A DNA stretch of 64,000 bases from an uncultured Armatimonadia bacterium (lineage in GTDB: Bacteria > Armatimonadota > Zipacnadia > CAVVLO01). The stretch covers positions 896,001 to 960,000 of the forward strand of contig CAVVLO010000002.1 in NCBI GenBank assembly GCA_963749155.1, given 5' to 3'. Both the position numbers and the translations under genes were made by a program. Below the pieces are notes generated by a model. It was not told where the DNA came from and did not search any database. It worked only from the letters and a program-made list of their open reading frames with translations. Position 1 is the stretch's first letter, and each line of letters starts with the position of its first letter. Of this stretch, positions 1 to 64,000 are shown one piece after another.

Positions 1-1
1 G

Positions 2-2095
2 CACAGGATTCACCTTGCCGGCAAGCCTGCCCACATATTGGGTCACAAGCGGCGTACTGGTAAAGGGATCCCAGTGCAGGTTCGTGCCAAATATCGGCGC
101 GAATTCTGTCTGGCCGGACTCCGGCGTACCGATGCGACGCAGCAAAGCGCTCGCGGCGATATTAAGTTCGGAGCCAGCGCCAAGCACCTCAATCGGCACG
201 TTACCGGCGTTCAACACTCGCAGGTATTCGTCCTGGGAGAAGCGGTAGGGCCCATAAGGCGCAGTCGCATCGACCCCTGGCGAAACGAGGCCAAGGTCGA
301 TGGTGTTTTGATCGGTATCCGCCGAGAAGACCTGCGGTACAGAGACGCGCAGGTTGACCAGGTCATAGTCTTCACCCAGAGCGACATTCTGCTGTCCATA
401 AAGCGGAGCCCCACAGATGGGACATTCACCAGGATGCTCCGAGGCGTCTACTTTTTCGCCGCAGAAGGGACAGATCATAAAGTCGCCCGAGACTGTGAAG
501 TCGTTATCGCCAACGCTCGACAGGCCATCTCCAAGCACGTCCGAGAAGGCGCGCAGGCTGCCCCAATAAGCGGCCGGGACTCCTTCAGAGGCCAGAAGCT
601 GTGATATGGCTGAAGAACCGGCTGTATAATTCAGGCCATAGGCATCGCCGCTGGGCGGCTGGAAGTTGGGCACTCCAATGCTTACCCTGATACTCATTGC
701 GCCCCGGTTCTCGACCCTCGGCAGGTTCGGGTTGGTGGCACTTGCACCCTGGGTTGGATCCATCGGATTATCAGCATAAGTCGCATCAGCCTCAACTCGG
801 CTGTTGCCCCAACCACTCCAGACAGTCCACACCTCGGGCGAGACGGTAACATCCTGCCTGGTGAGCGGCACGGGCTGTTCCCAGTTGCCGGCATTACCAG
901 GATACGGCCAGGGGATCTCGGACGTAGCCAGTGACTTGGCCAGGCTATACTTGACTTCAGTCACATTGGAATTGCCGCCATCGCTCCAGGTATCAAAGGT
1001 GAAGCGGGTGGAAATATCCTCGGCATCGGTGCCAGTCCGCACTTCCAGACGCAAACTGTCGATAGCAATTGTGACGCCAGCCAACTGGTTGAAACGCGAA
1101 CGGCCCGCGTCATAATCTCCGTCATCTTCGAAGCAAAGCAAATCATACTGGGTGGCTGTATCAAAGCTGATAGTCCAGTGGCGGGTATGCATATCGATAC
1201 TTCCGCTGGCATCAGGCTGTACCCAAAGGCGCACATGGGCATTGCCCGGGCCATCCAGTTTCACCGGCATCGTGAAATAGGAAGCTTCCCGGTTTTCGAG
1301 CCGGATCCACTTGAGCTCGCTGCGCGCGCCCGGCCGCACTCCAGTGTCGTCCTGCGAGAAGGTCGTGATATCCACAAAGGGATCGGCATTTACGCGCGTA
1401 TTGGGATTGCGCAGGTCGAAGAGTTCGCTTATCTGCTCTACTGGCCTGTCGTTGGCACCGGGATTACCGTTTGGCTCGTCATAGTAATAACCAGGTGTAT
1501 CTACGCTACTGACAAAGAAGTCTGTCTTCAGCTCCGGCCAGTAGTCCCACCAGAACACGGTATCATTCGGGTCGGCGAAGGGATACATATACTCTGACTT
1601 CACATACCCAACATGGCCCTCAGTGCCAGCCCTTCGGAAAGCAGAACCTGCCTGCGGTGGCATCACAGTCGGGTCGGTCGGGTAGATGAAAGGCCCTGCG
1701 CCAGTTACGTTGATATAGTCATCTTCAGGCCTGGCTGCGCCTTGCGGTGGGGCCAGGAACCGCTGACCAGGCCGAGTGATGATATCTCCGCCTCCAGGCA
1801 GTGTCTTGCTGAAAGGCGCAAGCGTGGCGCCTGGCACTCCCCCAACAGGGGGTATCTGCGCGCCTGGCTGGTTGGTGTAGAAGACATAAAAATCTCCACC
1901 TGTCGGCCAGAGAGTAGCCGCCGCGCCGCGGTCACGCACCATAAAACTGACTTCATTTACATAGATGTTTGCCGAAGCGCCCATTGGCGCGTTAAGGTCC
2001 AGGTTGACCGTTACCCCGGGTATCAGATTGAGATTGGCGTAGGAAAGGCCTCCTGGATCGAAAAACATATCCATCCACATATAGCCATCAGAACC
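2..2095 (-). CDS. C-terminal continuation (open to the window edge) of a giant exported protein of the pilin cassette; contains a CxxC..CxxC zinc-ribbon-like motif
   Basis: Manual translation: the minus frame is stop-free from 2146 to base 2 (GSDGYMWMDMFFDPGGLSY...ICPFCGEKVDASEHPGECPICGAPL...AGKVNPV). It is absent from the ORF track because no stop lies in the window. It joins ORF 2088..3257 by a +1 shift near 2094-2096. Confidence 0.85.
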
Positions 2096-3248
2096 CAGTG
2101 GCTGTGTAGACAAAAATATCCGGGAAGAAAGGTGGTAGACCCGGAATCAGCATGGTGAGAGTGACATTATAGACAACCGGCTCCCAGGCCTGCGTGTCAG
2201 GGCCAGAGAACCAGGCGGGCAATTCGCCATTCAGGTCTGCAGGCGACAGATTCGCGAAACCAGGATCTGCCGGGTCAACCAGCTCGGTGTAAAGGGCCAG
2301 GTCAGGTTCCCACAAGGCGCCTGTGGTGTTGTCAACACGCACCGATACGAACTGGTCATTGTCATAAGTAGCGCCAGCGTGGGTGTCGGTTTCCCATATG
2401 CTTCCGATACCGGCATATTCATAGCCAAGACCATGTGGGCCAGTGCCACCTGGCGTTGGATACAGCAACACATAGGCATTTTCGTGTTCGTCGCCTGCCG
2501 GCGCATCCAGGAAACGCACAAACCAGGGCATTGCCTGATGGGTCACAGGATGCTCCGGACTAGTAGGAGTGATTACATTATTAGTGTTTACAAGCGACAT
2601 CAGGACATTGGCGTCAGCCGTGGCAGTGAGATGCCTGCGAGGCGGGGTCGAGGTCGGCACCATCCCGGGTTGGACCAGTTCAAGGCGTACGCGCGGGTTG
2701 CCCCCTGTAAACTGCCCCCAGATATCGGAGGGATAGAGTTGCTCGTTCTGCAGCCCGTCTCCGGCTGCATCAAAGTCACCAATTGACAGGAAGAAAGGAT
2801 CGCCCGGATGCAGTGGATGCCAGGGCAGCAAGTTGTCGCCGGAGATATTGTAAGCAGTGAAAGTCCACTGGTCTCCATCGGAGGCGAAGACATTGAGCAT
2901 TACCGAAAGCCCATTGCCCACGAGCGGCGTGCCGAGGGCTTCTGTATCGATAACCGGACCAGAAGCCAGGCGCAGAGTCGCGTTGCCGCCATTAACTTCA
3001 ACCTCGTAATCATCTGGCACGAGGCTCTTGGCATCTACGACGCGTAGATACTCGAGGCCTCCAAGGCTCGTGTTGCCGGGGTCGGGCACCGGATAACTAA
3101 GGCGAGGCCTGGAATTGCCTCTCCAGATGGTCCCATTACGGTCCTGACCCAAATCTACTCTCAGATAGGGATCAGCCCCGACCAATGTGGCCAGGCTTGT
3201 CAGCAGGGCCACCAGTATTATCAGTCTTGCACCAAGGCGCTGTATCAC
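2088..3248 (-). CDS. N-terminal part of the giant exported protein (Sec signal peptide), frameshifted at about 2095
   Basis: ORF 2088..3257; the GTG at 3248 has the better-spaced RBS (GAGGGAG). Signal peptide IQRLGARLIILVALLTSLATLVGA|DP; composition rich in D/P/G/T. Confidence 0.8.
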   Translation of the reverse strand: MIQRLGARLIILVALLTSLATLVGADPYLRVDLGQDRNGTIWRGNSRPRLSYPVPDPGNTSLGGLEYLRVVDAKSLVPDDYEVEVNGGNATLRLASGPVIDTEALGTPLVGNGLSVMLNVFASDGDQWTFTAYNISGDNLLPWHPLHPGDPFFLSIGDFDAAGDGLQNEQLYPSDIWGQFTGGNPRVRLELVQPGMVPTSTPPRRHLTATADANVLMSLVNTNNVITPTSPEHPVTHQAMPWFVRFLDAPAGDEHENAYVLLYPTPGGTGPHGLGYEYAGIGSIWETDTHAGATYDNDQFVSVRVDNTTGALWEPDLALYTELVDPADPGFANLSPADLNGELPAWFSGPDTQAWEPVVYNVTLTMLIPGLPPFFPDIFVYTATGF

Positions 3249-3320
3249 TGCTCTCACTCCCTCAGCCGAAACAAACTCGACTCGAGCCGGACCGGCCTTC
3301 AGGCCGCTCCGTGGGCAACA

Positions 3321-6300
3321 CTATCTGCGTATGACGCAGGCAGGCTGCTCGATGGGGTAGGTCTTGGCGTCTTCCGCCAACAAGTTCGGATCAGGCATAA
3401 CTTCCAGGATGACCTTTGCCGGCGCGGCCGGCCCAGTCAACTCGAGCACTTCGCTTGAGCGCATATTCCAGCCTGTTGGGTTGTAGCAGTGGTTCACAAT
3501 CAGGTAGTTATTGCTGTCAAGCTGCTCGGCCCATATGGGCTTGAAGGCCTTCCACGGAGCGCCCGGCCCAGGACCGATATTGTCGACACCTGGATCGGCA
3601 TAATAATCGGCTGCCGTGTAAGACCAGATAAGCTGGTTGGTGATGGCGTCTACCACGAAGACACCCTGAATAAGGTCTTCGAAGTCGGCATCGTTGTTTA
3701 CATACTGGGCTGGGGTAGGCGCGCCGCCGGTCCAGTTGTTTATGTCGCGCTCGTACATCGAGCCGACCAGGATAAGCCGGCCGTCTCGCTGGATGCGCAC
3801 CATCTGGATATGGCCCATCCGGGTCGCGAAGAACATCGGTATAGGTATGGGATGTCCGCTGCCTCCGGCCATGGTAAAAGCTGTACCTGCCGTATATTCG
3901 GCAGCTCCATAAGGCGGTGTGGCCATCATCAGGGGAATCAAAGAAGCTGGATCAAGATTCAATACCCGGTTGATACGGCATACCCGCCCATCATTCTCGA
4001 CCCCTGCCAGCACCTGAAGACTAAGCTGGCTAACCCAGCCGGAACCGGCCATCAGATAATTCACAGTTGTAGGCTTGTTGATGGTCACGGTCGAATACCG
4101 GGCCGCGAAGGGCCGGTCTACTCCAGGCATCAAAGCCCAGGTAGACGAGAGGACGAACGTCGGCGAAGTGATATCTGGCCTGCTTTCGTAGTGGACGGTG
4201 GCAAGCAGCCGGTGGTTGCCCTGATCGGCCACCACGGTAATAAGCAAGTAATCGTCCACAAGCCCATCGCCATTGAAGTCTACAGGCAGCTCTTCCCGGT
4301 CCACGTTAACCGGATCTCTCACATCGAGGATGTCCGAGTTGAAACGCCCAGCATTGTCTACCGGCCAGATGAGCTGACCGCCGCGATCAAACTCGACCAC
4401 GCGGTTGTTGCCCGTATCAGCCACCAGCAAGTTGCCTGTATGGAGGAGCTTCATAGCCTGAGGGCGATTGAAGCTGCGCTCGGCATTGGCGTCCATATAG
4501 CCTGCCGGAGCAACCTCTCGCGTGCCTACGGCTTCCCAGGTGACCTTGCCATTGCCCGCCAGTTCGACGATGCGGTTGTTGTCCGCTATCAAGGTCTCTG
4601 CGCTATACAGACCAACCAGGAAACCACTGTCATAGGTCGCGCCATCGTGCATCTCGGCGGTTGTATAAAGCCCACCCGAGCCAGGTGAAGCAGCGGCGCT
4701 GAAGACCGCCGTCACGCCGGGAGCGCCCATAAGGTTCTCGAAGTAGTTGCGGAAGTTCGCCCTCGGCCAGACATACGGGCGCACGCTGTCCTCGCTCGGA
4801 TCCCATTCCAGAGAAAGCAGCCGGCCGTCATCAGGCACCCCATCGAGGTTGAGATCCTCGCCAGTTGGCGCGGTACCCGTGTGGATGAGGAAGTTGGTCG
4901 CCGAAAGCGAGCCGCGGGTTGGCCCCACATCATAAGGCAGGAAGTGCATCTCCTGATGGGTGGTGCCACCCAGGTCATCGTAAGTAACGAGGACCTTGCG
5001 CCCCTCATAAGGATCGGCGCCCGCATTCAGCTCGATTTTGCCGGTATCTCCATCAACATTCGCGATAACAGCGCTGATATCCACAAGCCCGGTCGGGGTG
5101 TAGACCTCGAGGGTAGTGGCCACACCCGTATCGATTGGATATCGATGGGTCTGTAGCACATAGGGAGTATAAATCCAGCGCGCCAGGTCGGTCTTGGAGC
5201 GCACGACCTCTACACCATCCACCTCAACGATAAGCTCGCGGTTGTAGATGGAGCCGCACCTGCAATCTATCAGATCACCGGTCGCAAGCTCCTTCAACCC
5301 GATGATATTGCCAGCGGCCTTGGCATCGAAGAGGATGACCCCGTTTTCGTAATCCACGACATACTGATCGCCGCGGACGACGAAGGGATTCCCCGGCTCG
5401 AGTGGATCGGGTATCAGGCACTCGACAGTGGAAAGCTCGCTGACACCGACATTCGAGAACTTTATGGCTAGCGGCGCATCGAGTTGAAGCGCGGCGATGC
5501 CGGGCCATTCGAGGCCGGGCAGGCCCCCGCTGACATCCCACCAGTGAGCCTGCATGATGGGCGTCCTGTCGAGCCAGGCCATATTGCCGTCGAGATACCA
5601 GGACTGCAATTCATCACTAGGTTGCAGGCCCATCGATTCGGGATTGAAGGACCAGACAGGCTTGCCTGTCTCCGAATCAAGCCAGCGCCCGTTGGAAATC
5701 GACTCAGGCTGACCTGCGGTTACCGCAGGGCTGGTTGGCGCGAGGGTGCCCAGGGTGGTGACGATGGCATCGCCGCTGCCCATCTGGCGCACCCCGGTAA
5801 AGCTTTCGGTATGCGAGCCACCGCTGCCATAAGTTATATCCCAGTCGCCGCCACTGGCGCCTTCGACCACCACTATACCTGTCAGCGGATCGAAAGTATT
5901 ACTTGCGCGAACTTTTACAGTCTGCGTGCCAACGGTATCAGCGTCGATATCCCGGGTTGTGTCAATCGGCGCCTGCGTAAGCGTAACATGCCTTACAGCG
6001 CCTCCCTGCAGATAATCAAGCTGGACTACCTGCTGGTCATCGGGCGTATCAGGCGTGCGATATATCGTCCGATAGATAGCCGAACAACCGGCAGGCACCG
6101 TCACATCCACACTGCCAGGCCCTGTTACGACAACGCTTAGCCCGTTCGCTTCAACCTTTACAGGCTCGACATGGACATCGCCCAGGCCGCTTGGATCGGC
6201 ATCGAAGCCGAACTCGATTGGCTGGTTGGAGACCCGGTAGATGCCACCGGCGCCATCGGTCCACTTTTCGGGCGTATGAATCCAGTGCATCTCGTTATCT

Positions 6301-8432
6301 ATGGTTGTTCCGGAGCTGGTCGTATAATCAAACCGCACTCTGTGGCCCTGATAGGTGCCGGATATTAGCAAATGGTTGGTCTGGGCCGGGTCGGGAATAT
6401 AGTCCACGCCATCAACCAGCGCTACCCAGTTGCCAGGGGTCATCTCGACTTCTACCGAAGTGGTAGTGTTGCCCTGGCCGCCTTGCCATTCATACACTCG
6501 ATACGCCCAGGCCTTCGTCCAGCCATTGGGATTATCAAAGGTGGGATAATCGTCAAGGTCGATTTCTTCACCTGGATCGATCTGGTAGGTCGTCCCCCCA
6601 TAAGCCGTCAGGGTCAAGGTATCGGTCATTGCGTTGTTGACTTCGCGCCGAACAGCGGCAACGCTCGGAGCAGGGGGCTTGCGCCAGTCGGCTACGGCAT
6701 CAGCCGTGTTGGTAAGAGGCCCGACGTGAGAACGCTTTGCGCTGCCGTCTCCATAGGTGGCAGAAGGATCGGGATACTCCCAGACCAGATCGCCAGTAGC
6801 CAGCTCATAAGCACGGAAGCCCGTTACCTGGGCTGTGGTGAGGGAATCCTCATATTCACAGGCCACGTAGACCACATTGCTGTGTAACACAGGGCTCGAG
6901 ATGGCAACCGGGGTTGGCTCCGAGCCTGGGTTGTCGCCAATAATCTCATCCCAAAGCAACTGGGGCGCATTGAGCGGGTTGGGCCTGGCCAGATAAGCCC
7001 CGATATAGCCTTCCTGTGCCCCTGGGTCTTGCGTGGTGAACACGACAACATCCAGGTTGGGCGTAACTGGTGGCGGGGCAGCCGGATCTTCAACCGTGCC
7101 TACGGCGGGCGAATTATAAAGAGCTACGCCCGGCATTGTGTCAGTCCAGAGGGCATCGGCCGGCGAGCCGGTGACATAATCGGCTACGCCATCATCCGCA
7201 TAACCGTCGTTGTCCAGATCGCCCTTGGGAGCAGCATCAAAGGCTCCCACCAGGGAGTTGCCCACCACATAATCAGGTTCATCGCGCATCATATACACGA
7301 CGCCCTTGTATTCGGTTGGCGTCGACCGCGATGGGCCAGCAAGTGGAGCATACCAGCGCAGCGAAAGAGGCAAGGTCAGATCTTCGATGCTGCTGGCATA
7401 ATGGCGCGGCACAGCGCCCTGCTGGGTCCATTTGCCACTCAGGTTGCAGGAGTTGTAAAGCAGCTTGATGTCGCCGACTGTGCTGTCCGGTGGGGCTGTA
7501 AGGCCTATCTCCATCCAGCTGCTGACATCGCAGAAGACATCGCAGCCAGACATTATTACATTGCCACTGCCATAAGCGCCGCGCACCAGAGTGGCATCTC
7601 CGCCAATCTGCACGACCTGGTGCATCTCCTGCGGGTCATAATCGGTGACCCAGTCGGTGCCCCAGGTGGTATCTCCCATATTGGCTATCTCATAGGTAGA
7701 CAGCTCGAAGGGCGTGGTCAACATAGCGTCGGAAGGGTCCACCGCATATTTCCAGTAGACACCTGGCATACTGGCGCCGCCATCATCGAAGAACTGCAGA
7801 CGCGTGATAAAGCGAGAGGAGTCCTCCACAAAAGTGCCTGACGTATTGTTGTAGCCGATACGCGCGCCGTGGCAGTTGTCAATCCACAAGGTCGCGCCCG
7901 CATCTACGATCTGCTTCAGATACCGCAGGTCGTTGTCGCTGAACACGACCGGATGGTGAGTTGTAATCAGTACCAGGTCGAAGTTGCCAAGTTGGGTAAC
8001 AGTAGAGGCGTTAAGCGGTACTTCCCAATACTGAGGCATCTCCTTGCTTATAAGTCCGCCGGGCGCAGCAAAGGTCCAGGGCTTGTAGAGGCCTGTCATA
8101 CCCCAATAGCCAGCTTGGGAAGCAGGTGTACCGGCGCCTCCTCCTGCGTGACCTCCGTCAAGCCACCAGTCCCAAATCTGTTGCGTGACCAGAATTGGCG
8201 CCAGGGGATTGTCAAAATCCCAGTTGGCTGGCAGGAAGTTGGACCTGCGCATCGCCAGTATGATATTCGGATCAGGGTTCTCCCAGTTGGTCGACTGGAT
8301 AAGCAACTGGCAGACCTTGAACGTATGCTTCTTCTGAGTTGGATAGTTGAAGATTTGCGCCAGGGCGCCGGTAGCGAAGCTAGCCAGCAATCCCATCAAG
8401 ATAAGCGTAATCAGCACGCGCGACTTCTTCAT
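3321..8432 (-). CDS. 1,703-aa exported PilY1-like protein: DUF4159/GATase-like N-domain, PQQ-like and NHL-like beta-propeller motifs, DxDxDG loops
   Basis: Start MKKSRV at 8432 with AGGGGG RBS; signal peptide ...FATGALA|Q; motifs SSPVLHSNVVYV, GDLVWEYP, FNRPQAMKLLHTGNLLVADTGNNRVVEFD, DLDNDG, DLNLDG, DFNGDG; lies directly after the PilX-like gene. Confidence 0.7.
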   Translation of the reverse strand: MKKSRVLITLILMGLLASFATGALAQIFNYPTQKKHTFKVCQLLIQSTNWENPDPNIILAMRRSNFLPANWDFDNPLAPILVTQQIWDWWLDGGHAGGGAGTPASQAGYWGMTGLYKPWTFAAPGGLISKEMPQYWEVPLNASTVTQLGNFDLVLITTHHPVVFSDNDLRYLKQIVDAGATLWIDNCHGARIGYNNTSGTFVEDSSRFITRLQFFDDGGASMPGVYWKYAVDPSDAMLTTPFELSTYEIANMGDTTWGTDWVTDYDPQEMHQVVQIGGDATLVRGAYGSGNVIMSGCDVFCDVSSWMEIGLTAPPDSTVGDIKLLYNSCNLSGKWTQQGAVPRHYASSIEDLTLPLSLRWYAPLAGPSRSTPTEYKGVVYMMRDEPDYVVGNSLVGAFDAAPKGDLDNDGYADDGVADYVTGSPADALWTDTMPGVALYNSPAVGTVEDPAAPPPVTPNLDVVVFTTQDPGAQEGYIGAYLARPNPLNAPQLLWDEIIGDNPGSEPTPVAISSPVLHSNVVYVACEYEDSLTTAQVTGFRAYELATGDLVWEYPDPSATYGDGSAKRSHVGPLTNTADAVADWRKPPAPSVAAVRREVNNAMTDTLTLTAYGGTTYQIDPGEEIDLDDYPTFDNPNGWTKAWAYRVYEWQGGQGNTTTSVEVEMTPGNWVALVDGVDYIPDPAQTNHLLISGTYQGHRVRFDYTTSSGTTIDNEMHWIHTPEKWTDGAGGIYRVSNQPIEFGFDADPSGLGDVHVEPVKVEANGLSVVVTGPGSVDVTVPAGCSAIYRTIYRTPDTPDDQQVVQLDYLQGGAVRHVTLTQAPIDTTRDIDADTVGTQTVKVRASNTFDPLTGIVVVEGASGGDWDITYGSGGSHTESFTGVRQMGSGDAIVTTLGTLAPTSPAVTAGQPESISNGRWLDSETGKPVWSFNPESMGLQPSDELQSWYLDGNMAWLDRTPIMQAHWWDVSGGLPGLEWPGIAALQLDAPLAIKFSNVGVSELSTVECLIPDPLEPGNPFVVRGDQYVVDYENGVILFDAKAAGNIIGLKELATGDLIDCRCGSIYNRELIVEVDGVEVVRSKTDLARWIYTPYVLQTHRYPIDTGVATTLEVYTPTGLVDISAVIANVDGDTGKIELNAGADPYEGRKVLVTYDDLGGTTHQEMHFLPYDVGPTRGSLSATNFLIHTGTAPTGEDLNLDGVPDDGRLLSLEWDPSEDSVRPYVWPRANFRNYFENLMGAPGVTAVFSAAASPGSGGLYTTAEMHDGATYDSGFLVGLYSAETLIADNNRIVELAGNGKVTWEAVGTREVAPAGYMDANAERSFNRPQAMKLLHTGNLLVADTGNNRVVEFDRGGQLIWPVDNAGRFNSDILDVRDPVNVDREELPVDFNGDGLVDDYLLITVVADQGNHRLLATVHYESRPDITSPTFVLSSTWALMPGVDRPFAARYSTVTINKPTTVNYLMAGSGWVSQLSLQVLAGVENDGRVCRINRVLNLDPASLIPLMMATPPYGAAEYTAGTAFTMAGGSGHPIPIPMFFATRMGHIQMVRIQRDGRLILVGSMYERDINNWTGGAPTPAQYVNNDADFEDLIQGVFVVDAITNQLIWSYTAADYYADPGVDNIGPGPGAPWKAFKPIWAEQLDSNNYLIVNHCYNPTGWNMRSSEVLELTGPAAPAKVILEVMPDPNLLAEDAKTYPIEQPACVIRR

Positions 8433-8530
8433 TGGCTTTTCCCCCTGGACCCCACGGGTCAAGGTACAGACGAAGTTCAAGTCCTTCGAGCCTGGCTCGA
8501 AAGCAGCGTCCAGCTAAACTCTGCCAGGAG

Positions 8531-11227
8531 CTATTGCTCCTCGCTCATTATCAGCATGGGCGCGCAAGGCAGCGCCGGTAGCCTGGGCAAGTTCTCTTCG
8601 GCCAGGTCCAGTGTGCCATTAAGGTTATTCCACCTGTTCATCCTCAACGAGTCATCGAAGGCATAGTCAACCGAGCGCCAGGTACCGGTTCCCGAGCGGT
8701 AATAGGACCACTTGTTGGCCCAGTCCTGGACCAGGCTCATTGGGGCCGTGTAGTTTTGCGATATGGCGCCGTTGATGCGCACCCCATAGTTGTAGCGCAG
8801 GAAGCGCTGGGTCAGGCTGTTGCGATCTTCGCCCGCGTCCATTACACCGTTGTAGTTCAGGTCGAACCAGGTGTAAGTCAGGTCGGCAAGGCGCTCGTCC
8901 CACCATTCGCCCGGCACGATTGCAAAAGTGCCCTCTTCGGCGTAGATAAGCGCGCTGATAGTCAGGATAAGACCAGGCCCGGCAGGCGCCATCGTGCCAC
9001 CGCTTGCCGCCAGTCGCTCCAGCTTCCAGTTGGCATGGTAGTAGTTGAAGCTGCTGGTATCCGCAAGCCGCACCTGGTAGCGCGCGCCTGCTGTGTTATC
9101 GAAGTAATCCTGGTCGGCGCCGGCTGCGGTGTCCGCCGGGAAGGAACGCAGCTCCCAGGCGGGATACACGGCATTCGACTGCCAGGGCGCAGGGCCTGGC
9201 GGATTGGGCAGCGGGGGGTCGTTGAAGACATAATTGGTAATGCCCCCGCCCAGATCGAAGTCATACAGAGTATTGGCGGTCGTTGCGCCTGTCAGCAGAT
9301 TGGTAGACTGCACTCCAAGTGCCACTCCCCCGGTGAAGCTGCCGGTAGGCAACGGGGTGGACTCGCTGAATTCGGCGCAGTGAAGCATCGTGAAATACAG
9401 GTCGCTGCCGGCTGGGACATCCCCGGCGAGCGAGCGGCCGTTGAGCCAGTTGACCAGTATCCCAGCACCGGGCTTAACCCGGTAATGGCGCGGATCCATA
9501 GGCGCAAGCTGCTCGCGCTTTATGAGCACGGTCTCCGGCGCCGCTTCGGCCATTGCCGAGGGATCTACCAGTACATGCTGGCGCGCCAGTAGCGCGCAAG
9601 CCGAGTTCTCATAATCATAGAGGTCGATGCCTGGATCCACATCAGAGGGCCTCAGCAAGCTGCCCTTGATGATAATCGAGCCATCAGACACGACCGTCAG
9701 GCTTCTGGGCTGGGCCAAAGTGGACTCGCCAAGCAATCCCCAGACTTTTACGTTGCCCTGAGCGTAGATGACCCCGTTTTCAGGATAAGGATAAGCCAGC
9801 CAGCCGCTCCGCTCTTCGGCGCTGCGGTTTTCGTCGTAATCGCTTCTCTTGACCCAGATATCATCGGGAGTAATGTACAGCTCTACCGAGGGCGCCTTGG
9901 CGATATCTACCAGCTCATAATTGCGCTGGCTCCAGCGGCCCGGCTCGTTGAGGGCCAAAGGCATTTTCGGTTTGCCTGCCGAATCGCGTGGCTGGGTGGT
10001 ATCCACGAGATCAGTGCCGTTGTTTATCAGGTAAGGCGCGCTGGTCTGGATATCGTCCGCCAGATTGCCAGGTGTACCGTTGTCATCGAAATACCACTTG
10101 CCCGCATCTCCGCCACCCGAGGTAGCCTGGGTATAAAGCTCATCAGCCCTGAGGCCTTCCAGCGCGAGCGCCATATACCGGCTGACATTGCCACTGCGCG
10201 CGGAATTGGTTCCCAGGCTGGGCGGTTCGACATAATCAACCGACCGCTCGGGATTCACTGTCGCATTGTTGGTCGCAAGCGAATCGAGATAGGTGCCGTC
10301 GCCGAAAGTGTCAGGCATAACGTCGAAGGTAGGCGCAATACTTGGTACCGCCGGCACAAAGCCGCCCCCATCAACGCTGACATCGACCGAGGTGTTGGCA
10401 TCGGCATTTATGATATTTCCCGCGACCAGAAAATCGTCGCCGCGCAGAATATCGGGATCTCCACTATCGGAGAACAGGCTGAGCCGGTTGACGCCGTGCC
10501 AGAGCAGGTCGGTATTGATCCGGATTGGGCCCTGCCAGGCGCTGGCGACATCTTCCGTGGCGCCGTCGTAAGCGCCATTCTGATTGTAGTCAATCCAGGG
10601 ATTAAGCCCGAACTCGGCCGCAGCCCCGCTCCGGTCCTTATTGGTAATAAAGAGCATATAGTCGGTAAGCAGGATCGGCTTGTAGGCGACCACTCTGCGG
10701 AAAACCGAAGGGTCGTCGTCCACGCGGCCTATACAGGTTATCTTGATGAAGCGCGATAGCTCGGCGCGCCTTTGCCGCTCGAGGGCGGAAAGGCCAGCAG
10801 GCTCTGCCAGTTGCCCATGAGGCCAGTATTCGACCTTGAGCAAGTAGTGGCCACGCCCAAATTCGGGGTTATCGGGGCTGTACGGATCGGGATAACGCGT
10901 GAAGCCCTGAGCGGCCCAACCGCGCAAGTCCTCGATCTCGTCATAATAGCCCGCGAAGAGTGGACTCGCCGGATCTGGCGCTGGCTCTGGCCGCCAATCG
11001 GCGCCGCGTGGACTGGTGGTGAGCATCCTGTCCGCGTAGCGCAGTCCCGCTTCAGCGAGGTTTTGGGCGACCAGCCCTGACTCGGTCCTCGTCGTCGTCT
11101 GCATGTTGAAGGCGACCGTCGCGACGAAAGCCGCGGCGATGAGCGCCAGCATCAACATCAGTATGACGGCGAGTAGCAGCGCCTGGCCACTCTCTTCCGA
11201 CTTGCTTGTCAACCTGTTTGCTTTCAT
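8531..11227 (-). CDS. Giant PilX/GspK-like minor pilin (898 aa)
   Basis: Class III signal EESG|QALLLAVILMLML lacking Glu5, followed by AQNLAEAGLRYA, the typical PilX N-terminus. Confidence 0.8.
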   Translation of the reverse strand: MKANRLTSKSEESGQALLLAVILMLMLALIAAAFVATVAFNMQTTTRTESGLVAQNLAEAGLRYADRMLTTSPRGADWRPEPAPDPASPLFAGYYDEIEDLRGWAAQGFTRYPDPYSPDNPEFGRGHYLLKVEYWPHGQLAEPAGLSALERQRRAELSRFIKITCIGRVDDDPSVFRRVVAYKPILLTDYMLFITNKDRSGAAAEFGLNPWIDYNQNGAYDGATEDVASAWQGPIRINTDLLWHGVNRLSLFSDSGDPDILRGDDFLVAGNIINADANTSVDVSVDGGGFVPAVPSIAPTFDVMPDTFGDGTYLDSLATNNATVNPERSVDYVEPPSLGTNSARSGNVSRYMALALEGLRADELYTQATSGGGDAGKWYFDDNGTPGNLADDIQTSAPYLINNGTDLVDTTQPRDSAGKPKMPLALNEPGRWSQRNYELVDIAKAPSVELYITPDDIWVKRSDYDENRSAEERSGWLAYPYPENGVIYAQGNVKVWGLLGESTLAQPRSLTVVSDGSIIIKGSLLRPSDVDPGIDLYDYENSACALLARQHVLVDPSAMAEAAPETVLIKREQLAPMDPRHYRVKPGAGILVNWLNGRSLAGDVPAGSDLYFTMLHCAEFSESTPLPTGSFTGGVALGVQSTNLLTGATTANTLYDFDLGGGITNYVFNDPPLPNPPGPAPWQSNAVYPAWELRSFPADTAAGADQDYFDNTAGARYQVRLADTSSFNYYHANWKLERLAASGGTMAPAGPGLILTISALIYAEEGTFAIVPGEWWDERLADLTYTWFDLNYNGVMDAGEDRNSLTQRFLRYNYGVRINGAISQNYTAPMSLVQDWANKWSYYRSGTGTWRSVDYAFDDSLRMNRWNNLNGTLDLAEENLPRLPALPCAPMLIMSEEQ

Positions 11228-11266
11228 ACTTGTGTACTCCTCACTGGAGGCTCCAGGAGAGTCCTG

Positions 11267-12871
11267 TCAGCGCAGCTTGCTGCCGACCTCGAACCGGTCG
11301 TGCAATACAACGACCTCAGGTCGCTTTATTCTAGCCCCGCCGACCGCGCAAGTAACAGTGACATCAATCAAACGCTGCGTCTTGTAGCTGATTACGACGA
11401 CATCGTTCCTGATTTGCCGGTTCGGGTTGGCAATTGACGTATCTCTATAGAAGTTGTCCCTGTAAGCGAATTGCACCTGGATGGTGCTGCCAAGCGGAGG
11501 CGCCCAGGCGAAAGCCAGCGTGCCGGTTATGTAATCAATTGTATAAACATGATCGGTCCGCATAGGCGACATAGGCAACTGCTCGACGCTGGAATACGAT
11601 ATCCAGTCTCCAGTCGGCATCAGCAAGCGCACCTGCTCGCTGCCGGCTACCACAAGCGAGCCGAAAGGCCGGTCCAGCGTGAACTGGGTCGTCCCCATTC
11701 CGAACATGTTGCCATCGCCCAGGAAGGTGTTCTGCCAGGGCACTGCGCATTTCACTACGCCCTGCTTGCTGTCCCAGGTAAAGTGTACCGGGCGCGTTAC
11801 ATCCCAGTAGAAATTGGTCGCTGGATCGGCTGGATACGAGTCAAAAATCAGCACTGAGTAATCATTGTCCGCGGGATTCCAGCGATATATCTGGATATGC
11901 GGATCGTCGAACTTCTCCTGGCCGCCCAGATCAGAGAACCAGGCAATCGGCCAATAGCCGGGGCCGATATACCGGTCGCCGAGGTTGGGCGTGTTGTCTT
12001 CGTACCAGTCGGCATACTTGGTGCGATAGTCCGCCCCGCCGTTGCCTGCCGCCACCCGTTCGCGATTTATCTGCACGGGCCGGAAACTGCAACCAGGCAC
12101 TACGTACCTGTCACCAGCGGCGCGCAACTCTTCGGTCTGGGGCCACATCGCCGGAGTACCGACTGGATCCTGCAGGTAGGCCGCGGTGTCGGTCTTCTGC
12201 TTCTCCATCAACGAGTTGGAGAGGTTTATCCAATAGTCTCTTTCGGCCGGGAAATCGAGGTAGAACCACGGATCCATCCAGTTGGGGATGTTAGGATTAG
12301 CCTCGATAGTCCCGTTGCTGTCGAAATCGGCAAAAGGCTGGAAATGCGTTTTGCGGAGCTGCACCAGGGTATAGAGCCGCTGGATGTCCGGCACCCCGCC
12401 ATCGCCGGTATACGTCCATTCTTCTCCCAGGTCCGGATTGCTGTATGCGGTTGGCCACTCGGCCTGGGCCAGCGCCGGCTGAGTCGGGTGCGGGTAATAA
12501 CGCAGCGGCGAGGTCCAATAGCGAGTGACATAGCTATCGGGCCTGAGCGGCTGAGCCAGCGCTCCATTTTCCGTCACTGGCATATAGAGATCTATCAGCC
12601 AGGGCGTGTCGGGATAGGTGCGGGCATAAAGCGCTGTAGTAAGCGCGCTTGAGAAATCCTCGAGTGCGAGCTGAGCATTGGACTGCGCCGCCACGCTTGC
12701 GCGCGAGGTGCGCAGCCAGTTTATGCCCTCCACCATAGGCTTGAAGAGCAGCACGAACAGGATCGTCAAGAGTGCGATGACGACCAGCAGCTCGACCAGT
12801 GTAAAACCTCTGGTTGCTCCAGGCGCGCTACGACCCGCGGCCAATCTGGTGCTCATCCCTCGCTTAGCCAT
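11267..12871 (-). CDS. Large PilW/GspJ-like minor pilin (534 aa)
   Basis: Prepilin motif RG|FTLVELLVVIALL; positioned just before the PilX-like gene. Confidence 0.75.
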   Translation of the reverse strand: MAKRGMSTRLAAGRSAPGATRGFTLVELLVVIALLTILFVLLFKPMVEGINWLRTSRASVAAQSNAQLALEDFSSALTTALYARTYPDTPWLIDLYMPVTENGALAQPLRPDSYVTRYWTSPLRYYPHPTQPALAQAEWPTAYSNPDLGEEWTYTGDGGVPDIQRLYTLVQLRKTHFQPFADFDSNGTIEANPNIPNWMDPWFYLDFPAERDYWINLSNSLMEKQKTDTAAYLQDPVGTPAMWPQTEELRAAGDRYVVPGCSFRPVQINRERVAAGNGGADYRTKYADWYEDNTPNLGDRYIGPGYWPIAWFSDLGGQEKFDDPHIQIYRWNPADNDYSVLIFDSYPADPATNFYWDVTRPVHFTWDSKQGVVKCAVPWQNTFLGDGNMFGMGTTQFTLDRPFGSLVVAGSEQVRLLMPTGDWISYSSVEQLPMSPMRTDHVYTIDYITGTLAFAWAPPLGSTIQVQFAYRDNFYRDTSIANPNRQIRNDVVVISYKTQRLIDVTVTCAVGGARIKRPEVVVLHDRFEVGSKLR

Positions 12872-12886
12872 CTCTTGCTCCCTCGC

Positions 12887-13600
12887 TTAAGGCAATACAT
12901 AGTCGCGCAAGTCGCCCCACTCAAGCGGGGGATTGCTGCGATGATTCTCGCCGGCCGTATAATCAGGTGTTTTCAGCATCCTGACCGACCCATCGAGGAA
13001 CAAAACCAGGTCTCTGGTGCCAGCGGGAGTGTCATACGCCCCCGCATGAAGTTCGCACCAGGTGACCACCGTATTGTCAATTGGAAAACGACTTGCCAGT
13101 TCTCTGGCGCGCTCGGGATCCTCGGCCATAACCGGGATGTCCGGCGCATCAGGCTGGTACTTCCATTCCTCAACACCTGCAGCCAGCCCGTTGGCATCCT
13201 GCAGCATATAGCTGACATAATCCATCGGGACATCGCTGTCATTATGCTGCCTGTCTTCGGGGCAATGCAGATATTGCTTGCCCTTCAGATAACCCATCCG
13301 GTTTTCCGTGCCGGCGCCAGCAAGCGTGGTGTCGAAGGCAAACAGCGCCCACAGTCCAAGCCCGCCTGCCAGCGGATCTCCAGCGTTTATGGTCGGATCG
13401 AAGGGAGGAAAGCCCCCCTCATCCAGCGTGTACATCCGCATCGAGATAGCAATGGCCTGCATATTGCCCATACAGGTCATCCCTCGAGCGCGAGCATTGC
13501 CCCCTTTCGTGAAAACGAAAAGGATTGCCGACAGGATAGCGATGATCGCTATCACCGTAAGCAGCTCGATTATCGTGAAACCTTTACGCTTGTTGCTCAT
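12887..13600 (-). CDS. Prepilin-type protein (DUF1559-like N-terminus; C-terminal H..DG-like motif)
   Basis: KRKG|FTIIELLTVIAIIAILSAILF...TCMGNM...LHCPED...WCELH...DLVLFLDGSVR; alternative GTG start at 13609. Confidence 0.8.
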   Translation of the reverse strand: MSNKRKGFTIIELLTVIAIIAILSAILFVFTKGGNARARGMTCMGNMQAIAISMRMYTLDEGGFPPFDPTINAGDPLAGGLGLWALFAFDTTLAGAGTENRMGYLKGKQYLHCPEDRQHNDSDVPMDYVSYMLQDANGLAAGVEEWKYQPDAPDIPVMAEDPERARELASRFPIDNTVVTWCELHAGAYDTPAGTRDLVLFLDGSVRMLKTPDYTAGENHRSNPPLEWGDLRDYVLP

Positions 13601-13617
13601 ATAGCTCACATCCTGCC

Positions 13618-15165
13618 TTACAGGGCCTCAGGCTCGAGTAGAGTGTCGAGCTGGATGTAGCGGGTCATATCGCGGTCGTGCCAGATAGCCTTCACGCCCA
13701 GCGACAGACCGGTCACCGACAGCAAATCGCCTGCGCCGATTGGCCCGCCTCCCGCGTTCACGATCGTTGCGGTATAGGGAGCAGGACCAGGCGAGATGGT
13801 AAGCTGGCGTGTTTCGACAATCGACGCCGTGCTGGCGTTGTTGTCGTCATCCCACATAAAGCTGACCAGCACGACTTTGCCCGCCTCGCTTCCCGAAAAC
13901 TCCAGGCTAGCGTCAGGGGCGATTGCAGCGAATATATATTCGTTGCCCAGCGGCGCTGCCGCGGTCGTATTGAAGTACTGGGCCTGGGCTCGCTGAGCGA
14001 GCACCGCCCACTCTTCCATCCCGCGGTAGAAGACGCGTATTGGCCGATTGGCCAGCGTGTCCGAGAACAAGACCACGCCGTTCTCGTAATCCACCGAATC
14101 GGGGGTATGCAGCAGGCCATCGTCCAGCGTAACGCCCAGGACGGTAGTCGCCATACCTGGCAGGTCGCCATCGTCCAGGAAAGTTATGTCGGTGCGCATC
14201 TCGCCGTAAACGTCCAGCACGTCGAACTCGCTGAGGATGTGCCAGTCGCGCACGCTGTACGAATAACGCACGAACTGGCCCTGGTCCTCGCCATAGAATC
14301 TCAGCACGCCGCCATCGTCATCCAGGCTGAACTCGGAGTTGGCGGCTGGATTGCCACCTACCTCGGTGAACTGCCTGCTGATGCGGATCGAACTGTCCAC
14401 GATGAACTCAAAGTCCGGAAGGCCTGCCACCGGCAGCATTGTGTCATCGTCATTGGCCGCCAGGGTGAAGGTGCCAGTGTAGGGCACATAAGCCGCGGCA
14501 GCACTGTCATAGTAGATGCAGTTCAGTTCCATATTCCGATCGTAAGGCACTCGGTCGAATCTGGCATAACCGGCACGCTGCCAGTTGACGCTGCCATCGC
14601 CCTGCTCGGCGGTCGTCACATAAAAATGTTGGTAGTCGTGTTCGTCGTCGCGCAAATCGTAGAAGGCATTGTTGACCCGGGTATAAGGCGCCCAGCACTC
14701 GACTGCAGCCCCTACCTCGGCCGGACCAAACAGGTTGTGCGCGACGGAGACAGTAGTGCCGAGAACAGGCGATGGGATTCGGAGCCCCTCGCCTACGACT
14801 TCTCGTACCTCTGTCATATTAGGCCCGAAGCCATCAGGGTCTATATCGGCCAACTTCAACCAGTCAGGCTGGATCTCCCAACCGTTTACCGTCGGGCCAA
14901 GAGCGTTGCCGTCTTCATCCACCACCGGCATATTGGCGGTGGTGTTCTGGATGCCCAGCGGGGCGCGCTCGGGCGCAGCCTCCAGTTGCTGGAGCAACCT
15001 GTCGGCCAGCCTGGTGGCGACGTTACGATTCTGGCCGCTCTGGACCAGGTTCAATCCCATCGGGAATACGCGGAATAACGCGTAGAGCCCAAATACCAGG
15101 ATGAACACTGCCACCAGGACTTCGACCAGGGTCATACCTTTCTGGTTTATCGCCCTATTTCTCAT
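13618..15165 (-). CDS. Large PilV/GspI-like minor pilin (515 aa)
   Basis: Prepilin motif QKG|MTLVEVLVAVFILVFGLYAL, the PilV/GspI pattern. Confidence 0.75.
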   Translation of the reverse strand: MRNRAINQKGMTLVEVLVAVFILVFGLYALFRVFPMGLNLVQSGQNRNVATRLADRLLQQLEAAPERAPLGIQNTTANMPVVDEDGNALGPTVNGWEIQPDWLKLADIDPDGFGPNMTEVREVVGEGLRIPSPVLGTTVSVAHNLFGPAEVGAAVECWAPYTRVNNAFYDLRDDEHDYQHFYVTTAEQGDGSVNWQRAGYARFDRVPYDRNMELNCIYYDSAAAAYVPYTGTFTLAANDDDTMLPVAGLPDFEFIVDSSIRISRQFTEVGGNPAANSEFSLDDDGGVLRFYGEDQGQFVRYSYSVRDWHILSEFDVLDVYGEMRTDITFLDDGDLPGMATTVLGVTLDDGLLHTPDSVDYENGVVLFSDTLANRPIRVFYRGMEEWAVLAQRAQAQYFNTTAAAPLGNEYIFAAIAPDASLEFSGSEAGKVVLVSFMWDDDNNASTASIVETRQLTISPGPAPYTATIVNAGGGPIGAGDLLSVTGLSLGVKAIWHDRDMTRYIQLDTLLEPEAL

Positions 15166-15224
15166 AGGGACTCACCGCTCCTCACACCTGTGCGTTGCCG
15201 AGATTCGGACCGCCCTCAGCCCTT

Positions 15225-15896
15225 CTATTCGGGCTGATCTTCCCAGTTGTAACTGGAAAGCACGAGCTTCTTGGCCGTGCCATCTACGAAGACGACAATG
15301 TCGAAAGCCCGGGCCTGATCGTTATCCGCGCTGGAGCTAAAGCCCGCCTGGCGCCACATCATTGGGAAGTCGACAGTGTCGGCTTCAACAGAGCGATGCC
15401 ACGGGCACCGGGTGATGATGGTGTGCTCCGGAGCGTTGCGGAAAGCCCTGGAGTAGTTCTGGGTTGGGAACATAACCGCTGGTCCCCCTAGCGCCTTGTA
15501 GCGCGCTGGCGGGGGCCAGGGCACATCGGCTTCGGTCTTGGGATCGCCTGCTGGCGTGTAGCCGTAGCAGTTCCAGAAGTACCCGTAGCTGATGTCGGTC
15601 TGTTGCGCCGCCTGCAGCTTGGACATTGGATCATTCGGGCAGAACAGCGCTGCCGCATCCTGCAGATAGTCAGGTCTGAGTGCCATTATTGACTGCGGAT
15701 AAGCCCGATGATCGCGTCGATACAGTACCGTCGCCTGTGCAATGGCGTGCAAGTTGCTGATGCAACTGCCTTGCCTGGCCCGCTCTCTGGCGCTGGCGAA
15801 TACCGGGAACAGTATCGCCGCCAAAATCGCGATGATGGCGATGACCGTCAACACCTCGATGAGCGTGAAACCACTCTTCTCACGCCGTGGAAGCAT
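15225..15896 (-). CDS. Prepilin-type protein (DUF1559/GspG-like), first gene of the pilin cassette
   Basis: Start MLPRREKSG|FTLIEVLTVIAIIAILAAILFPVFASARERARQGSCISNL with GGAGG RBS at 15905-15909; LFCPND, CPWH, DIVVFVDGTAK. Confidence 0.85.
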   Translation of the reverse strand: MLPRREKSGFTLIEVLTVIAIIAILAAILFPVFASARERARQGSCISNLHAIAQATVLYRRDHRAYPQSIMALRPDYLQDAAALFCPNDPMSKLQAAQQTDISYGYFWNCYGYTPAGDPKTEADVPWPPPARYKALGGPAVMFPTQNYSRAFRNAPEHTIITRCPWHRSVEADTVDFPMMWRQAGFSSSADNDQARAFDIVVFVDGTAKKLVLSSYNWEDQPE

Positions 15897-15944
15897 AGCC
15901 CATTCCTCCATTTGGAGGCTTTAGCGCCTCCGGCTGTTCAAGTT

Positions 15945-15970
15945 ATACCCCGCAGTCCTGGCCGGGAAAC
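15945..15970 (-). promoter_or_regulatory. Putative SigB/SigF-type promoter GTTT-N16-GGGTAT upstream of the pilin cassette
   Basis: Minus strand reads GTTTcccggccaggactgcgGGGTATaac about 50 nt upstream of the start codon, matching the SigB/SigF family consensus. Confidence 0.45.
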
Positions 15971-16014
15971 TCGCACAAGACTCAAAAAATCGCAAAAAAT
16001 GGGAAATAGCCTGT

Positions 16015-16878
16015 TTATTCTAGTCCGTAGAGCTGCATAAAGACTTTCGTTATCTCATCGCCCAGGAATACCATCATAATGCCCGCCCCAGCCAGGAAGG
16101 GGCCAAAGGGGATTATACTGTCCCTTTTCATTTTTCCGGTTGACATCAAAAGTACCGACAGCACCGCTCCAACCAGCACTGCAAGCAGGCTCATTGCCAT
16201 CAAAGCCCAGGTAGCTCCAACTCGCGCGCCAAGCGCCAGCATCAACTTTACATCGCCAAAGCCTAGCGCGTCCTTTTTGAAGACCTTTGTGGCCAGGATA
16301 CCAAGCAGCCAGAAGCTGACGGCCGCAAGCACCGCTCCCCCAAGCGCGCTGATGGGCAGTTGGAATTCCGCCCCGCCCGTCTGGATTGTGATGAGCTGAG
16401 TCACTTTTTCAGGAGCGGTGAACCAAAGGCCAATTTCTCTTGCGAAAGCGGCAAGCCCCGCCACGATGGTGAACTCGTCGGGCAGCAAATAAGTATTGAG
16501 GTCCGCTACGAACGCCCCAAGCAGCGCGGTGCAGAAGATGATATCCATAATAGTTGGAAAGGTCGGGGTCCAGTCTCCCGACGCCAGGAAAACCCCCACG
16601 AAGAGCGCCGAAGTGGCCAGCTCCACGATAGCGTACTGGGCGCTTACCTTCTCGCCGCAATAGCGACATTTGCCCCTGAGGAAGAGCCAGGACAGGACCG
16701 GCACCATATCTTGGCCACGCAATCGGGTGTTGCATTTGGGGCAGTGAGAGGGTGGATTGACTACTGACTCCTCATTGGGCAACCGATAGATGCAGACGTT
16801 GAGGAAACTGCCTACTACCAGGCCAACCACACCCAGGAAAGCCGCGGCGACCAGGCGATAGAATTCAAGATCGTCCAA
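16015..16878 (-). CDS. pilD: Prepilin peptidase / N-methyltransferase (A24)
   Basis: GSFLNVCIYRLP, CPKC/CRYC zinc motif, ADLNTYLLPD, GFGDVKL, IPFGPFL; TTG start at 16878 after GGGGGAG. Confidence 0.95.
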   Translation of the reverse strand: MDDLEFYRLVAAAFLGVVGLVVGSFLNVCIYRLPNEESVVNPPSHCPKCNTRLRGQDMVPVLSWLFLRGKCRYCGEKVSAQYAIVELATSALFVGVFLASGDWTPTFPTIMDIIFCTALLGAFVADLNTYLLPDEFTIVAGLAAFAREIGLWFTAPEKVTQLITIQTGGAEFQLPISALGGAVLAAVSFWLLGILATKVFKKDALGFGDVKLMLALGARVGATWALMAMSLLAVLVGAVLSVLLMSTGKMKRDSIIPFGPFLAGAGIMMVFLGDEITKVFMQLYGLE

Positions 16879-16895
16879 TTGCGTTACTCCCCCCG

Positions 16896-16934
16896 GAACC
16901 AAAAGCGCTTTCCGGCTGGAAAGCGCTTCGGTTC
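16896..16934 (-). terminator. Stem-loop between pilC and pilD (weak terminator or RNA stability element)
   Basis: Perfect 11-bp inverted repeat AAGCGCTTTCC-N4-GGAAAGCGCTT, extendable with GAACC/GGTTC; only a short U run on the minus strand. Confidence 0.5.
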
Positions 16935-16957
16935 GTCTTCAGACTGCCCGAGGCGGA

Positions 16958-18190
16958 CTAGCTGCCGCCGGACAGGTTACCTATGATAGATATCAGTGGC
17001 ATAAACATCGCGATAACGATGAAGCCTACGATACCACCCAGAAGTACGATCATTACAGGCTCGATAGTGGCCGCCAGCGACTCAAGCGCGGCGTCTACCT
17101 CCGCCTCGTAGAACTCGGCGATCTTCTCGAGCATCGCATCCAGAGCGCCAGTCTCCTCACCGATAGCAATCATATGGATGACCATCGGCGGGAACATCTT
17201 GCTGGCTTCGAGCGGACCGGCAATCGGCTCGCCCTCCCGGACACCCGCCCTGGCGTCCATAATCGCATTTTCGAAGATGACATTCTGCACGGCGCCCGCC
17301 GTAGTCTCCATTGCCTGGAGTATCTGAACGCCCGATTCGATCAGGGTCGAAAGGGTGCGCGCGAAACGAGACAGCGCCAGTTGCTGGTTGATCTTCCCAA
17401 AGACGGGCATCTTGAGCTTGAACAGGTCGAAATACTTGCGCCCGAATTTGGTGCGGATGAGATGCATAAAGCCAATGCCGACGATCACTGCGATGGCGAT
17501 GGCGAAATACCACTTGCCCAGGATGAAGTCCGAGGTGGCTTTCAATATCTTGGTTGGAGTCGGCATCTGGTCTTCGCCGACCTCAAGGTCCGTGAACAAC
17601 TGCATAAACTTCGGGAAGATGAAGGTCATAAGGCCGATAACGATACCTGCCGCAACGAACAAAACGACCATTGGGTAGGTCATCGCGCTCTTGACCTTGC
17701 GCCGGAGTTCCATCGAGCTTTCCAGGAAGTCAGCCAGGCGAGCCATGGTCTCGTCCAGCACGCCACCTATCTCACCAGCACGTATCAGACCGATGAAAAG
17801 GGTGGAGAAGACGCGTGGATATTTGCCCATCGAGCGCGACAGCGTGGCGCCGCCCTCAATCTCTTCCCGCACGTCTGCAATTATGGCTTTCAGGTTGGGG
17901 TTTCTGGTCTGGCTCTCGAGGACGGTAAGGCACCGGACCAGCGAGACACCAGCGTTTATCATCGTAGAGAACTGCCGGCAGAAGATGGAAAGGTCCCTCA
18001 GGCCAACCCGGCGGAACATCGAGCCTTTGGCCTTGGACTGGATCATCTTGCCTTTGGTCTCTTTGATTTGCTGGATCTTGATACCAGTCTGGGCTAACCT
18101 GGTTACCAGCTCTTCACGAGTTTCGGCCTCGGCTGACCCCTGGATCTTGCGACCAGTGTCGTCTGTTGCCGTATAGCTGAATACGGGCAT
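16958..18190 (-). CDS. pilC: Type IV pilus inner-membrane platform protein (PilC/GspF family)
   Basis: FCRQFSTMINAGVSL, AGEIGGVLD, KVKSAMTYP, GEETGALDAML, IEPVMIV. Confidence 0.95.
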   Translation of the reverse strand: MPVFSYTATDDTGRKIQGSAEAETREELVTRLAQTGIKIQQIKETKGKMIQSKAKGSMFRRVGLRDLSIFCRQFSTMINAGVSLVRCLTVLESQTRNPNLKAIIADVREEIEGGATLSRSMGKYPRVFSTLFIGLIRAGEIGGVLDETMARLADFLESSMELRRKVKSAMTYPMVVLFVAAGIVIGLMTFIFPKFMQLFTDLEVGEDQMPTPTKILKATSDFILGKWYFAIAIAVIVGIGFMHLIRTKFGRKYFDLFKLKMPVFGKINQQLALSRFARTLSTLIESGVQILQAMETTAGAVQNVIFENAIMDARAGVREGEPIAGPLEASKMFPPMVIHMIAIGEETGALDAMLEKIAEFYEAEVDAALESLAATIEPVMIVLLGGIVGFIVIAMFMPLISIIGNLSGGS

Positions 18191-18244
18191 AATAGCCTCC
18201 TCCGCGCCGCCCAGGAATTAGCTGGGTCTGGCGGCGCTTCCTCA

Positions 18245-19384
18245 CTAGGCAATAAGCTTCTTGAGCTCTTCCGGATTCATCGCCCGGTTGAGGGCATCTT
18301 CGTAGCTTATCTCGCCCGACTGATAGAGGTCGCGCAATGACTGGTCCATCGAGACCATTCCGGCCTCGCTGCTGGTCTGCAAAATTGATGGGATCTGGTG
18401 TACTTTTGATTCCCGGATAAGGTTGCGGATGGCCGCCGTGGCCACCATAACTTCTGTAGCGACAATCCGGCCAGGGGCGCCTACGCGCTTCATTAGCTGC
18501 TGCGAAAGCACAGCGGCCAGGTTGTTGGCGAGCTGGACGCGCACCTGCTCCTGCTGACCAGGCGGGAAAACGTCGATGATACGGTCGATTGTCTCCGAGC
18601 AGTTGTTGGTGTGCAAGGTGGCCAGCACAAGGTGGCCAGTCTCAGCCGCGGTGATAGCCAGTTTGATTGTATCCAGGTCGCGCATCTCACCGACCAGGAT
18701 GACGTCGGGGTCTTCGCGCAAGGCTGATCTCAGTGCCGCATCGAAGCCGCGTGTGTCCTGCCCAAGCTCGCGCTGGTTGACTACGCTCATCCGGTGGGTG
18801 TGGAGATACTCGATTGGGTCCTCGATGGTGATGATATGGCACGACCGCTCGATGTTGACCTGGTTCACGACAGCCGCCAGAGTCGTTGACTTGCCGCTTC
18901 CCGTCGGGCCTGTAACCAAAACCAGGCCACGTGGCTTGCGGGAGAGATCCTTGAGGACAGATGGCAGCTTGAGCTCTTCGATAGTCGGGATCCGGCTCGG
19001 GATGAGTCGGAAAGCGACTGCAACGGAGCCCTTGTCCCGGTATACATTGACGCGGAATCTTGCCGAGTTCTTCAACGAATAGGACAGGTCGAGTTCCAGC
19101 GTACTCTCGAAGCGATGGATATGCTCATCGGTCAGGATATCGTAGATGAGCCTTTGGGTGTCTTCCGGCTCGAGCCGCTCGAAGTTGAGTGGTCTAAGGT
19201 CGCCGTCGACGCGTAGGACAGGTGGTACTCCAACGCAAAGATGAAGGTCGGAAGCATTGCGCTCGACTACTTGCAACAGCAACTCGTCGAGGCTGACGTC
19301 AGCCACTGACATACGCTGGACTTGCTGCCTTTGCAGCCGGGGGACGCCTTGTCCGCCCGTGTTACCTGAGCCGATGCCTGCCAT
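18245..19384 (-). CDS. pilT: Type IV pilus retraction ATPase
   Basis: Walker A GPTGSGKS, EDPIE, LREDPDVILVGEMRD, and the PilT-specific AIRNLIRE motif. Confidence 0.95.
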   Translation of the reverse strand: MAGIGSGNTGGQGVPRLQRQQVQRMSVADVSLDELLLQVVERNASDLHLCVGVPPVLRVDGDLRPLNFERLEPEDTQRLIYDILTDEHIHRFESTLELDLSYSLKNSARFRVNVYRDKGSVAVAFRLIPSRIPTIEELKLPSVLKDLSRKPRGLVLVTGPTGSGKSTTLAAVVNQVNIERSCHIITIEDPIEYLHTHRMSVVNQRELGQDTRGFDAALRSALREDPDVILVGEMRDLDTIKLAITAAETGHLVLATLHTNNCSETIDRIIDVFPPGQQEQVRVQLANNLAAVLSQQLMKRVGAPGRIVATEVMVATAAIRNLIRESKVHQIPSILQTSSEAGMVSMDQSLRDLYQSGEISYEDALNRAMNPEELKKLIA

Positions 19385-19452
19385 CTATGCCTTTGCTCCT
19401 TTATCCCTCTTGCCGAGGAGTAAGCTTTTCAATATTTATCTGACTCGTGGTC

Positions 19453-21198
19453 TTAGGCGTACTGACCAGCTGTTGCGACGCGGCGGACTACCTCTTCTGC
19501 CGTTGTCCAGCCCATAATGACCTTGGTCAGGCCATCTTCGCGCAGCAGTGTCATACCATTGGCCCGCGCGGCTTCACGGACGTCACCAAGCGGAGCGCCA
19601 CGGGCGACCAACTCGGCGATCTCCTCGTTCATCTCCATAAGCTCGAAGATGCCTAGACGTCCCTTATACCCAGTATACCGGCATTGCTCACAGCCTACAC
19701 CGTGGTAGAAGGTTGTCTCGCCATGTACCGCGGGATCGTACTGCAGGCCGATAAGCGCCTCATCATGCGGCTCATAGGGCTCTTTGCAGTTGGAGCAGAT
19801 ACGCCGGCCAAGACGCTGAGCCAGTACGCCGATAACCGAAGCGGCGCAAAGGAAGGGCTCAACGCCCATATCAATCAGACGCGTCATAGAGCTTGGCGCA
19901 TCGTTCGTGTGCAGGGTGGAAAGCACCAAGTGACCAGTAAGTGAAGCGTGGATGGCGATGTCCGCCGTTTCCAGGTCTCGAATCTCACCTACCATCATGA
20001 TGTCAGGGTCCTGACGCAGGAAGCTTCTAAGAGCGGTAGCGAAGGTCAGACCAGCCTTTACGTTCACGGCTACCTGGGCGATGCCTGGCAACTGATACTC
20101 GACCGGGTCCTCGATGGTCATTATGTTGACTTCGGTCGTGTTCAGCTTGTTCAGTACCGAATACTGAGTTGTCGTTTTACCGTGACCCGTAGGACCGGTA
20201 GAAAGCACAATGCCGTTTGGCTGATTGGTAAGCCGTTCCAGCCTGGCCAGGGTGTCGGGCAGGAAGCCCAGGCGATCGAGGCCTACCATCGTGTTCGACT
20301 GGTCAAGGATACGCATAACTATCTTCTCGCCCATCGTAGTCGGGACGGAAGAGACGCGGATGTCGTAGGGCTTGCCTTCAGACACGACGTGGATACGGCC
20401 GTCCTGCGGGACGCGGCGCTCAGCGATGTCCATGTCGGACATAATCTTCAGACGCGAGATCAGCGGCGCGTGAACATGCTTGGGCAGGATGACTTCCTCG
20501 TGGAGGATACCGTCTACGCGGTACCTGACGCGCACATTGCGGCGCTGAGGCTCGACGTGGATGTCAGAGGCCTCCTGTGTGACCGCGTTGCGGATCATCA
20601 GGTTGGTGAGTTTGATGATAGGCGCCTGGGCTGCTACGTCAACGTCGCTGCCCTTTACCGACTCGGCGAGCTCGCTGACTGACCGGCCTTCGGCTTCATC
20701 AACCAGCGTCGAGCGTCGCCCCACATCACTGACGATAGAGTCGATCTCACTGGCCGAGGTTTGTCCGTAGACATTTTGGATGATGGCGTCGATGCTGCCT
20801 TCAAGAGCCAGGGCTGGCTCTATCCGGAGCTGGGTCGCCTGGTTGATGGCGTCGACTGCTTCGATGTCGGTTGGATCGACCATCGCGACGAGAAGCGTCC
20901 CATCTTCGTTGCGCCTTACGGGCACGGCTTTATATTTCTCGGCCATATCCCTGGGCATTACGTTGAGGGCCGACTCGTCAGGCTGCGTGGCGTTGAAGTC
21001 AACGTATGAGACGTTGAGCTGCTCGGCCTTTGCTGCCAGCACGTCTGGCGCCGCGACACCGGCCACATCGACCGCAAGTTGCTCCAGTGACATATTGGTG
21101 TCTCTGGAAGCATTGCGTATCTCGATGGCCTGATCTTCGCTGATGCTGCCTTTCTCAATGAGAATCTGAACGATGTCTTTTCTGCGCTGCAGCCGCAT
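19453..21198 (-). CDS. pilB: Type IV pilus assembly ATPase (PilB/GspE)
   Basis: ASDIHVEP, RVPQDGRI, GPTGHGKTT, LRQDPDIMMVGEIRD, tetracysteine CSNC..CEQC; start MRLQRR at 21198 after GGGAG. Confidence 0.95.
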   Translation of the reverse strand: MRLQRRKDIVQILIEKGSISEDQAIEIRNASRDTNMSLEQLAVDVAGVAAPDVLAAKAEQLNVSYVDFNATQPDESALNVMPRDMAEKYKAVPVRRNEDGTLLVAMVDPTDIEAVDAINQATQLRIEPALALEGSIDAIIQNVYGQTSASEIDSIVSDVGRRSTLVDEAEGRSVSELAESVKGSDVDVAAQAPIIKLTNLMIRNAVTQEASDIHVEPQRRNVRVRYRVDGILHEEVILPKHVHAPLISRLKIMSDMDIAERRVPQDGRIHVVSEGKPYDIRVSSVPTTMGEKIVMRILDQSNTMVGLDRLGFLPDTLARLERLTNQPNGIVLSTGPTGHGKTTTQYSVLNKLNTTEVNIMTIEDPVEYQLPGIAQVAVNVKAGLTFATALRSFLRQDPDIMMVGEIRDLETADIAIHASLTGHLVLSTLHTNDAPSSMTRLIDMGVEPFLCAASVIGVLAQRLGRRICSNCKEPYEPHDEALIGLQYDPAVHGETTFYHGVGCEQCRYTGYKGRLGIFELMEMNEEIAELVARGAPLGDVREAARANGMTLLREDGLTKVIMGWTTAEEVVRRVATAGQYA

Positions 21199-21318
21199 AC
21201 TCCCACTCTCCCACGGGGTGTGCCGGTGGCTACCAGCAGGAATCAAACACCCGCAATATACCCCGGATACGAGTGTACCCGGCGTCTCTCAACCAGTGCC
21301 AGCTTACTGAGCCACTTC

Positions 21319-21327
21319 ATTATACCA
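21319..21327 (-). promoter_or_regulatory. Extended -10 promoter element (TGgTATAAT) upstream of pilB
   Basis: Perfect TGnTATAAT in the aroE-pilB intergenic region; no good -35. Confidence 0.5.
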
Positions 21328-21399
21328 AAGCGCGCTGCCAATCGGCCACACTTGGTCAAGCCTCTATTCGCCAAAAGAAACTGACCTCCTGCAAGCTTT

Positions 21400-22275
21400 C
21401 TATATACTCTTGCTTCCTTCAGAAAGAGCCTGCAGCAACGCCTTGCGCATTACGTCCAAGGGGGCGCTCTGGCCAGTCCACAGCTCAAAGCTGCGCGCCC
21501 CTTGAAGCACTAGCATCTCGGTGCCATCCAGTGTCTTGCAGCCTTTCTCCCTGGCCACTTCGAGCAATCTGGTCTGACGTGGACTATAAATCGTATCGTA
21601 CACTAGCTGGCGCCTGTTGAGTACTGTCTCATCAAAAAGTAAAGGAACTTCTGCCTCGGGAGCCATCCCGTGAGAGGTCGCGTTGACCAGCAACTCTGCC
21701 TCGGCGATAGCTGTATCCACCCCTGGCGTGCCAAGCTCTACCGCAACAATCTGAGTGGCGCCGCCGATTCGTTCTGCTATTGTCTTTAATTTTATCGCGC
21801 GCTCATAGGTGCGATTGGCAATCACGACACTTGCGGCCTTTGCCTGCACCAGCGCGACCAGCAGGCTGCGCGCAACGCCTCCGGCCCCAAGCAGCACAGC
21901 CTTCTTGCCGAGTGGATCGAAGCCGACTTCCCCAAGACTCTCACGAAAGCCATATACATCAGTAGAATCCGCTTTGATCCGGCCCTGAATAAAACTTAAC
22001 GTGTTCGCAGCCCCGGCTACCCGTGCCTCTTCGCCCACCTCATCCGCAAGCCCAAGAGCGGCTTCCTTGTGGGGGATGGTCACGTTGAGCCCGCGAAATC
22101 CCAGCGCCATCGCTCCGCGTATTGCCTCGGCCAAACAGTCAGGAGCTACCGCGAAGGGCACATAAACCCAGTCCAGACCAAGCTTCGTGAAAGCCGCATT
22201 ATGCATCGCGGGCGAACAAGTATGGCCAATTGGATGGCCAACAACTCCCACCACTTGAGTTTTACCACTAATCAT
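21400..22275 (-). CDS. aroE: Shikimate dehydrogenase
   Basis: GHPIGHTCSPAMHNAAF, NVTIPHKE, TDVYGF, LGAGGVA, NAT, MLVLQGARSFELWTG. Confidence 0.95.
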   Translation of the reverse strand: MISGKTQVVGVVGHPIGHTCSPAMHNAAFTKLGLDWVYVPFAVAPDCLAEAIRGAMALGFRGLNVTIPHKEAALGLADEVGEEARVAGAANTLSFIQGRIKADSTDVYGFRESLGEVGFDPLGKKAVLLGAGGVARSLLVALVQAKAASVVIANRTYERAIKLKTIAERIGGATQIVAVELGTPGVDTAIAEAELLVNATSHGMAPEAEVPLLFDETVLNRRQLVYDTIYSPRQTRLLEVAREKGCKTLDGTEMLVLQGARSFELWTGQSAPLDVMRKALLQALSEGSKSI

Positions 22276-22845
22276 CCCTGGCGCCCTCCAGGTTTTTCTT
22301 CAGGCCACAAGGTCCACCAGTCGTCCTCGGAAAGCAAGCCCAGACGTCGCTCGATTTTTAAGACGCACCGTTCTATCAGGCGGTCGAATTTCGTGCCGAC
22401 AAATTCGCGGTTGCGGTTGATGGGCCTTAGCAAGACTGTATGCAGCCCTGCCCGGTTGCCGCCCCAGACATCGGTTAGCAACTGGTCCCCAATTGCGACG
22501 GCTTTTTCAGGAGCAACGTCAATTTTTGCACAAGCGCGCCTGAAGCCACGTCTCATTGGTTTTTTCGCTCTGGCGATGAACTCACATCCCAGTTCTCTCG
22601 CTACGGCTTCAACTCTATCAGGATTCTGCGCATTAGAGACCAGACATATTGTGAAACCTTGCTCACTGGCACTTATGCGCCCACTCGCGTACCGGTTCTG
22701 ACAGCTCCAGCGAACGCCATAAAGTCAGCGTATTGTCGAGGTCCAGCAGCAGCGCCTTATACCCAAGCCGGGCCAGCCGCTGGATATCAATCTCCACCAG
22801 AGTTCCGGCTACTTCATCAGGCGTCAGGTTGGCAAGCAGGTTCAT
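22272..22845 (-). CDS. yqeG: YqeG-family HAD IIIA phosphatase (about 190 aa once a +1 frameshift near 22672 is removed)
   Basis: DLDNTL in ORF 22663..22845; VSN, AKKP and IGDQLLTDVWGGNRAG in the +1 frame. Confidence 0.88.
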
Positions 22846-24067
22846 TGGTGCTCCTGGTCACGAGCAGTCCTGGTTCGAATCCGACTGCCAAATCGGTCGT
22901 AATAACTACCTCGGCCAGCGCCACGTTGGCGACGTCCAGCGCCTCGCCCTCGGCGCCAACCAGCCCCTGGATGCGGAAAGTCTGCTCCGGCCCTATGGCA
23001 GGAAGCAGTTGATACTCTCCCCCTGTCTCGAGCTTGTTGCGCACTTCGAGCAGGCAGGAATTCGGACCAAGCCGCTTCAGCACCTTGCCTACCAGCAGGC
23101 GCGACTGAGAATAACCTGTAGATTCGGGCGCCTGCAGGCTTGAAGCCCCTCGTCCTTCGAAAAAGGCTTCGGTGTAAGGCCTGTGACTTGGACGCTCCAG
23201 TTCAGCAGACAGGTCCGAAAAGTCGACCTCGCTCCTGGCCAGCCTGTCGAGAGCCTCTCGATAGGTCTTCGTCACCTGCGCTACATAGTGCAGGCTCTTG
23301 GCCCGGCCCTCCAGCTTGATGGCGGTTACTCCAGCCTCGGTCAGTTCGGGCAGTCGGGTCAGCAGATTAAGGTCGCGAGCGTTGAAAATATACGTGCCGG
23401 CTTCGTCCTCGACTACTGGATAGCTCTCATGCGGGCGCTTGGCCTCAATAACAGTATACTCATAACGGCAGGGCTGCGCGCAATCGCCCTGGTTGGCGCT
23501 ACGGCCTGTAAGAAATTCGCTGAACATACACCGTCCGCTGATGGCCATACACATCGCGCCGTGGACAAAGACCTCTAGCTCGACCCCTACCTCGTTGAAA
23601 GCCTGGATTTCTCCAAGGGATAATTCTCGCGCCAGCACGATACGCTTCACGCCCTGACCTTTCCAGAAGGCAGCCGCCAGCGGATTGGTCACATTGGCCT
23701 GGGTAGAGAGATGCAAAGCGAGGTCAGGCGCGACTTTCCTTGCCATCATCAGCGCGGCTGGGTCCGAGATGATTGCCGCATCGGCGCCTGAGGCTCGCAA
23801 CCAGACTTGCAGCCCCTCGCCTAGATCGGGCAGGTCACCAGGGAAACAGAAGGCGTTCAAGGTCACGTAGACGCGTTTCCCGCGCGAATGCACATAATCT
23901 ACGGCAGTGGCCAAGCCCTCAGGCGTGAAGTTGCCCGCCTGCGCGCGTAAGGACAGGCGCTCTAATCCGAGGTAAACTGCGTCTGCCCCGTAAGCGAGTG
24001 CGGCCTTCAATTTCTCGAAGTCGCCCGCGGGCGCGACCAGCTCGGGCAGCCTCACATCAATCCTCAT
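22817..24067 (-). CDS. U32 family peptidase-like protein (TrhP/YrrO-like tRNA hydroxylation)
   Basis: PELVAPAG, GADAVYLG, HLSTQAN, LARELS, VHGAMCMAISGRC, CAQPCR, KLEGR. Confidence 0.9.
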   Translation of the reverse strand: MRIDVRLPELVAPAGDFEKLKAALAYGADAVYLGLERLSLRAQAGNFTPEGLATAVDYVHSRGKRVYVTLNAFCFPGDLPDLGEGLQVWLRASGADAAIISDPAALMMARKVAPDLALHLSTQANVTNPLAAAFWKGQGVKRIVLARELSLGEIQAFNEVGVELEVFVHGAMCMAISGRCMFSEFLTGRSANQGDCAQPCRYEYTVIEAKRPHESYPVVEDEAGTYIFNARDLNLLTRLPELTEAGVTAIKLEGRAKSLHYVAQVTKTYREALDRLARSEVDFSDLSAELERPSHRPYTEAFFEGRGASSLQAPESTGYSQSRLLVGKVLKRLGPNSCLLEVRNKLETGGEYQLLPAIGPEQTFRIQGLVGAEGEALDVANVALAEVVITTDLAVGFEPGLLVTRSTNEPACQPDA

Positions 24068-25059
24068 TGCGAGCTTTTTTGGTTGCAGCGAGGTGTTCGG
24101 CTATAGCTGCGGCTGAAGTAATGGGTGCCGTTCTTGCGCGCAGTGAAAAAGAGATAATCCGTCCCTGCGGGCGCCAGGGCAGCGATAATTGAGGCTTTGC
24201 CCGGACTGCATATGGGTGAGGGCGGCAGGCCAGGATGCAGGTAAGTATTGTACGGCGACTCGACGCGCGTGTCCTTGTAGCTGAGCACCGTCTTGCGCTC
24301 TGGCAGCACATATTCGACCGTCGCGCACGACTCGAGAGGCATCTTCTTCTTCAGCCTGTTAAGGAAAACGTCTGCCACAACAGAGCGTTCCTCATCGGCT
24401 TTGGCTTCCGACTCGACCAGGCTGGCCAGAATTAGCACTTCGTGCAGTGGGCGCTTGCTCTTGGCAAGCAGCGGAGCGACTTCCGCATCCTTGAGGATGT
24501 CCTTCATCCGACCCAGCATCTTGGTGATGAGCTGCGCCTCATCGAGACCTGGCTCAATCAGATAGGTGTCGGGAAAGAGATAGCCTTCAAGCGTGTCGGC
24601 AGGGGGTGAAGCCAGCTCTTTGAACTGGGCGCGCCCTTTCGTTGCCAGATTAAGAAACCGGTCGGCCTTACCGAGTTGGACTTCCTCAAGTTTGGCTGCG
24701 ATTTTACGCAAGGTATAGCCCTCTGGTACGGTAAAGGGCAGAGCTTCCGTCTCGCCCTTGGTGAGCTTCTCGACAATTGCGCCCAGGCCCATCCCAGGCT
24801 TGAGGTTATATGCGCCGGCCTTCAGCTTGCCCATCGCATTCTTTAGCTTGGCATAACGTGTGAAGGCTCCACCGCTTCGGACAATCCCCTCTTTTTCAAG
24901 CAGCTCGCCTATCTGGGCTGCGCCAGCCCCACTCGGCACTAGCACCAGTTTCGCTGCGCCTTTGGGAGTGGGGAAATAACCAGGCAGCAAAGCGAGTATG
25001 AGTAGCAACACAACGCCCGCGGCGACAGCGCCCATAAGCCAGAACCGTTTAGCTTTCAT
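24057..25059 (-). CDS. mltG: Endolytic transglycosylase MltG (+1 frameshift near 24102 alters the last residues)
   Basis: N-terminal TM segment, LEGYLFPDTY, ASLVESEA, SPYNTYLHPGLPPSPICSPG; the canonical ending YAEHLAA lies in the +1 frame, stopping at 24057. Confidence 0.92.
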
Positions 25060-25489
25060 AATCGGCGTCCTCTCTCCGCTTGCGCCTGTCCAGCCAGGAC
25101 TGCAGTATCAGACTGGCCGCAAGTGCGTCCCGCTGGTGCTTGCGCTTCGAGCGCCGCATATCGGCCGAGAGCAAGGTCTGCTCGGCAAGCGCGGTGGTGA
25201 GCCGTTCATCTTCCAGTTCTACTGGCAAGCCTGTCATGGCAGTCAGTGAATCAGCCAGGGCTCTGGCAGCCTGGGCTGAGTCGCCTTCTTCACCAGAAAA
25301 GTGCAGGGGAAGGCCGACCACAATCAACTCGGCACGGTTGACTCTGGCGATTTCAACCAGCGCATCCAGGCCTGCCTCAGGTGGATCGGCCCCAACATAA
25401 CCGGAACGCGTGGGCATCAGTGCCGATTCATCGGACAAGGCCCACCCGTGGCGAGCCCTGCCGAAATCTACCGCCATCACGCGGCCCAT
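25049..25489 (-). CDS. ruvX: Holliday junction resolvase-like / pre-16S rRNA nuclease (YqgF)
   Basis: MAVDFG, IVVGLP, DERLTT, DALAASLILQSWLD; alaS-ruvX-mltG synteny. Confidence 0.93.
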   Translation of the reverse strand: MGRVMAVDFGRARHGWALSDESALMPTRSGYVGADPPEAGLDALVEIARVNRAELIVVGLPLHFSGEEGDSAQAARALADSLTAMTGLPVELEDERLTTALAEQTLLSADMRRSKRKHQRDALAASLILQSWLDRRKRREDADYES

Positions 25490-28104
25490 TAGCCCTCCAG
25501 CGCCGCGGCGATATAAGCCCTGGCGGCTTCGAAGGCCTCATCCAGCTTGCCTTCGTCTTTGCCACCGGCCTGGGCGAAATCGGGCCTGCCGCCTCCTCCG
25601 CCTCCGCAAGCCTGGGCGGCGCGCTTGGCGATCTCGCCGGCCTTGAGTTTGCCAGTCAGGCCTGGGGTCACCCGCGCGATTAGGACGACTTTGCCAGGCT
25701 CGGGCACCCCAGCCAGCAGCAATACGCCTTCGCCAATCCGGTTGATTAACTGGTCGCTAAGGCTCCGCAGGCTTTCCGCATCGGCGCCCTCGGCTCGCCA
25801 GGCCAGCACTCTCACGCCAGCGATTTCCTGCACCTCGGTCATCGGGTCGGTGCTACCAGCCCCAAGCGCCTGCTGCTTGAGCTTGCGAATTTCTTTATCT
25901 TTGGCCTTAACCTGCTCGAAAAGGCGCTCCACCGCCTGGCCTGCGTTTTCGGTTGGAACGCCCAGACGCCCAGCGACCTCATGCAGCGCCTCGTCCCGCT
26001 GCTCGAAAAGCTGCAGGCTGTTGAGCCCTGTCGTGGCCTCGATGCGGCGCAGGTTGGAACCAATGCCTGTCTCGCTCACGATTTTTATCAGGCCAATATC
26101 GCCAGTGCTGGCGACATGGCAGCCCCCACAAAGCTCAAGTGAAACGCCGGGCACTTCCACTACGCGCACTTTGGCGCCGTATTTTTCACCGAATAGCGCC
26201 ATCGCGCCCCGCTGTTCTGCTTCTTGCCGGTCTGTGACTTCCTTGGAGACAGGTGTATTTGCCAGCACGGCCTGGTTGGCCAGCCGTTCTATCGCGGCGA
26301 GTTCTTCCCGGGTCACCTGCTGGAAATGCGAGAAGTCGAACCGCAGCCGCTGTTCATCTTTATAGGCGCCCGCTTGCCTGGCATGCTCTCCCAGCACCTG
26401 GCGAAGCGCCGCGTGCAGCAAATGGGTTGCGGTATGGTTGCGCTCGATGGCTAGCCGGCGTTCGCGGTCCACCGTGGCTGTGACAGCATCGCCTTCGGCA
26501 ATCGCCCCTGTTTCTACTTTCACAGCGTGGAAAACCAGCTCCCCAGCGCGTTTCTGCGTATCAGTGACTTTCAATCTGGCCTGGGTGCCGGTTAGCCTCC
26601 CAGTATCGCCCACCTGGCCGCCAGATTCGGCGTAGAAGGGGGTCGTGTCCAGCACGACCTCGCCCTCCTGCCCCTCTGAAAGCTTCTCTACCTGCTCTCC
26701 CTCGGCGAACAGGGCAACCACTTTGGCTTCGGCGCAGGTTTCTTCATAGCCGATGAACTCGGTCTTACCGAGCTCGCGCGCCAGGGTCTCATAACGCGCC
26801 TGCAGGTCCAGGTCCTCGTGACCGACGAACCGGCTGCGGGTGCGTTGGGCTTCCATCTCGGCCTTGAAGCCTTCCTCGTCCACCTTGAAGCCGGCCTCTG
26901 CAGCCAGCTCGCGCGTCAGGTCGAGGGGGAAACCATTACTGTCATAAAGCTTGAAGGCCTCGGCGCCCGAGAGCGTCGTCTCCCCTTTGGTTTTCATTGC
27001 GTCCAGTGCCTTGTTAAGCAGCGCCAGGCCATCCTCGAGGGTCTCCTGGAAGCGCGCCTCTTCGCGCGCGATGACTTCGGTTATGGTCTCCTCGGCGCTG
27101 ACCAGCTCGGGATAACCGCCCTTCATCCCTTCTACGACCGCGGGCGCCAGCTTGTGGAGGAACGGCTCCTGGAGCCCCAAGGCCCGGCCGAACCGGTAGG
27201 CCCGCCTGATAAGCCGGCGTAGCAGATAGCCTCGTCCCTCGTTACTGGGCATAACGCCGTCATTGATGAGGAAGGTCGAAGCCCGGGCATGCTCTGCGAT
27301 GACACGTGTCGCGGTGGAAGTCTCCTTGTTGCCGTAAAGCTCTTCCACTTCCGCAAGTGAAGCCAGCCGCGTGATAAGTGGCTTGAAGACATCCAGCTCG
27401 AAGGGATTGTGCACCCCCTGCAGCAATATCCCAGCCCGCTCAAGGCCCATACCTGTATCTATGCCGGGTTTAGGCAGAAGGGTGCGTCCGCCTGCTCCGT
27501 CGTCGTTGTACATTTGAAAGACGACATTCCAGATTTCAAAATACCTGTCATTGTCGCCGCCAGGTTCGCCCTGGCCATATTCGGAGCCCATATCAACATA
27601 AAGCTCGGTGCAGGGGCCGCAAGGGGTGTTGGGCATCCCCAGCCCCCACCAGCTATCCTCGAGCCGAACGATGCGTTCCTGCGGCACCCCGACCCGTTTC
27701 TGCCATATCTCGGCGGCCTCATCATCAGTGGTATGAACGGATATCCAAAGCCGCTCTGGGTCGATACCGAAGCCCTGGGTGATGAACTCCCAGGCCCATT
27801 CGATGGCTTCCTGCTTGAAATAATCGCCGAAAGAAAAATTGCCCAGCATCTCAAAGAAGGAAAGATGCCTCGCTGTAACCCCTACATTCTCCAGGTCGTC
27901 CTGCCTAAGGCACTTCTGGCAAGTCGTGACGCGCGGATATTCAGGTTCGACCTCGCGCTTGAACCAGGGCACAAAAGGCTGCATCCCCGCAGTGGTCAGC
28001 AGGGTTGTAGGGTCTGAGGGTATTAGCGAGGCGCTTGGCAGTAGTTTGTGGCCTTTGCTCTCGAAGAAGCTGAGGTACTGCCTTCGGATCTCATCAATTC
28101 TCAC
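25489..28104 (-). CDS. alaS: Alanine--tRNA ligase
   Basis: AGMQPF, FFEMLGNFSFGDYFK, DTGMGLER, NHTATHLLHAALR, ELCGGCH, GGGGRPDFAQAGG. Confidence 0.98.
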   Translation of the reverse strand: MRIDEIRRQYLSFFESKGHKLLPSASLIPSDPTTLLTTAGMQPFVPWFKREVEPEYPRVTTCQKCLRQDDLENVGVTARHLSFFEMLGNFSFGDYFKQEAIEWAWEFITQGFGIDPERLWISVHTTDDEAAEIWQKRVGVPQERIVRLEDSWWGLGMPNTPCGPCTELYVDMGSEYGQGEPGGDNDRYFEIWNVVFQMYNDDGAGGRTLLPKPGIDTGMGLERAGILLQGVHNPFELDVFKPLITRLASLAEVEELYGNKETSTATRVIAEHARASTFLINDGVMPSNEGRGYLLRRLIRRAYRFGRALGLQEPFLHKLAPAVVEGMKGGYPELVSAEETITEVIAREEARFQETLEDGLALLNKALDAMKTKGETTLSGAEAFKLYDSNGFPLDLTRELAAEAGFKVDEEGFKAEMEAQRTRSRFVGHEDLDLQARYETLARELGKTEFIGYEETCAEAKVVALFAEGEQVEKLSEGQEGEVVLDTTPFYAESGGQVGDTGRLTGTQARLKVTDTQKRAGELVFHAVKVETGAIAEGDAVTATVDRERRLAIERNHTATHLLHAALRQVLGEHARQAGAYKDEQRLRFDFSHFQQVTREELAAIERLANQAVLANTPVSKEVTDRQEAEQRGAMALFGEKYGAKVRVVEVPGVSLELCGGCHVASTGDIGLIKIVSETGIGSNLRRIEATTGLNSLQLFEQRDEALHEVAGRLGVPTENAGQAVERLFEQVKAKDKEIRKLKQQALGAGSTDPMTEVQEIAGVRVLAWRAEGADAESLRSLSDQLINRIGEGVLLLAGVPEPGKVVLIARVTPGLTGKLKAGEIAKRAAQACGGGGGGRPDFAQAGGKDEGKLDEAFEAARAYIAAALEG

Positions 28105-29230
28105 TCGCTTGCTCCTTATCGGGGGAGGCGACTTCTGGGCATATCTCGGCCTCGTCTGCCTCTTTCTCCTGCTTGTAGAAACGCTCTATCGCAACCTTAA
28201 CCGAGGCCACAAGTGGCACTGCCAGCAATACCCCGATGAAACCAAAAGCCGCACCGCCTATCAACACTGCCAGTAGTGAAATCAGCGGGTGCAGACCGAC
28301 CTTCCGCCCGACTATTCTAGGCGCAATCAGATTATCGAAGATGACGTTGATTGCAATCAGCGTCAATACTGTCACTAGCACCGCGGTCAAGGCGTGATGC
28401 TCAGCCGTAAAATATGCCACCGTGCCTGCGACCAGACAGCTGATTGTGATGCCGATAGCAGGGATGAGCTGCGTGATGCCCATCAGCAGGCCACAGACCA
28501 GCGCATACTGGGTGCCATAGAAGCCCCCGATGACAGTTAGCGCGATGGTCGCCAGGATGGCCACCGAGAGCACGACTGTAAATTGGCCGCGTATATAGCG
28601 CCCGATTACGCCATCCACTTCGTGTGCGATGTCAACTACCCGCGGCCGCCAGCGTTTTGGCACCAGCTTCGCCAGGCCACCTTTGACCTTAACGAAATCC
28701 AGCAGCAAGTAGAAAGTGGCCAGCGTCGCCAGCAATACGCCCAGTACTATCGCGCCAACCGAGGCCACCACGGCGCTTGTAGTGTTGGACAGCCACTGGG
28801 GCAACCAGACATTCAGGTTCTCGGTCACTTTTAGTCGCGCGCTCTCGATGATAGGCGGGATCTCTTCACCACTGAAATAGCTCGTGTAGACCTCGGTGAA
28901 CCAGTCCTCGGCTACCTGATAATACTCGGCAAAGCTCTGCACGAGTTGCTGAGTCTCTTTTTGAGCCATCGGTACGATTACCAGGGGCAGGGCAACAAGT
29001 ACCATTATAAATACGAGTCCGAGCAGCAGCACGCCAACCGGACGCTTGATTCCATGGCGTTCCATGGCGCGCACAATCGGATCAAGCAGATATGCGAACG
29101 CAAAGCCTACCAGGATGGGCGCCAGATACATCCTCGCCCACCAAAGGCTCGCGCCAAGAAGCACGAGCAACACCGGACCCAAGACCGCGGCCAGCGTCCA
29201 GAGCAAAATGTTGCGGCCCGTTCTGTTCAT
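28094..29230 (-). CDS. AI-2E family transporter
   Basis: Multi-pass membrane protein; AYLLDP, YIRGQ, PRIVGRKVGLHP, GVLLAVP. Confidence 0.9.
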   Translation of the reverse strand: MNRTGRNILLWTLAAVLGPVLLVLLGASLWWARMYLAPILVGFAFAYLLDPIVRAMERHGIKRPVGVLLLGLVFIMVLVALPLVIVPMAQKETQQLVQSFAEYYQVAEDWFTEVYTSYFSGEEIPPIIESARLKVTENLNVWLPQWLSNTTSAVVASVGAIVLGVLLATLATFYLLLDFVKVKGGLAKLVPKRWRPRVVDIAHEVDGVIGRYIRGQFTVVLSVAILATIALTVIGGFYGTQYALVCGLLMGITQLIPAIGITISCLVAGTVAYFTAEHHALTAVLVTVLTLIAINVIFDNLIAPRIVGRKVGLHPLISLLAVLIGGAAFGFIGVLLAVPLVASVKVAIERFYKQEKEADEAEICPEVASPDKEQASEN

Positions 29231-29307
29231 CCCAGTCTGCCAATAGCCTGTCAGCGCGCCCAGGCCAGGTTAGTATGAGAGAAGCCCCCTGCCTTCGTCA
29301 AGGAAGG

Positions 29308-30802
29308 CTAACCTTTGGCCTCAGCCACTTTTTCGACCTCGGCCAGGATAATTTCGGGACTTCTCCTGCTTATATAATCTACCACGGCTTCGGGTGAAAG
29401 CACGACCTCATCCAGATAATCGGGGATTGCGACCGGCCAGCCGAGTTCACGATGCAGCAAGCTTCCAAGGGTCGCAGCCGGCGCTGGCTCTCCGTGAGTA
29501 ATAAAGGCGCCCTTTACTCCCTGAATGTGACGCGCCCAGTCCAGCAAAGCCGGTTGGTCGGCATGCGCGGATAGTGCCTCCACGGTTTCGATGCTGGCCT
29601 TGACCGGTATCTCGGTTCCGTAAATCTTTACCGTCTCCGCGCCTTCCACCAGTTTGCGTCCCAGTGTACCCTGGGCCTGGTATCCAACGAAAACCACAAT
29701 ATCCTTCGCGTGTTGCAGATGATGTTTCAGGTGGTGGATGATACGCCCCCCTGTGCACATCCCGCTGCCGGCGATTATTACCGCTGCGCCTGTAATATCA
29801 TTGAGTTGCTTTGACTCTTCGACGCTCTGGATCATCCGAAGCCCTGGGAAATCTAGCGGCATATCACGCTTCAGGATAAGCTCGAGCGCCTCTTTGTCAT
29901 AGCAATCGGTATGCCTGGCAAAAACCGCCGTTGCTTTCTGGGCCAGCGGGCTGTCAAGGTAGACGGGCATCCTGGGGATGCGCCCCTGCTCGATAAGAGT
30001 ATTCAAGGTATAAAGCAGATGCTGCGAACGACCCACCGCGAAAGCCGGAATAAGTACATGCCTGCCGTGGGCATGAGCCTCTAGGCAGCAGTTGCTCGAA
30101 ATAGGTTGTGAAATCAACACCGGCCGGATGCACCCGATCGCCATAGGTGCCCTCCATTACTACATAATCGGCCTGAGAGATATACTCCGGGTCGCGTATG
30201 ATAGGCCGGTCGCGTGAACCGAGGTCGCCGGAGAAAGCCAGCTTCAGTTGCTGCCCCTCGCACTCGAGCTCCAGCTCCAGCTCCGCCGCGCCCAGGATGT
30301 GCCCTGCATCTCGAAAGGTACAAGTGACCCCTGGCGCCACAGAGAAACGCTGGTTATATGGCTTGGGGTTGAACAAAGCCAGCGCCGGCGGCACCTGGTC
30401 CTGAGTGTAAAGCGGATCAGGCGCGGGTGTAGAGCGCTTGCCCTGGCGCCACTTCTTTAATTCATACTCGGCGTCTTCTTCCTGCAGCTTGGCGCTATCG
30501 AGTAACATTGGTTCCAGTAAATCAGCAGTTGCCGCGGTCGCAAAAATCGGCCCTTTGAAGCCTTCCTTGACGAAGTTGGGCACCATACCCGAGTGGTCGA
30601 GATGGGCGTGAGTGATTATCAGGGCGTCGACAGTGGAAGGTTCTACCGGCCAGTTAACCCGATTTTGTTCGCGAAGATGCCAGGCACCCTGAAAGAGGCC
30701 ACAGTCTACCAGCACGCGCGCGCCAGGGCAGTCGATCAGATACTTGGACCCTGTAACCGCCTGGCTGGCACCGAAGAACTTCAACTTCACCTGGTTGCTC
30801 AT
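29308..30802 (-). CDS. MBL-fold beta-CASP RNA-processing nuclease (about 497 aa once a +1 frameshift near 30085 is removed)
   Basis: VTGSKY, DCGLFQG, THAHLDHSG, AGHILG, EGTYG in ORF 29954..30802; IPAFAVGRSQ, GSGMCTGGR, SAHAD, THGE in ORF 29308..30144. Confidence 0.9.
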
Positions 30803-31380
30803 TAGCCGTCCACCCTTGGTGGTAAATACGCTATACCTAGTGCTACACGTTGCAGATACCTGTTCAGCAGTTCTTCCATCAATTTGGCTGGGTCGTCATT
30901 GAAGACAACCTCTGCGCCCGTATCTTTGTTGGTGATGCTGAGGACTGTGGCGATGTGGTCAGCGACCCCGCCCGTACCGGTGAGCGCCCCAATCAACTTG
31001 CCCTCGTCATAGGCGATCGCAAACTCGCCCAGGGTACCTGTCCGGCCCCCAATCAGAGTCACGATATCGCAGGTACGCACTATTTCTATCTCTCGCCCCA
31101 TCAAGCCGCTGCCGGTATAAATCAGCACGTCATAAGGCTCATAGGGTGAGTGATACCTGGTGATGTGCTCCGAGAGCGAAAGTCCGGGCGAGATGCCCAC
31201 CACCAGTGCTCCCAGCTCTTTCGCGCCCAGCACCGCCTCGTGTGGCAGGCCAGGACAGGCTCCAGTCACCAGCACACAATCGCGCAAGGCCACTTCTCTG
31301 CCCAGTTGTCGCGCTTTATTGCGGGTAGTTTCGGACAGCTCACCGCCAGCCGAACCCATTACTCCAACTTTTACCTTCAA
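30802..31380 (-). CDS. LOG/SLOG family nucleotide-binding protein
   Basis: VGVMGSA, LVTGACPGLP, VVGISP, GGRTGTLGEF. Confidence 0.8.
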   Translation of the reverse strand: MKVKVGVMGSAGGELSETTRNKARQLGREVALRDCVLVTGACPGLPHEAVLGAKELGALVVGISPGLSLSEHITRYHSPYEPYDVLIYTGSGLMGREIEIVRTCDIVTLIGGRTGTLGEFAIAYDEGKLIGALTGTGGVADHIATVLSITNKDTGAEVVFNDDPAKLMEELLNRYLQRVALGIAYLPPRVDG

Positions 31381-31409
31381 AAGAATCTTCTCCGAGACCA
31401 GCGATAAGA

Positions 31410-32165
31410 CTAACGACCCTGCCCGCCCAAAAAAGCTTTGAGTTTTTTCAGTGCGCTGCGCTGCAGGCGCGAAACATGCATCTGGCTACAATTGAGTCGT
31501 CTGGCCACATCCGCCTGGGAGAGGCCCTGGTAATAGCGGAAGATGACGACCTGGCGTTCTTTGTCTCCCAGCCTGAGTAGTGCCCGAGCAAAGAAATCTC
31601 GGTCGGCCATCACTTCAAGGGCTGGATCGTTTTCGCCAATCAGCTCCGTCAGGCTGATAGTCTCGTCATCCGAGCGTTCCAGTTCGAGTGAGCCAACCTT
31701 GTAGTAGTTGCCAAGTTCCATTGCTTCGAGCAATTCTTCCAGGCTTACCTCAAGGGCTTTGGCCAGTTCTTCAGGGCGGGGAGAACGCCCAGAGGCCTGC
31801 TCCAGCTCCTCGGCTACACGACGCATCCTGTAGCTGAGCTCCTGCAGCCTGCGCGGTACGCGGATGACCCAGGCCTTGTCGCGCAGATGGCGACGCAACT
31901 CGCCCAGGATGGTAGTCGTTGCGAAGGTCGAAAACTTCGCGCCAACAGAAGCATCAAAGCGCTCTATAGCGCCCAGCAGTCCGAGCATCCCAACCTGTTC
32001 AAGGTCTTCATATGGTTGACCGCTATTTACAAACCTGTGCGCGAGTGCCCTTACCAGGTTGGTATGGCGACGCACAAGCTCTTCTTTCACCTCGAGCTGA
32101 TAGCTCTGGCGAGTTTCCTCAAGCAATTCATTTGTTGTAAGCTGACTCAGCAGCCGGCGCTTCAC
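31410..32165 (-). CDS. SigB/SigF/SigG family RNA polymerase sigma factor
   Basis: EDLEQVGMLGLLGAIERFD, FSTFATTTILGELRRHLRD, RVPRRLQE, SQMHVSRL. Confidence 0.93.
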   Translation of the reverse strand: MKRRLLSQLTTNELLEETRQSYQLEVKEELVRRHTNLVRALAHRFVNSGQPYEDLEQVGMLGLLGAIERFDASVGAKFSTFATTTILGELRRHLRDKAWVIRVPRRLQELSYRMRRVAEELEQASGRSPRPEELAKALEVSLEELLEAMELGNYYKVGSLELERSDDETISLTELIGENDPALEVMADRDFFARALLRLGDKERQVVIFRYYQGLSQADVARRLNCSQMHVSRLQRSALKKLKAFLGGQGR

Positions 32166-32178
32166 GCTGGCCCCTTCC

Positions 32179-32559
32179 TCATTCCACTTGACCTGAACGA
32201 ATCAAGGTCAGGCGGAGTTCGACCCGGCCAGGCGCCGAGTCAACGTTAAGCTCGTCTACCACCGCTTCCATCAACATAAGCGGCAGCCCTTCTTCGCTGT
32301 CGGCCGAAGGCACCGGCTGGGTGCAGCCCTCGCCAACTACCTTGACTGCCAGGCCTTCTTCCAGTGGATTGAATTCCAGGGCAAGCGAAGTCGCCTGCAG
32401 GCTGATGAGCAGGTTACAAGCCTCCGCGACTGCCAGTTTGAGATCCTCGAGATCTGCCATCGAGGGCAGACTGCGACTGCCTATACCCGAAGCCGTCAGC
32501 CGCGCTACAACGACATATTCGGCCGAAGCAGGCAGCACCAGAGTCACAGGCTGGCTCAT
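32179..32559 (-). CDS. rsbW: RsbW-like anti-sigma factor with degenerate ATP-binding boxes
   Basis: PASAEYVVVARL..DLKLAVAEAC; lies between the STAS and sigma genes. Confidence 0.8.
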   Translation of the reverse strand: MSQPVTLVLPASAEYVVVARLTASGIGSRSLPSMADLEDLKLAVAEACNLLISLQATSLALEFNPLEEGLAVKVVGEGCTQPVPSADSEEGLPLMLMEAVVDELNVDSAPGRVELRLTLIRSGQVE

Positions 32560-32918
32560 CAGGTCTCGCCCCCTTCAAGTCGGCCAAGCGCTTCCTGGCG
32601 CGTGGACACCATATCGAATATCTTCTCCAGCCCGGTCAGTTCGAACAGGCGCAGTAGTCTTGGATTATCGACCACCAGAACCATCTCGCCTTCCCTTTCG
32701 CGGAGACGCTTCAGGGCGCCGACCAGTACCCCCAGCCCGCTGGAATCGAGATAGCTCAACTTGCCCAGGTCGAAGAGCAAATGGGTGTACCCATCGCGCA
32801 CCAGACCGATAACGGTCTCTCTCACCGTCTCACTGGTGTAGGCATCCAGTTCGCCTTCCAGTGCGATGACGGCCAGATGCTTGACCGGGTTCACCTCGGA
32901 GCTGATGTTGAAGTCCAT
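32559..32918 (-). CDS. rsbV: STAS anti-anti-sigma factor (RsbV/SpoIIAA family)
   Basis: LEGELDAYT, YLDSSGLGVLV (phospho-acceptor Ser), FELTGL. Confidence 0.92.
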   Translation of the reverse strand: MDFNISSEVNPVKHLAVIALEGELDAYTSETVRETVIGLVRDGYTHLLFDLGKLSYLDSSGLGVLVGALKRLREREGEMVLVVDNPRLLRLFELTGLEKIFDMVSTRQEALGRLEGGET

Positions 32919-32947
32919 CTTGCTCCCTCCAGCTTAAGAAGCAGTGC

Positions 32948-33286
32948 TTATTTGTTTTCTCTTGACGAATGGAACAGACCGCGCACCAGCCCTGTAAGCA
33001 GCGAACCTGATTCTTTGCCCTTCTGCTCTTCAGGCTGGTCTTCACGACTTAGTCCTAAAAGGTGCCCAAGGTGACTGAGTCGCTCGATGACTTTATCCAC
33101 CTTGATGGTTATATGCCGGACACGGACGAGAGTAGGATCGAGTTCGGCCTTCATCTCGTCCACTTTTTGTTTTACATCCTCAACTGCCACGACGATACGC
33201 TTGATGTAGAGAATCAGCAGCACCAGGCAGACGCCAGCCACGATGGCAACAACCGCTACAAGCAACTGCAGCCAAAGCGCCATCAC
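32948..33286 (-). CDS. DUF948/YoxC-like membrane-anchored coiled-coil protein
   Basis: Single N-terminal TM segment followed by a heptad-like helix; overlaps the rarA stop. Confidence 0.6.
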   Translation of the reverse strand: MMALWLQLLVAVVAIVAGVCLVLLILYIKRIVVAVEDVKQKVDEMKAELDPTLVRVRHITIKVDKVIERLSHLGHLLGLSREDQPEEQKGKESGSLLTGLVRGLFHSSRENK

Positions 33287-34652
33287 TGCTCCTCCTTCTC
33301 CCCAGAGTCAGCCGGCCTGTACCGGTCGCCCCAGCGCTGCACCAGTCTCTCGGCCATTTTACGTTCCTGGCCCAGCAATTTCGGTATATAGAAACTTGCC
33401 TCGCCGACATCCTCCGGCAGATATTGCTGCTTCACAAAAGCCCCAGGAAAATCGTGGGGATAGAGATACCCCTTCCCAGCGCCTAGTTTGGCTGCGCCCG
33501 GATAGCTGCTGTCTCTCAGGCTGCGAGGCGCCTGACCGGTTTTACCAGCTCGCACGGCTGCCAGCGCGTTATCGATGCCTGCGCAGGCGGAGTTGCTCTT
33601 CTCCGCGTTGCAAATATACACAGCCGCCTCTGCGAGCAGTATGCGCGCCTCGGGCCACCCAACGAAGTCTACCGCCTGAGCGGCCGCATTGGCCACTAAT
33701 AAGGCCACCGGGTCGGCAAGTCCCACATCCTCGGCTGCGCTGATGACCAGCCGCGCGCGATAAAGCGGACTTCTTCGCCAGCCTCCATCATCCGTGCCAT
33801 ATAATACAGTGCAGCATCCGGATCAGAGCCGCGCAGGCTCTTGATAAAAGCTGAAGCCAGATTGTAGTGCTCATCACCCGATTTGTCATAAGGCAAACGC
33901 TGCTTTGAGAGGGCCTTTTGGGCATCCTCAAGCTCCAGAAGCGCCGCCTCGCGAAAAATTGCAAACTGGCTTGCCATCTCCAGGGCGTTCAGGGCGAAAC
34001 GCGCATCTCCCGCAGCTTGCTGGGCGATCAGTCTCAAGGCCTCTGGGTCGCCCTTGAAAGGTTTTTCGTCGGGAGTCAGCAGATGACGTTCAACCGCTCG
34101 CTCGAGCAACTCATACAGGTCTTCTTCAGTGAGCGGCTCGAACTGGAAGACCGGCGCCCGAGAGAGGAGAGGCGAGTTAAGCTCGAAAAAGGGGTTCTCG
34201 GTCGTCGCCCCAATCAGCAGCAAATCGCCTGATTCCACAAAGGGGAGGAAGCTGTCCTGCTGAGCCTTGTTGAATCGATGGATTTCATCTACGAATAGTA
34301 CGGTGCGCCTGCCGGTAGCCCGCCTGCGCTCTCGAGCCTGTTCTCCAATCCGGCGTAAATCCTTGACGCTGGCAGTTACAGCGCTCAGAGTCTCAAAATG
34401 GTGCCGGGTTATACGGGCAATGAGGCTCGCGAGAGTAGTTTTCCCCGAGCCGGCGGGACCATACATAATGAAGGAGAAGAGCTCGTCGCGTTCGATGGAG
34501 GCTCTCAGTGGACTGCCTTCAGCCAACAGGTGCCTTTGCCCTACCAACTCATCCAGTCGTTCAGGCCTCGCTCTGGCAGCAAGAGGCGCATCCGCGGCCA
34601 CCTGAGTGAAGTCGCGGGGATTCTGGTTCTCGTCGGCCTCGAAAAGGGTCAT
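33283..34652 (-). CDS. rarA: Replication-associated recombination protein A (about 456 aa once a -1 frameshift near 33753 is repaired)
   Basis: PLAARARP, GPAGSGKTT, DEIHRFNKAQQD, GATTENP, SAFIKSLRGSD; adding one C restores IARRLVISAAEDVG; C-terminal YLYPHD. Confidence 0.93.
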
Positions 34653-34686
34653 CGCATCCTCTGAGAGAGCGATTCAGCAGCAATAA

Positions 34687-34843
34687 GGTGCCCCGCAGTG
34701 CCGTGTCTCAGCGGCGTGGTGAAGCTCGGCTCCACGTGGGTGTCCTCTACTGGCCTGAAGAGACTCCAGGTCAGTGATCTGGACCCCCTTTAGTTAGGTG
34801 TTGCCTCACCCAACTCGCAAGATCACGAACACCGCAGGGCATC
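34687..34843 (-). ncRNA. ssrS: 6S RNA (SsrS)
   Basis: 5' GATGCCCTGCGGTGTTCGTG pairs with 3' CACGGCACTGCGGGGCACC as the closing stem; has an ACCCAC element; lies directly upstream of rarA as in many Terrabacteria; has its own sigma70-type promoter. Confidence 0.85.
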
Positions 34844-34849
34844 AAGGAA

Positions 34850-34878
34850 AGGGTAGCACGGAAGTCCGTCCTCGGCAA
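34850..34878 (-). promoter_or_regulatory. Sigma70-type promoter of the 6S RNA
   Basis: TTGCCG-17 nt-TACCCT with a TG extension, ending 6 nt before the predicted 5' end. Confidence 0.6.
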
Positions 34879-34924
34879 TTATGAAAGCAACCGATGCTAG
34901 CCGGCTTGAAACACCAGGCGCCCC

Positions 34925-35953
34925 TCAAGTTGCTCTGGTTTTACGCTCGCGCAGCAGGTTCATCGCCACGGCGCCGACCACGACGAGGCCCACAATCACG
35001 CCTTCCCAAAGTGAAGCGTTGGTCTGGACGACCAGGTTGATGCCATTTATCAGCAAGCCAAGCAACGCAGCGCCTAGCACTGTGCCAAGTACGCTGCCCT
35101 CACCACCCATCAGACTGCAACCGCCAATGACCGCAGCTGCTATGGCGTTGAGCTCATAGGCTACTCCGCTACTCGGGCTGCCCTGGCGGATATAAGCCGC
35201 ATAAAGCAGGCCAGCCAGCGCGGCCAAAAAACTCGCCGCCGCGTAGACGAACAGTTTGGTGCGCGCGACATTTACACCCGAGAGCCTGGCCGCCTCCTCG
35301 TTACCGCCTACACCGTAGATATACCTGCCCCAGACCGTGCTGTGCATCAGGAAGACAGCAAGCAGCGCCACTACCGCCAGGAAAATCGCCGGCACCGGGA
35401 TAAAGCCAAAGACCATCCCGTTGCCCAGGTAGTTGAAGGTGGCATAGCTCTTGTCAGTGATGTCGATTGGCATAGCCTCGGTCATCAGCAGCGAAGCGCC
35501 TCTCAGGATTTCAAGGGTGCCGAGTGTGATGACAAAAGGTGGCATCCTGAGTTTGGTAATGAAGGCTCCGTGGATAAGTCCTACTACCACTCCAAGGGCC
35601 AGCACGACCAGCATCGCAGGCAAGATAGGCCATCCAAGCTCGATCATGAGAATCGAGACGACCACTCCGCTGAAGGCGATGAGCGAGCCGACGGACAGGT
35701 CAATGCCCCCGCATATGATGACCAGTGCTTCGCCAATGGCGAATACCCCAAGCAGAGCTATCTGTCTTGCCAGGTTGCTTAGGTTGCCGACATCCAGGAA
35801 GGAGTTGCGCGCCTGGGAGCCCATTGACAGTATTATGCCCGTCACAACCAGAGTGCTTATAAATACGCCCATCTCGCGGCTGCGCAAGGCTCTGGCGAAG
35901 AGGAGCGAGCGAGCGCGCTGTGCCTCTGGCCGCGGTGATTCGTCCGGTTGCAT
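34925..35953 (-). CDS. Monosaccharide ABC transporter permease (RbsC-like)
   Basis: GGIDLSVGS, PPFVITLG, GGNEEAARLSGV, YELNAIAAAVIGG. Confidence 0.93.
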   Translation of the reverse strand: MQPDESPRPEAQRARSLLFARALRSREMGVFISTLVVTGIILSMGSQARNSFLDVGNLSNLARQIALLGVFAIGEALVIICGGIDLSVGSLIAFSGVVVSILMIELGWPILPAMLVVLALGVVVGLIHGAFITKLRMPPFVITLGTLEILRGASLLMTEAMPIDITDKSYATFNYLGNGMVFGFIPVPAIFLAVVALLAVFLMHSTVWGRYIYGVGGNEEAARLSGVNVARTKLFVYAAASFLAALAGLLYAAYIRQGSPSSGVAYELNAIAAAVIGGCSLMGGEGSVLGTVLGAALLGLLINGINLVVQTNASLWEGVIVGLVVVGAVAMNLLRERKTRAT

Positions 35954-37474
35954 CAGCCTTCGCCTCCCTGAGCTGCCAGTGCCATAATACCTTCCTGGGT
36001 AGCCCCGGCTTTTGGCAACTGCCCCACCAGGCGCCCTGAGCGCATAACTACTACCGTATCCGACATCCCAAGCACTTCCTCGAGTTCGGAGGAGACCATC
36101 ACCAGAGCGACCCCTTGCCCCGCCAGCTCGTTCATCAATTCGTAGATCTCCACTTTCGCGCCTACATCAATGCCGCGCGTCGGCTCATCCAAAAGCAGCA
36201 CCCTGGGCTCCAGTGCCAGCCATTTCGCCAGCACCACTTTTTGCTGGTTGCCGCCGCTGCAGGAAAGGACAGGCGCTTCATCCGAACTCATCCTGATGCG
36301 CAGCCTGCTTGAATAAGTAGCCGAAACCTCGGCTTCAGCGTATTTGTTTCTTATGCCGCCGCGCGCAAGGCGCCTGGCCGATGGCAGGGTAAGGTTCTCT
36401 CTTATCGCTGCCTGCAGGATTAGTCCTTGCCTGGCCCTGTCCTCGGGCAGGAAACCCATTCCCGCGCGGATGGCCTCGAGCCGGGTCGTTGATAGTGACA
36501 GGCTTGCCCTCTATATAGAGTTGGCCTGACTGCCTGGGCGTCGCACCGAATAAACCCAGCAGAAGTTCACTGCGCCCGGCGCCGACCAGGCCCGATATAC
36601 CAACTATCTCCCCCGCCCTGACCGCAAAACTGACGGGCTCTACAATTCCCGGGCAACGGAAGCCTTCGACCCGGAAGACCTCCGGCCCGAACTCGACCTG
36701 TCGCTCGGGAAAATACTGCTTGAGAGTGCGCCCGACCATCAGCCGCACCAGCGACTCCACATCCAGCTCGGGGGCCGGCTGATCCGCGACTATGTGGCCA
36801 TCGCGCATAACTATAATCCGGTCGCTGACTTGCTTTATCTCCTCCAGCTTGTGCGAAACATATACGATGGCAAGGCCCGCCGCTCTGAGCGCGCCTATGA
36901 GGCTGAGCAGTTGCTCCGTCTCGGCGACTGAAAGCGAACTGGTCGGCTCGTCCATAATCAGCAGTTGGGCATCCAGGCAAAGCGCCTTGGCTATCTCGAC
37001 GCGTTGCCTGGTGGCGATAGGCAGATTGCCAACTAGCTCGCCAGGATCCACATCCAGACCAACCTGGGCAAGCTTCTCGAGCGCCTGGTCGCGCAGCTTG
37101 CGCCGGTCCATTATTTTGAGGAAAGTGCGCCTTGGCTCGCGCCCGAAGTAGAGATTCTCTTCAACACTGAGGTTGGGCAGCAGGTTGAGTTCCTGATGGA
37201 TCATCGCGATGCCAAGGTCCTGCGCCTGGCGAGCGCTATGCAACTCGACACGACTGCCTTGCCAGAGCAACTCGCCAGTATCAGGTCTATGCACCCCTGC
37301 AATCAACTTGCCTAGCGTAGACTTGCCAGCGCCGTTCTCGCCGATGAGCCCAACGACCTCGCCGGGACGGATTACGAAATCCGCCCCGGCCACGGCCTGC
37401 ACCGCAAAAAACCGCTTGCTAACGCCCCTTAGCTCGAGCAGGGGCGGTTGCGCCTGTTGGTCAAGGGCTGTCAT
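35953..37474 (-). CDS. Monosaccharide ABC transporter ATPase (RbsA-like, about 506 aa; +1 frameshift near 36481)
   Basis: GENGAGKST, MDEPTSSL, GLVGAGRSE; removing one G restores PLEAIRAGMGFLPEDR; SGGNQQKV, DEPTRGIDVGAK. Confidence 0.92.
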
Positions 37475-37476
37475 CG

Positions 37477-38532
37477 CTACGACGACTCGACCCCAATACC
37501 TGAGAGATACTTCTTGAACTCTTCGACGGTCTTCGGGGTAACCACGGTGACGCCTGTGTCGATTACTCCGCCAGGGGGAAGCAGCATCTGCGTCTCTTCC
37601 ACGCCCGCCTCGACCATATCGCGCATAAGCTGGACGGCCAGATAGCCAAAGAAGAAAGGCTTCTGGACAACAGTAGCTTCTATCTCGCCCTTGGCCAGAT
37701 GTTCCAGGGTGGCTGGCTCCGCGTCGAAGGAGACGATTTTCACCTTGTCAGCTTTACTTGCGGCCTGGACAGCCTGGGCGATGGCGGGGGCGTTATAGCT
37801 CCACAGGCCAACGAGCAGCGTCACGTCAGGCTTGCTGGCGAGGACTTCCTCGACGTTTTTGCGCGCGCGGTTCTTGTCGGTCTGGTCCTCGCGCACATCC
37901 ACGACCTCAATTACACCCTTGGTCGCATCTTTGAAGCCGTTCAGGCGTTCCTTGGCGTTGCTCGCCGTCATCGTGCCGACGAAAGCGACGGCCTTGGTTG
38001 GCTTCTTGCCGACGACTTTGAGCGCTTCCAGACCGAGTTCCTGGCCAGCTTTGAAATTGTTGGTGCCGATGTAAGCGGCCCGCTTGGAGCCTGCGACATC
38101 CGAATCAAAGAGGATTACAACGATCCCCTTCGCCACCAGGTCATCAATAACCGGCTTGATTGCTTCCTCAGTGATCGGCGAGATGCAGATGGCGTCCACT
38201 TTCTGGGCGGCGAAGTTCTCAATGAGGCGCCGCTGGGTCGCCACTTGACCATCCTGCGGGCCTTCCCACTTGGCGTCTACCCCAAGCTTCTCGGCGGCGG
38301 CTTCCATCCCCTTGGTCATCGGATTCCAGAAAGCTGACACGGCATTGGTCACGATACCAACCCGGATTTGGCCTGTGCTGGTCGTCGCAAGCCCAGGACC
38401 AGTGGGCGCGCCAGCAGGGGTCTCAGGCGGACCAGTCGTTTTGGATGCGCAAGAGGACAGCACGCAGGCAAGCCCGGCAAACAGGCTTAACACCAGGCAA
38501 AGTGAGAGCAGGCGAAGCGAAAGACGTTTCAT
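37477..38532 (-). CDS. Sugar ABC transporter substrate-binding lipoprotein
   Basis: Start MKRLSL at 38532 (GGAGG RBS), lipobox LSS-C, FDSD, YIGTNNFKAG, ERLNGF. Confidence 0.92.
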   Translation of the reverse strand: MKRLSLRLLSLCLVLSLFAGLACVLSSCASKTTGPPETPAGAPTGPGLATTSTGQIRVGIVTNAVSAFWNPMTKGMEAAAEKLGVDAKWEGPQDGQVATQRRLIENFAAQKVDAICISPITEEAIKPVIDDLVAKGIVVILFDSDVAGSKRAAYIGTNNFKAGQELGLEALKVVGKKPTKAVAFVGTMTASNAKERLNGFKDATKGVIEVVDVREDQTDKNRARKNVEEVLASKPDVTLLVGLWSYNAPAIAQAVQAASKADKVKIVSFDAEPATLEHLAKGEIEATVVQKPFFFGYLAVQLMRDMVEAGVEETQMLLPPGGVIDTGVTVVTPKTVEEFKKYLSGIGVESS

Positions 38533-38605
38533 ATAGATCCCTCCGAAGGCAGACTTGCGGGAAGCTAGCCTCAAGGATTTCTGCGCGCTCTGGCGACCTC
38601 CTGCC

Positions 38606-38638
38606 AAAACAAACGCGGAGCCTCGAAAGGCTCCGCGT
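38606..38638 (-). terminator. Rho-independent terminator after degP
   Basis: Minus strand ACGCGGAGCCT-TTCG-AGGCTCCGCGT followed by TTGTTTT. Confidence 0.8.
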
Positions 38639-38664
38639 CGGCTGTTACTCAAACTGGACTGGAT

Positions 38665-40167
38665 TTATCCGCCCGGTCGCACTCCTACAAGTAGCGAGGC
38701 GATGGCGCCTCCGGACTGGCGCTTCACATAGAAGGGGATGAGCGCGCGGTCTTTGCTTGCTTCAATAGCGGCTTCGAAGCCTGCAACGCCCTCGATAACC
38801 TTCCTGCCTACCTGCACGACGACATCTCCTGGCAGTAGCTCGGACCGACCTCCTGGCTTCTCGGGATCAAGCGCGGTGATGATAACCCCAACGCCTGGCT
38901 GCAAACCAACCGCGGTTGCGACTTCCTCAGGCACCGCCTGGACCGTGATACCGAGTATGCTGGCTGCCGCAGCCGCCTGCTCTGCTGGCTTAGCCTGAGC
39001 GGTCTCCTCACCATATTGGCCCAAGGTAACTTTTAGCTCGGTCGGTTCTCCATCGCGCAGCAGCGAAAGAGTCACTTCTGCCCCTGGCGCCGCCTCGCCG
39101 ATGAGAGTGGTGAGGTCCATAGAGTTCTTCACAGGCTTGCCGTCAACCGCGGTTATCAGGTCGAAGGGCTTGAGCTGGGCTTTTTCGGCGGGACTGCCAG
39201 GCACCAGGTCGGTTACCTGAGCCGCCCCTTCGAGGCCAAACTCCCTGGCGATGGCCGGGTCAAGTGTGACCGTGCTCACTCCAAGCCAGCCGCGAGTAAC
39301 CGTCCCGGTGGCCATAAGTTGCTCGGCGATACGCCTGGCGCTGTTGATGGGGATTGCAAAACCAATCCCGACATTGCCCCCCGAAGGGGACATAATGGCG
39401 GTGTTGATCCCGATTACTTTGCCTTCGATGTCCACCAGGGGCCCGCCACTGTTGCCAGGATTGATGGAGGCGTCGGTCTGGATAAGCCCAAAGAGCGCCT
39501 TGCTTGGATCATTGATACCGATATCATGCTCGTTGCGGCCTACCGCGCTGACAATGCCGAGAGTTACAGTGGCCTGCAGGCCGAAAGGACTGCCGACCGC
39601 AACAACCCATTCGCCGACCCGGATTGCCTCCGAATCGCCAAACTCTATAGTGGGAAGAGGCTTGCCTGTATCTATCTTGATAACCGCAGTGTCGGTGCGC
39701 GGGTCAGTGCCAACCACGGTTGCAGGGAACTCCGCCGCCTCGCCAAGCCCTGCCTCGGGCATCAACCGCACTATCAGGCGTGTCGCATCCTCTACCACAT
39801 GGTTATTGGTAAGGATATAACCGGCCGAGTCGATAATCATCCCAGATCCGCTGCTGCGCTCGACGCGCTTCTGAGGTTGCCTCTGCCCCTGCTGGGGCCG
39901 CTGAGGCTGCCCGAAAGGCCAAAAATCCGGACCGAAGAAATCCTTGAAGAAGGGATCATCGAAAAACGGATTGGCCGATGAGCTGTCCACCTGGGTGACG
40001 CTCTCATTGCTTACGAAAACAACCGCTGGCGTGACTTTTGAAGCGACGCTAATCACGGCTTCCTGGACCGAAACCGCGGTGCCGAGATCAGCGAAACTCG
40101 CCATCGAGGCAGCCAGCCCAAGCACCACCATTAGCGGAAGTAGCAATTTGGCTATTCGCCGTGTCAT
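38665..40167 (-). CDS. degP: Do/DegP/HtrA family serine protease with two PDZ domains
   Basis: LTNNHVV, TDTAVIK, QTDASINPGNSGGPL, GWLGV; start MTRRIA at 40167 after AGGAGG. Confidence 0.92.
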   Translation of the reverse strand: MTRRIAKLLLPLMVVLGLAASMASFADLGTAVSVQEAVISVASKVTPAVVFVSNESVTQVDSSSANPFFDDPFFKDFFGPDFWPFGQPQRPQQGQRQPQKRVERSSGSGMIIDSAGYILTNNHVVEDATRLIVRLMPEAGLGEAAEFPATVVGTDPRTDTAVIKIDTGKPLPTIEFGDSEAIRVGEWVVAVGSPFGLQATVTLGIVSAVGRNEHDIGINDPSKALFGLIQTDASINPGNSGGPLVDIEGKVIGINTAIMSPSGGNVGIGFAIPINSARRIAEQLMATGTVTRGWLGVSTVTLDPAIAREFGLEGAAQVTDLVPGSPAEKAQLKPFDLITAVDGKPVKNSMDLTTLIGEAAPGAEVTLSLLRDGEPTELKVTLGQYGEETAQAKPAEQAAAAASILGITVQAVPEEVATAVGLQPGVGVIITALDPEKPGGRSELLPGDVVVQVGRKVIEGVAGFEAAIEASKDRALIPFYVKRQSGGAIASLLVGVRPGG

Positions 40168-40239
40168 TGGATTACAACCTCCTGCGTTGGTCTTGCATAT
40201 GTCAGGTAACGCCAACCTGGACGCCGGCGTTCCAGTGAG

Positions 40240-41352
40240 TTAGACGCTCGAAGAGGCCCGCAAGTTCTGACCGAGGGCAAGTTTGAGGAAAAGCGCCTCC
40301 AGGGCAAGCTGGAGATTGGCGTTGGACAGCGCCGCCCGGCGCGCGCGCTGGACCGCCTCAAGCCCTGCCAGCACCCAGGCGGCATCGCGGGTCTGGGCAA
40401 GCGAGGCAAGCAAGGTATATCTGTCGGCAAAACGCAAGCCCGAGGGCTCCTCTCCAAGTTGCACCCTTAGTATCTCGTGAAGCCACCCAAGCAACAGTTC
40501 AAGCGCATCGGCGACAGCCGTTCTGGCAAGTTTCGGTTTGGAAGCCGTAACCTTTTTCTGACCTGTTGAGGCCTGCCACCAATCTTGTGCCAGGCGCTGC
40601 AGCTCTTCGGCCAGACGGAAAGCGGCAAGAGGTGGGGCCTCCACCGCTTCTGCGAACAATCCTAGCAACGCATCGCGTTTCGCCAGCGCCTCGGGGTGTT
40701 CTCCCAGCCCGAAAGCAAGACCCGGCTTGCCCCCTGCCCAGCTTACGATAGCCTTGAGTTCGTTCGCGCCCAGTTTGGGGAAGCGTTGCTTACAGACCAG
40801 AGTCAACGCCTCGCTCTCCATCAGGCCAAACCGCACCTGCCTGCATCTAGACTGGATAGTTGGCAGTACTCCTTCGAGGTTGCTTGCAGTCAAAACAAGA
40901 ATCGTATGCGCCGGCGGCTCCTCAAGTGTCTTGAGCAGAGCGTTGGCAGCCTCGACGGTCATCCTGTCCGCCCCGGCCAACACTTCTACCTTGTATTTTC
41001 CCTGGTAAGGCCTGAGGTCGGAGCGCCGGCGCAGCTCATGCGCCTGTTCGATAGTCACAACAGCGCCTTCAAGGACGATATCTTCCTCGCCCTTGCCCGC
41101 TTTCGCCTGGGTCACAAAGACATCAGGATGATTGTGCTCGGCGATGCGGATGCACTCGTCACATTCGCCACATGCCTCGCCTTCGAGGGGATTCAGGCAG
41201 TTCAGCGCCTGTGCAAGCGCCACCCCCGCCGTCAGCTTCCCGATATGGTCAGGGCCAACAAACAAATAGGAATGAGTCGGCTGCCCACTGGCAACGTCCT
41301 GCCTGAGGCCTTCGATTGCGCGAGGATTGCCCACGAACTCGGAAAACCTCAC
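40240..41352 (-). CDS. holB: DNA polymerase III subunit delta-prime
   Basis: HSYLFVGP, zinc motif NC..ACGECDEC, HPD, AANALLKTLEEPP, TIQSRC; follows tmk. Confidence 0.93.
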   Translation of the reverse strand: MRFSEFVGNPRAIEGLRQDVASGQPTHSYLFVGPDHIGKLTAGVALAQALNCLNPLEGEACGECDECIRIAEHNHPDVFVTQAKAGKGEEDIVLEGAVVTIEQAHELRRRSDLRPYQGKYKVEVLAGADRMTVEAANALLKTLEEPPAHTILVLTASNLEGVLPTIQSRCRQVRFGLMESEALTLVCKQRFPKLGANELKAIVSWAGGKPGLAFGLGEHPEALAKRDALLGLFAEAVEAPPLAAFRLAEELQRLAQDWWQASTGQKKVTASKPKLARTAVADALELLLGWLHEILRVQLGEEPSGLRFADRYTLLASLAQTRDAAWVLAGLEAVQRARRAALSNANLQLALEALFLKLALGQNLRASSSV

Positions 41353-41996
41353 ACAAGTCTCCCCCCGTCATGGATATACAGAACAGGCTCTATCATACTC
41401 AGAATATCGTCACTCACATCATCAGGCACCTGGGTCCCATCGATGACGCAAACGCGCTCGGGCTCCTGCCCTGCGATAGTCAGATAACCTTCTCTTACCC
41501 GCCTGTGGAAATCAACCTCTTCCTGTTCGATGCGGTCGGTTGGGCCTTCCTGCTGCCGGGCGGTCGCGATCTCGGGTGGCACATCCAGGAGGAGGGTGAC
41601 ATCAGGCCATAATCCCGCAACGGCCAGGTCAAGTACTTGCTGCACCAGCTTCAAATCCAGTCCCCTGCCATACCCCTGATATGCCATCGTCGAATCGGCA
41701 TACCGGTCGGAGATGACAACCCAATCCTCGGCGATCAGGGGGCGAAGCTTTTCTTCGATATGCTGGGCTCTGTCCGCCGCGAAAAGCAAGAGTTCTGCGC
41801 GCGCTACCAGAGCATTTTCACCTGCGGCCTTCACGATGCGCGTTATCTCCTGGCCCAGCGTCGTGCCGCCAGGTTCCCGAGTCAAGGCCACCTTTAGTTT
41901 AGGGTAACGTGATTCCAGCCGGCTCTTCAACATTTCAGCCTGCGTGCTCTTTCCGCTGCCATCGCAGCCCTCGAACGTAATCAATAATCCACTCAA
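41349..41996 (-). CDS. tmk: Thymidylate kinase
   Basis: FEGCDGSGKSTQ, TREPGGT, LLFAADRAQH, DRYADSTMAYQG. Confidence 0.96.
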   Translation of the reverse strand: MSGLLITFEGCDGSGKSTQAEMLKSRLESRYPKLKVALTREPGGTTLGQEITRIVKAAGENALVARAELLLFAADRAQHIEEKLRPLIAEDWVVISDRYADSTMAYQGYGRGLDLKLVQQVLDLAVAGLWPDVTLLLDVPPEIATARQQEGPTDRIEQEEVDFHRRVREGYLTIAGQEPERVCVIDGTQVPDDVSDDILSMIEPVLYIHDGGRLV

Positions 41997-42086
41997 AGTT
42001 TATCCTTCCCTGTAGAGGAGTTCGGTCCCGGCCTGCTTCCCACTGCCCTCGCAGCCTGCAAGTGCAACCAGTAGTCGAACAAAAAA

Positions 42087-43640
42087 CTAGTTTTCTCTGT
42101 AGATGACTACCCGCCGGAAAGGCTCGCGCCCTATGCTGCGTGACTTCAGATTGTAAGCGTCAGCCAGGTTATGCTGCAACCGGCGGATATAGGCATTGGC
42201 GGGGTTGAGCTCAAAAGCCTCATCCTCATGAGTCACCATATACTCGACCGCGTCCTCGGCTTCTTTGAGCGCCTCTTGTTCTCTCAGGCCGCCTTCGAGC
42301 TGAAAAATATCCTTGAGCGCCTGCGCAGCCTGGGCCACCGTATTGCTCTTCAGAGGGAAGTACTGCGCGTTGCCAGTCCGACCGGCCGTGGCTCTGGCCC
42401 TGCGGAACTTGGATTGCAACGTAAATACCACCTGGGCCTCTTCTGGCGCTTTGACGAGTTCGACCGGCACCCGCAACTCCTGGGCGGCCTTCTCGACTTT
42501 GTTGCGGCTGATGCCATAAAGAAAAACTCTGACAGGCCTTCGCTCGGCAGCAATCCCATCTCCAGGGGCAATCCCAAGCTCGCCCTCGTCTTTGAATTCG
42601 TCTTCGTCAGCGGCCTCTTGCACGACTTCGATAGAACCTGTGGAGGCCCTTCGACGTACTTCAGGGCTGAGTTGCTGTCCGCGCAGCATCAAGTCCACGG
42701 CATGCGCGACTTCCGCGTGGATAGCCACGGTGGCCGGATCTATCATCTCTACCAGCACTTCGAAGGTCGGTGACTGACGCCGCTCGAGCACTGTCTTCTG
42801 CGTGCCCCGGCGCCTGGCTTCCTCATCGGAGAGCGTCACTGATTCGATGCCCCCGACCAGGTCGGAGAGCGTCGGGTTCATCAGCAGATTCTCCAGCGTG
42901 ATGCCATGGGCCGTCGCCACGAGCTGTACTCCGCGTTCGGCTATGGTGCGGGCTGCCGCCGCTTCCTCCGTCGTGCCAATCTCGTCAATTACGATGACCT
43001 CGGGCATATGGTTCTCGACCGCCTCGATCATCACCGCGTGCTGGCGCTCAGGCGAGGGCACCTGCATCCTGCGCGCCCGGCCTATGCCTGGATGCGGCAC
43101 ATCGCCATCGCCGGCTATCTCGTTGGAGGTATCCACCACCACAACGCGTTTCTTGAAGTCGTCCGCGAGCACGCGCGCCGCTTCGCGCAGCATCGTCGTC
43201 TTGCCAATACCTGGTTTTCCGAGCAGTAAAATACTGCGACCGCTTTCTATCAGGTCGCGCAGTATCTCCACTGTGCCAAAAACAGCCCGGCCCACTCTCA
43301 GTGTCAGCCCCAGGATAATGCCTGTCCGGCTGCGTATGGCTGATATCCGATGGAGCGTCCGCGCGATACCTGCCCGGTTGTCTCCGCCAAATTCGCTGAT
43401 GCGCTCGACGACATGCTGAAGCTGGGTCGGAGACACCACTTCATCTGTCAGCACCTCGAATCGTTCGGAAAAGCGCGCCTCGGGCTCCCGGCCGAGATCC
43501 AGCACAATCTCAAGCAGTTCGTGATAGTCTGGATCCTGCTTGACCAGTGAGGCCAGCTCAGGAGGCAGCACATCCAGCAGGATTGGCAGGTCGTCGGTTA
43601 TCTTGAGGCCAGGCGAGGAGAAAAGCTTGTTGTCACTCAA
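42087..43640 (-). CDS. Ycf45/SpoIIIAA-like AAA+ ATPase with C-terminal R3H domain
   Basis: GKPGIGKTT, DTSNEIAGDGD, AVENHMPEVIVIDEIG, RRLQH (R3H). Confidence 0.88.
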   Translation of the reverse strand: MSDNKLFSSPGLKITDDLPILLDVLPPELASLVKQDPDYHELLEIVLDLGREPEARFSERFEVLTDEVVSPTQLQHVVERISEFGGDNRAGIARTLHRISAIRSRTGIILGLTLRVGRAVFGTVEILRDLIESGRSILLLGKPGIGKTTMLREAARVLADDFKKRVVVVDTSNEIAGDGDVPHPGIGRARRMQVPSPERQHAVMIEAVENHMPEVIVIDEIGTTEEAAAARTIAERGVQLVATAHGITLENLLMNPTLSDLVGGIESVTLSDEEARRRGTQKTVLERRQSPTFEVLVEMIDPATVAIHAEVAHAVDLMLRGQQLSPEVRRRASTGSIEVVQEAADEDEFKDEGELGIAPGDGIAAERRPVRVFLYGISRNKVEKAAQELRVPVELVKAPEEAQVVFTLQSKFRRARATAGRTGNAQYFPLKSNTVAQAAQALKDIFQLEGGLREQEALKEAEDAVEYMVTHEDEAFELNPANAYIRRLQHNLADAYNLKSRSIGREPFRRVVIYREN

Positions 43641-43669
43641 TCCAGGACCACCTCGCAGTTGTTGTTTCG

Positions 43670-43761
43670 ATTATAGCACTCACTCTGACTGCAACTGAGG
43701 CGATTTGAACGACTCTTAACTTTCAAAGCTACTTGCCCAAGTTCCAAACGTGCGCTAACCT
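43670..43761. promoter_or_regulatory. Divergent sigma70-type promoters
   Basis: Minus: TGcTATAAT at 43670-43678. Plus: TTGCCC-17-TAACCT at 43733-43761. Confidence 0.5.
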
Positions 43762-43794
43762 TCCTTACTAGCGAACTCACTCAGGGAGGACCTG

Positions 43795-46700
43795 ATGCCT
43801 CGCCTGCTTCTGCTTTGCCTGCTGCTCGCCTGGGCCTGGCCTGCCAGCGCCTTGCGGCTTGCGGTGCTTTCCGAGGCTGGCTTTCCTCATAATGCCCTCG
43901 GTGATGCCAAGGCGCTTTCCGCGACCGAAATCGGCCAGTATCTCGACCGGTTCGGCGATGTCTCGGTGCTGAACTACGATGAAGCCAGCAGGCCTGACTT
44001 GCTCTCACCTGATCTTTTCGACGTGTTTGTAGTTCCCTATGGAGGCAACTATCCCCTTTATCTTTTGCCCAATCTTCTGCACTTCTGCGAGCGCGGAGGC
44101 GATCTCATCCTGGCCGAAGGCGCGCCTTTCTCGGTCCCCTATGAGGTGCGCGGTGGCGCCTGGATGCCTGTCACGGTCAGCAGGCACGATATGGGGGGGA
44201 TGTATTACGAAGGGATGCGCTTGCTGGACTTCCGGGATTTCGGCTTGTTCGCTTACCGGGTGCCGCCCCAGCTCAGATTGCTCGAGTATGGAGAATTGCG
44301 TATCTCAGAATCGTATGACGGCTATCTGGTCGGCGCGCACACAAGTGACAGGCTGCACCAGGACACCCAGGTCGCGCGCAATTTTCCTCTGCTGACCGCG
44401 CGAGATAAATATGGCGAGGTCTCCGGCAGCGCAGCCACTCTTGTCAGGCACTTCGCAGGGCAGTTTCAGGATTCTACCTGGATTATTTTGGGAGGATATG
44501 GCAAGACCAGTCCCTTGCATCCAGCCTTCAAGGACCGCGACCGGTTTTGGGCCGAAACCTTAACTTGCCTGGATTACCCCGCGTTTGCGCCAGCGGCTTT
44601 CGACTTGCCCGGCTATCTGCCCGGCGAGCGCGCTTCCTGTCAGCTTAAAGTCCGCAGCAGTGCCACGACCTACGTGGAAGCCCGATTGAGGCTTAGTCTG
44701 GTTGCAGAAGATGGCACCGAACTAACCTCCTCTCTTGTTACAGGCGTTGGCGAACAGGCTTTGCGGCTTGCGCCTCGCGCGACCGCAACTTTCGCCGCGA
44801 GCTTCACCGTGCCAGACCTGACCAACCAGTTCATCACGCTCACCGCTACGCTCAGTGATCTGTCAGGCCACGAGCTGGATACCTGCGAAGTTGCCTGCTG
44901 GGTACTCGGCGAGACTCCTGAAGGGCCAGAACTCTCCATCACCTCGCCCTTCTTCGAGCTGGACAAGCGTCCGCGCCAGGTGTTTGGCATCAATTATTCA
45001 GGGCCGGTCGATGGCGCCCATTTGGGGCTTGCCAGTTTCAACCTGGCCTCCTACAAGCATGACCTGGAGCACTTCAGGCAAGCTGGCGTGCCTGTTATCT
45101 CTTTGTTCAGCCACCGATATGACGCTGGCCAGTCCGCTGACGACCTGCGTAACCTGCGCCTCGACCTGGCCCGGATGGCCGCTGCCAAGCGAGAGGGGCT
45201 GCTGGTCAAATTCATCACCCTGGACAAACAGGTTATCTGGAGTGGCGAAGGCTACCAGTCCTGGTTGCTCGATAGCAGCTTCCTTACCCGCCAGGGAGAT
45301 GTGCTGGCTGGTTATGCAAGTCAGTGGCGGAATGTCTTGTTCGATATCACAAGCGAAGCCTATCTGGTCCAGCGAGAGAGCGCTCTGCTACGCGGCGCTT
45401 TCCAGGACTGGCTTGCTGATCACTACACTAATCCGGCCGAGGCCCTGGAGCGCTGGGGCCTTGCTCAGGAATCCGCTCCAACCAGCTTTGCGGGGCTGCC
45501 CGTGCCCGATCCCGCTGTCTCGTTGATGGGCGACAACTGGTGCCTCAATCTCGCTACTGTGCTGACTCTGCTGCCAGAAAAACCTGTGCCAGTCCAACAC
45601 GACTATTTTGCGTTTTCTGCCAGCGTCTATGACCGGTTTTACAGTCGCCTTCGGTCTGCGCTTGGCCCAGCTGGCAAAGGCCAGTACCTGACTGGGCTTT
45701 CGATGTCAGGTGGTGGACGCGCCTGGCCCTGGGATACGGCTGGCAGTCTCGATGTGCCCAACTCTCACCTGTACGACCAGTTGCTCGGGCTTGCCGGAGG
45801 CCTGGCTCTGGATGATTTTCGTTCTATAAACAAGCCCTTCTTCGCCGGAGAACTGGGCTACTATGACAGCAGCTATCTGCCGCCCGAGTTTCAGCTAACC
45901 AGTTTCTCCGAGCAGCAACGCGGTTATTACGAGGAAGCCATCACCCGCGCGCTTATGCGTCAGACTGCTGGCTTGCTCTTCTGGGAATTGCATGATGGTC
46001 GCAACGAGTGGCAAATAGAAAAAGGTGTCGAATCGGATTACGGCCTGGTCTCCAAGGCAAATGAGGTGCCGAAGGCAGGCTTCTGGGCAGTGCGCAATGC
46101 CAACCTGTTAGGCGCGCTCACGACGCCCCGTATGCGCCCTCCTCAGGCAGTGCTCGTGCTGCCGATGGAACTAATCAACTCCTCCTATTGGGCGCTGGCG
46201 ATGCACCGGTTGCGCGCCACTGCCAATTGCCTGATGGCGTCGGGACTGGACTTTTGGACTGTACCCTCGACTGCGCTTGCCAGTATCCCGTCTGAAGCGA
46301 AACTCGTGCTTTGCCCGCTCCTCTGGGGGCTCTCCGATGGAGAATGGGCTGCTCTGCGGCAGCTCGCAGAATCCGGAAAACTGGTCTACGTAAGCGGTGA
46401 TGTGCTGCGCGACGAGTACCTGCTGGCTCGCAAGCCCGACCGGCTTGCAGACCTAAAACTCGGCGCGCGCGCTTCGCTCTTTGGCGATCTGCGCGGCCTG
46501 CTGACCTCGGCGCCAGTTGAAGTCACTCCAACCGAAGAGCTTGCCGGCGCTTTGGAAGTCACAACTCACCTGGCTGGGTCATCCCCTGCTCGAGCTTGCG
46601 CCTCGTCGGGAAGGCAAGGTGCTCGCGAGAACCGCCAGTGGCTCTCCTGTCCTGGTGGAGCTTTCTCTTGGCGCAGGACATTTGGTCTACTCGGCTGATC

Positions 46701-47338
46701 CGCTCGAATTCTACATCGCGCTCGATGATGGCGGCACAATCAACGCGTATGCCGAACCCCTCACCTGGCTCTACAGGCGCCTGGCCGCGCGCGCCGGACT
46801 CGAGCTGCCTGCGGCCACGCCCGCGCCTTGGGGGCTGCACCTGGCGAGCCTCAGCTTCGCCGAAGGACCCGGTCTTGCAGCGGTTTATAGCAAGAGGCAG
46901 GCGGCCTCCTGGGAGCTTTATTCTCTGCCTTCTGATACGCCAGAGCGCTTCCAACTTGCCATCGCAGGGCGTTCTTGCGAGGCCGATATCAGGCCGGGCT
47001 CGACTGCACTGGCACTCTTCCTCGAGCGGGGAGGCCCCTGGCTCTTGCAGGTAGATGGCCATTTCGCCGATCCTGTCGGCGGAGACAGAGTGGACACCCG
47101 TAACGGCTCCGCGCTCTTCCTTGTGGGACTCGACCATCAACCGCTGTCCAGCAGCACCGAGTTGCTTGTCATACCGCGCCTGGTACAAGGGAAGGAAAAA
47201 CTTGCCTTGCGTCGTTCTCCCAATGCGCCAAGGCTTGAAGCGGTCGTTGTCGAATTAACTACTGGCAAAGCCCAATTGCTCGAAGCCCCAAGCCTGAAGC
47301 AATCGAGTACAGGCTTCGAACTGGAGCTTATCTCCTGA
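43795..47338 (+). CDS. Large exported clan GH-A-like glycoside hydrolase (about 1,180 aa; +1 frameshift near 46550-46600)
   Basis: Signal peptide; GATase-like N-domain; barrel motifs FDITSE, HLY, KPFFAGELGY, LFWEL; trimerisation-like C-domain continues in ORF 46517..47338. Confidence 0.65.
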
Positions 47339-47388
47339 TGAGACTCACCAGCTAATTTTGCTTACCGAGAAGGGGAGGGGCGCCGAAA

Positions 47389-49311
47389 TTGCCGCGAAGC
47401 TGGCCGCTTTGCTTGCTGATTAGCCTGAGCTTCACTCTGGCTGGCCCTGGCTTTGCCCAACCGGGCTGGGCGCCACCTGTGCTTGCGGCCTCCTTGGCGC
47501 TTTCGGAGTCTGACTTGTCGCCCGCCGAAGCCCTGGCCTTCGCGGAAAGTCAGCCCCAGACCCCCCAGGCTAATCCCGCGCTCGCTTTGGCTCTTGAGTC
47601 ACCTGATGACACAATCCGCCTTCGCGCCGCCGAATTGTTGCTTGCCCAGTCAGAGTGCCCATGGCACGCGAAAGCACTGCTTGTGAAAGCTGACTCACTA
47701 CCCCAGGCTGAAGCAAAACCGTTGCTTGAGCAAATCGTCCAGCATCATCCGCTAGAACCTGAAGCCTCTGAAGCTTTGTTGCGTATTGCTGAACTGGCTC
47801 TGATCTCTCGTCAGCCGAAACAGGCCGAGATACTTGCGACCGGATTGCTCGCCAAGTATCCCCTTTGCCCCGAGCTCTATGAAGCCCGCCTGTTGATTGC
47901 CCAGGCGGCCGCTGATCAGGGCAATCTCGATCTGGCCTTGCGCCTGCTCAAAGCGCTGATCAAGCTGGCGCCGGATTCGCTTGCCTCCCTTGAAGCCGCC
48001 AGGCGCGCAAATGAGCTGGCCCCTGACACCTATGCAGTCGAGGGCCGTTTCCGCTGCCACGAAGCCGAGGACCATCTGGCACTTGCGCGGTCTTTATTCG
48101 AGCAGGGAGAGGACTATCAAAGCGCAGCCGAGGGCTTCCGGCGTTATATCGAATTCTATCCGACCAGTGAATACTGCCCCGAGGCGCTGGAGCTGCTTGC
48201 AAAGTCTCTTGAGGCTGCTGGCGCTCTCTGGACCCCTGGGCTAGCCCTGCCCCGCCTTGAGACCATCGTTTTCGTTGACACTAGCGATACCGACCGAGAC
48301 CAGCTTGTAAAGCAGCAGGCGCTGACTCGGGGCAAATTAAACGACTTGGACACGGCCTCCAAGGCCTGGCTAGAACTGGCGTTGCGTTATCCTGGCAGCG
48401 GTTATCAACTCGAAGCTATGGCAGGACTAGGCCGCAGCGCTCTGGCTGGCGGCGATCCGACCCCTCTGCTTACCTTTGCAACCCTGGTGAAGCAGCAAGC
48501 GCCAGCTTCGCCCCAGGCGCGCGAGGTTGAAAAATTGCTGGGCAGATGGGCGCTTTCCAACGCTTACAAGCCTGAGGCCTTGTCTGAAGGTCTGCTTGCG
48601 GTTGCACCGGAAGCTTTCCGCCAGCAGGCCTGGCTCGCCGAGGCGCTCTCGACCCCTGCTCTGGAGCTTGCTCCTGGTGAGGTAGCCTCTCTGCTCCTGG
48701 GCGCGCCCAGTCAGCTTCAGGTGGGAGGTTCTCTTCTTACAGGGCCTGCCGGAGCGCTTGCCTTGCTGGGGCAAGCAGGGCTTGACCAACGCCTGGCCGG
48801 CTTGCTGCCAGCCGAACTCAAAGCCTCTCTGGAGATTGCTCCCCTTGACCAGCCTGTCTCGGGAGCTTTGCTTGATGCGATTGACCCAGTTTCCATCGCA
48901 CGCAGACTTTTCTACCGTCAGCTGGAGGTCGCGCTAAGGCTGTCGCCGAGGGCTGACGCCGCCAGGCCTCTTGCCAAGGGACTTGCCTGGTGGCTCGCTC
49001 TGGCCATGACTGGGCAGGCTTTTGGGCAGGAGGTTTCGACGTTGCCAGGTCAGGCAGAGCAACTCGCAGCCGAGTTTGAGCTGGCTTGCGCCCCCTTCGA
49101 GGCACTCGGCGGGGAGGTTGCTTTGGGGCTTTGGATTCGTGCCCTGGGCTCTCCACTTGCTGCTGAAGCAAGTCTGCCAGGCAAGTTGCTTGCCGAAATC
49201 GCCAGGCGCGAACAAGCCAGCAATCCAACTGAGGCTTTGTTCCAGGCCGCCTCTGCCGCATCAGGCAGGCAGGTCGAAGCCAGCTTCGAACCACTTGCGT
49301 TGCCTTACTAA
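47389..49311 (+). CDS. Exported tetratricopeptide-repeat protein
   Basis: Signal peptide; repeated helical units with YP/HP turns (KYPLCP, FYPTSEYCPEAL, RYPGSGY). Confidence 0.75.
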   Translation: MPRSWPLCLLISLSFTLAGPGFAQPGWAPPVLAASLALSESDLSPAEALAFAESQPQTPQANPALALALESPDDTIRLRAAELLLAQSECPWHAKALLVKADSLPQAEAKPLLEQIVQHHPLEPEASEALLRIAELALISRQPKQAEILATGLLAKYPLCPELYEARLLIAQAAADQGNLDLALRLLKALIKLAPDSLASLEAARRANELAPDTYAVEGRFRCHEAEDHLALARSLFEQGEDYQSAAEGFRRYIEFYPTSEYCPEALELLAKSLEAAGALWTPGLALPRLETIVFVDTSDTDRDQLVKQQALTRGKLNDLDTASKAWLELALRYPGSGYQLEAMAGLGRSALAGGDPTPLLTFATLVKQQAPASPQAREVEKLLGRWALSNAYKPEALSEGLLAVAPEAFRQQAWLAEALSTPALELAPGEVASLLLGAPSQLQVGGSLLTGPAGALALLGQAGLDQRLAGLLPAELKASLEIAPLDQPVSGALLDAIDPVSIARRLFYRQLEVALRLSPRADAARPLAKGLAWWLALAMTGQAFGQEVSTLPGQAEQLAAEFELACAPFEALGGEVALGLWIRALGSPLAAEASLPGKLLAEIARREQASNPTEALFQAASAASGRQVEASFEPLALPY

Positions 49312-50510
49312 TCCCAGCGCCGGGTGGGCACAAGCACCAGTCCAAGGAGCGCTGCTACTAGTCCCGCGCCTGCGCTGACAAAGAAGGCCACCTGGCCCGT
49401 GCCGAAGTGATCCCACAAGGTACCAGCCAACACGCTGGAGGCCATAATCGCAACCCCTTGCACCGCGTGGAATACTCCCAGGGGAGTGCCGCGCGCCTTC
49501 TGTACTCCAAGCTCGCTTGCGATAGTGCGCGAGACAGTTTCCGAGACGCCCTTCTGCCCGCCATACAGCCCCATCAGCACCCAGGCCCAGAGGACTCCAG
49601 TGGTGAGCGCAAAGCCAAGCGACACCGCCGCAAGACCCAGAAAAGCCCCCAGGAGCAGGCTCTTGCGACCGATCTTGTCTGCCAGCTTGCCAGCAGGCAG
49701 GGGCGTGAGCATATAGATGACATTGGAGAAAGCGTAGACCAGCGGCCCGAAATGCTCCGGCACGCCCATCTCGACCGCTCGCAGGATGAAGAACATATAG
49801 CTGAAATCACAGAACGCGAAGAGGCCAGTGACCGCCGCATATTGAGTGACAGCTCTGGCGCGCGCGGCCCGGGCAACTGTACTTGTGTGATTTTCGGCTT
49901 TCAGCTCAGCCTTGCCAGGCACCTCACGAACTAGCAGGAAGGCAGCCAATACCGCCAGTACGCCAAGCCCCGCAGCCACAAGAAAAGTGTCTCTATAACG
50001 GAAGTCTCCCTTGAAGCTGGCGAGCAGCGCAAAACCAAGTAGCGAGCCGATGACAGCCCCGGTTGTATCCATCATCCGGTGAAGGCCAAAACTGGCGGCG
50101 CGCCTTTCCGCCGGGACGGAATCAGCAATCAATGCATCACGAGGCGCACTGCGGATTCCCTTTCCAACCCTGTCAAAAAATCTTAGCGTCAGTACTTGCC
50201 AGCCCAGCGTTGCGAAGGAGAGCAAGGTCTTGGCCAGCCACGAAAACGAATAGCCGGTAACTACCAAACCTTTACGTTTGCCCAGCCTGTCCGATAGCCA
50301 GCCACTGGCCAGCTTGAGCGCGCTGCTGGCGCCCTCCGACAGGCCGTCTATCAAGCCAATCAACTGCTTGGGCAGGCCAAGCTGCACCGCAAGAAAAGTC
50401 GGTAGCAACGCCAGGATTATCTCGCTGTGGACGTCCGTCAGCAGGCTGACGATGCCCAGGTAGACGGGATTGCGTTCGGTCTTGCTGGTCTTTGTGGATT
50501 GTTGTTCCAA
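49308..50510 (-). CDS. MFS transporter
   Basis: GWLSDRLGKRK, DRVGKGIRSAPRDALIADS, GKLADKIGRK; about 12 TM segments. Confidence 0.92.
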   Translation of the reverse strand: MEQQSTKTSKTERNPVYLGIVSLLTDVHSEIILALLPTFLAVQLGLPKQLIGLIDGLSEGASSALKLASGWLSDRLGKRKGLVVTGYSFSWLAKTLLSFATLGWQVLTLRFFDRVGKGIRSAPRDALIADSVPAERRAASFGLHRMMDTTGAVIGSLLGFALLASFKGDFRYRDTFLVAAGLGVLAVLAAFLLVREVPGKAELKAENHTSTVARAARARAVTQYAAVTGLFAFCDFSYMFFILRAVEMGVPEHFGPLVYAFSNVIYMLTPLPAGKLADKIGRKSLLLGAFLGLAAVSLGFALTTGVLWAWVLMGLYGGQKGVSETVSRTIASELGVQKARGTPLGVFHAVQGVAIMASSVLAGTLWDHFGTGQVAFFVSAGAGLVAALLGLVLVPTRRWD

Positions 50511-50519
50511 AGGCGCCTC

Positions 50520-51593
50520 TTAACGTGTCACTGGTTCGACCTGTCCACTTGCAAGACTGCGATGAGCAGCCTGGGCGATTGCGGTGGCCTCCAGGCCTGC
50601 CTCTCCATCAGGATAAGTGCCCGCCAAATCGGCCAGACTGGCGCCCTGGGCGAGGGCCTCCAGGTTCTCCACGAAGTCGGCGATGCTCTCAATCCCGTAT
50701 CCTTTGAACACCGACCGGCCCTGTTTGTCGCTCTCCTCGCGCAGGAAATTGTTGTTCCAGGTGCGCATCCCCTCGGCCTCGGTCGCCGACTGGCTGCCCC
50801 GATACTGGGAATCGCACTCCCACATCCCCTCGGTGCCCACAATCCGGATGCCCTGGTTGACGATGGCCTCAAAGCCGCGCGGCAAGATCCATGAGCTATC
50901 GAAATAGCAACACGCCCCACCCTCGTAGCGCACCTGCACGGAGACATGATCCCAGGCAGGGATGCCGAGGCTCGCAAGTTTGCGCTTGTTGCCGACAGCC
51001 CTCACGCTCTCGGCCTTCAGGCCCGTGATGAAGTGGAAGAGATCGTAGAAATGTACTCCCAGGAACCACGCCGGCGAGCTGTCAGGCGCCCAGCCGGGGA
51101 ACCAGTCCACCGGCACCTCGATGCGGTCTTCCATATGCACATAGCCGTAAAGCGCCTCGCCCAGCTTGCCTGCGGTATATTCGCCGCGCATATTGAGGTG
51201 CTCGGGGTCGTAGCGCTTGTGGAAATCCACCTGCAGCAGCCTGGCTGCCTTCTCCGCCGCCTCGATAAGTTGATTGCACCCCTCGGTGGTGGTGTCCATC
51301 GGCTTCTCGACCAGCACGTGCAGGCCGCGCTCCAGCGCCGCAAGAGCCATCGGGCGGTGCAGATGATCAGGAGTAACGATGGTGACGGCATCCAACTGTA
51401 CTTCCTCCAGCATCTGCTGCCAGTCTGTATAACCGGACGGGCCGGGGAACTCCGCGAGGCGCCCGGTGAGCGTCGCTTCGCTGCGGCTGCAGATTGCCAC
51501 CAGCTCAACCCGGCCCTGGCGCTCCAGTTGCTTCATACAGCGCAGGTGTTGCAAGCCAAATTTGCCGAGGCCTATCACGCCAATCCGGATCAT
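50520..51593 (-). CDS. Gfo/Idh/MocA family oxidoreductase
   Basis: Start MIRIGVIGLGKFG at 51593 (TAATG coupling), TPDHLH, VEKP, HFYD. Confidence 0.92.
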   Translation of the reverse strand: MIRIGVIGLGKFGLQHLRCMKQLERQGRVELVAICSRSEATLTGRLAEFPGPSGYTDWQQMLEEVQLDAVTIVTPDHLHRPMALAALERGLHVLVEKPMDTTTEGCNQLIEAAEKAARLLQVDFHKRYDPEHLNMRGEYTAGKLGEALYGYVHMEDRIEVPVDWFPGWAPDSSPAWFLGVHFYDLFHFITGLKAESVRAVGNKRKLASLGIPAWDHVSVQVRYEGGACCYFDSSWILPRGFEAIVNQGIRIVGTEGMWECDSQYRGSQSATEAEGMRTWNNNFLREESDKQGRSVFKGYGIESIADFVENLEALAQGASLADLAGTYPDGEAGLEATAIAQAAHRSLASGQVEPVTR

Positions 51594-52627
51594 TACGCGC
51601 CTCCAAAATCCTTGAGTGACAGGGGCATCCCCGTCTCTGCCGACTCTTCGATGGCCATGATAACTCGGGTAGCTTCGAGTCCATCCTGGCCTGTGACAAG
51701 TGGCTCGCGCCCCTCGATGAGACAATCTATAAAGTGAGTGATGCTGGCGCTCATAAAGCCGACTCGCCGCCCGTGGATGACGATATCGCCCAGCACGTCA
51801 GGGCAGGAGGGGCCGGTGGTATATTTTTCCGCCACGCCCGCGTCACTGCTGTTGATGTAGTAGCTGCCCTTACTGCCGATAAGGGAAAATTTCAAGTTGA
51901 AGATATTGCGCTCCGCTTCGGGCAGTATCCAGTTGTTCTCGACACTCGCCACGGCGCCCTTGTGGAAGCGCAGGATGTACTTGTAGAAGTCGGCCGTCGT
52001 GATGCCCTGGCCAGTCAGCACCCCTTCGCCCTTGACCGCGTAAACGTGACTGACCTCATCGTCCAGCAGCCAGCGCAAGGTGTCCAGGACATGCGAGCCG
52101 AGGAACCACAATACGCTGCTGCGGCCAGCCCAGGGCAGGTATTTGGTTGGGACATAGATGGTATCGTTCAGGCGGAAGTCCAGACTTTTTGGCTCGCCCA
52201 GCTCGCCCGTGTCGAGGGCCTGCTTCAGTTGGTAGAAGGGCGGGCTCCATCGGTTGTGAAAGTCAACCATCAGCCGCACCCCGGCGCGCCTTGCGGCCTC
52301 TATCACCCGCGCGCAATCGCCAGGTGTGAGCGCGAGGGGCTTCTCGACCAGCAGGTTCACGCCAGCCTCGGCCGCTGCGATGGCAATCTCGGTGTGAGCG
52401 AAATCTGGCGTTGCGATGGACAAGGCCTCGATACCTGATTGCTCGAGCAGCGCTTCCCAGCTTGCGTAGGCCCTGTCGGCGTTGCACTCTTGGGCGACCG
52501 CTTGCGCCCGGGCCAGGTCCAGATCAGCAATCGCAACCAGTTCGACCCTGGCATCGCCAGCATATACACGCGCGTGAAGCCTGCCCCACGTGCCCGCACC
52601 AATCACACCGACTCTTATGCGTTCCAT
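51593..52627 (-). CDS. Gfo/Idh/MocA family oxidoreductase
   Basis: VGVIGAGTWG, TPDFAH, VEKPL, GSHVLD. Confidence 0.92.
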   Translation of the reverse strand: MERIRVGVIGAGTWGRLHARVYAGDARVELVAIADLDLARAQAVAQECNADRAYASWEALLEQSGIEALSIATPDFAHTEIAIAAAEAGVNLLVEKPLALTPGDCARVIEAARRAGVRLMVDFHNRWSPPFYQLKQALDTGELGEPKSLDFRLNDTIYVPTKYLPWAGRSSVLWFLGSHVLDTLRWLLDDEVSHVYAVKGEGVLTGQGITTADFYKYILRFHKGAVASVENNWILPEAERNIFNLKFSLIGSKGSYYINSSDAGVAEKYTTGPSCPDVLGDIVIHGRRVGFMSASITHFIDCLIEGREPLVTGQDGLEATRVIMAIEESAETGMPLSLKDFGGA

Positions 52628-52647
52628 CCTGGTAACCCCCAGTTATG

Positions 52648-54591
52648 TTAGCCAAACAGCCGGTAGCCTCTGACGCCGGTGATGGAATCTACAACCAGCC
52701 AGAGCAGCATCATTATGAAGTCGCCCAGGATAAGCCCAAGGAAGAAAGGCCTGGCCTGGCGGTAAAGCTTGAGTCCGCCGTACTTGGTCAGCACGTAGTT
52801 GAGCAGGCTGCCCACAAGCATCGAGAACCACATATAGTTGATGCCCCAGGCTGTACTGGCGGCGTAGCCGATGGGGTGCAAGTGCCACCAGAGGAACCGC
52901 CACCGCATAATTGTAAGGAAGAGCATCATCCCCATCCCGATGAAGATGGCGAAAAACTTTTGAGCCGAGAAGCTCTGCGGGAAGGACACCACCGAGATAA
53001 GCTCATCGAAAGGCCGCTGGCCGACATGCACATAACGATAGCCATCCAGGGCTGCCCCACCCCCGTGCGTGTGCACCAGGTAGATCATCGCCCAGTAGGC
53101 GGCGACCATCCCGATGACGATGCCCACCAGGCTCAGCACGGTCAGCCCCCGACGCGGAAGCGACTTCTGCTCGATTATCTTGAAGGCCTCGAAGGCGTGT
53201 GGTCCCACTGCGCCTTTGAAATTCCAGGTGAAATAGGGCATCGAGAAGATGATTTGCCAGGTCTGTTGGCTGAAGCTGCCCCCTCCGTCCAGTGAGAAGA
53301 GGACGTAGTTCGGGGCACTTTGCGCAGCCCAGAGGAAGTTGGTGCCGCCCTCGGCCATCATCCTGTGAGTGGCGATCATGTAGATCAGTGTCAGGATGAA
53401 GAAGACCAGCCCCAGCCAGTAGGGCATCCCCGAAAGCGCCATCCAGCCGCCCAGGGCAAGGATGCCTAATACACTTCCCAGCACGGCCAGCCGGTAGGGC
53501 GGGTCACCAGGGGCCATCTTCACGCGACCAATTACTTTTTGCCAGATCTCGGCAAAGTGATGTCTTGCGGTAAAGAACAGAATGCCCACCAGCATCATCA
53601 GTGAGCCGGTCATCTGAGCGACAATGTACGGGAATTGCGCGTCTCTGAGCCCTCTACTGTCCCCTGCAAAGGACCAGCCCGTCCAGGCGCCGAAGACACA
53701 CTCGAGCTTGAAGAGGAAGAAGAAGACCCACATCGAGACAGCAATATCAAAGGGTAGCAAGAAGGCATATCCGATCACACAGAAGTAGACACAGATGAAG
53801 AACTGCCCGATGCTGCTCCAGGGTCGGTCGGTAAAGTGGTGCCCGAGGTCAATCATCAACAAGGGGATCTGCGGCACCGCCGGGAAATATGTGTGCAGCC
53901 CATTGAGCAGATGCACGACGCCAGGCACAGCGGCGCCAATCCAGAGCAGCTTGTTACGGAGCATTGGCGCCCAGAGGCCCTTCTCGGGCTCCTCCATAAG
54001 CGCAAGTGGCAGCTGCACCAGAGGGAAGGAAAGCCGCTCGCGGCGGATCCATTGCTCCTCGAACAAGACGGCCAGGCACTGGAAGACAAAGTAGAGGAGG
54101 AACACCATCGAACCGATGGAGAGCAGAGGTTTGATCCACTGGCTCCACTGGATTGCGAAAGCCGGCGCGCCTTCGTAGAAACGCCTGATGACCTCTGGGT
54201 CTCGCGGCCCCCACCACTTGGGGATTAGCTGCAGATATTCGCCATAATGGTTCGAGAGACTCTGATAATAGAAAGGCCCTGTCGTGACGGGCACTACCCA
54301 TTGGGAGAACTGGCAAGAGAGGACTGGTGCGGCAGCGAGCAGCACGACATAACTGGTAGCCAGTTCCTGCAGGCTGAAAGGCCTCATCCCCAGCCGGCGC
54401 GGGATTATGCGCAGCAGAGGGTTAATCGCTAGCGCGAAGATGATAAGTGTGACCAGAGCAACGCCTGGTGGCGAGAAGGAGCCAAGCTGGGTCGCCGAGA
54501 GGACTATCTCGACATAGGGATCTATCCAGGCCCAGACGACGACCAGCACCAGAGCAAGTATAATCGACCTTGCCGAGAGCTTCTCGCGCAA
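52648..54591 (-). CDS. DUF6785/DUF6784-like polytopic membrane protein (putative transporter)
   Basis: TTG start at 54591 after GGAGG; QWIRRERLSFPLVQLP, LHPIGY, KYGGLKLYRQARPFFLGLILG; many TM segments. Confidence 0.75.
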   Translation of the reverse strand: MREKLSARSIILALVLVVVWAWIDPYVEIVLSATQLGSFSPPGVALVTLIIFALAINPLLRIIPRRLGMRPFSLQELATSYVVLLAAAPVLSCQFSQWVVPVTTGPFYYQSLSNHYGEYLQLIPKWWGPRDPEVIRRFYEGAPAFAIQWSQWIKPLLSIGSMVFLLYFVFQCLAVLFEEQWIRRERLSFPLVQLPLALMEEPEKGLWAPMLRNKLLWIGAAVPGVVHLLNGLHTYFPAVPQIPLLMIDLGHHFTDRPWSSIGQFFICVYFCVIGYAFLLPFDIAVSMWVFFFLFKLECVFGAWTGWSFAGDSRGLRDAQFPYIVAQMTGSLMMLVGILFFTARHHFAEIWQKVIGRVKMAPGDPPYRLAVLGSVLGILALGGWMALSGMPYWLGLVFFILTLIYMIATHRMMAEGGTNFLWAAQSAPNYVLFSLDGGGSFSQQTWQIIFSMPYFTWNFKGAVGPHAFEAFKIIEQKSLPRRGLTVLSLVGIVIGMVAAYWAMIYLVHTHGGGAALDGYRYVHVGQRPFDELISVVSFPQSFSAQKFFAIFIGMGMMLFLTIMRWRFLWWHLHPIGYAASTAWGINYMWFSMLVGSLLNYVLTKYGGLKLYRQARPFFLGLILGDFIMMLLWLVVDSITGVRGYRLFG

Positions 54592-54595
54592 GTTG

Positions 54596-56399
54596 TTACC
54601 TCCCCTCAAAGGCAAGTCGTGGCCAACGCTCGTACGCGCGCAGCTCATACACCCCTGCCAGAGTGGCGCCGTTAGTTTCAATCACTTCCAAAACAAGCTG
54701 CTCAGCCTCACGCGGCTCGAACTCGTGCCTGCGAACGCGCTGGTAGTTGGCTTCTTCCTCCGCCACGACCTCGCCCTGTCCGCCTGTTGCAAGCCACACT
54801 CGGTAGTGTTTTGGCGTCTCTGGGATCGCCCTGGGCGCGAACTGGGCACCGCGATAACTATTCAGGTTGGTATCGAAGGTGATTTGCACCGCGCCAATTT
54901 TTGTCGGTCGCTTGAAGTGCAATGTCACATACTGGGGGAAGAGCCCCTCCGCTACCCACTTGTGCGCCGGCGCCTCCACCAGTTGACGATTATGACCATC
55001 GGTCACGGCAGCCGCAGGCAGGTCGGGAGATTCCGAGGAGGCTGACACCGTTGCCTTACGGGCCAGGTCCAGCGGGTCATCGTTGGTCAGGCCCAAAATC
55101 GTTGCATCCTCGCGCAGCAGCGTCTGCTGCAACTCTTCAAGGTACATACGGACTATCCCGCGCGGGGTTGTGCCATATGCCGCGCAGAAAGCCGCACAGG
55201 CGCCGACCGCTTGTCCCATCGCCCCGCAGGTCTTCATCACCCGGTAAGAGCCATGCGCCACGTGGGTGCCGCTGATATTGCGCCCTGCAAACATTACGTT
55301 ATCCAAATCTTTCGAGTAGAGCGCTCTCAGCGGGATGTCATACAGGTCCGGCCAGTCGTAGTAGACGATGCGCGGCCGCTCAGGATCGGGCACCGCCTCG
55401 TGCTGGTCGATTGGGAAGCCGCCATAGGCTACCCGGTCGAAGAGACGCTCCTGCGGGTAGAGGTCGTGCTGGGTCAGCGTGTAATCGCCGATAAACCTGC
55501 GACTCTCTCTCTTGCCGAGCAGTGGGCTTATCCACGCAAGCTGGTAGTTGGCCATCGCTTCAGCCTGGGGAGAACGATTCTTCGACCCAGTCAACCGTCG
55601 CGTAGATCTGCTCCAGCAGCTTGCGATAGATAATATCTTCATCGCGCAAGGCATCGAGTTGGCCGCCCCACTCGGTCGCCCAGCAGATAACCACCGACCT
55701 GCCGTCTCTCACCACCGGCGGCGTTCCATAAACGACGTCGGAAGCGTCCTTATAGACTGGCGTGCCAGGTGGCGGAGTAAATTCGACAGGTTTGCCGGTG
55801 TTGACCAACCAGTATATGAGGCTTGCGCCCGCAACGTTCAGGTCAGGCTGCTCGGGAGCAAAACACTCCTTGAACTCCTCTCTGCCCTCTCTGCCATACC
55901 GGAAGCTGCACCCCAGCGAGGCCGCGATATCACCATCTCCGGTCGCGTCCACAAGCACATGCTCAATAGTCAGCCTGCGCGTTTCGTGCCGCGAGCCTTG
56001 GGCGATAGTCACTTCGCTAACCTTGAAGCCCGTGCGCTCAGCGGAGAGGGCCAGGCTCTTCAGATAAAGGTGGACGCCTGCCTCCTCGCATTTACGGCGT
56101 AAGAGGTCGCTCCAGCGCGAGTTGAAATAGGGGATGACACCCGGCGCCGGCTCGAAGAAGGCCCCCTCGTGCAGGGCCTCCAGTTCCAGTTCTTCGACGA
56201 TACCGGTCTCTTGTGCCCAGGGCCGGTTGCCATGCTCGGTCGCGCCGAGAATATGGATGCCGAACATTGCACTGGACAAGCCTCCCAGCACCTGCTCGCG
56301 CTCGACCAGGGCCACGCGAGCCCCCAGGCGCGCCGCCTGGATGGATGCGCAGACGCCTGAAAGCCCTCCTCCCAGCACTACCACTTCATAATGAGGCAA
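54596..56399 (-). CDS. FAD-dependent oxidoreductase (FAD_oxidored type) with C-terminal discoidin/F5-8-like domain (about 600 aa; +1 frameshift near 55583)
   Basis: GGGLSG, LGGLSS, DATGDG; removing one G restores WVKNRSP; GKRESRR, YDIPLRAL, GRNISGTHVA, MGQAVG; LARKATVSASS..VTDG. Confidence 0.85.
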
Positions 56400-56405
56400 T
56401 CGAGG

Positions 56406-58892
56406 CTACCTCCTGCGGACCTCGAGGATATCCCAACCGCGCGCCTTTACGCCATAGTCGGGTACGATAAGGGTTGCGCCTTCGTGAGTGAATTCAACTG
56501 GTCTGTTACGCTTCAGGCTCCAAAGCTCCAGTTCATCGAAAGGCAAGTCAACAAGATAGTCCGCGGTGTTGAATTTCAAAGTAATCGTGTCGAAGGCCGG
56601 TCCTGGATTCCACATACAAAGGAACCCGAACTTGCCCTTTAGTTCGTTCCTGAGGTGAGCAATTGCATCGATGTGCGGCGGCTCGGTCACGCCCTCATCC
56701 CAGGAGTCCCAGGTCGGTTCGGTCAGAATCTGAGTATACTGGAGGAACTCCCTGTTCTCCCAGTTCCAGTTTATCCACTTTGTGATGGCGGCCTGTTCCT
56801 CGGGAGTCATCTCCGGCAGCTTGCCATGGATTTCCACATTGCTTATAAAGGCGCCAATCGTCGTGAAATGGTACTCCAGCGCGTCCACACTGGCTGGTGG
56901 CGTGTGGCAGGGCGTCTCCCAGGCGATGCAGAAACTCGGCCGCGTGCTGGCGAGGCTATACAGCGAGCGCCGGTAGATGTCGGCATTCTTGTACCACCAG
57001 TCGAGTTGGTCCATCCTGCTCGGGTCATAACCTATCGCCCAATCGCCAAACCAGCCCTCCTCCTGCATATCGCAGACCTCGGGCCCGCCTTCCCAGCCCC
57101 GGTCAACGATGAAGCCGGGACGCGCCTTGCGCAGCGCGTCACCGAAGGCAGTCCAGCTTTCTACCTGTGCCGCCACAGACTGCCCAGGCAGATGGTCGTG
57201 CCCCGCGCCCGTGCATCCATCGTGGAAGAGTCCCGAGTCACACTTGAAGAAGTCGACCTTCGCCTCTTTAGCAATGCCGACAAAGTGATTGGTCAGCCAG
57301 TCACCCCAGTCGCTGGCCATGCACATCCCCAGGTGGCTGCCCCACTCGTGCTGGATTGAGCCATCAGGATAAGTGATTAGCCAGTCGGCATGTTCGGTGG
57401 CGTTTTGCGTGTTGGGCGAGGTCATAATCGGCGACATCCAGATACCGAATTTCATCCCTGCCTTGCGCGTGGCATCGGAAACCGGACGCAGTCCTTCGGG
57501 AAACTTGGCGTAGTCTATTACCCAGTCGCCAAACCGGTGGCCGCCGTCCTCTGTGAGGGCGCTCTTCTGCCATCCATCATCAATCACGAAATACTGGCAG
57601 CCAATCTCCCTGGCCAGTGGGATTAGTTCATAACACTGGTCGGCGGTTATGCCCGCGTAATAGCCGAACCAGGTGTTATAAAGAGGGGGCACCGCGCGCG
57701 GGCTGGATTTCACATAATGGTAGTTGGAAAAAAGTTGCACGGTGAAATCAGCCACTCGCCGGTCGCCCTCGACGACCGCAAACAGTGCTTTGCGAGTCTC
57801 AAAAGGCTGCTCTGAGAGCGCCTCCATCGGCGAATACCAGCACCTGGCTAACTGGCCTTTCAGCTCGCGCTGGCCTAGATAGCTGAAAACTCCTGACACC
57901 AGGCCTGCTCGGGCAGGCTCCGGCAGCCGCGTAAACTGGGAGTGGCCCTCCAGCCAGTCATTGCCGCTCTTCTCCGGAAAGCTGAAACTTGGGAAGCTGA
58001 CTTCGGTCAGTAACTTGCCCTGCGTGGCGCTGGCGACGTCCACCCAGGTTGTGACCCAGGGCTGGTCGCCCTTGAAAAGGCCGTAGTGGAGCGCGCAAGT
58101 GAGCCCTTCGGTCTCGGGCTGATTGCCGACCAGATTGAAAGTGACTTCCATACCGGCGCTGGTTTCAGTTTGCTTCCAGCTCTCAAGCAAGAAGCCTGAA
58201 GCCAGGTCCGCGCGCTGCCTGGATCTGGCTGTACTACTCGCTGTCACAGGGCCATAGATGCCGTTGGGATGGCCATGACCGGTCAGGCGGATAGCCAGAC
58301 TGGAAGCGCCCTCGGGCACCTCCACTTTATAGGTCATACCCCAGGGGCCTTCCTCAGGCTTGACCGAAAGCAGCAGCTTGCCGCCTGCCCAGATATCGGC
58401 TTCATCGTCCAGCGCCTGGCTGAAAGTAACCTGGCGCGTGCCGGGTGGAAGAGGCAGTCGCAGGTACCAGGTGGCGTTCTCCTCGTCGGTGCGGAAGGGC
58501 AGTTTCAGTTCTTCCCAGCCTGTATCATCGAAGTCTTCCTCTTGCCAACCCTCGGAGGCTGTCCGGCTCATCCGCGCGGCTAGCAGAGCCTGACCCGGGT
58601 CAGAGAATTCCTCTGCGGAGGCAAGCTCAAGCAGCGCCGCTCCAGCCCCGCTCGGGTAGACCTGCCCCGAAGCCAGGTCAGTGATAGACTCAACCACCAG
58701 GCCACCTGCGGTTTGCCCAAGCGCAAGCTCGATCCGGTCGTTGCCCAGCAGGAAACCAGCCTCAGTCTGCCGGGCCTTACAGGCTTCTCCCTTGAAGAAA
58801 TCGCCTGCATTTTTGCTGTTGTCGGCGAAGGCGCCAGTTGATGCCAGGCTTATCAGTGCAGTCAGGATTGCGAGCGCAAGAGTCCCTCTCAT
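56406..58892 (-). CDS. Exported alpha-galactosidase-like glycoside hydrolase (GH36 / clan GH-D)
   Basis: Signal peptide; YNTW, FVIDDGWQ, KFPEGL, GMKFGIWMSP, DFFKCD (putative nucleophile Asp). Confidence 0.85.
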   Translation of the reverse strand: MRGTLALAILTALISLASTGAFADNSKNAGDFFKGEACKARQTEAGFLLGNDRIELALGQTAGGLVVESITDLASGQVYPSGAGAALLELASAEEFSDPGQALLAARMSRTASEGWQEEDFDDTGWEELKLPFRTDEENATWYLRLPLPPGTRQVTFSQALDDEADIWAGGKLLLSVKPEEGPWGMTYKVEVPEGASSLAIRLTGHGHPNGIYGPVTASSTARSRQRADLASGFLLESWKQTETSAGMEVTFNLVGNQPETEGLTCALHYGLFKGDQPWVTTWVDVASATQGKLLTEVSFPSFSFPEKSGNDWLEGHSQFTRLPEPARAGLVSGVFSYLGQRELKGQLARCWYSPMEALSEQPFETRKALFAVVEGDRRVADFTVQLFSNYHYVKSSPRAVPPLYNTWFGYYAGITADQCYELIPLAREIGCQYFVIDDGWQKSALTEDGGHRFGDWVIDYAKFPEGLRPVSDATRKAGMKFGIWMSPIMTSPNTQNATEHADWLITYPDGSIQHEWGSHLGMCMASDWGDWLTNHFVGIAKEAKVDFFKCDSGLFHDGCTGAGHDHLPGQSVAAQVESWTAFGDALRKARPGFIVDRGWEGGPEVCDMQEEGWFGDWAIGYDPSRMDQLDWWYKNADIYRRSLYSLASTRPSFCIAWETPCHTPPASVDALEYHFTTIGAFISNVEIHGKLPEMTPEEQAAITKWINWNWENREFLQYTQILTEPTWDSWDEGVTEPPHIDAIAHLRNELKGKFGFLCMWNPGPAFDTITLKFNTADYLVDLPFDELELWSLKRNRPVEFTHEGATLIVPDYGVKARGWDILEVRRR

Positions 58893-58971
58893 TGCTGGCC
58901 TCCAGAGCGGAATTATTCAACTTATAGTTCCCCCTGGGTGGCCCTTGTCCTCTTGCGGGCAGGCTTCGCGG

Positions 58972-59000
58972 TTGACAGAGTGCCCCTGGCTGCTTAAGGT
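58972..59000 (+). promoter_or_regulatory. Sigma70-type promoter
   Basis: TTGACA-17 nt-TAAGGT upstream of the MBL gene. Confidence 0.55.
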
Positions 59001-59030
59001 TGCCTCTACCTCAGCGCAAGGAGTCATCCA

Positions 59031-59834
59031 GTGAGCAGCTTCATCACGTTCCTCGGTACGGGCGGCGCCCGGTTTGTCGTAAGCCAGCAACTGCGTCATT
59101 CGGGAGGGATTTGGTTTAACCTGGGCGGGGTGCAATTCCACGTCGATCCCGGCCCAGGCGCGCTGGTGCGGGCGCTTGCCAGCAAGCCCAAACTCGACCC
59201 GCGCAAGCTGGAAGCGGTCATCCTCACCCACAAGCATCTTGACCACGCCAACGATGTCAACATAATGGCCGAGGCAATGAGCAACGGCGGATTTGACAAG
59301 CGCGGCCTGCTGCTTGCGCCCTCTGACTGCTGGGAAGGAGACCCTGTTATCCGCGAATATCTGCATCCTTACGTCGCCCGGCGTGAGCGGCTTTCGCCTG
59401 GCAGTCAGCATCAGGTCGGGCCTGTCATCATCAGAGCCACTGCCAGTCCAATGCGTCATGGCGCCGCTGAGACATATGGCTTGCTGATTGAATACCAGGA
59501 TCTGTGCATCGGTTATGTCTCCGACACGGATTACTTCGATGAGTTGCCTGGCCTGTTTGCGGGTTGTCAGGTGCTAATCGTAAACGTCGTGATGCATGCT
59601 AACGATCGCCCCGACATCCTGCATATGAGCCTCGAAGACGCCGCGCTGTTGCTGCAGGAAGTGCATCCTGAAGCTGGAATCCTTACGCACTTCGGTCTTA
59701 TGATGCTGCGCGAAAAACCCTGGCTGGAAGCGGCCCGCCTTACCAAACAGCTCGGGCTCAGGGTAGTGGCAGCCTCTGATGGATTGAGTTTTCCACTTGA
59801 TGACTGGCTTGGGGGCGATGAAGATGGAATCTAA
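59031..59834 (+). CDS. MBL-fold metallo-hydrolase
   Basis: FLGTGG, VDPGPG, THKHLDH, YVSDT, LTHFG. Confidence 0.88.
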   Translation: MSSFITFLGTGGARFVVSQQLRHSGGIWFNLGGVQFHVDPGPGALVRALASKPKLDPRKLEAVILTHKHLDHANDVNIMAEAMSNGGFDKRGLLLAPSDCWEGDPVIREYLHPYVARRERLSPGSQHQVGPVIIRATASPMRHGAAETYGLLIEYQDLCIGYVSDTDYFDELPGLFAGCQVLIVNVVMHANDRPDILHMSLEDAALLLQEVHPEAGILTHFGLMMLREKPWLEAARLTKQLGLRVVAASDGLSFPLDDWLGGDEDGI

Positions 59835-61032
59835 ACCCAGAAGAGTCTATCTCGAAGAGTTTGGCGAGTTGCTGGACCTGCTGGAGACAGTATTTCGCGG
59901 CAACCGGCTTTTCTTTGAGCATATTCTGTCCAAAGATCCCTGGATGAAAGAGCGGCTTACTTTTGTCATCGAAGAAGATGGCAAGCTGGTCAGTCATGTC
60001 AGTTGCCATATGCGGCCCGTCCGGTTCGGTTCTATCGAGGTGCCGATGGGGGGTATAGGCCATGTCGCCACCCTGCCACAGTATCGCGAGCGACATCATT
60101 CGACCGCCCTGTTGCAAGCGGTCATAGACGGGATGGAGCTCGCCGAGACACCCCTCTCGCTGCTCTTTACGGGCATCAATGCCTTCTACGAGCGCCTCCA
60201 CTGGTATGGCCTGGAACGGGTGGATTATTCTTTTTCAGCCGATGACGCCCTCTGGCTGCCGCGTGGCGAATATGAACTGCGTGCCTTTGGGGAGGAAGAC
60301 CTGCCAGCCGTGATGAGCCTGTATAGCAAGGTCTCTCTCGCCTATACCCTCTCACTCGCCCGCAGCGAGACTTACTGGCGCAACTGGTGGACCTGGGCGG
60401 ATCCAGATCGCCGGGTTTCAGATGATCCGCGCTGCTTCCAATTGGCTTTCGCAGACGACCAGTTGGTGGCGTATGGCCTCTTCCGACCGGGGGAGGAGAG
60501 CACCGGCATCGCCGAACTGCTGGGCTTGCCTGGCCACGAACAAGCGATGGCTGCTCTGGTGGCGAACGCCGCGGGCCAATTCGGCAAGCCGGCTTTTGGG
60601 ATGCGCCTTATCAAGCATCACCCCTATACCGATGCCTTGCTGGCAGCAGGCGCCAAGCTTGAATCGAGTCTCTCGTACGGCAGTATGTTCCGTGTTAACA
60701 GTCTCTATGTGTTGCTTAAGTGCCTGCTGCCCGAGCTCGGGCGACGCCTGGCTGCGGCTGGGGGCGGCAGTGGGAAATTAGTCATCGGGCACTTCTCGGG
60801 GGCGGTCGCGCTTGAGAGCTCGGGCGACCAGGTCACGGTGGCCCCCGCCAGCAGAGCCGAACCTGATCTCCAGTTGCCCGAGACCACGCTGCTCAGCCTG
60901 CTAATCGGGGTAGGCGAACCGCTGGAGACCCTGGGCGAAGCTGCCTCAAAGCTCCAACCCGAACAGCGCAGCCTGCTTGCGGCTCTCTTCCCCGCCGGTA
61001 TGCCCCAATACTGGCCGGGAGATGGCTTCTAG
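59818..61032 (+). CDS. Eis-like GNAT N-acetyltransferase with C-terminal SCP2-like domain
   Basis: GGIGHVATLPQYRER, FYERL, tandem GNAT layout, C-terminal FRV..L and LLSLLIG. Confidence 0.8.
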   Translation: MKMESKPRRVYLEEFGELLDLLETVFRGNRLFFEHILSKDPWMKERLTFVIEEDGKLVSHVSCHMRPVRFGSIEVPMGGIGHVATLPQYRERHHSTALLQAVIDGMELAETPLSLLFTGINAFYERLHWYGLERVDYSFSADDALWLPRGEYELRAFGEEDLPAVMSLYSKVSLAYTLSLARSETYWRNWWTWADPDRRVSDDPRCFQLAFADDQLVAYGLFRPGEESTGIAELLGLPGHEQAMAALVANAAGQFGKPAFGMRLIKHHPYTDALLAAGAKLESSLSYGSMFRVNSLYVLLKCLLPELGRRLAAAGGGSGKLVIGHFSGAVALESSGDQVTVAPASRAEPDLQLPETTLLSLLIGVGEPLETLGEAASKLQPEQRSLLAALFPAGMPQYWPGDGF

Positions 61033-61082
61033 ACAGGGAGTGCTAACATATCTAGAGTGACCCCTTCAGGGAGGTGGCTTCG

Positions 61083-61601
61083 ATGCGCCTGGGACTTCTT
61101 TTGGTAATGCTGCTTCTGGCTGCCTTGCTTGCAGGTTGCAGTCCTGGCTCGGTTGATATTGATATCGCCGAAGTGAGGCTGACCTGGACCGACTCGGCGA
61201 CTTCTCACCTGGCGCTTTATGCTTTCAGTCTCGATTCGGGCGGCGAAGTTATCGCCGTGCTGATGCTCGCGAATCCTGTTGAATATCCCCATGAGTTCAC
61301 TCTGCCTCCTGAAGGCTGGGCGCGCGTCGCAATCGCGGTAGAATACCTGGACGGAAGTGAGGCGGCTACTCCCCGGCTGCGCGTCAGAGGGTATCTCGAA
61401 GATGACGAGGTGCTGGACGAAACCTATACAGGCCCCATAATTGATGCGGCTTCGCCCTGGTGGCTTGCCAAATTCTTGCGCATAGACGAGGAAGCACTGG
61501 ATGTGCGCGACTACGAAGGGCCTACGATTGATGAAATCGAAGACCTGCTCGGCAGGGCCCGGGCAAAGGGGCTGACTCCAGGCGCCTGGGTCGAATTGTA
61601 A
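61083..61601 (+). CDS. Hypothetical lipoprotein
   Basis: MRLGLLLVMLLLAALLAG-C lipobox; GGGAGG RBS. Confidence 0.75.
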   Translation: MRLGLLLVMLLLAALLAGCSPGSVDIDIAEVRLTWTDSATSHLALYAFSLDSGGEVIAVLMLANPVEYPHEFTLPPEGWARVAIAVEYLDGSEAATPRLRVRGYLEDDEVLDETYTGPIIDAASPWWLAKFLRIDEEALDVRDYEGPTIDEIEDLLGRARAKGLTPGAWVEL

Positions 61602-61629
61602 TTTCGCCCAAGAATCTTCCGAAAACTAG

Positions 61630-61683
61630 TTGTACCCCCCATATGGTGTGGTATGATTATTTTCCACAAACAACATATTGTCT
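61630..61683 (+). promoter_or_regulatory. nrdJ promoter overlapped by two NrdR-box-like sites
   Basis: TTGTAC-16-TATGAT with TG extension; ACCCCCCATATGGTGT (61634-61649) and AAACAACATATTGTCT (61668-61683) match the consensus acaCwAtATaTwGtgt at 11/16 and 13/16. Confidence 0.65.
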
Positions 61684-61698
61684 TCTGGGGGGAGACGC

Positions 61699-63900
61699 TT
61701 GGAACTTACTCGCACTGCTTTGCAGGTCCTGGACAAGCGCTATCTACGTATTAAAGACGGCCATAAAGAAACCCCTGAAGAGCTCTTTCAGCGCGTCGCC
61801 AGCGCTATTGGCAAGGTGTTGGTGGAGCGCGGCGATGCCGATGCGACTGCCAAGACCAGTGAATTCTACCGGCTGATGACCTCGCTCGAATTCCTGCCCA
61901 ACACGCCAACCCTCGTGAACGCTGGCACCGAACTTGGTCAGCTCTCAGCCTGCTTCGTGCTCCCTATAGAGGACTCACTCGAGAGCATTTTCGACACTCT
62001 CAAGCACGCCGCAATCATCCACAAGAGCGGTGGTGGCACAGGTTTCGCCTTCTCGCGTCTGCGCCCGGGCGGCGATATTGTGCAAACCAGCAGCGGCATC
62101 TCCAGCGGGCCTGTCTCCTTTATGAAGGTCTATAACGCCGCCACCGAGCAGATAAAACAGGGTGGGGTGCGCAGAGGTGCCAATATGGGCATCCTTCATG
62201 TCTCGCATCCGGACATTGAAGAGTTTATCTCTTGCAAGCGCAACGATGCCGAACTCAACAATTTCAATATCTCGGTCGCCTTGTCAGACGAATTTATGCA
62301 GGCTCGGGCCGAAGGACGCGCCTTCGACCTGATAAATCCTCGCGATGACAAAGCCGTTGCCCAGCTGGATGCGTCCTCACTCTTCGACAAGATTGCCGAA
62401 AATGCCTGGGCCTCAGGCGATCCTGGCGTTGTGTATCTCGACACCATCAACAAGACCCATCCTCTCAAGTCTGAGCTTGTCGAATCGACTAACCCCTGTG
62501 GCGAGCAACCGTTGCTCCCCTACGAATCCTGCAACCTGGGCTCAATCAATGTGAGCAAGTTCGTGACTGGGGGCGTCGTCCACTGGGAGCGCCTCGCGCA
62601 GGCGGTTCACAGCGCGGTAGAGTTCCTCGACTGTGTCATTGATGCCAACTCCTATCCGCTGCCCGAGATAGACGAGAAGTCGCGCGCAAGCCGCAAGATA
62701 GGCCTTGGCGTGATGGGTTTTGCTGATGCGCTCATCGAACTCGGGCTCGAATATGGCAGTCAGGAGTCCTTCGCCTTTGGCGCCGAACTGATGCAGTTCG
62801 TTACAGTAGAATCAGTCAAGGCCTCGAGCGCGCTTGCCGAGCGGCTTGGTTGCTTCCCCAAATGGGCCGAGTCCACCTGGGCTGATAAGGGCATCAAGAT
62901 ACGCAACGCCACGACGACCACTATCGCGCCGACAGGTTCGCTCTCCATCCTGGCCGGTTGCAGCAGCGGGATCGAGCCTCTCTTCGCGGTCGTCTATACG
63001 CGCAATATCCTTGGTGGAGAAAAGTTTTACGAGGTGCATCCCCTCTTCGAGCGCAAGGCCAGGCAAGGCGGGTATTTCTCCGACGATTTGATAACGCGCA
63101 TCGCCGAAGGCGACTCTCACGAGTTGAGCGAGTATCTCGAGATCCCCTCTGAGGACGCGACCCTCTTTGTCACCGCGCACGGGTTGAACCACGAACAGCA
63201 CCTCAGGATGCAGGCGGCCTTCCAGAAGCACACCCATAATGCGGTCTCGAAGACCATAAATATGCCCCAGGAAGCCACAGTTGAAGATGTCAAACAGGCT
63301 TACCTGATGGCCTGGGAGCTAGGTTGCAAGGGCGTGACCGTCTACCGAGATCACAGCAAGGGCGCCCAGGTGCTCGAGACTGGTCACGGAGCCACCAAGA
63401 GCGAGCCAGCCGCAGAACCTACCGTCACAGAGGCTTCGGCCAGTTATAAGCGTCCCCCTGTGCTGACCGGCAAGACCTATCGTATGCAAACTGGCTGCGG
63501 CTATCTCTACGTCACCATCAACCAGCGCGAAGACCACGCCTTCGAGGTGTTCCTCTCACTTGGCAAGTCAGGCGGTTGTCCCGCCTCACAGCTCGAAGCG
63601 GTCGGCCGACTGCTTTCGGCCTCTCTAAGAGCTGGTGTGCCTCTTGGATTGCTGATGAAACAGCTCAAGGGTATCCGCTGCCCCCGCCCTGTGTGGGTAG
63701 AGGGCGGCAAGCAAGTGCTCTCCTGTGCGGATGCCATCGGTATCGCGATGGCGGCGCACCTTGGTCAGAACGGCGATTCGATGAAGACCGTGGGGGGCAA
63801 AGCCGAGCCCGCACTGCCCTGTCCTGAGTGCGGTTCTCCAATGGAACTCTCAGAAGGGTGCAGCGTCTGCCCAAGCTGTGGTTACTCCACCTGCGGATAG
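61699..63900 (+). CDS. nrdJ: Class II (adenosylcobalamin-dependent) ribonucleotide reductase with TSCPD domain and C-terminal zinc ribbon
   Basis: PNTPTLVNAG, LSACF, QGGVRRGANM, TNPCGEQPL, CNLGS, TIAPTG, KGVTVYRD, TGCG, SCADAI, CPEC..CPSC; TTG start after GGGGGAG. Confidence 0.93.
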   Translation: MELTRTALQVLDKRYLRIKDGHKETPEELFQRVASAIGKVLVERGDADATAKTSEFYRLMTSLEFLPNTPTLVNAGTELGQLSACFVLPIEDSLESIFDTLKHAAIIHKSGGGTGFAFSRLRPGGDIVQTSSGISSGPVSFMKVYNAATEQIKQGGVRRGANMGILHVSHPDIEEFISCKRNDAELNNFNISVALSDEFMQARAEGRAFDLINPRDDKAVAQLDASSLFDKIAENAWASGDPGVVYLDTINKTHPLKSELVESTNPCGEQPLLPYESCNLGSINVSKFVTGGVVHWERLAQAVHSAVEFLDCVIDANSYPLPEIDEKSRASRKIGLGVMGFADALIELGLEYGSQESFAFGAELMQFVTVESVKASSALAERLGCFPKWAESTWADKGIKIRNATTTTIAPTGSLSILAGCSSGIEPLFAVVYTRNILGGEKFYEVHPLFERKARQGGYFSDDLITRIAEGDSHELSEYLEIPSEDATLFVTAHGLNHEQHLRMQAAFQKHTHNAVSKTINMPQEATVEDVKQAYLMAWELGCKGVTVYRDHSKGAQVLETGHGATKSEPAAEPTVTEASASYKRPPVLTGKTYRMQTGCGYLYVTINQREDHAFEVFLSLGKSGGCPASQLEAVGRLLSASLRAGVPLGLLMKQLKGIRCPRPVWVEGGKQVLSCADAIGIAMAAHLGQNGDSMKTVGGKAEPALPCPECGSPMELSEGCSVCPSCGYSTCG

Positions 63901-63961
63901 GGAACTCTGGCGTCTGGCATGGTATTATATTAGACACATTACAACTTCAGGAGGGACCAAA

Positions 63962-64000
63962 ATGGCCGTCTGGAAATGCGACAAGTGCAGTGAGACCAAA
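63962..64000 (+). CDS. Small rubredoxin-like (RCKP-type) protein, truncated by the window end
   Basis: AGGAGG RBS, then MAVWKCDKCSETK; only 13 codons are visible. Confidence 0.6.
   Translation, partial: MAVWKCDKCSETK

What the first reader, a model, noticed from the sequence alone, without database searches (positions are those of the whole stretch)
1..21198. Retractile type IV pilus locus with a cassette of oversized minor pilins and two giant exported proteins
Seen: pilB-pilT-pilC-pilD, then five co-oriented class III signal proteins (about 223, 515, 237, 534 and 898 aa), a 1,703-aa and a >1,080-aa Sec-exported protein. Known: PilV/PilW/PilX (GspI/J/K) plus PilY1 form the pilus tip/priming complex, with these minor pilins usually about 150-350 aa; AIRNLIRE marks PilT, so this is a retractile T4aP rather than a T2SS. 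Inference: a lineage-specific tip apparatus of more than 5,000 residues, analogous to but apparently distinct from the Verru_Chthon giant pseudopilin cassette. It may serve adhesion, cell-cell contact or capture of polymeric substrate. No pilMNOPQ is present in the window.
Basis: partly seen in the sequence, partly recalled or inferred. Interest (0 to 1): 0.82.

Follow-up and report, generated by a model that had tools for sequence, protein, structure and literature searches.

The report
Giant pilus-tip operon of Armatimonadota
This is a complete operon for a retractable type IV pilus whose tip pilins are three to five times the usual size and are followed by two huge exported propeller proteins; it is shared by most of a little-studied, polysaccharide-eating bacterial phylum and is an uncharacterised variant of a known machine, not a new kind.

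Summary
Real and conserved, with corrections. pilB-pilT-pilC-pilD, five pilin-type genes and the 1,703-aa gene are as described. The '>1,080-aa protein' is three frameshifted ORFs here (about 1,660 codons; probably assembly indels; single 1,376-3,590-aa ORFs in relatives). pilM-(N-O-P)-pilQ lie directly downstream, just outside the window. The organism belongs to Armatimonadota. The cassette is phylum-wide, not narrowly lineage-specific: the 898-aa PilX-like pilin matches in 397 of 401 genomes, the two giants in 329 and 322, and both giants are missing together in 64. The 898-aa model resembles Thermus ComZ (pilin plus beta-solenoid, Z 16) with an added jelly-roll insert, lacks Glu5, and appears to supply its own final beta-strand. 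A homologue of the 1,703-aa protein folds as DUF4159 + 8-bladed + 6-bladed propeller with no free C-terminal tail, so it is probably not a PilY1. Best reading: a self-capped T4aP tip trimer plus a dispensable pair of exported propeller proteins, most likely for adhesion to polysaccharide surfaces. Binding and function are untested. Other agents of this scan reported the same operon in at least 7 genomes. New variant of a known kind.

The parts
19453..21198 (-). pilB, extension ATPase (581 aa)
   Evidence: PF00437 E 1.5e-132, MshEN; TIGR02538 629.7 bits, just under its cut-off 675.65
18245..19384 (-). pilT, retraction ATPase (379 aa), AIRNLIRE at residue 318
   Evidence: TIGR01420 497.7 bits over cut-off 319.1; motif
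16958..18190 (-). pilC, inner-membrane platform (410 aa)
   Evidence: PF00482 x2
16015..16902 (-). pilD, prepilin peptidase
   Evidence: PF06750 + PF01478
15225..15896 (-). 223-aa DUF1559-like pilin (major pilin or FimU/H-type adaptor; role unresolved)
   Evidence: N_methyl + SBP_bac_10; conserved position in relatives
13618..15165 (-). 515-aa PilV/GspI-position pilin, about 3x usual size
   Evidence: N_methyl; TIGR02523 PilV hit on residues 8-68, E 5.3e-9, below cut-off; homologues 491-794 aa mature
12887..13600 (-). 237-aa DUF1559-like pilin (FimU/H-type candidate)
   Evidence: N_methyl; weak SBP_bac_10; present between V and W in this class, absent or upstream in many other families
11267..12871 (-). 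534-aa PilW/GspJ-position pilin
   Evidence: N_methyl; assigned by position; homologues 293-740 aa mature
8531..11227 (-). 898-aa PilX/GspK/ComZ-type cap pilin: pilin fold + beta-solenoid + jelly-roll insert (about 557-740) + C-terminal strand
   Evidence: AF2 pLDDT 79.8, pTM 0.86; ComZ 6qvi Z 16.2, rmsd 4.2, 270 aligned; GspK 3ci0_K Z 7.4; no Glu5 in 78 of 78 motif-bearing homologues
3321..8432 (-). giant-1, 1,703-aa exported protein: DUF4159-like domain + 8-bladed BamB/YxaL-type propeller with inserts + C-terminal 6-bladed NHL/YWTD-type propeller
   Evidence: NHL hit; DUF4159 in 5 of 15 homologues; model of a 1,295-aa homologue; signal peptide read by eye
2088..3257 (-). giant-2, N-terminal piece (389 aa, signal-peptide-like start); frameshift follows
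   Evidence: no Pfam hit
1..2113 (-). giant-2, middle piece (991 aa, runs past the window edge; a third 362-aa piece with the conserved C-terminal region lies outside, followed by pilM...pilQ)

Best explanation
The region is the main type IVa pilus operon of an Armatimonadota bacterium. PilD matures the pilins; the 515-, 534- and 898-aa pilins form the PilV/PilW/PilX (I/J/K) priming trimer that starts the fibre and stays on its tip; PilB extends and PilT retracts it through the PilMNOP-PilQ channel encoded just downstream. The 898-aa pilin is a self-capping, ComZ-type subunit: it lacks Glu5, carries a beta-solenoid and a jelly-roll insert, and its own conserved C-terminal strand completes the pilin sheet, the job PilY1/PilC does in trans in proteobacteria. 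The two giant propeller proteins are therefore not PilY1 equivalents but a linked, dispensable accessory pair exported by Sec, most likely docked on the tip or cell surface. Most likely use: attachment to, and pulling on, polysaccharide-rich surfaces. Shown by tools: gene content, order, conservation, co-loss of the giants, predicted folds. Inferred: trimer formation (about 0.85), cis-capping (about 0.8), physical link of the giants to the pilus (about 0.45), glycan adhesion (about 0.45).
For: Complete machinery in one operon. pilB-pilT-pilC-pilD directly upstream of the pilins in 9 of 10 class-level loci and 12 of 20 loci from other families. PilX-like profile matches 397 of 401 phylum genomes. 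Its model aligns best with ComZ (Z 16.2), then ice-binding solenoids (Z 11.6-12.1) and tapirins (Z 8.0-8.5); alignment to GspK spans model 43..898 against chain 29..313, i.e. the last residues align with the end of the pilin fold; the C-terminal LP-x-S-hydrophobic motif is kept in 73 of 91 homologues. PMC13533445 shows that this last strand comes in trans from PilY1 or in cis from the K subunit, and names ComZ-type insertions in systems lacking tip adhesins. Giant-1's last residue aligns inside a closed 6-bladed propeller. Giants co-occur: both found in 314, both not found in 64, discordant in 23 of 401 genomes; in G157 pilM follows the PilX-like gene directly. In Fervidibacter sacchari, pilB, pilT and a six-gene run whose annotation order matches the cassette are among the top rows of the RNA-seq table and vary up to 19-fold between polysaccharides (link by gene order only).
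Against: No binding, localisation or phenotype data exist for any part. The jelly-roll insert scores only Z about 7 against CBM6/35/36, under the level the tool calls informative. Cis-capping is read from alignment end points, not from inspected contacts. V- and W-like assignments rest on position and N-terminal hits below cut-off; their bodies match nothing in Pfam or PDB sequence searches. The giant-1 model is of a homologue only 20% identical in the alignment; giant-2 was not folded. The closest solved relative, ComZ, binds DNA. Fervidibacter lacks the two giants, so its expression data say nothing about them, and baseMean counts favour long genes.
Confidence: 0.55

Rival explanations
1. 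Competence pilus: the ComZ-like pilin and partners form a DNA receptor and the pilus pulls DNA to ComEC.
For: ComZ is the best structural match and binds DNA (PMC6561018, abstract); cyanobacterial solenoid PilX-Com subunits are needed for transformation (PMC13759059, passages); the genome has ComEC and PilT.
Against: All large cassette proteins of the window are acidic (pI 4.3-5.2; family medians 5.1-5.7); DUF4900, the family that rings in Thermus, does not match this genome; extra grafted domains resemble the cyanobacterial PilX-EPS (adhesion) type; the genome has a second T4P locus with small pilins that could serve competence. Not exclusive of adhesion.
Confidence: 0.15
2. The two giants are periplasmic or outer-membrane assembly factors (BamB/TolB-like propellers) that fold, escort or gate the oversized tip through the secretin, not surface adhesins.
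For: Propellers of BamB/YxaL type; in Fervidibacter-named loci the same slot holds 540-590-aa PD40/TolB-like proteins; genes sit between the pilins and pilM; the secretin is split in two genes.
Against: Whole families keep equally large or larger PilX-like pilins without them; giant-2 varies from 1,376 to 3,590 aa and carries variable Golvesin_C, NEW3, DUF11 and CBM5/12-like modules, which fits a surface-exposed protein better.
Confidence: 0.15
3. T2SS-like piston: a short pseudopilus exports the two giants as released or surface-layer cargo.
For: Cis-completed K subunit is also the T2SS arrangement and many T2SS substrates are propellers (PMC13533445); Denise et al. reassigned some Armatimonadetes systems to T2SS (PMC6668835, passage); the 223-aa pilin scores best on GspG, below cut-off.
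Against: pilT sits between pilB and pilC with the AIRNLIRE/AVRNLIRE motif in 19 of 30 loci read; PilM-type platform, not GspL/M; Fimbriimonas has visible fimbriae (PMC4072686, passage).
Confidence: 0.1
4. Giant-1 or giant-2 is a true PilY1 analogue that donates its C-terminal strand to the PilX-like pilin.
For: Position right after pilX-like gene, Sec export, propeller folds, large size.
Against: PF05567 found in 1 of 401 genomes, a 31-residue hit (no positive control among the 14 controls); giant-1 ends inside a propeller; giant-2's tail after the last conserved strands is short and variable; both dispensable in several families.
Confidence: 0.05

Closest known systems
ComZ of Thermus thermophilus (PDB 6QVI; PMC6561018)
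   Same: Pilin fold with a beta-solenoid inserted in the sheet; tip-only geometry; Z 16.2 over 270 residues.
   Different: 898 vs about 518 modelled residues; extra jelly-roll and other inserts; 15% identity; no DUF4900 match; partners V and W also oversized; followed by two giant propeller genes.
Cyanobacterial solenoid PilX, PilX-EPS/PilA12 (799 aa) and PilX-Com (PMC13759059)
   Same: Large PilX with solenoid between penultimate and last strand, extra grafted domains, proposed to replace PilY1 as cap.
   Different: Their PilV/PilW are 158-360 aa; no pair of giant exported propellers is described in the passages read.
FimU-PilV-PilW-PilX-PilY1 / PilHIJK-PilC priming complex (PMC13533445)
   Same: Gene order, Glu5-less last pilin, large exported propeller proteins downstream, PilB/PilT motors.
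   Different: Last strand apparently supplied in cis; giants lack the PilY1 domain and a free tail; two giants, lost together.
Verru_Chthon cassette (TIGR02596-02600)
   Same: Oversized pilin-type proteins in a conserved cassette (description recalled, not read).
   Different: Only N-terminal hits far below cut-off (24.9 vs 256.5 bits for C; 18.3 vs 70 for D); protein A not found in the genome.
Caldicellulosiruptor tapirins (10.1101/359786, abstract start only)
   Same: Cellulose-binding proteins next to a T4P locus; solenoid similarity Z 8.0-8.5.
   Different: Not pilins; monoderm host; similarity limited to the solenoid.

Membership tests
Type IVa pilus | PilB extension ATPase, PilC platform, PilD peptidase | tested here: met
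Type IVa pilus | PilT retraction ATPase | tested here: met
   TIGR01420 over cut-off; AIRNLIRE
Type IVa pilus | PilM and secretin PilQ | tested here: met
   PilM_2 E 3.4e-57, Secretin E 7.3e-41 just downstream of the window
Type IVa pilus | PilN, PilO, PilP | tested here: inconclusive
   ORFs in the right positions, frameshifted in this assembly, no Pfam hit
Type IVa pilus | Identified major pilin and a long surface filament | not testable with these tools
   40 class III motif ORFs in the genome; which is the major pilin is unknown
PilX/GspK cap pilin (ComZ-type) | Pilin N-terminal helix without Glu5 | tested here: met
   helix 9-71; Glu at +5 in 0 of 78
PilX/GspK cap pilin (ComZ-type) | Beta-solenoid inserted before a C-terminal strand that returns to the pilin sheet | tested here: met
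   structural alignments to ComZ, GspK and S. sanguinis PilA reaching residue 893-898; contacts not inspected
ComZ/DUF4900 family | PF16241 match | tested here: not met
   0 matches in own genome; control rings in Thermus and Thermotoga
ComZ/DUF4900 family | DNA binding | not testable with these tools
   only charge was computed
PilV-PilW-PilX priming trimer | Physical heterotrimer | not testable with these tools
   the three exceed the 1,000-residue limit of the complex tool; see Tried and rejected
PilY1/PilC | PF05567 propeller domain | tested here: not met
   no hit on the window proteins or 30 giant homologues; 1 of 401 genomes (without positive control)
PilY1/PilC | PilY1-type fold by structure | tested here: inconclusive
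   top 50 rows are generic 8- and 6-bladed propellers; giant-2 not folded
PilY1/PilC | Free C-terminal donor strand | tested here: inconclusive
   giant-1 homologue ends within its propeller; giant-2 tail variable, not modelled
Verru_Chthon cassette | TIGR02596/02599/02600 over cut-off | tested here: not met
Type II secretion system | No PilT; GspL/GspM platform | tested here: not met
   PilT and PilM present in the operon

The most novel reading that the evidence does not exclude
Armatimonadota share an ancient, retractile glycan-capture device: a self-capped solenoid pilin tip that carries two 150-400 kDa propeller proteins by a docking mode other than PilY1-type strand addition (a tip of about 5,700 residues), with the dozens of DUF1559 pilins supplying variable shafts, so that the pilus serves as the phylum's polysaccharide-foraging organelle.
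Probability: 0.25. Interest if true: 0.8.

Novelty: new variant of a known kind. Interest (0 to 1): 0.55.

Why it matters
It is a near-universal, mostly single-copy marker of a whole phylum, annotated as 'hypothetical protein' and not described in the papers found. It gives a natural test of the 2026 strand-addition model (a cis-completed cap pilin that nevertheless sits beside giant propeller proteins), raises the question of how a tip of 1,900 or up to 5,700 residues passes a secretin, and offers a concrete candidate for how these polysaccharide degraders attach to their food. Cultured members exist, so it can be tested.

Tried and rejected
Complex prediction on the V-like + W-like pair (residues 11-506 and 10-513 of 25-row alignments) gave 'no answer', score 0.00 in both runs, controls not folded; it says nothing either way. 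The trimer and pilin-giant pairs exceed the size limit. The search for related loci with the window's 898-aa protein found nothing and three alignments were not conserved enough. Word-indexed protein searches found 2, 10 and 1 hits; no intact giant-2 from a close strain came up. PDB sequence searches: 0 hits for the PilX-like profile, only N-terminal pilin-helix hits for V and W. Foldseek gave no E<=0.001 match for the 898-aa model and only generic multi-propeller proteins for giant-1; PilY1/PilC chains were not among the 50 rows. ESM Atlas on giant-1 scored 0.75 (PQQ-type propellers), a lead only. PHROGs: nothing informative. Promoter and terminator scans at chance level (8 vs 9.0, 12 vs 14.3). 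A small shared D-Y-x-x-G-x-x-x-F module was found in 14 of 27 W-like, 9 of 26 V-like (seed sets, circular), 3 of 22 giant-1, 3 of 20 giant-2 and 0 of 31 X-like proteins, 0 in shuffles: weak, left as a lead. The idea that a short W-like pilin tracks loss of the giants holds for three families (293-335 aa) but not for G157 (609 aa). No RNA run was laid (RNA shares 0.16 or less). The F. sacchari accessions could not be tied to sequences: no WP accession. The 1,517-aa ORF of G004 is not a giant-2 homologue and was left out of the size range.
Full report
Observation. The window is G000:C2:896001-960000. ORF calling confirms a minus-strand run pilB, pilT, pilC, pilD, five pilin-type genes (223, 515, 237, 534, 898 aa) and a 1,703-aa gene, identified by Pfam and NCBIfam; gaps are 15-118 nt and AIRNLIRE is at PilT residue 318. 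GC is even across the region. Relatives have one ORF there (1,376-2,108 aa in 5 class-level loci, 2,131-3,590 aa in 13 loci of other families). Contigs of related strains span both breaks with exactly one gap each (table 8; the rows naming those gaps were cut from the output), and the neighbouring pilN/pilO breaks are contradicted by contigs of three runs and one run, so assembly indels are likely but not proven. pilM (PilM_2 E 3.4e-57), N/O/P-position genes without Pfam hits, a split secretin and aroC-aroK-aroB follow 196 nt downstream, outside the window.

Taxonomy and range. A homologue from a genome of the same phylum found 15 loci, 12 titled Armatimonadota/Armatimonadetes or a class or order of it and 3 'uncultured bacterium'; the ESM Atlas's two best clusters are mostly Armatimonadota. 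The 898-aa protein alone matched 36 of 40 relatives. A 91-row profile matched 397 of 401 phylum genomes at E<=0.001, six of them weaker than 1e-10 by my reading, mostly one long match each. Giant-1 matched 329 of 401 (E<=1e-20), the C-terminal region of giant-2 322 of 401 (E<=1e-10). Both were found in 314, neither in 64, one only in 23; neither was found in families f18 (21 of 21), f23 (4 of 4), f43 (12 of 12), f36 (7 of 7) or genus g13 (4 of 4). These are related genomes, so a handful of events, and 'not found' may include divergence. Gene order pilB-pilT-pilC-pilD-pilins-PilX-like held in 9 of 10 class-level loci (the tenth ends at a contig edge) and 12 of 20 other loci; PilX-like, giant-1, giant-2 in 13 of those 20; in G157 pilM follows the PilX-like gene directly. 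Mature lengths: V-like 491-794, W-like 293-740, X-like 737-1,314 aa. Other phyla were not searched genome by genome; Atlas look-alikes include Rifleibacteriota (765 aa) and DUF4900/PilX_N clusters of Omnitrophota and Planctomycetota, and 514 representative proteins of unknown taxonomy match at E<=0.001.

The 898-aa pilin. AlphaFold2 with 91 sequences gave pLDDT 79.8, pTM 0.86, a helix at 9-71 and a last strand at 893-897. Best match: T. thermophilus ComZ (Z 16.2, rmsd 4.2, 270 residues), then ice-binding solenoids (Z 11.6-12.1), tapirins (8.0-8.5), GspK (7.4; model 43..898 on chain 29..313) and CBM6/35/36-like jelly rolls on 557-740 (Z about 7, common-fold level). Glu5 is absent in 78 of 78 homologues with the G|Q motif (of 91) and the C-terminal motif is kept in 73 of 91. 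ComZ is a tip pilin with a solenoid that binds DNA (PMC6561018; abstract and introduction read). Cyanobacterial PilX have the same design, up to 799 aa, and are proposed to replace PilY1 (PMC13759059; passages). PMC13533445 (parts 1 and 3 of 8) shows that the last strand of the K subunit's sheet licenses assembly, in trans from PilY1/PilC or in cis. I infer cis-capping here.

The giants. Giant-1 homologues hit DUF4159 in 5 of 15 cases (3 over cut-off) with weak PQQ and NHL hits. A 1,295-aa homologue (residues 96-1295, 43-row alignment) folded at pLDDT 77.8, pTM 0.81 into an alpha/beta domain, an 8-bladed BamB/YxaL-type propeller with inserts (Z 26.6) and a 6-bladed NHL/YWTD-type propeller that includes the last residue. 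Giant-2 homologues: PQQ-type propeller in 7 of 15, Golvesin_C in 5, sub-threshold CBM5/12 in 2, NEW3/DUF11 in 1-2, nothing in 7; the conserved part is the C-terminal 500 residues, to which the window's third piece aligns. The PilY1 domain was found in 1 of 401 genomes as a 31-residue hit; none of the 14 controls rang, so sensitivity is unchecked. Signal peptides were read by eye. In family f43, whose proteins carry Fervidibacter names, smaller PD40/TolB-like proteins fill the slot.

Function. The genome also has ComEC, a second T4P locus and 40 class III motif ORFs. The large cassette proteins are acidic, a weak argument against DNA binding. Polysaccharide catabolism is described as a hallmark of the phylum (PMC11535203; passages). 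In its supplement (searches and one part read) F. sacchari pilB and pilT are rows 6 and 7 of an RNA-seq table that descends by baseMean, and six consecutive genes (prepilin, T2SS protein, prepilin, three hypotheticals; WP_259101758-769) are rows 5-59, co-vary, range 8,127 (chondroitin sulfate) to 155,390 (gellan) for the top one, and are all in the proteome. Their order matches V, pilin, W, X, two exported proteins in f43 loci; the link is by order only (about 0.8). Fimbriimonas is fimbriate and non-motile, and its pili are suggested to serve attachment (PMC4072686; passages). Hence the best reading: a self-capped T4aP tip trimer plus an accessory propeller pair for surface or glycan adhesion (0.55), against competence (0.15), assembly-factor (0.15), T2SS cargo (0.10) and true PilY1 (0.05).

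Novelty. Searches for Armatimonadota with pili, PilY1, pilin or adhesion, and for the Verru_Chthon cassette returned no description of this cassette; PMC6668835 (passages) mentions Armatimonadetes once, for T2SS, and PMC10290634 has no pilus terms in its main text. Subscription journals and bioRxiv supplements are not covered, and the TFF tables in the Fervidibacter supplement were seen only as headers. Each element has a precedent (solenoid PilX, large exported propellers, oversized cassettes); the combination, the enlarged V and W with unmatched bodies, the paired optional giants and the phylum-wide retention do not, in what I found. After my analysis, one search showed 10 earlier findings of this scan in at least 7 genomes with the same reading; they are not independent support, and this finding is a rediscovery within the scan. 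Verdict: new variant of a known kind, interest 0.55.

Noticed in passing
L147:5963-19168 (G000:C5:577963-591168, minus strand): A second type IV filament locus with its own pilB, pilC, small pilins (about 85-175 aa mature), PilM and secretin; its PilX-like gene is broken into pieces, one with an ice-binding-like adhesive domain (PF20597).
   Followed up: partly
L001:7309-9960 and L149:6688-9090: The secretin is split into an N-terminal gene and a 555-aa gene; a second copy with the same N-terminal 70 residues lies on contig C1 beside a tatC-like gene. Six secretin domains and seven PilB/PilT-family ATPases in the genome.
   Followed up: partly
L001:10758-12540: pilN- and pilO-position genes are frameshifted; contigs of three runs lack one base at 12540 and one run has an extra base at 11266, pointing to assembly indels.
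   Followed up: yes
G000 contigs C1, C2, C3, C5: 31 further class III motif ORFs outside the two pilus loci, mostly DUF1559-like and often in tandem arrays of 2-6.
   Followed up: no
L048-L051 (G082), L068-L071 (G168): Two genomes carry two copies of the PilX-like gene; in family f18 it reaches 1,250-1,310 aa mature with no giants nearby.
   Followed up: no
L155-L158: In Fervidibacter-named loci the slot after the PilX-like gene holds two or three smaller exported proteins (540-590 aa PD40/TolB-like, then about 450 aa) instead of the giants.
   Followed up: partly
window:21400-22275 and L001:4417-7229: The operon is flanked by shikimate genes (aroE upstream; aroC-aroK-aroB downstream) in many relatives.
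   Followed up: no
L001:9783-12422: PilN/O/P-position proteins carry long Gly-Pro-Met-rich low-complexity tails.
   Followed up: no
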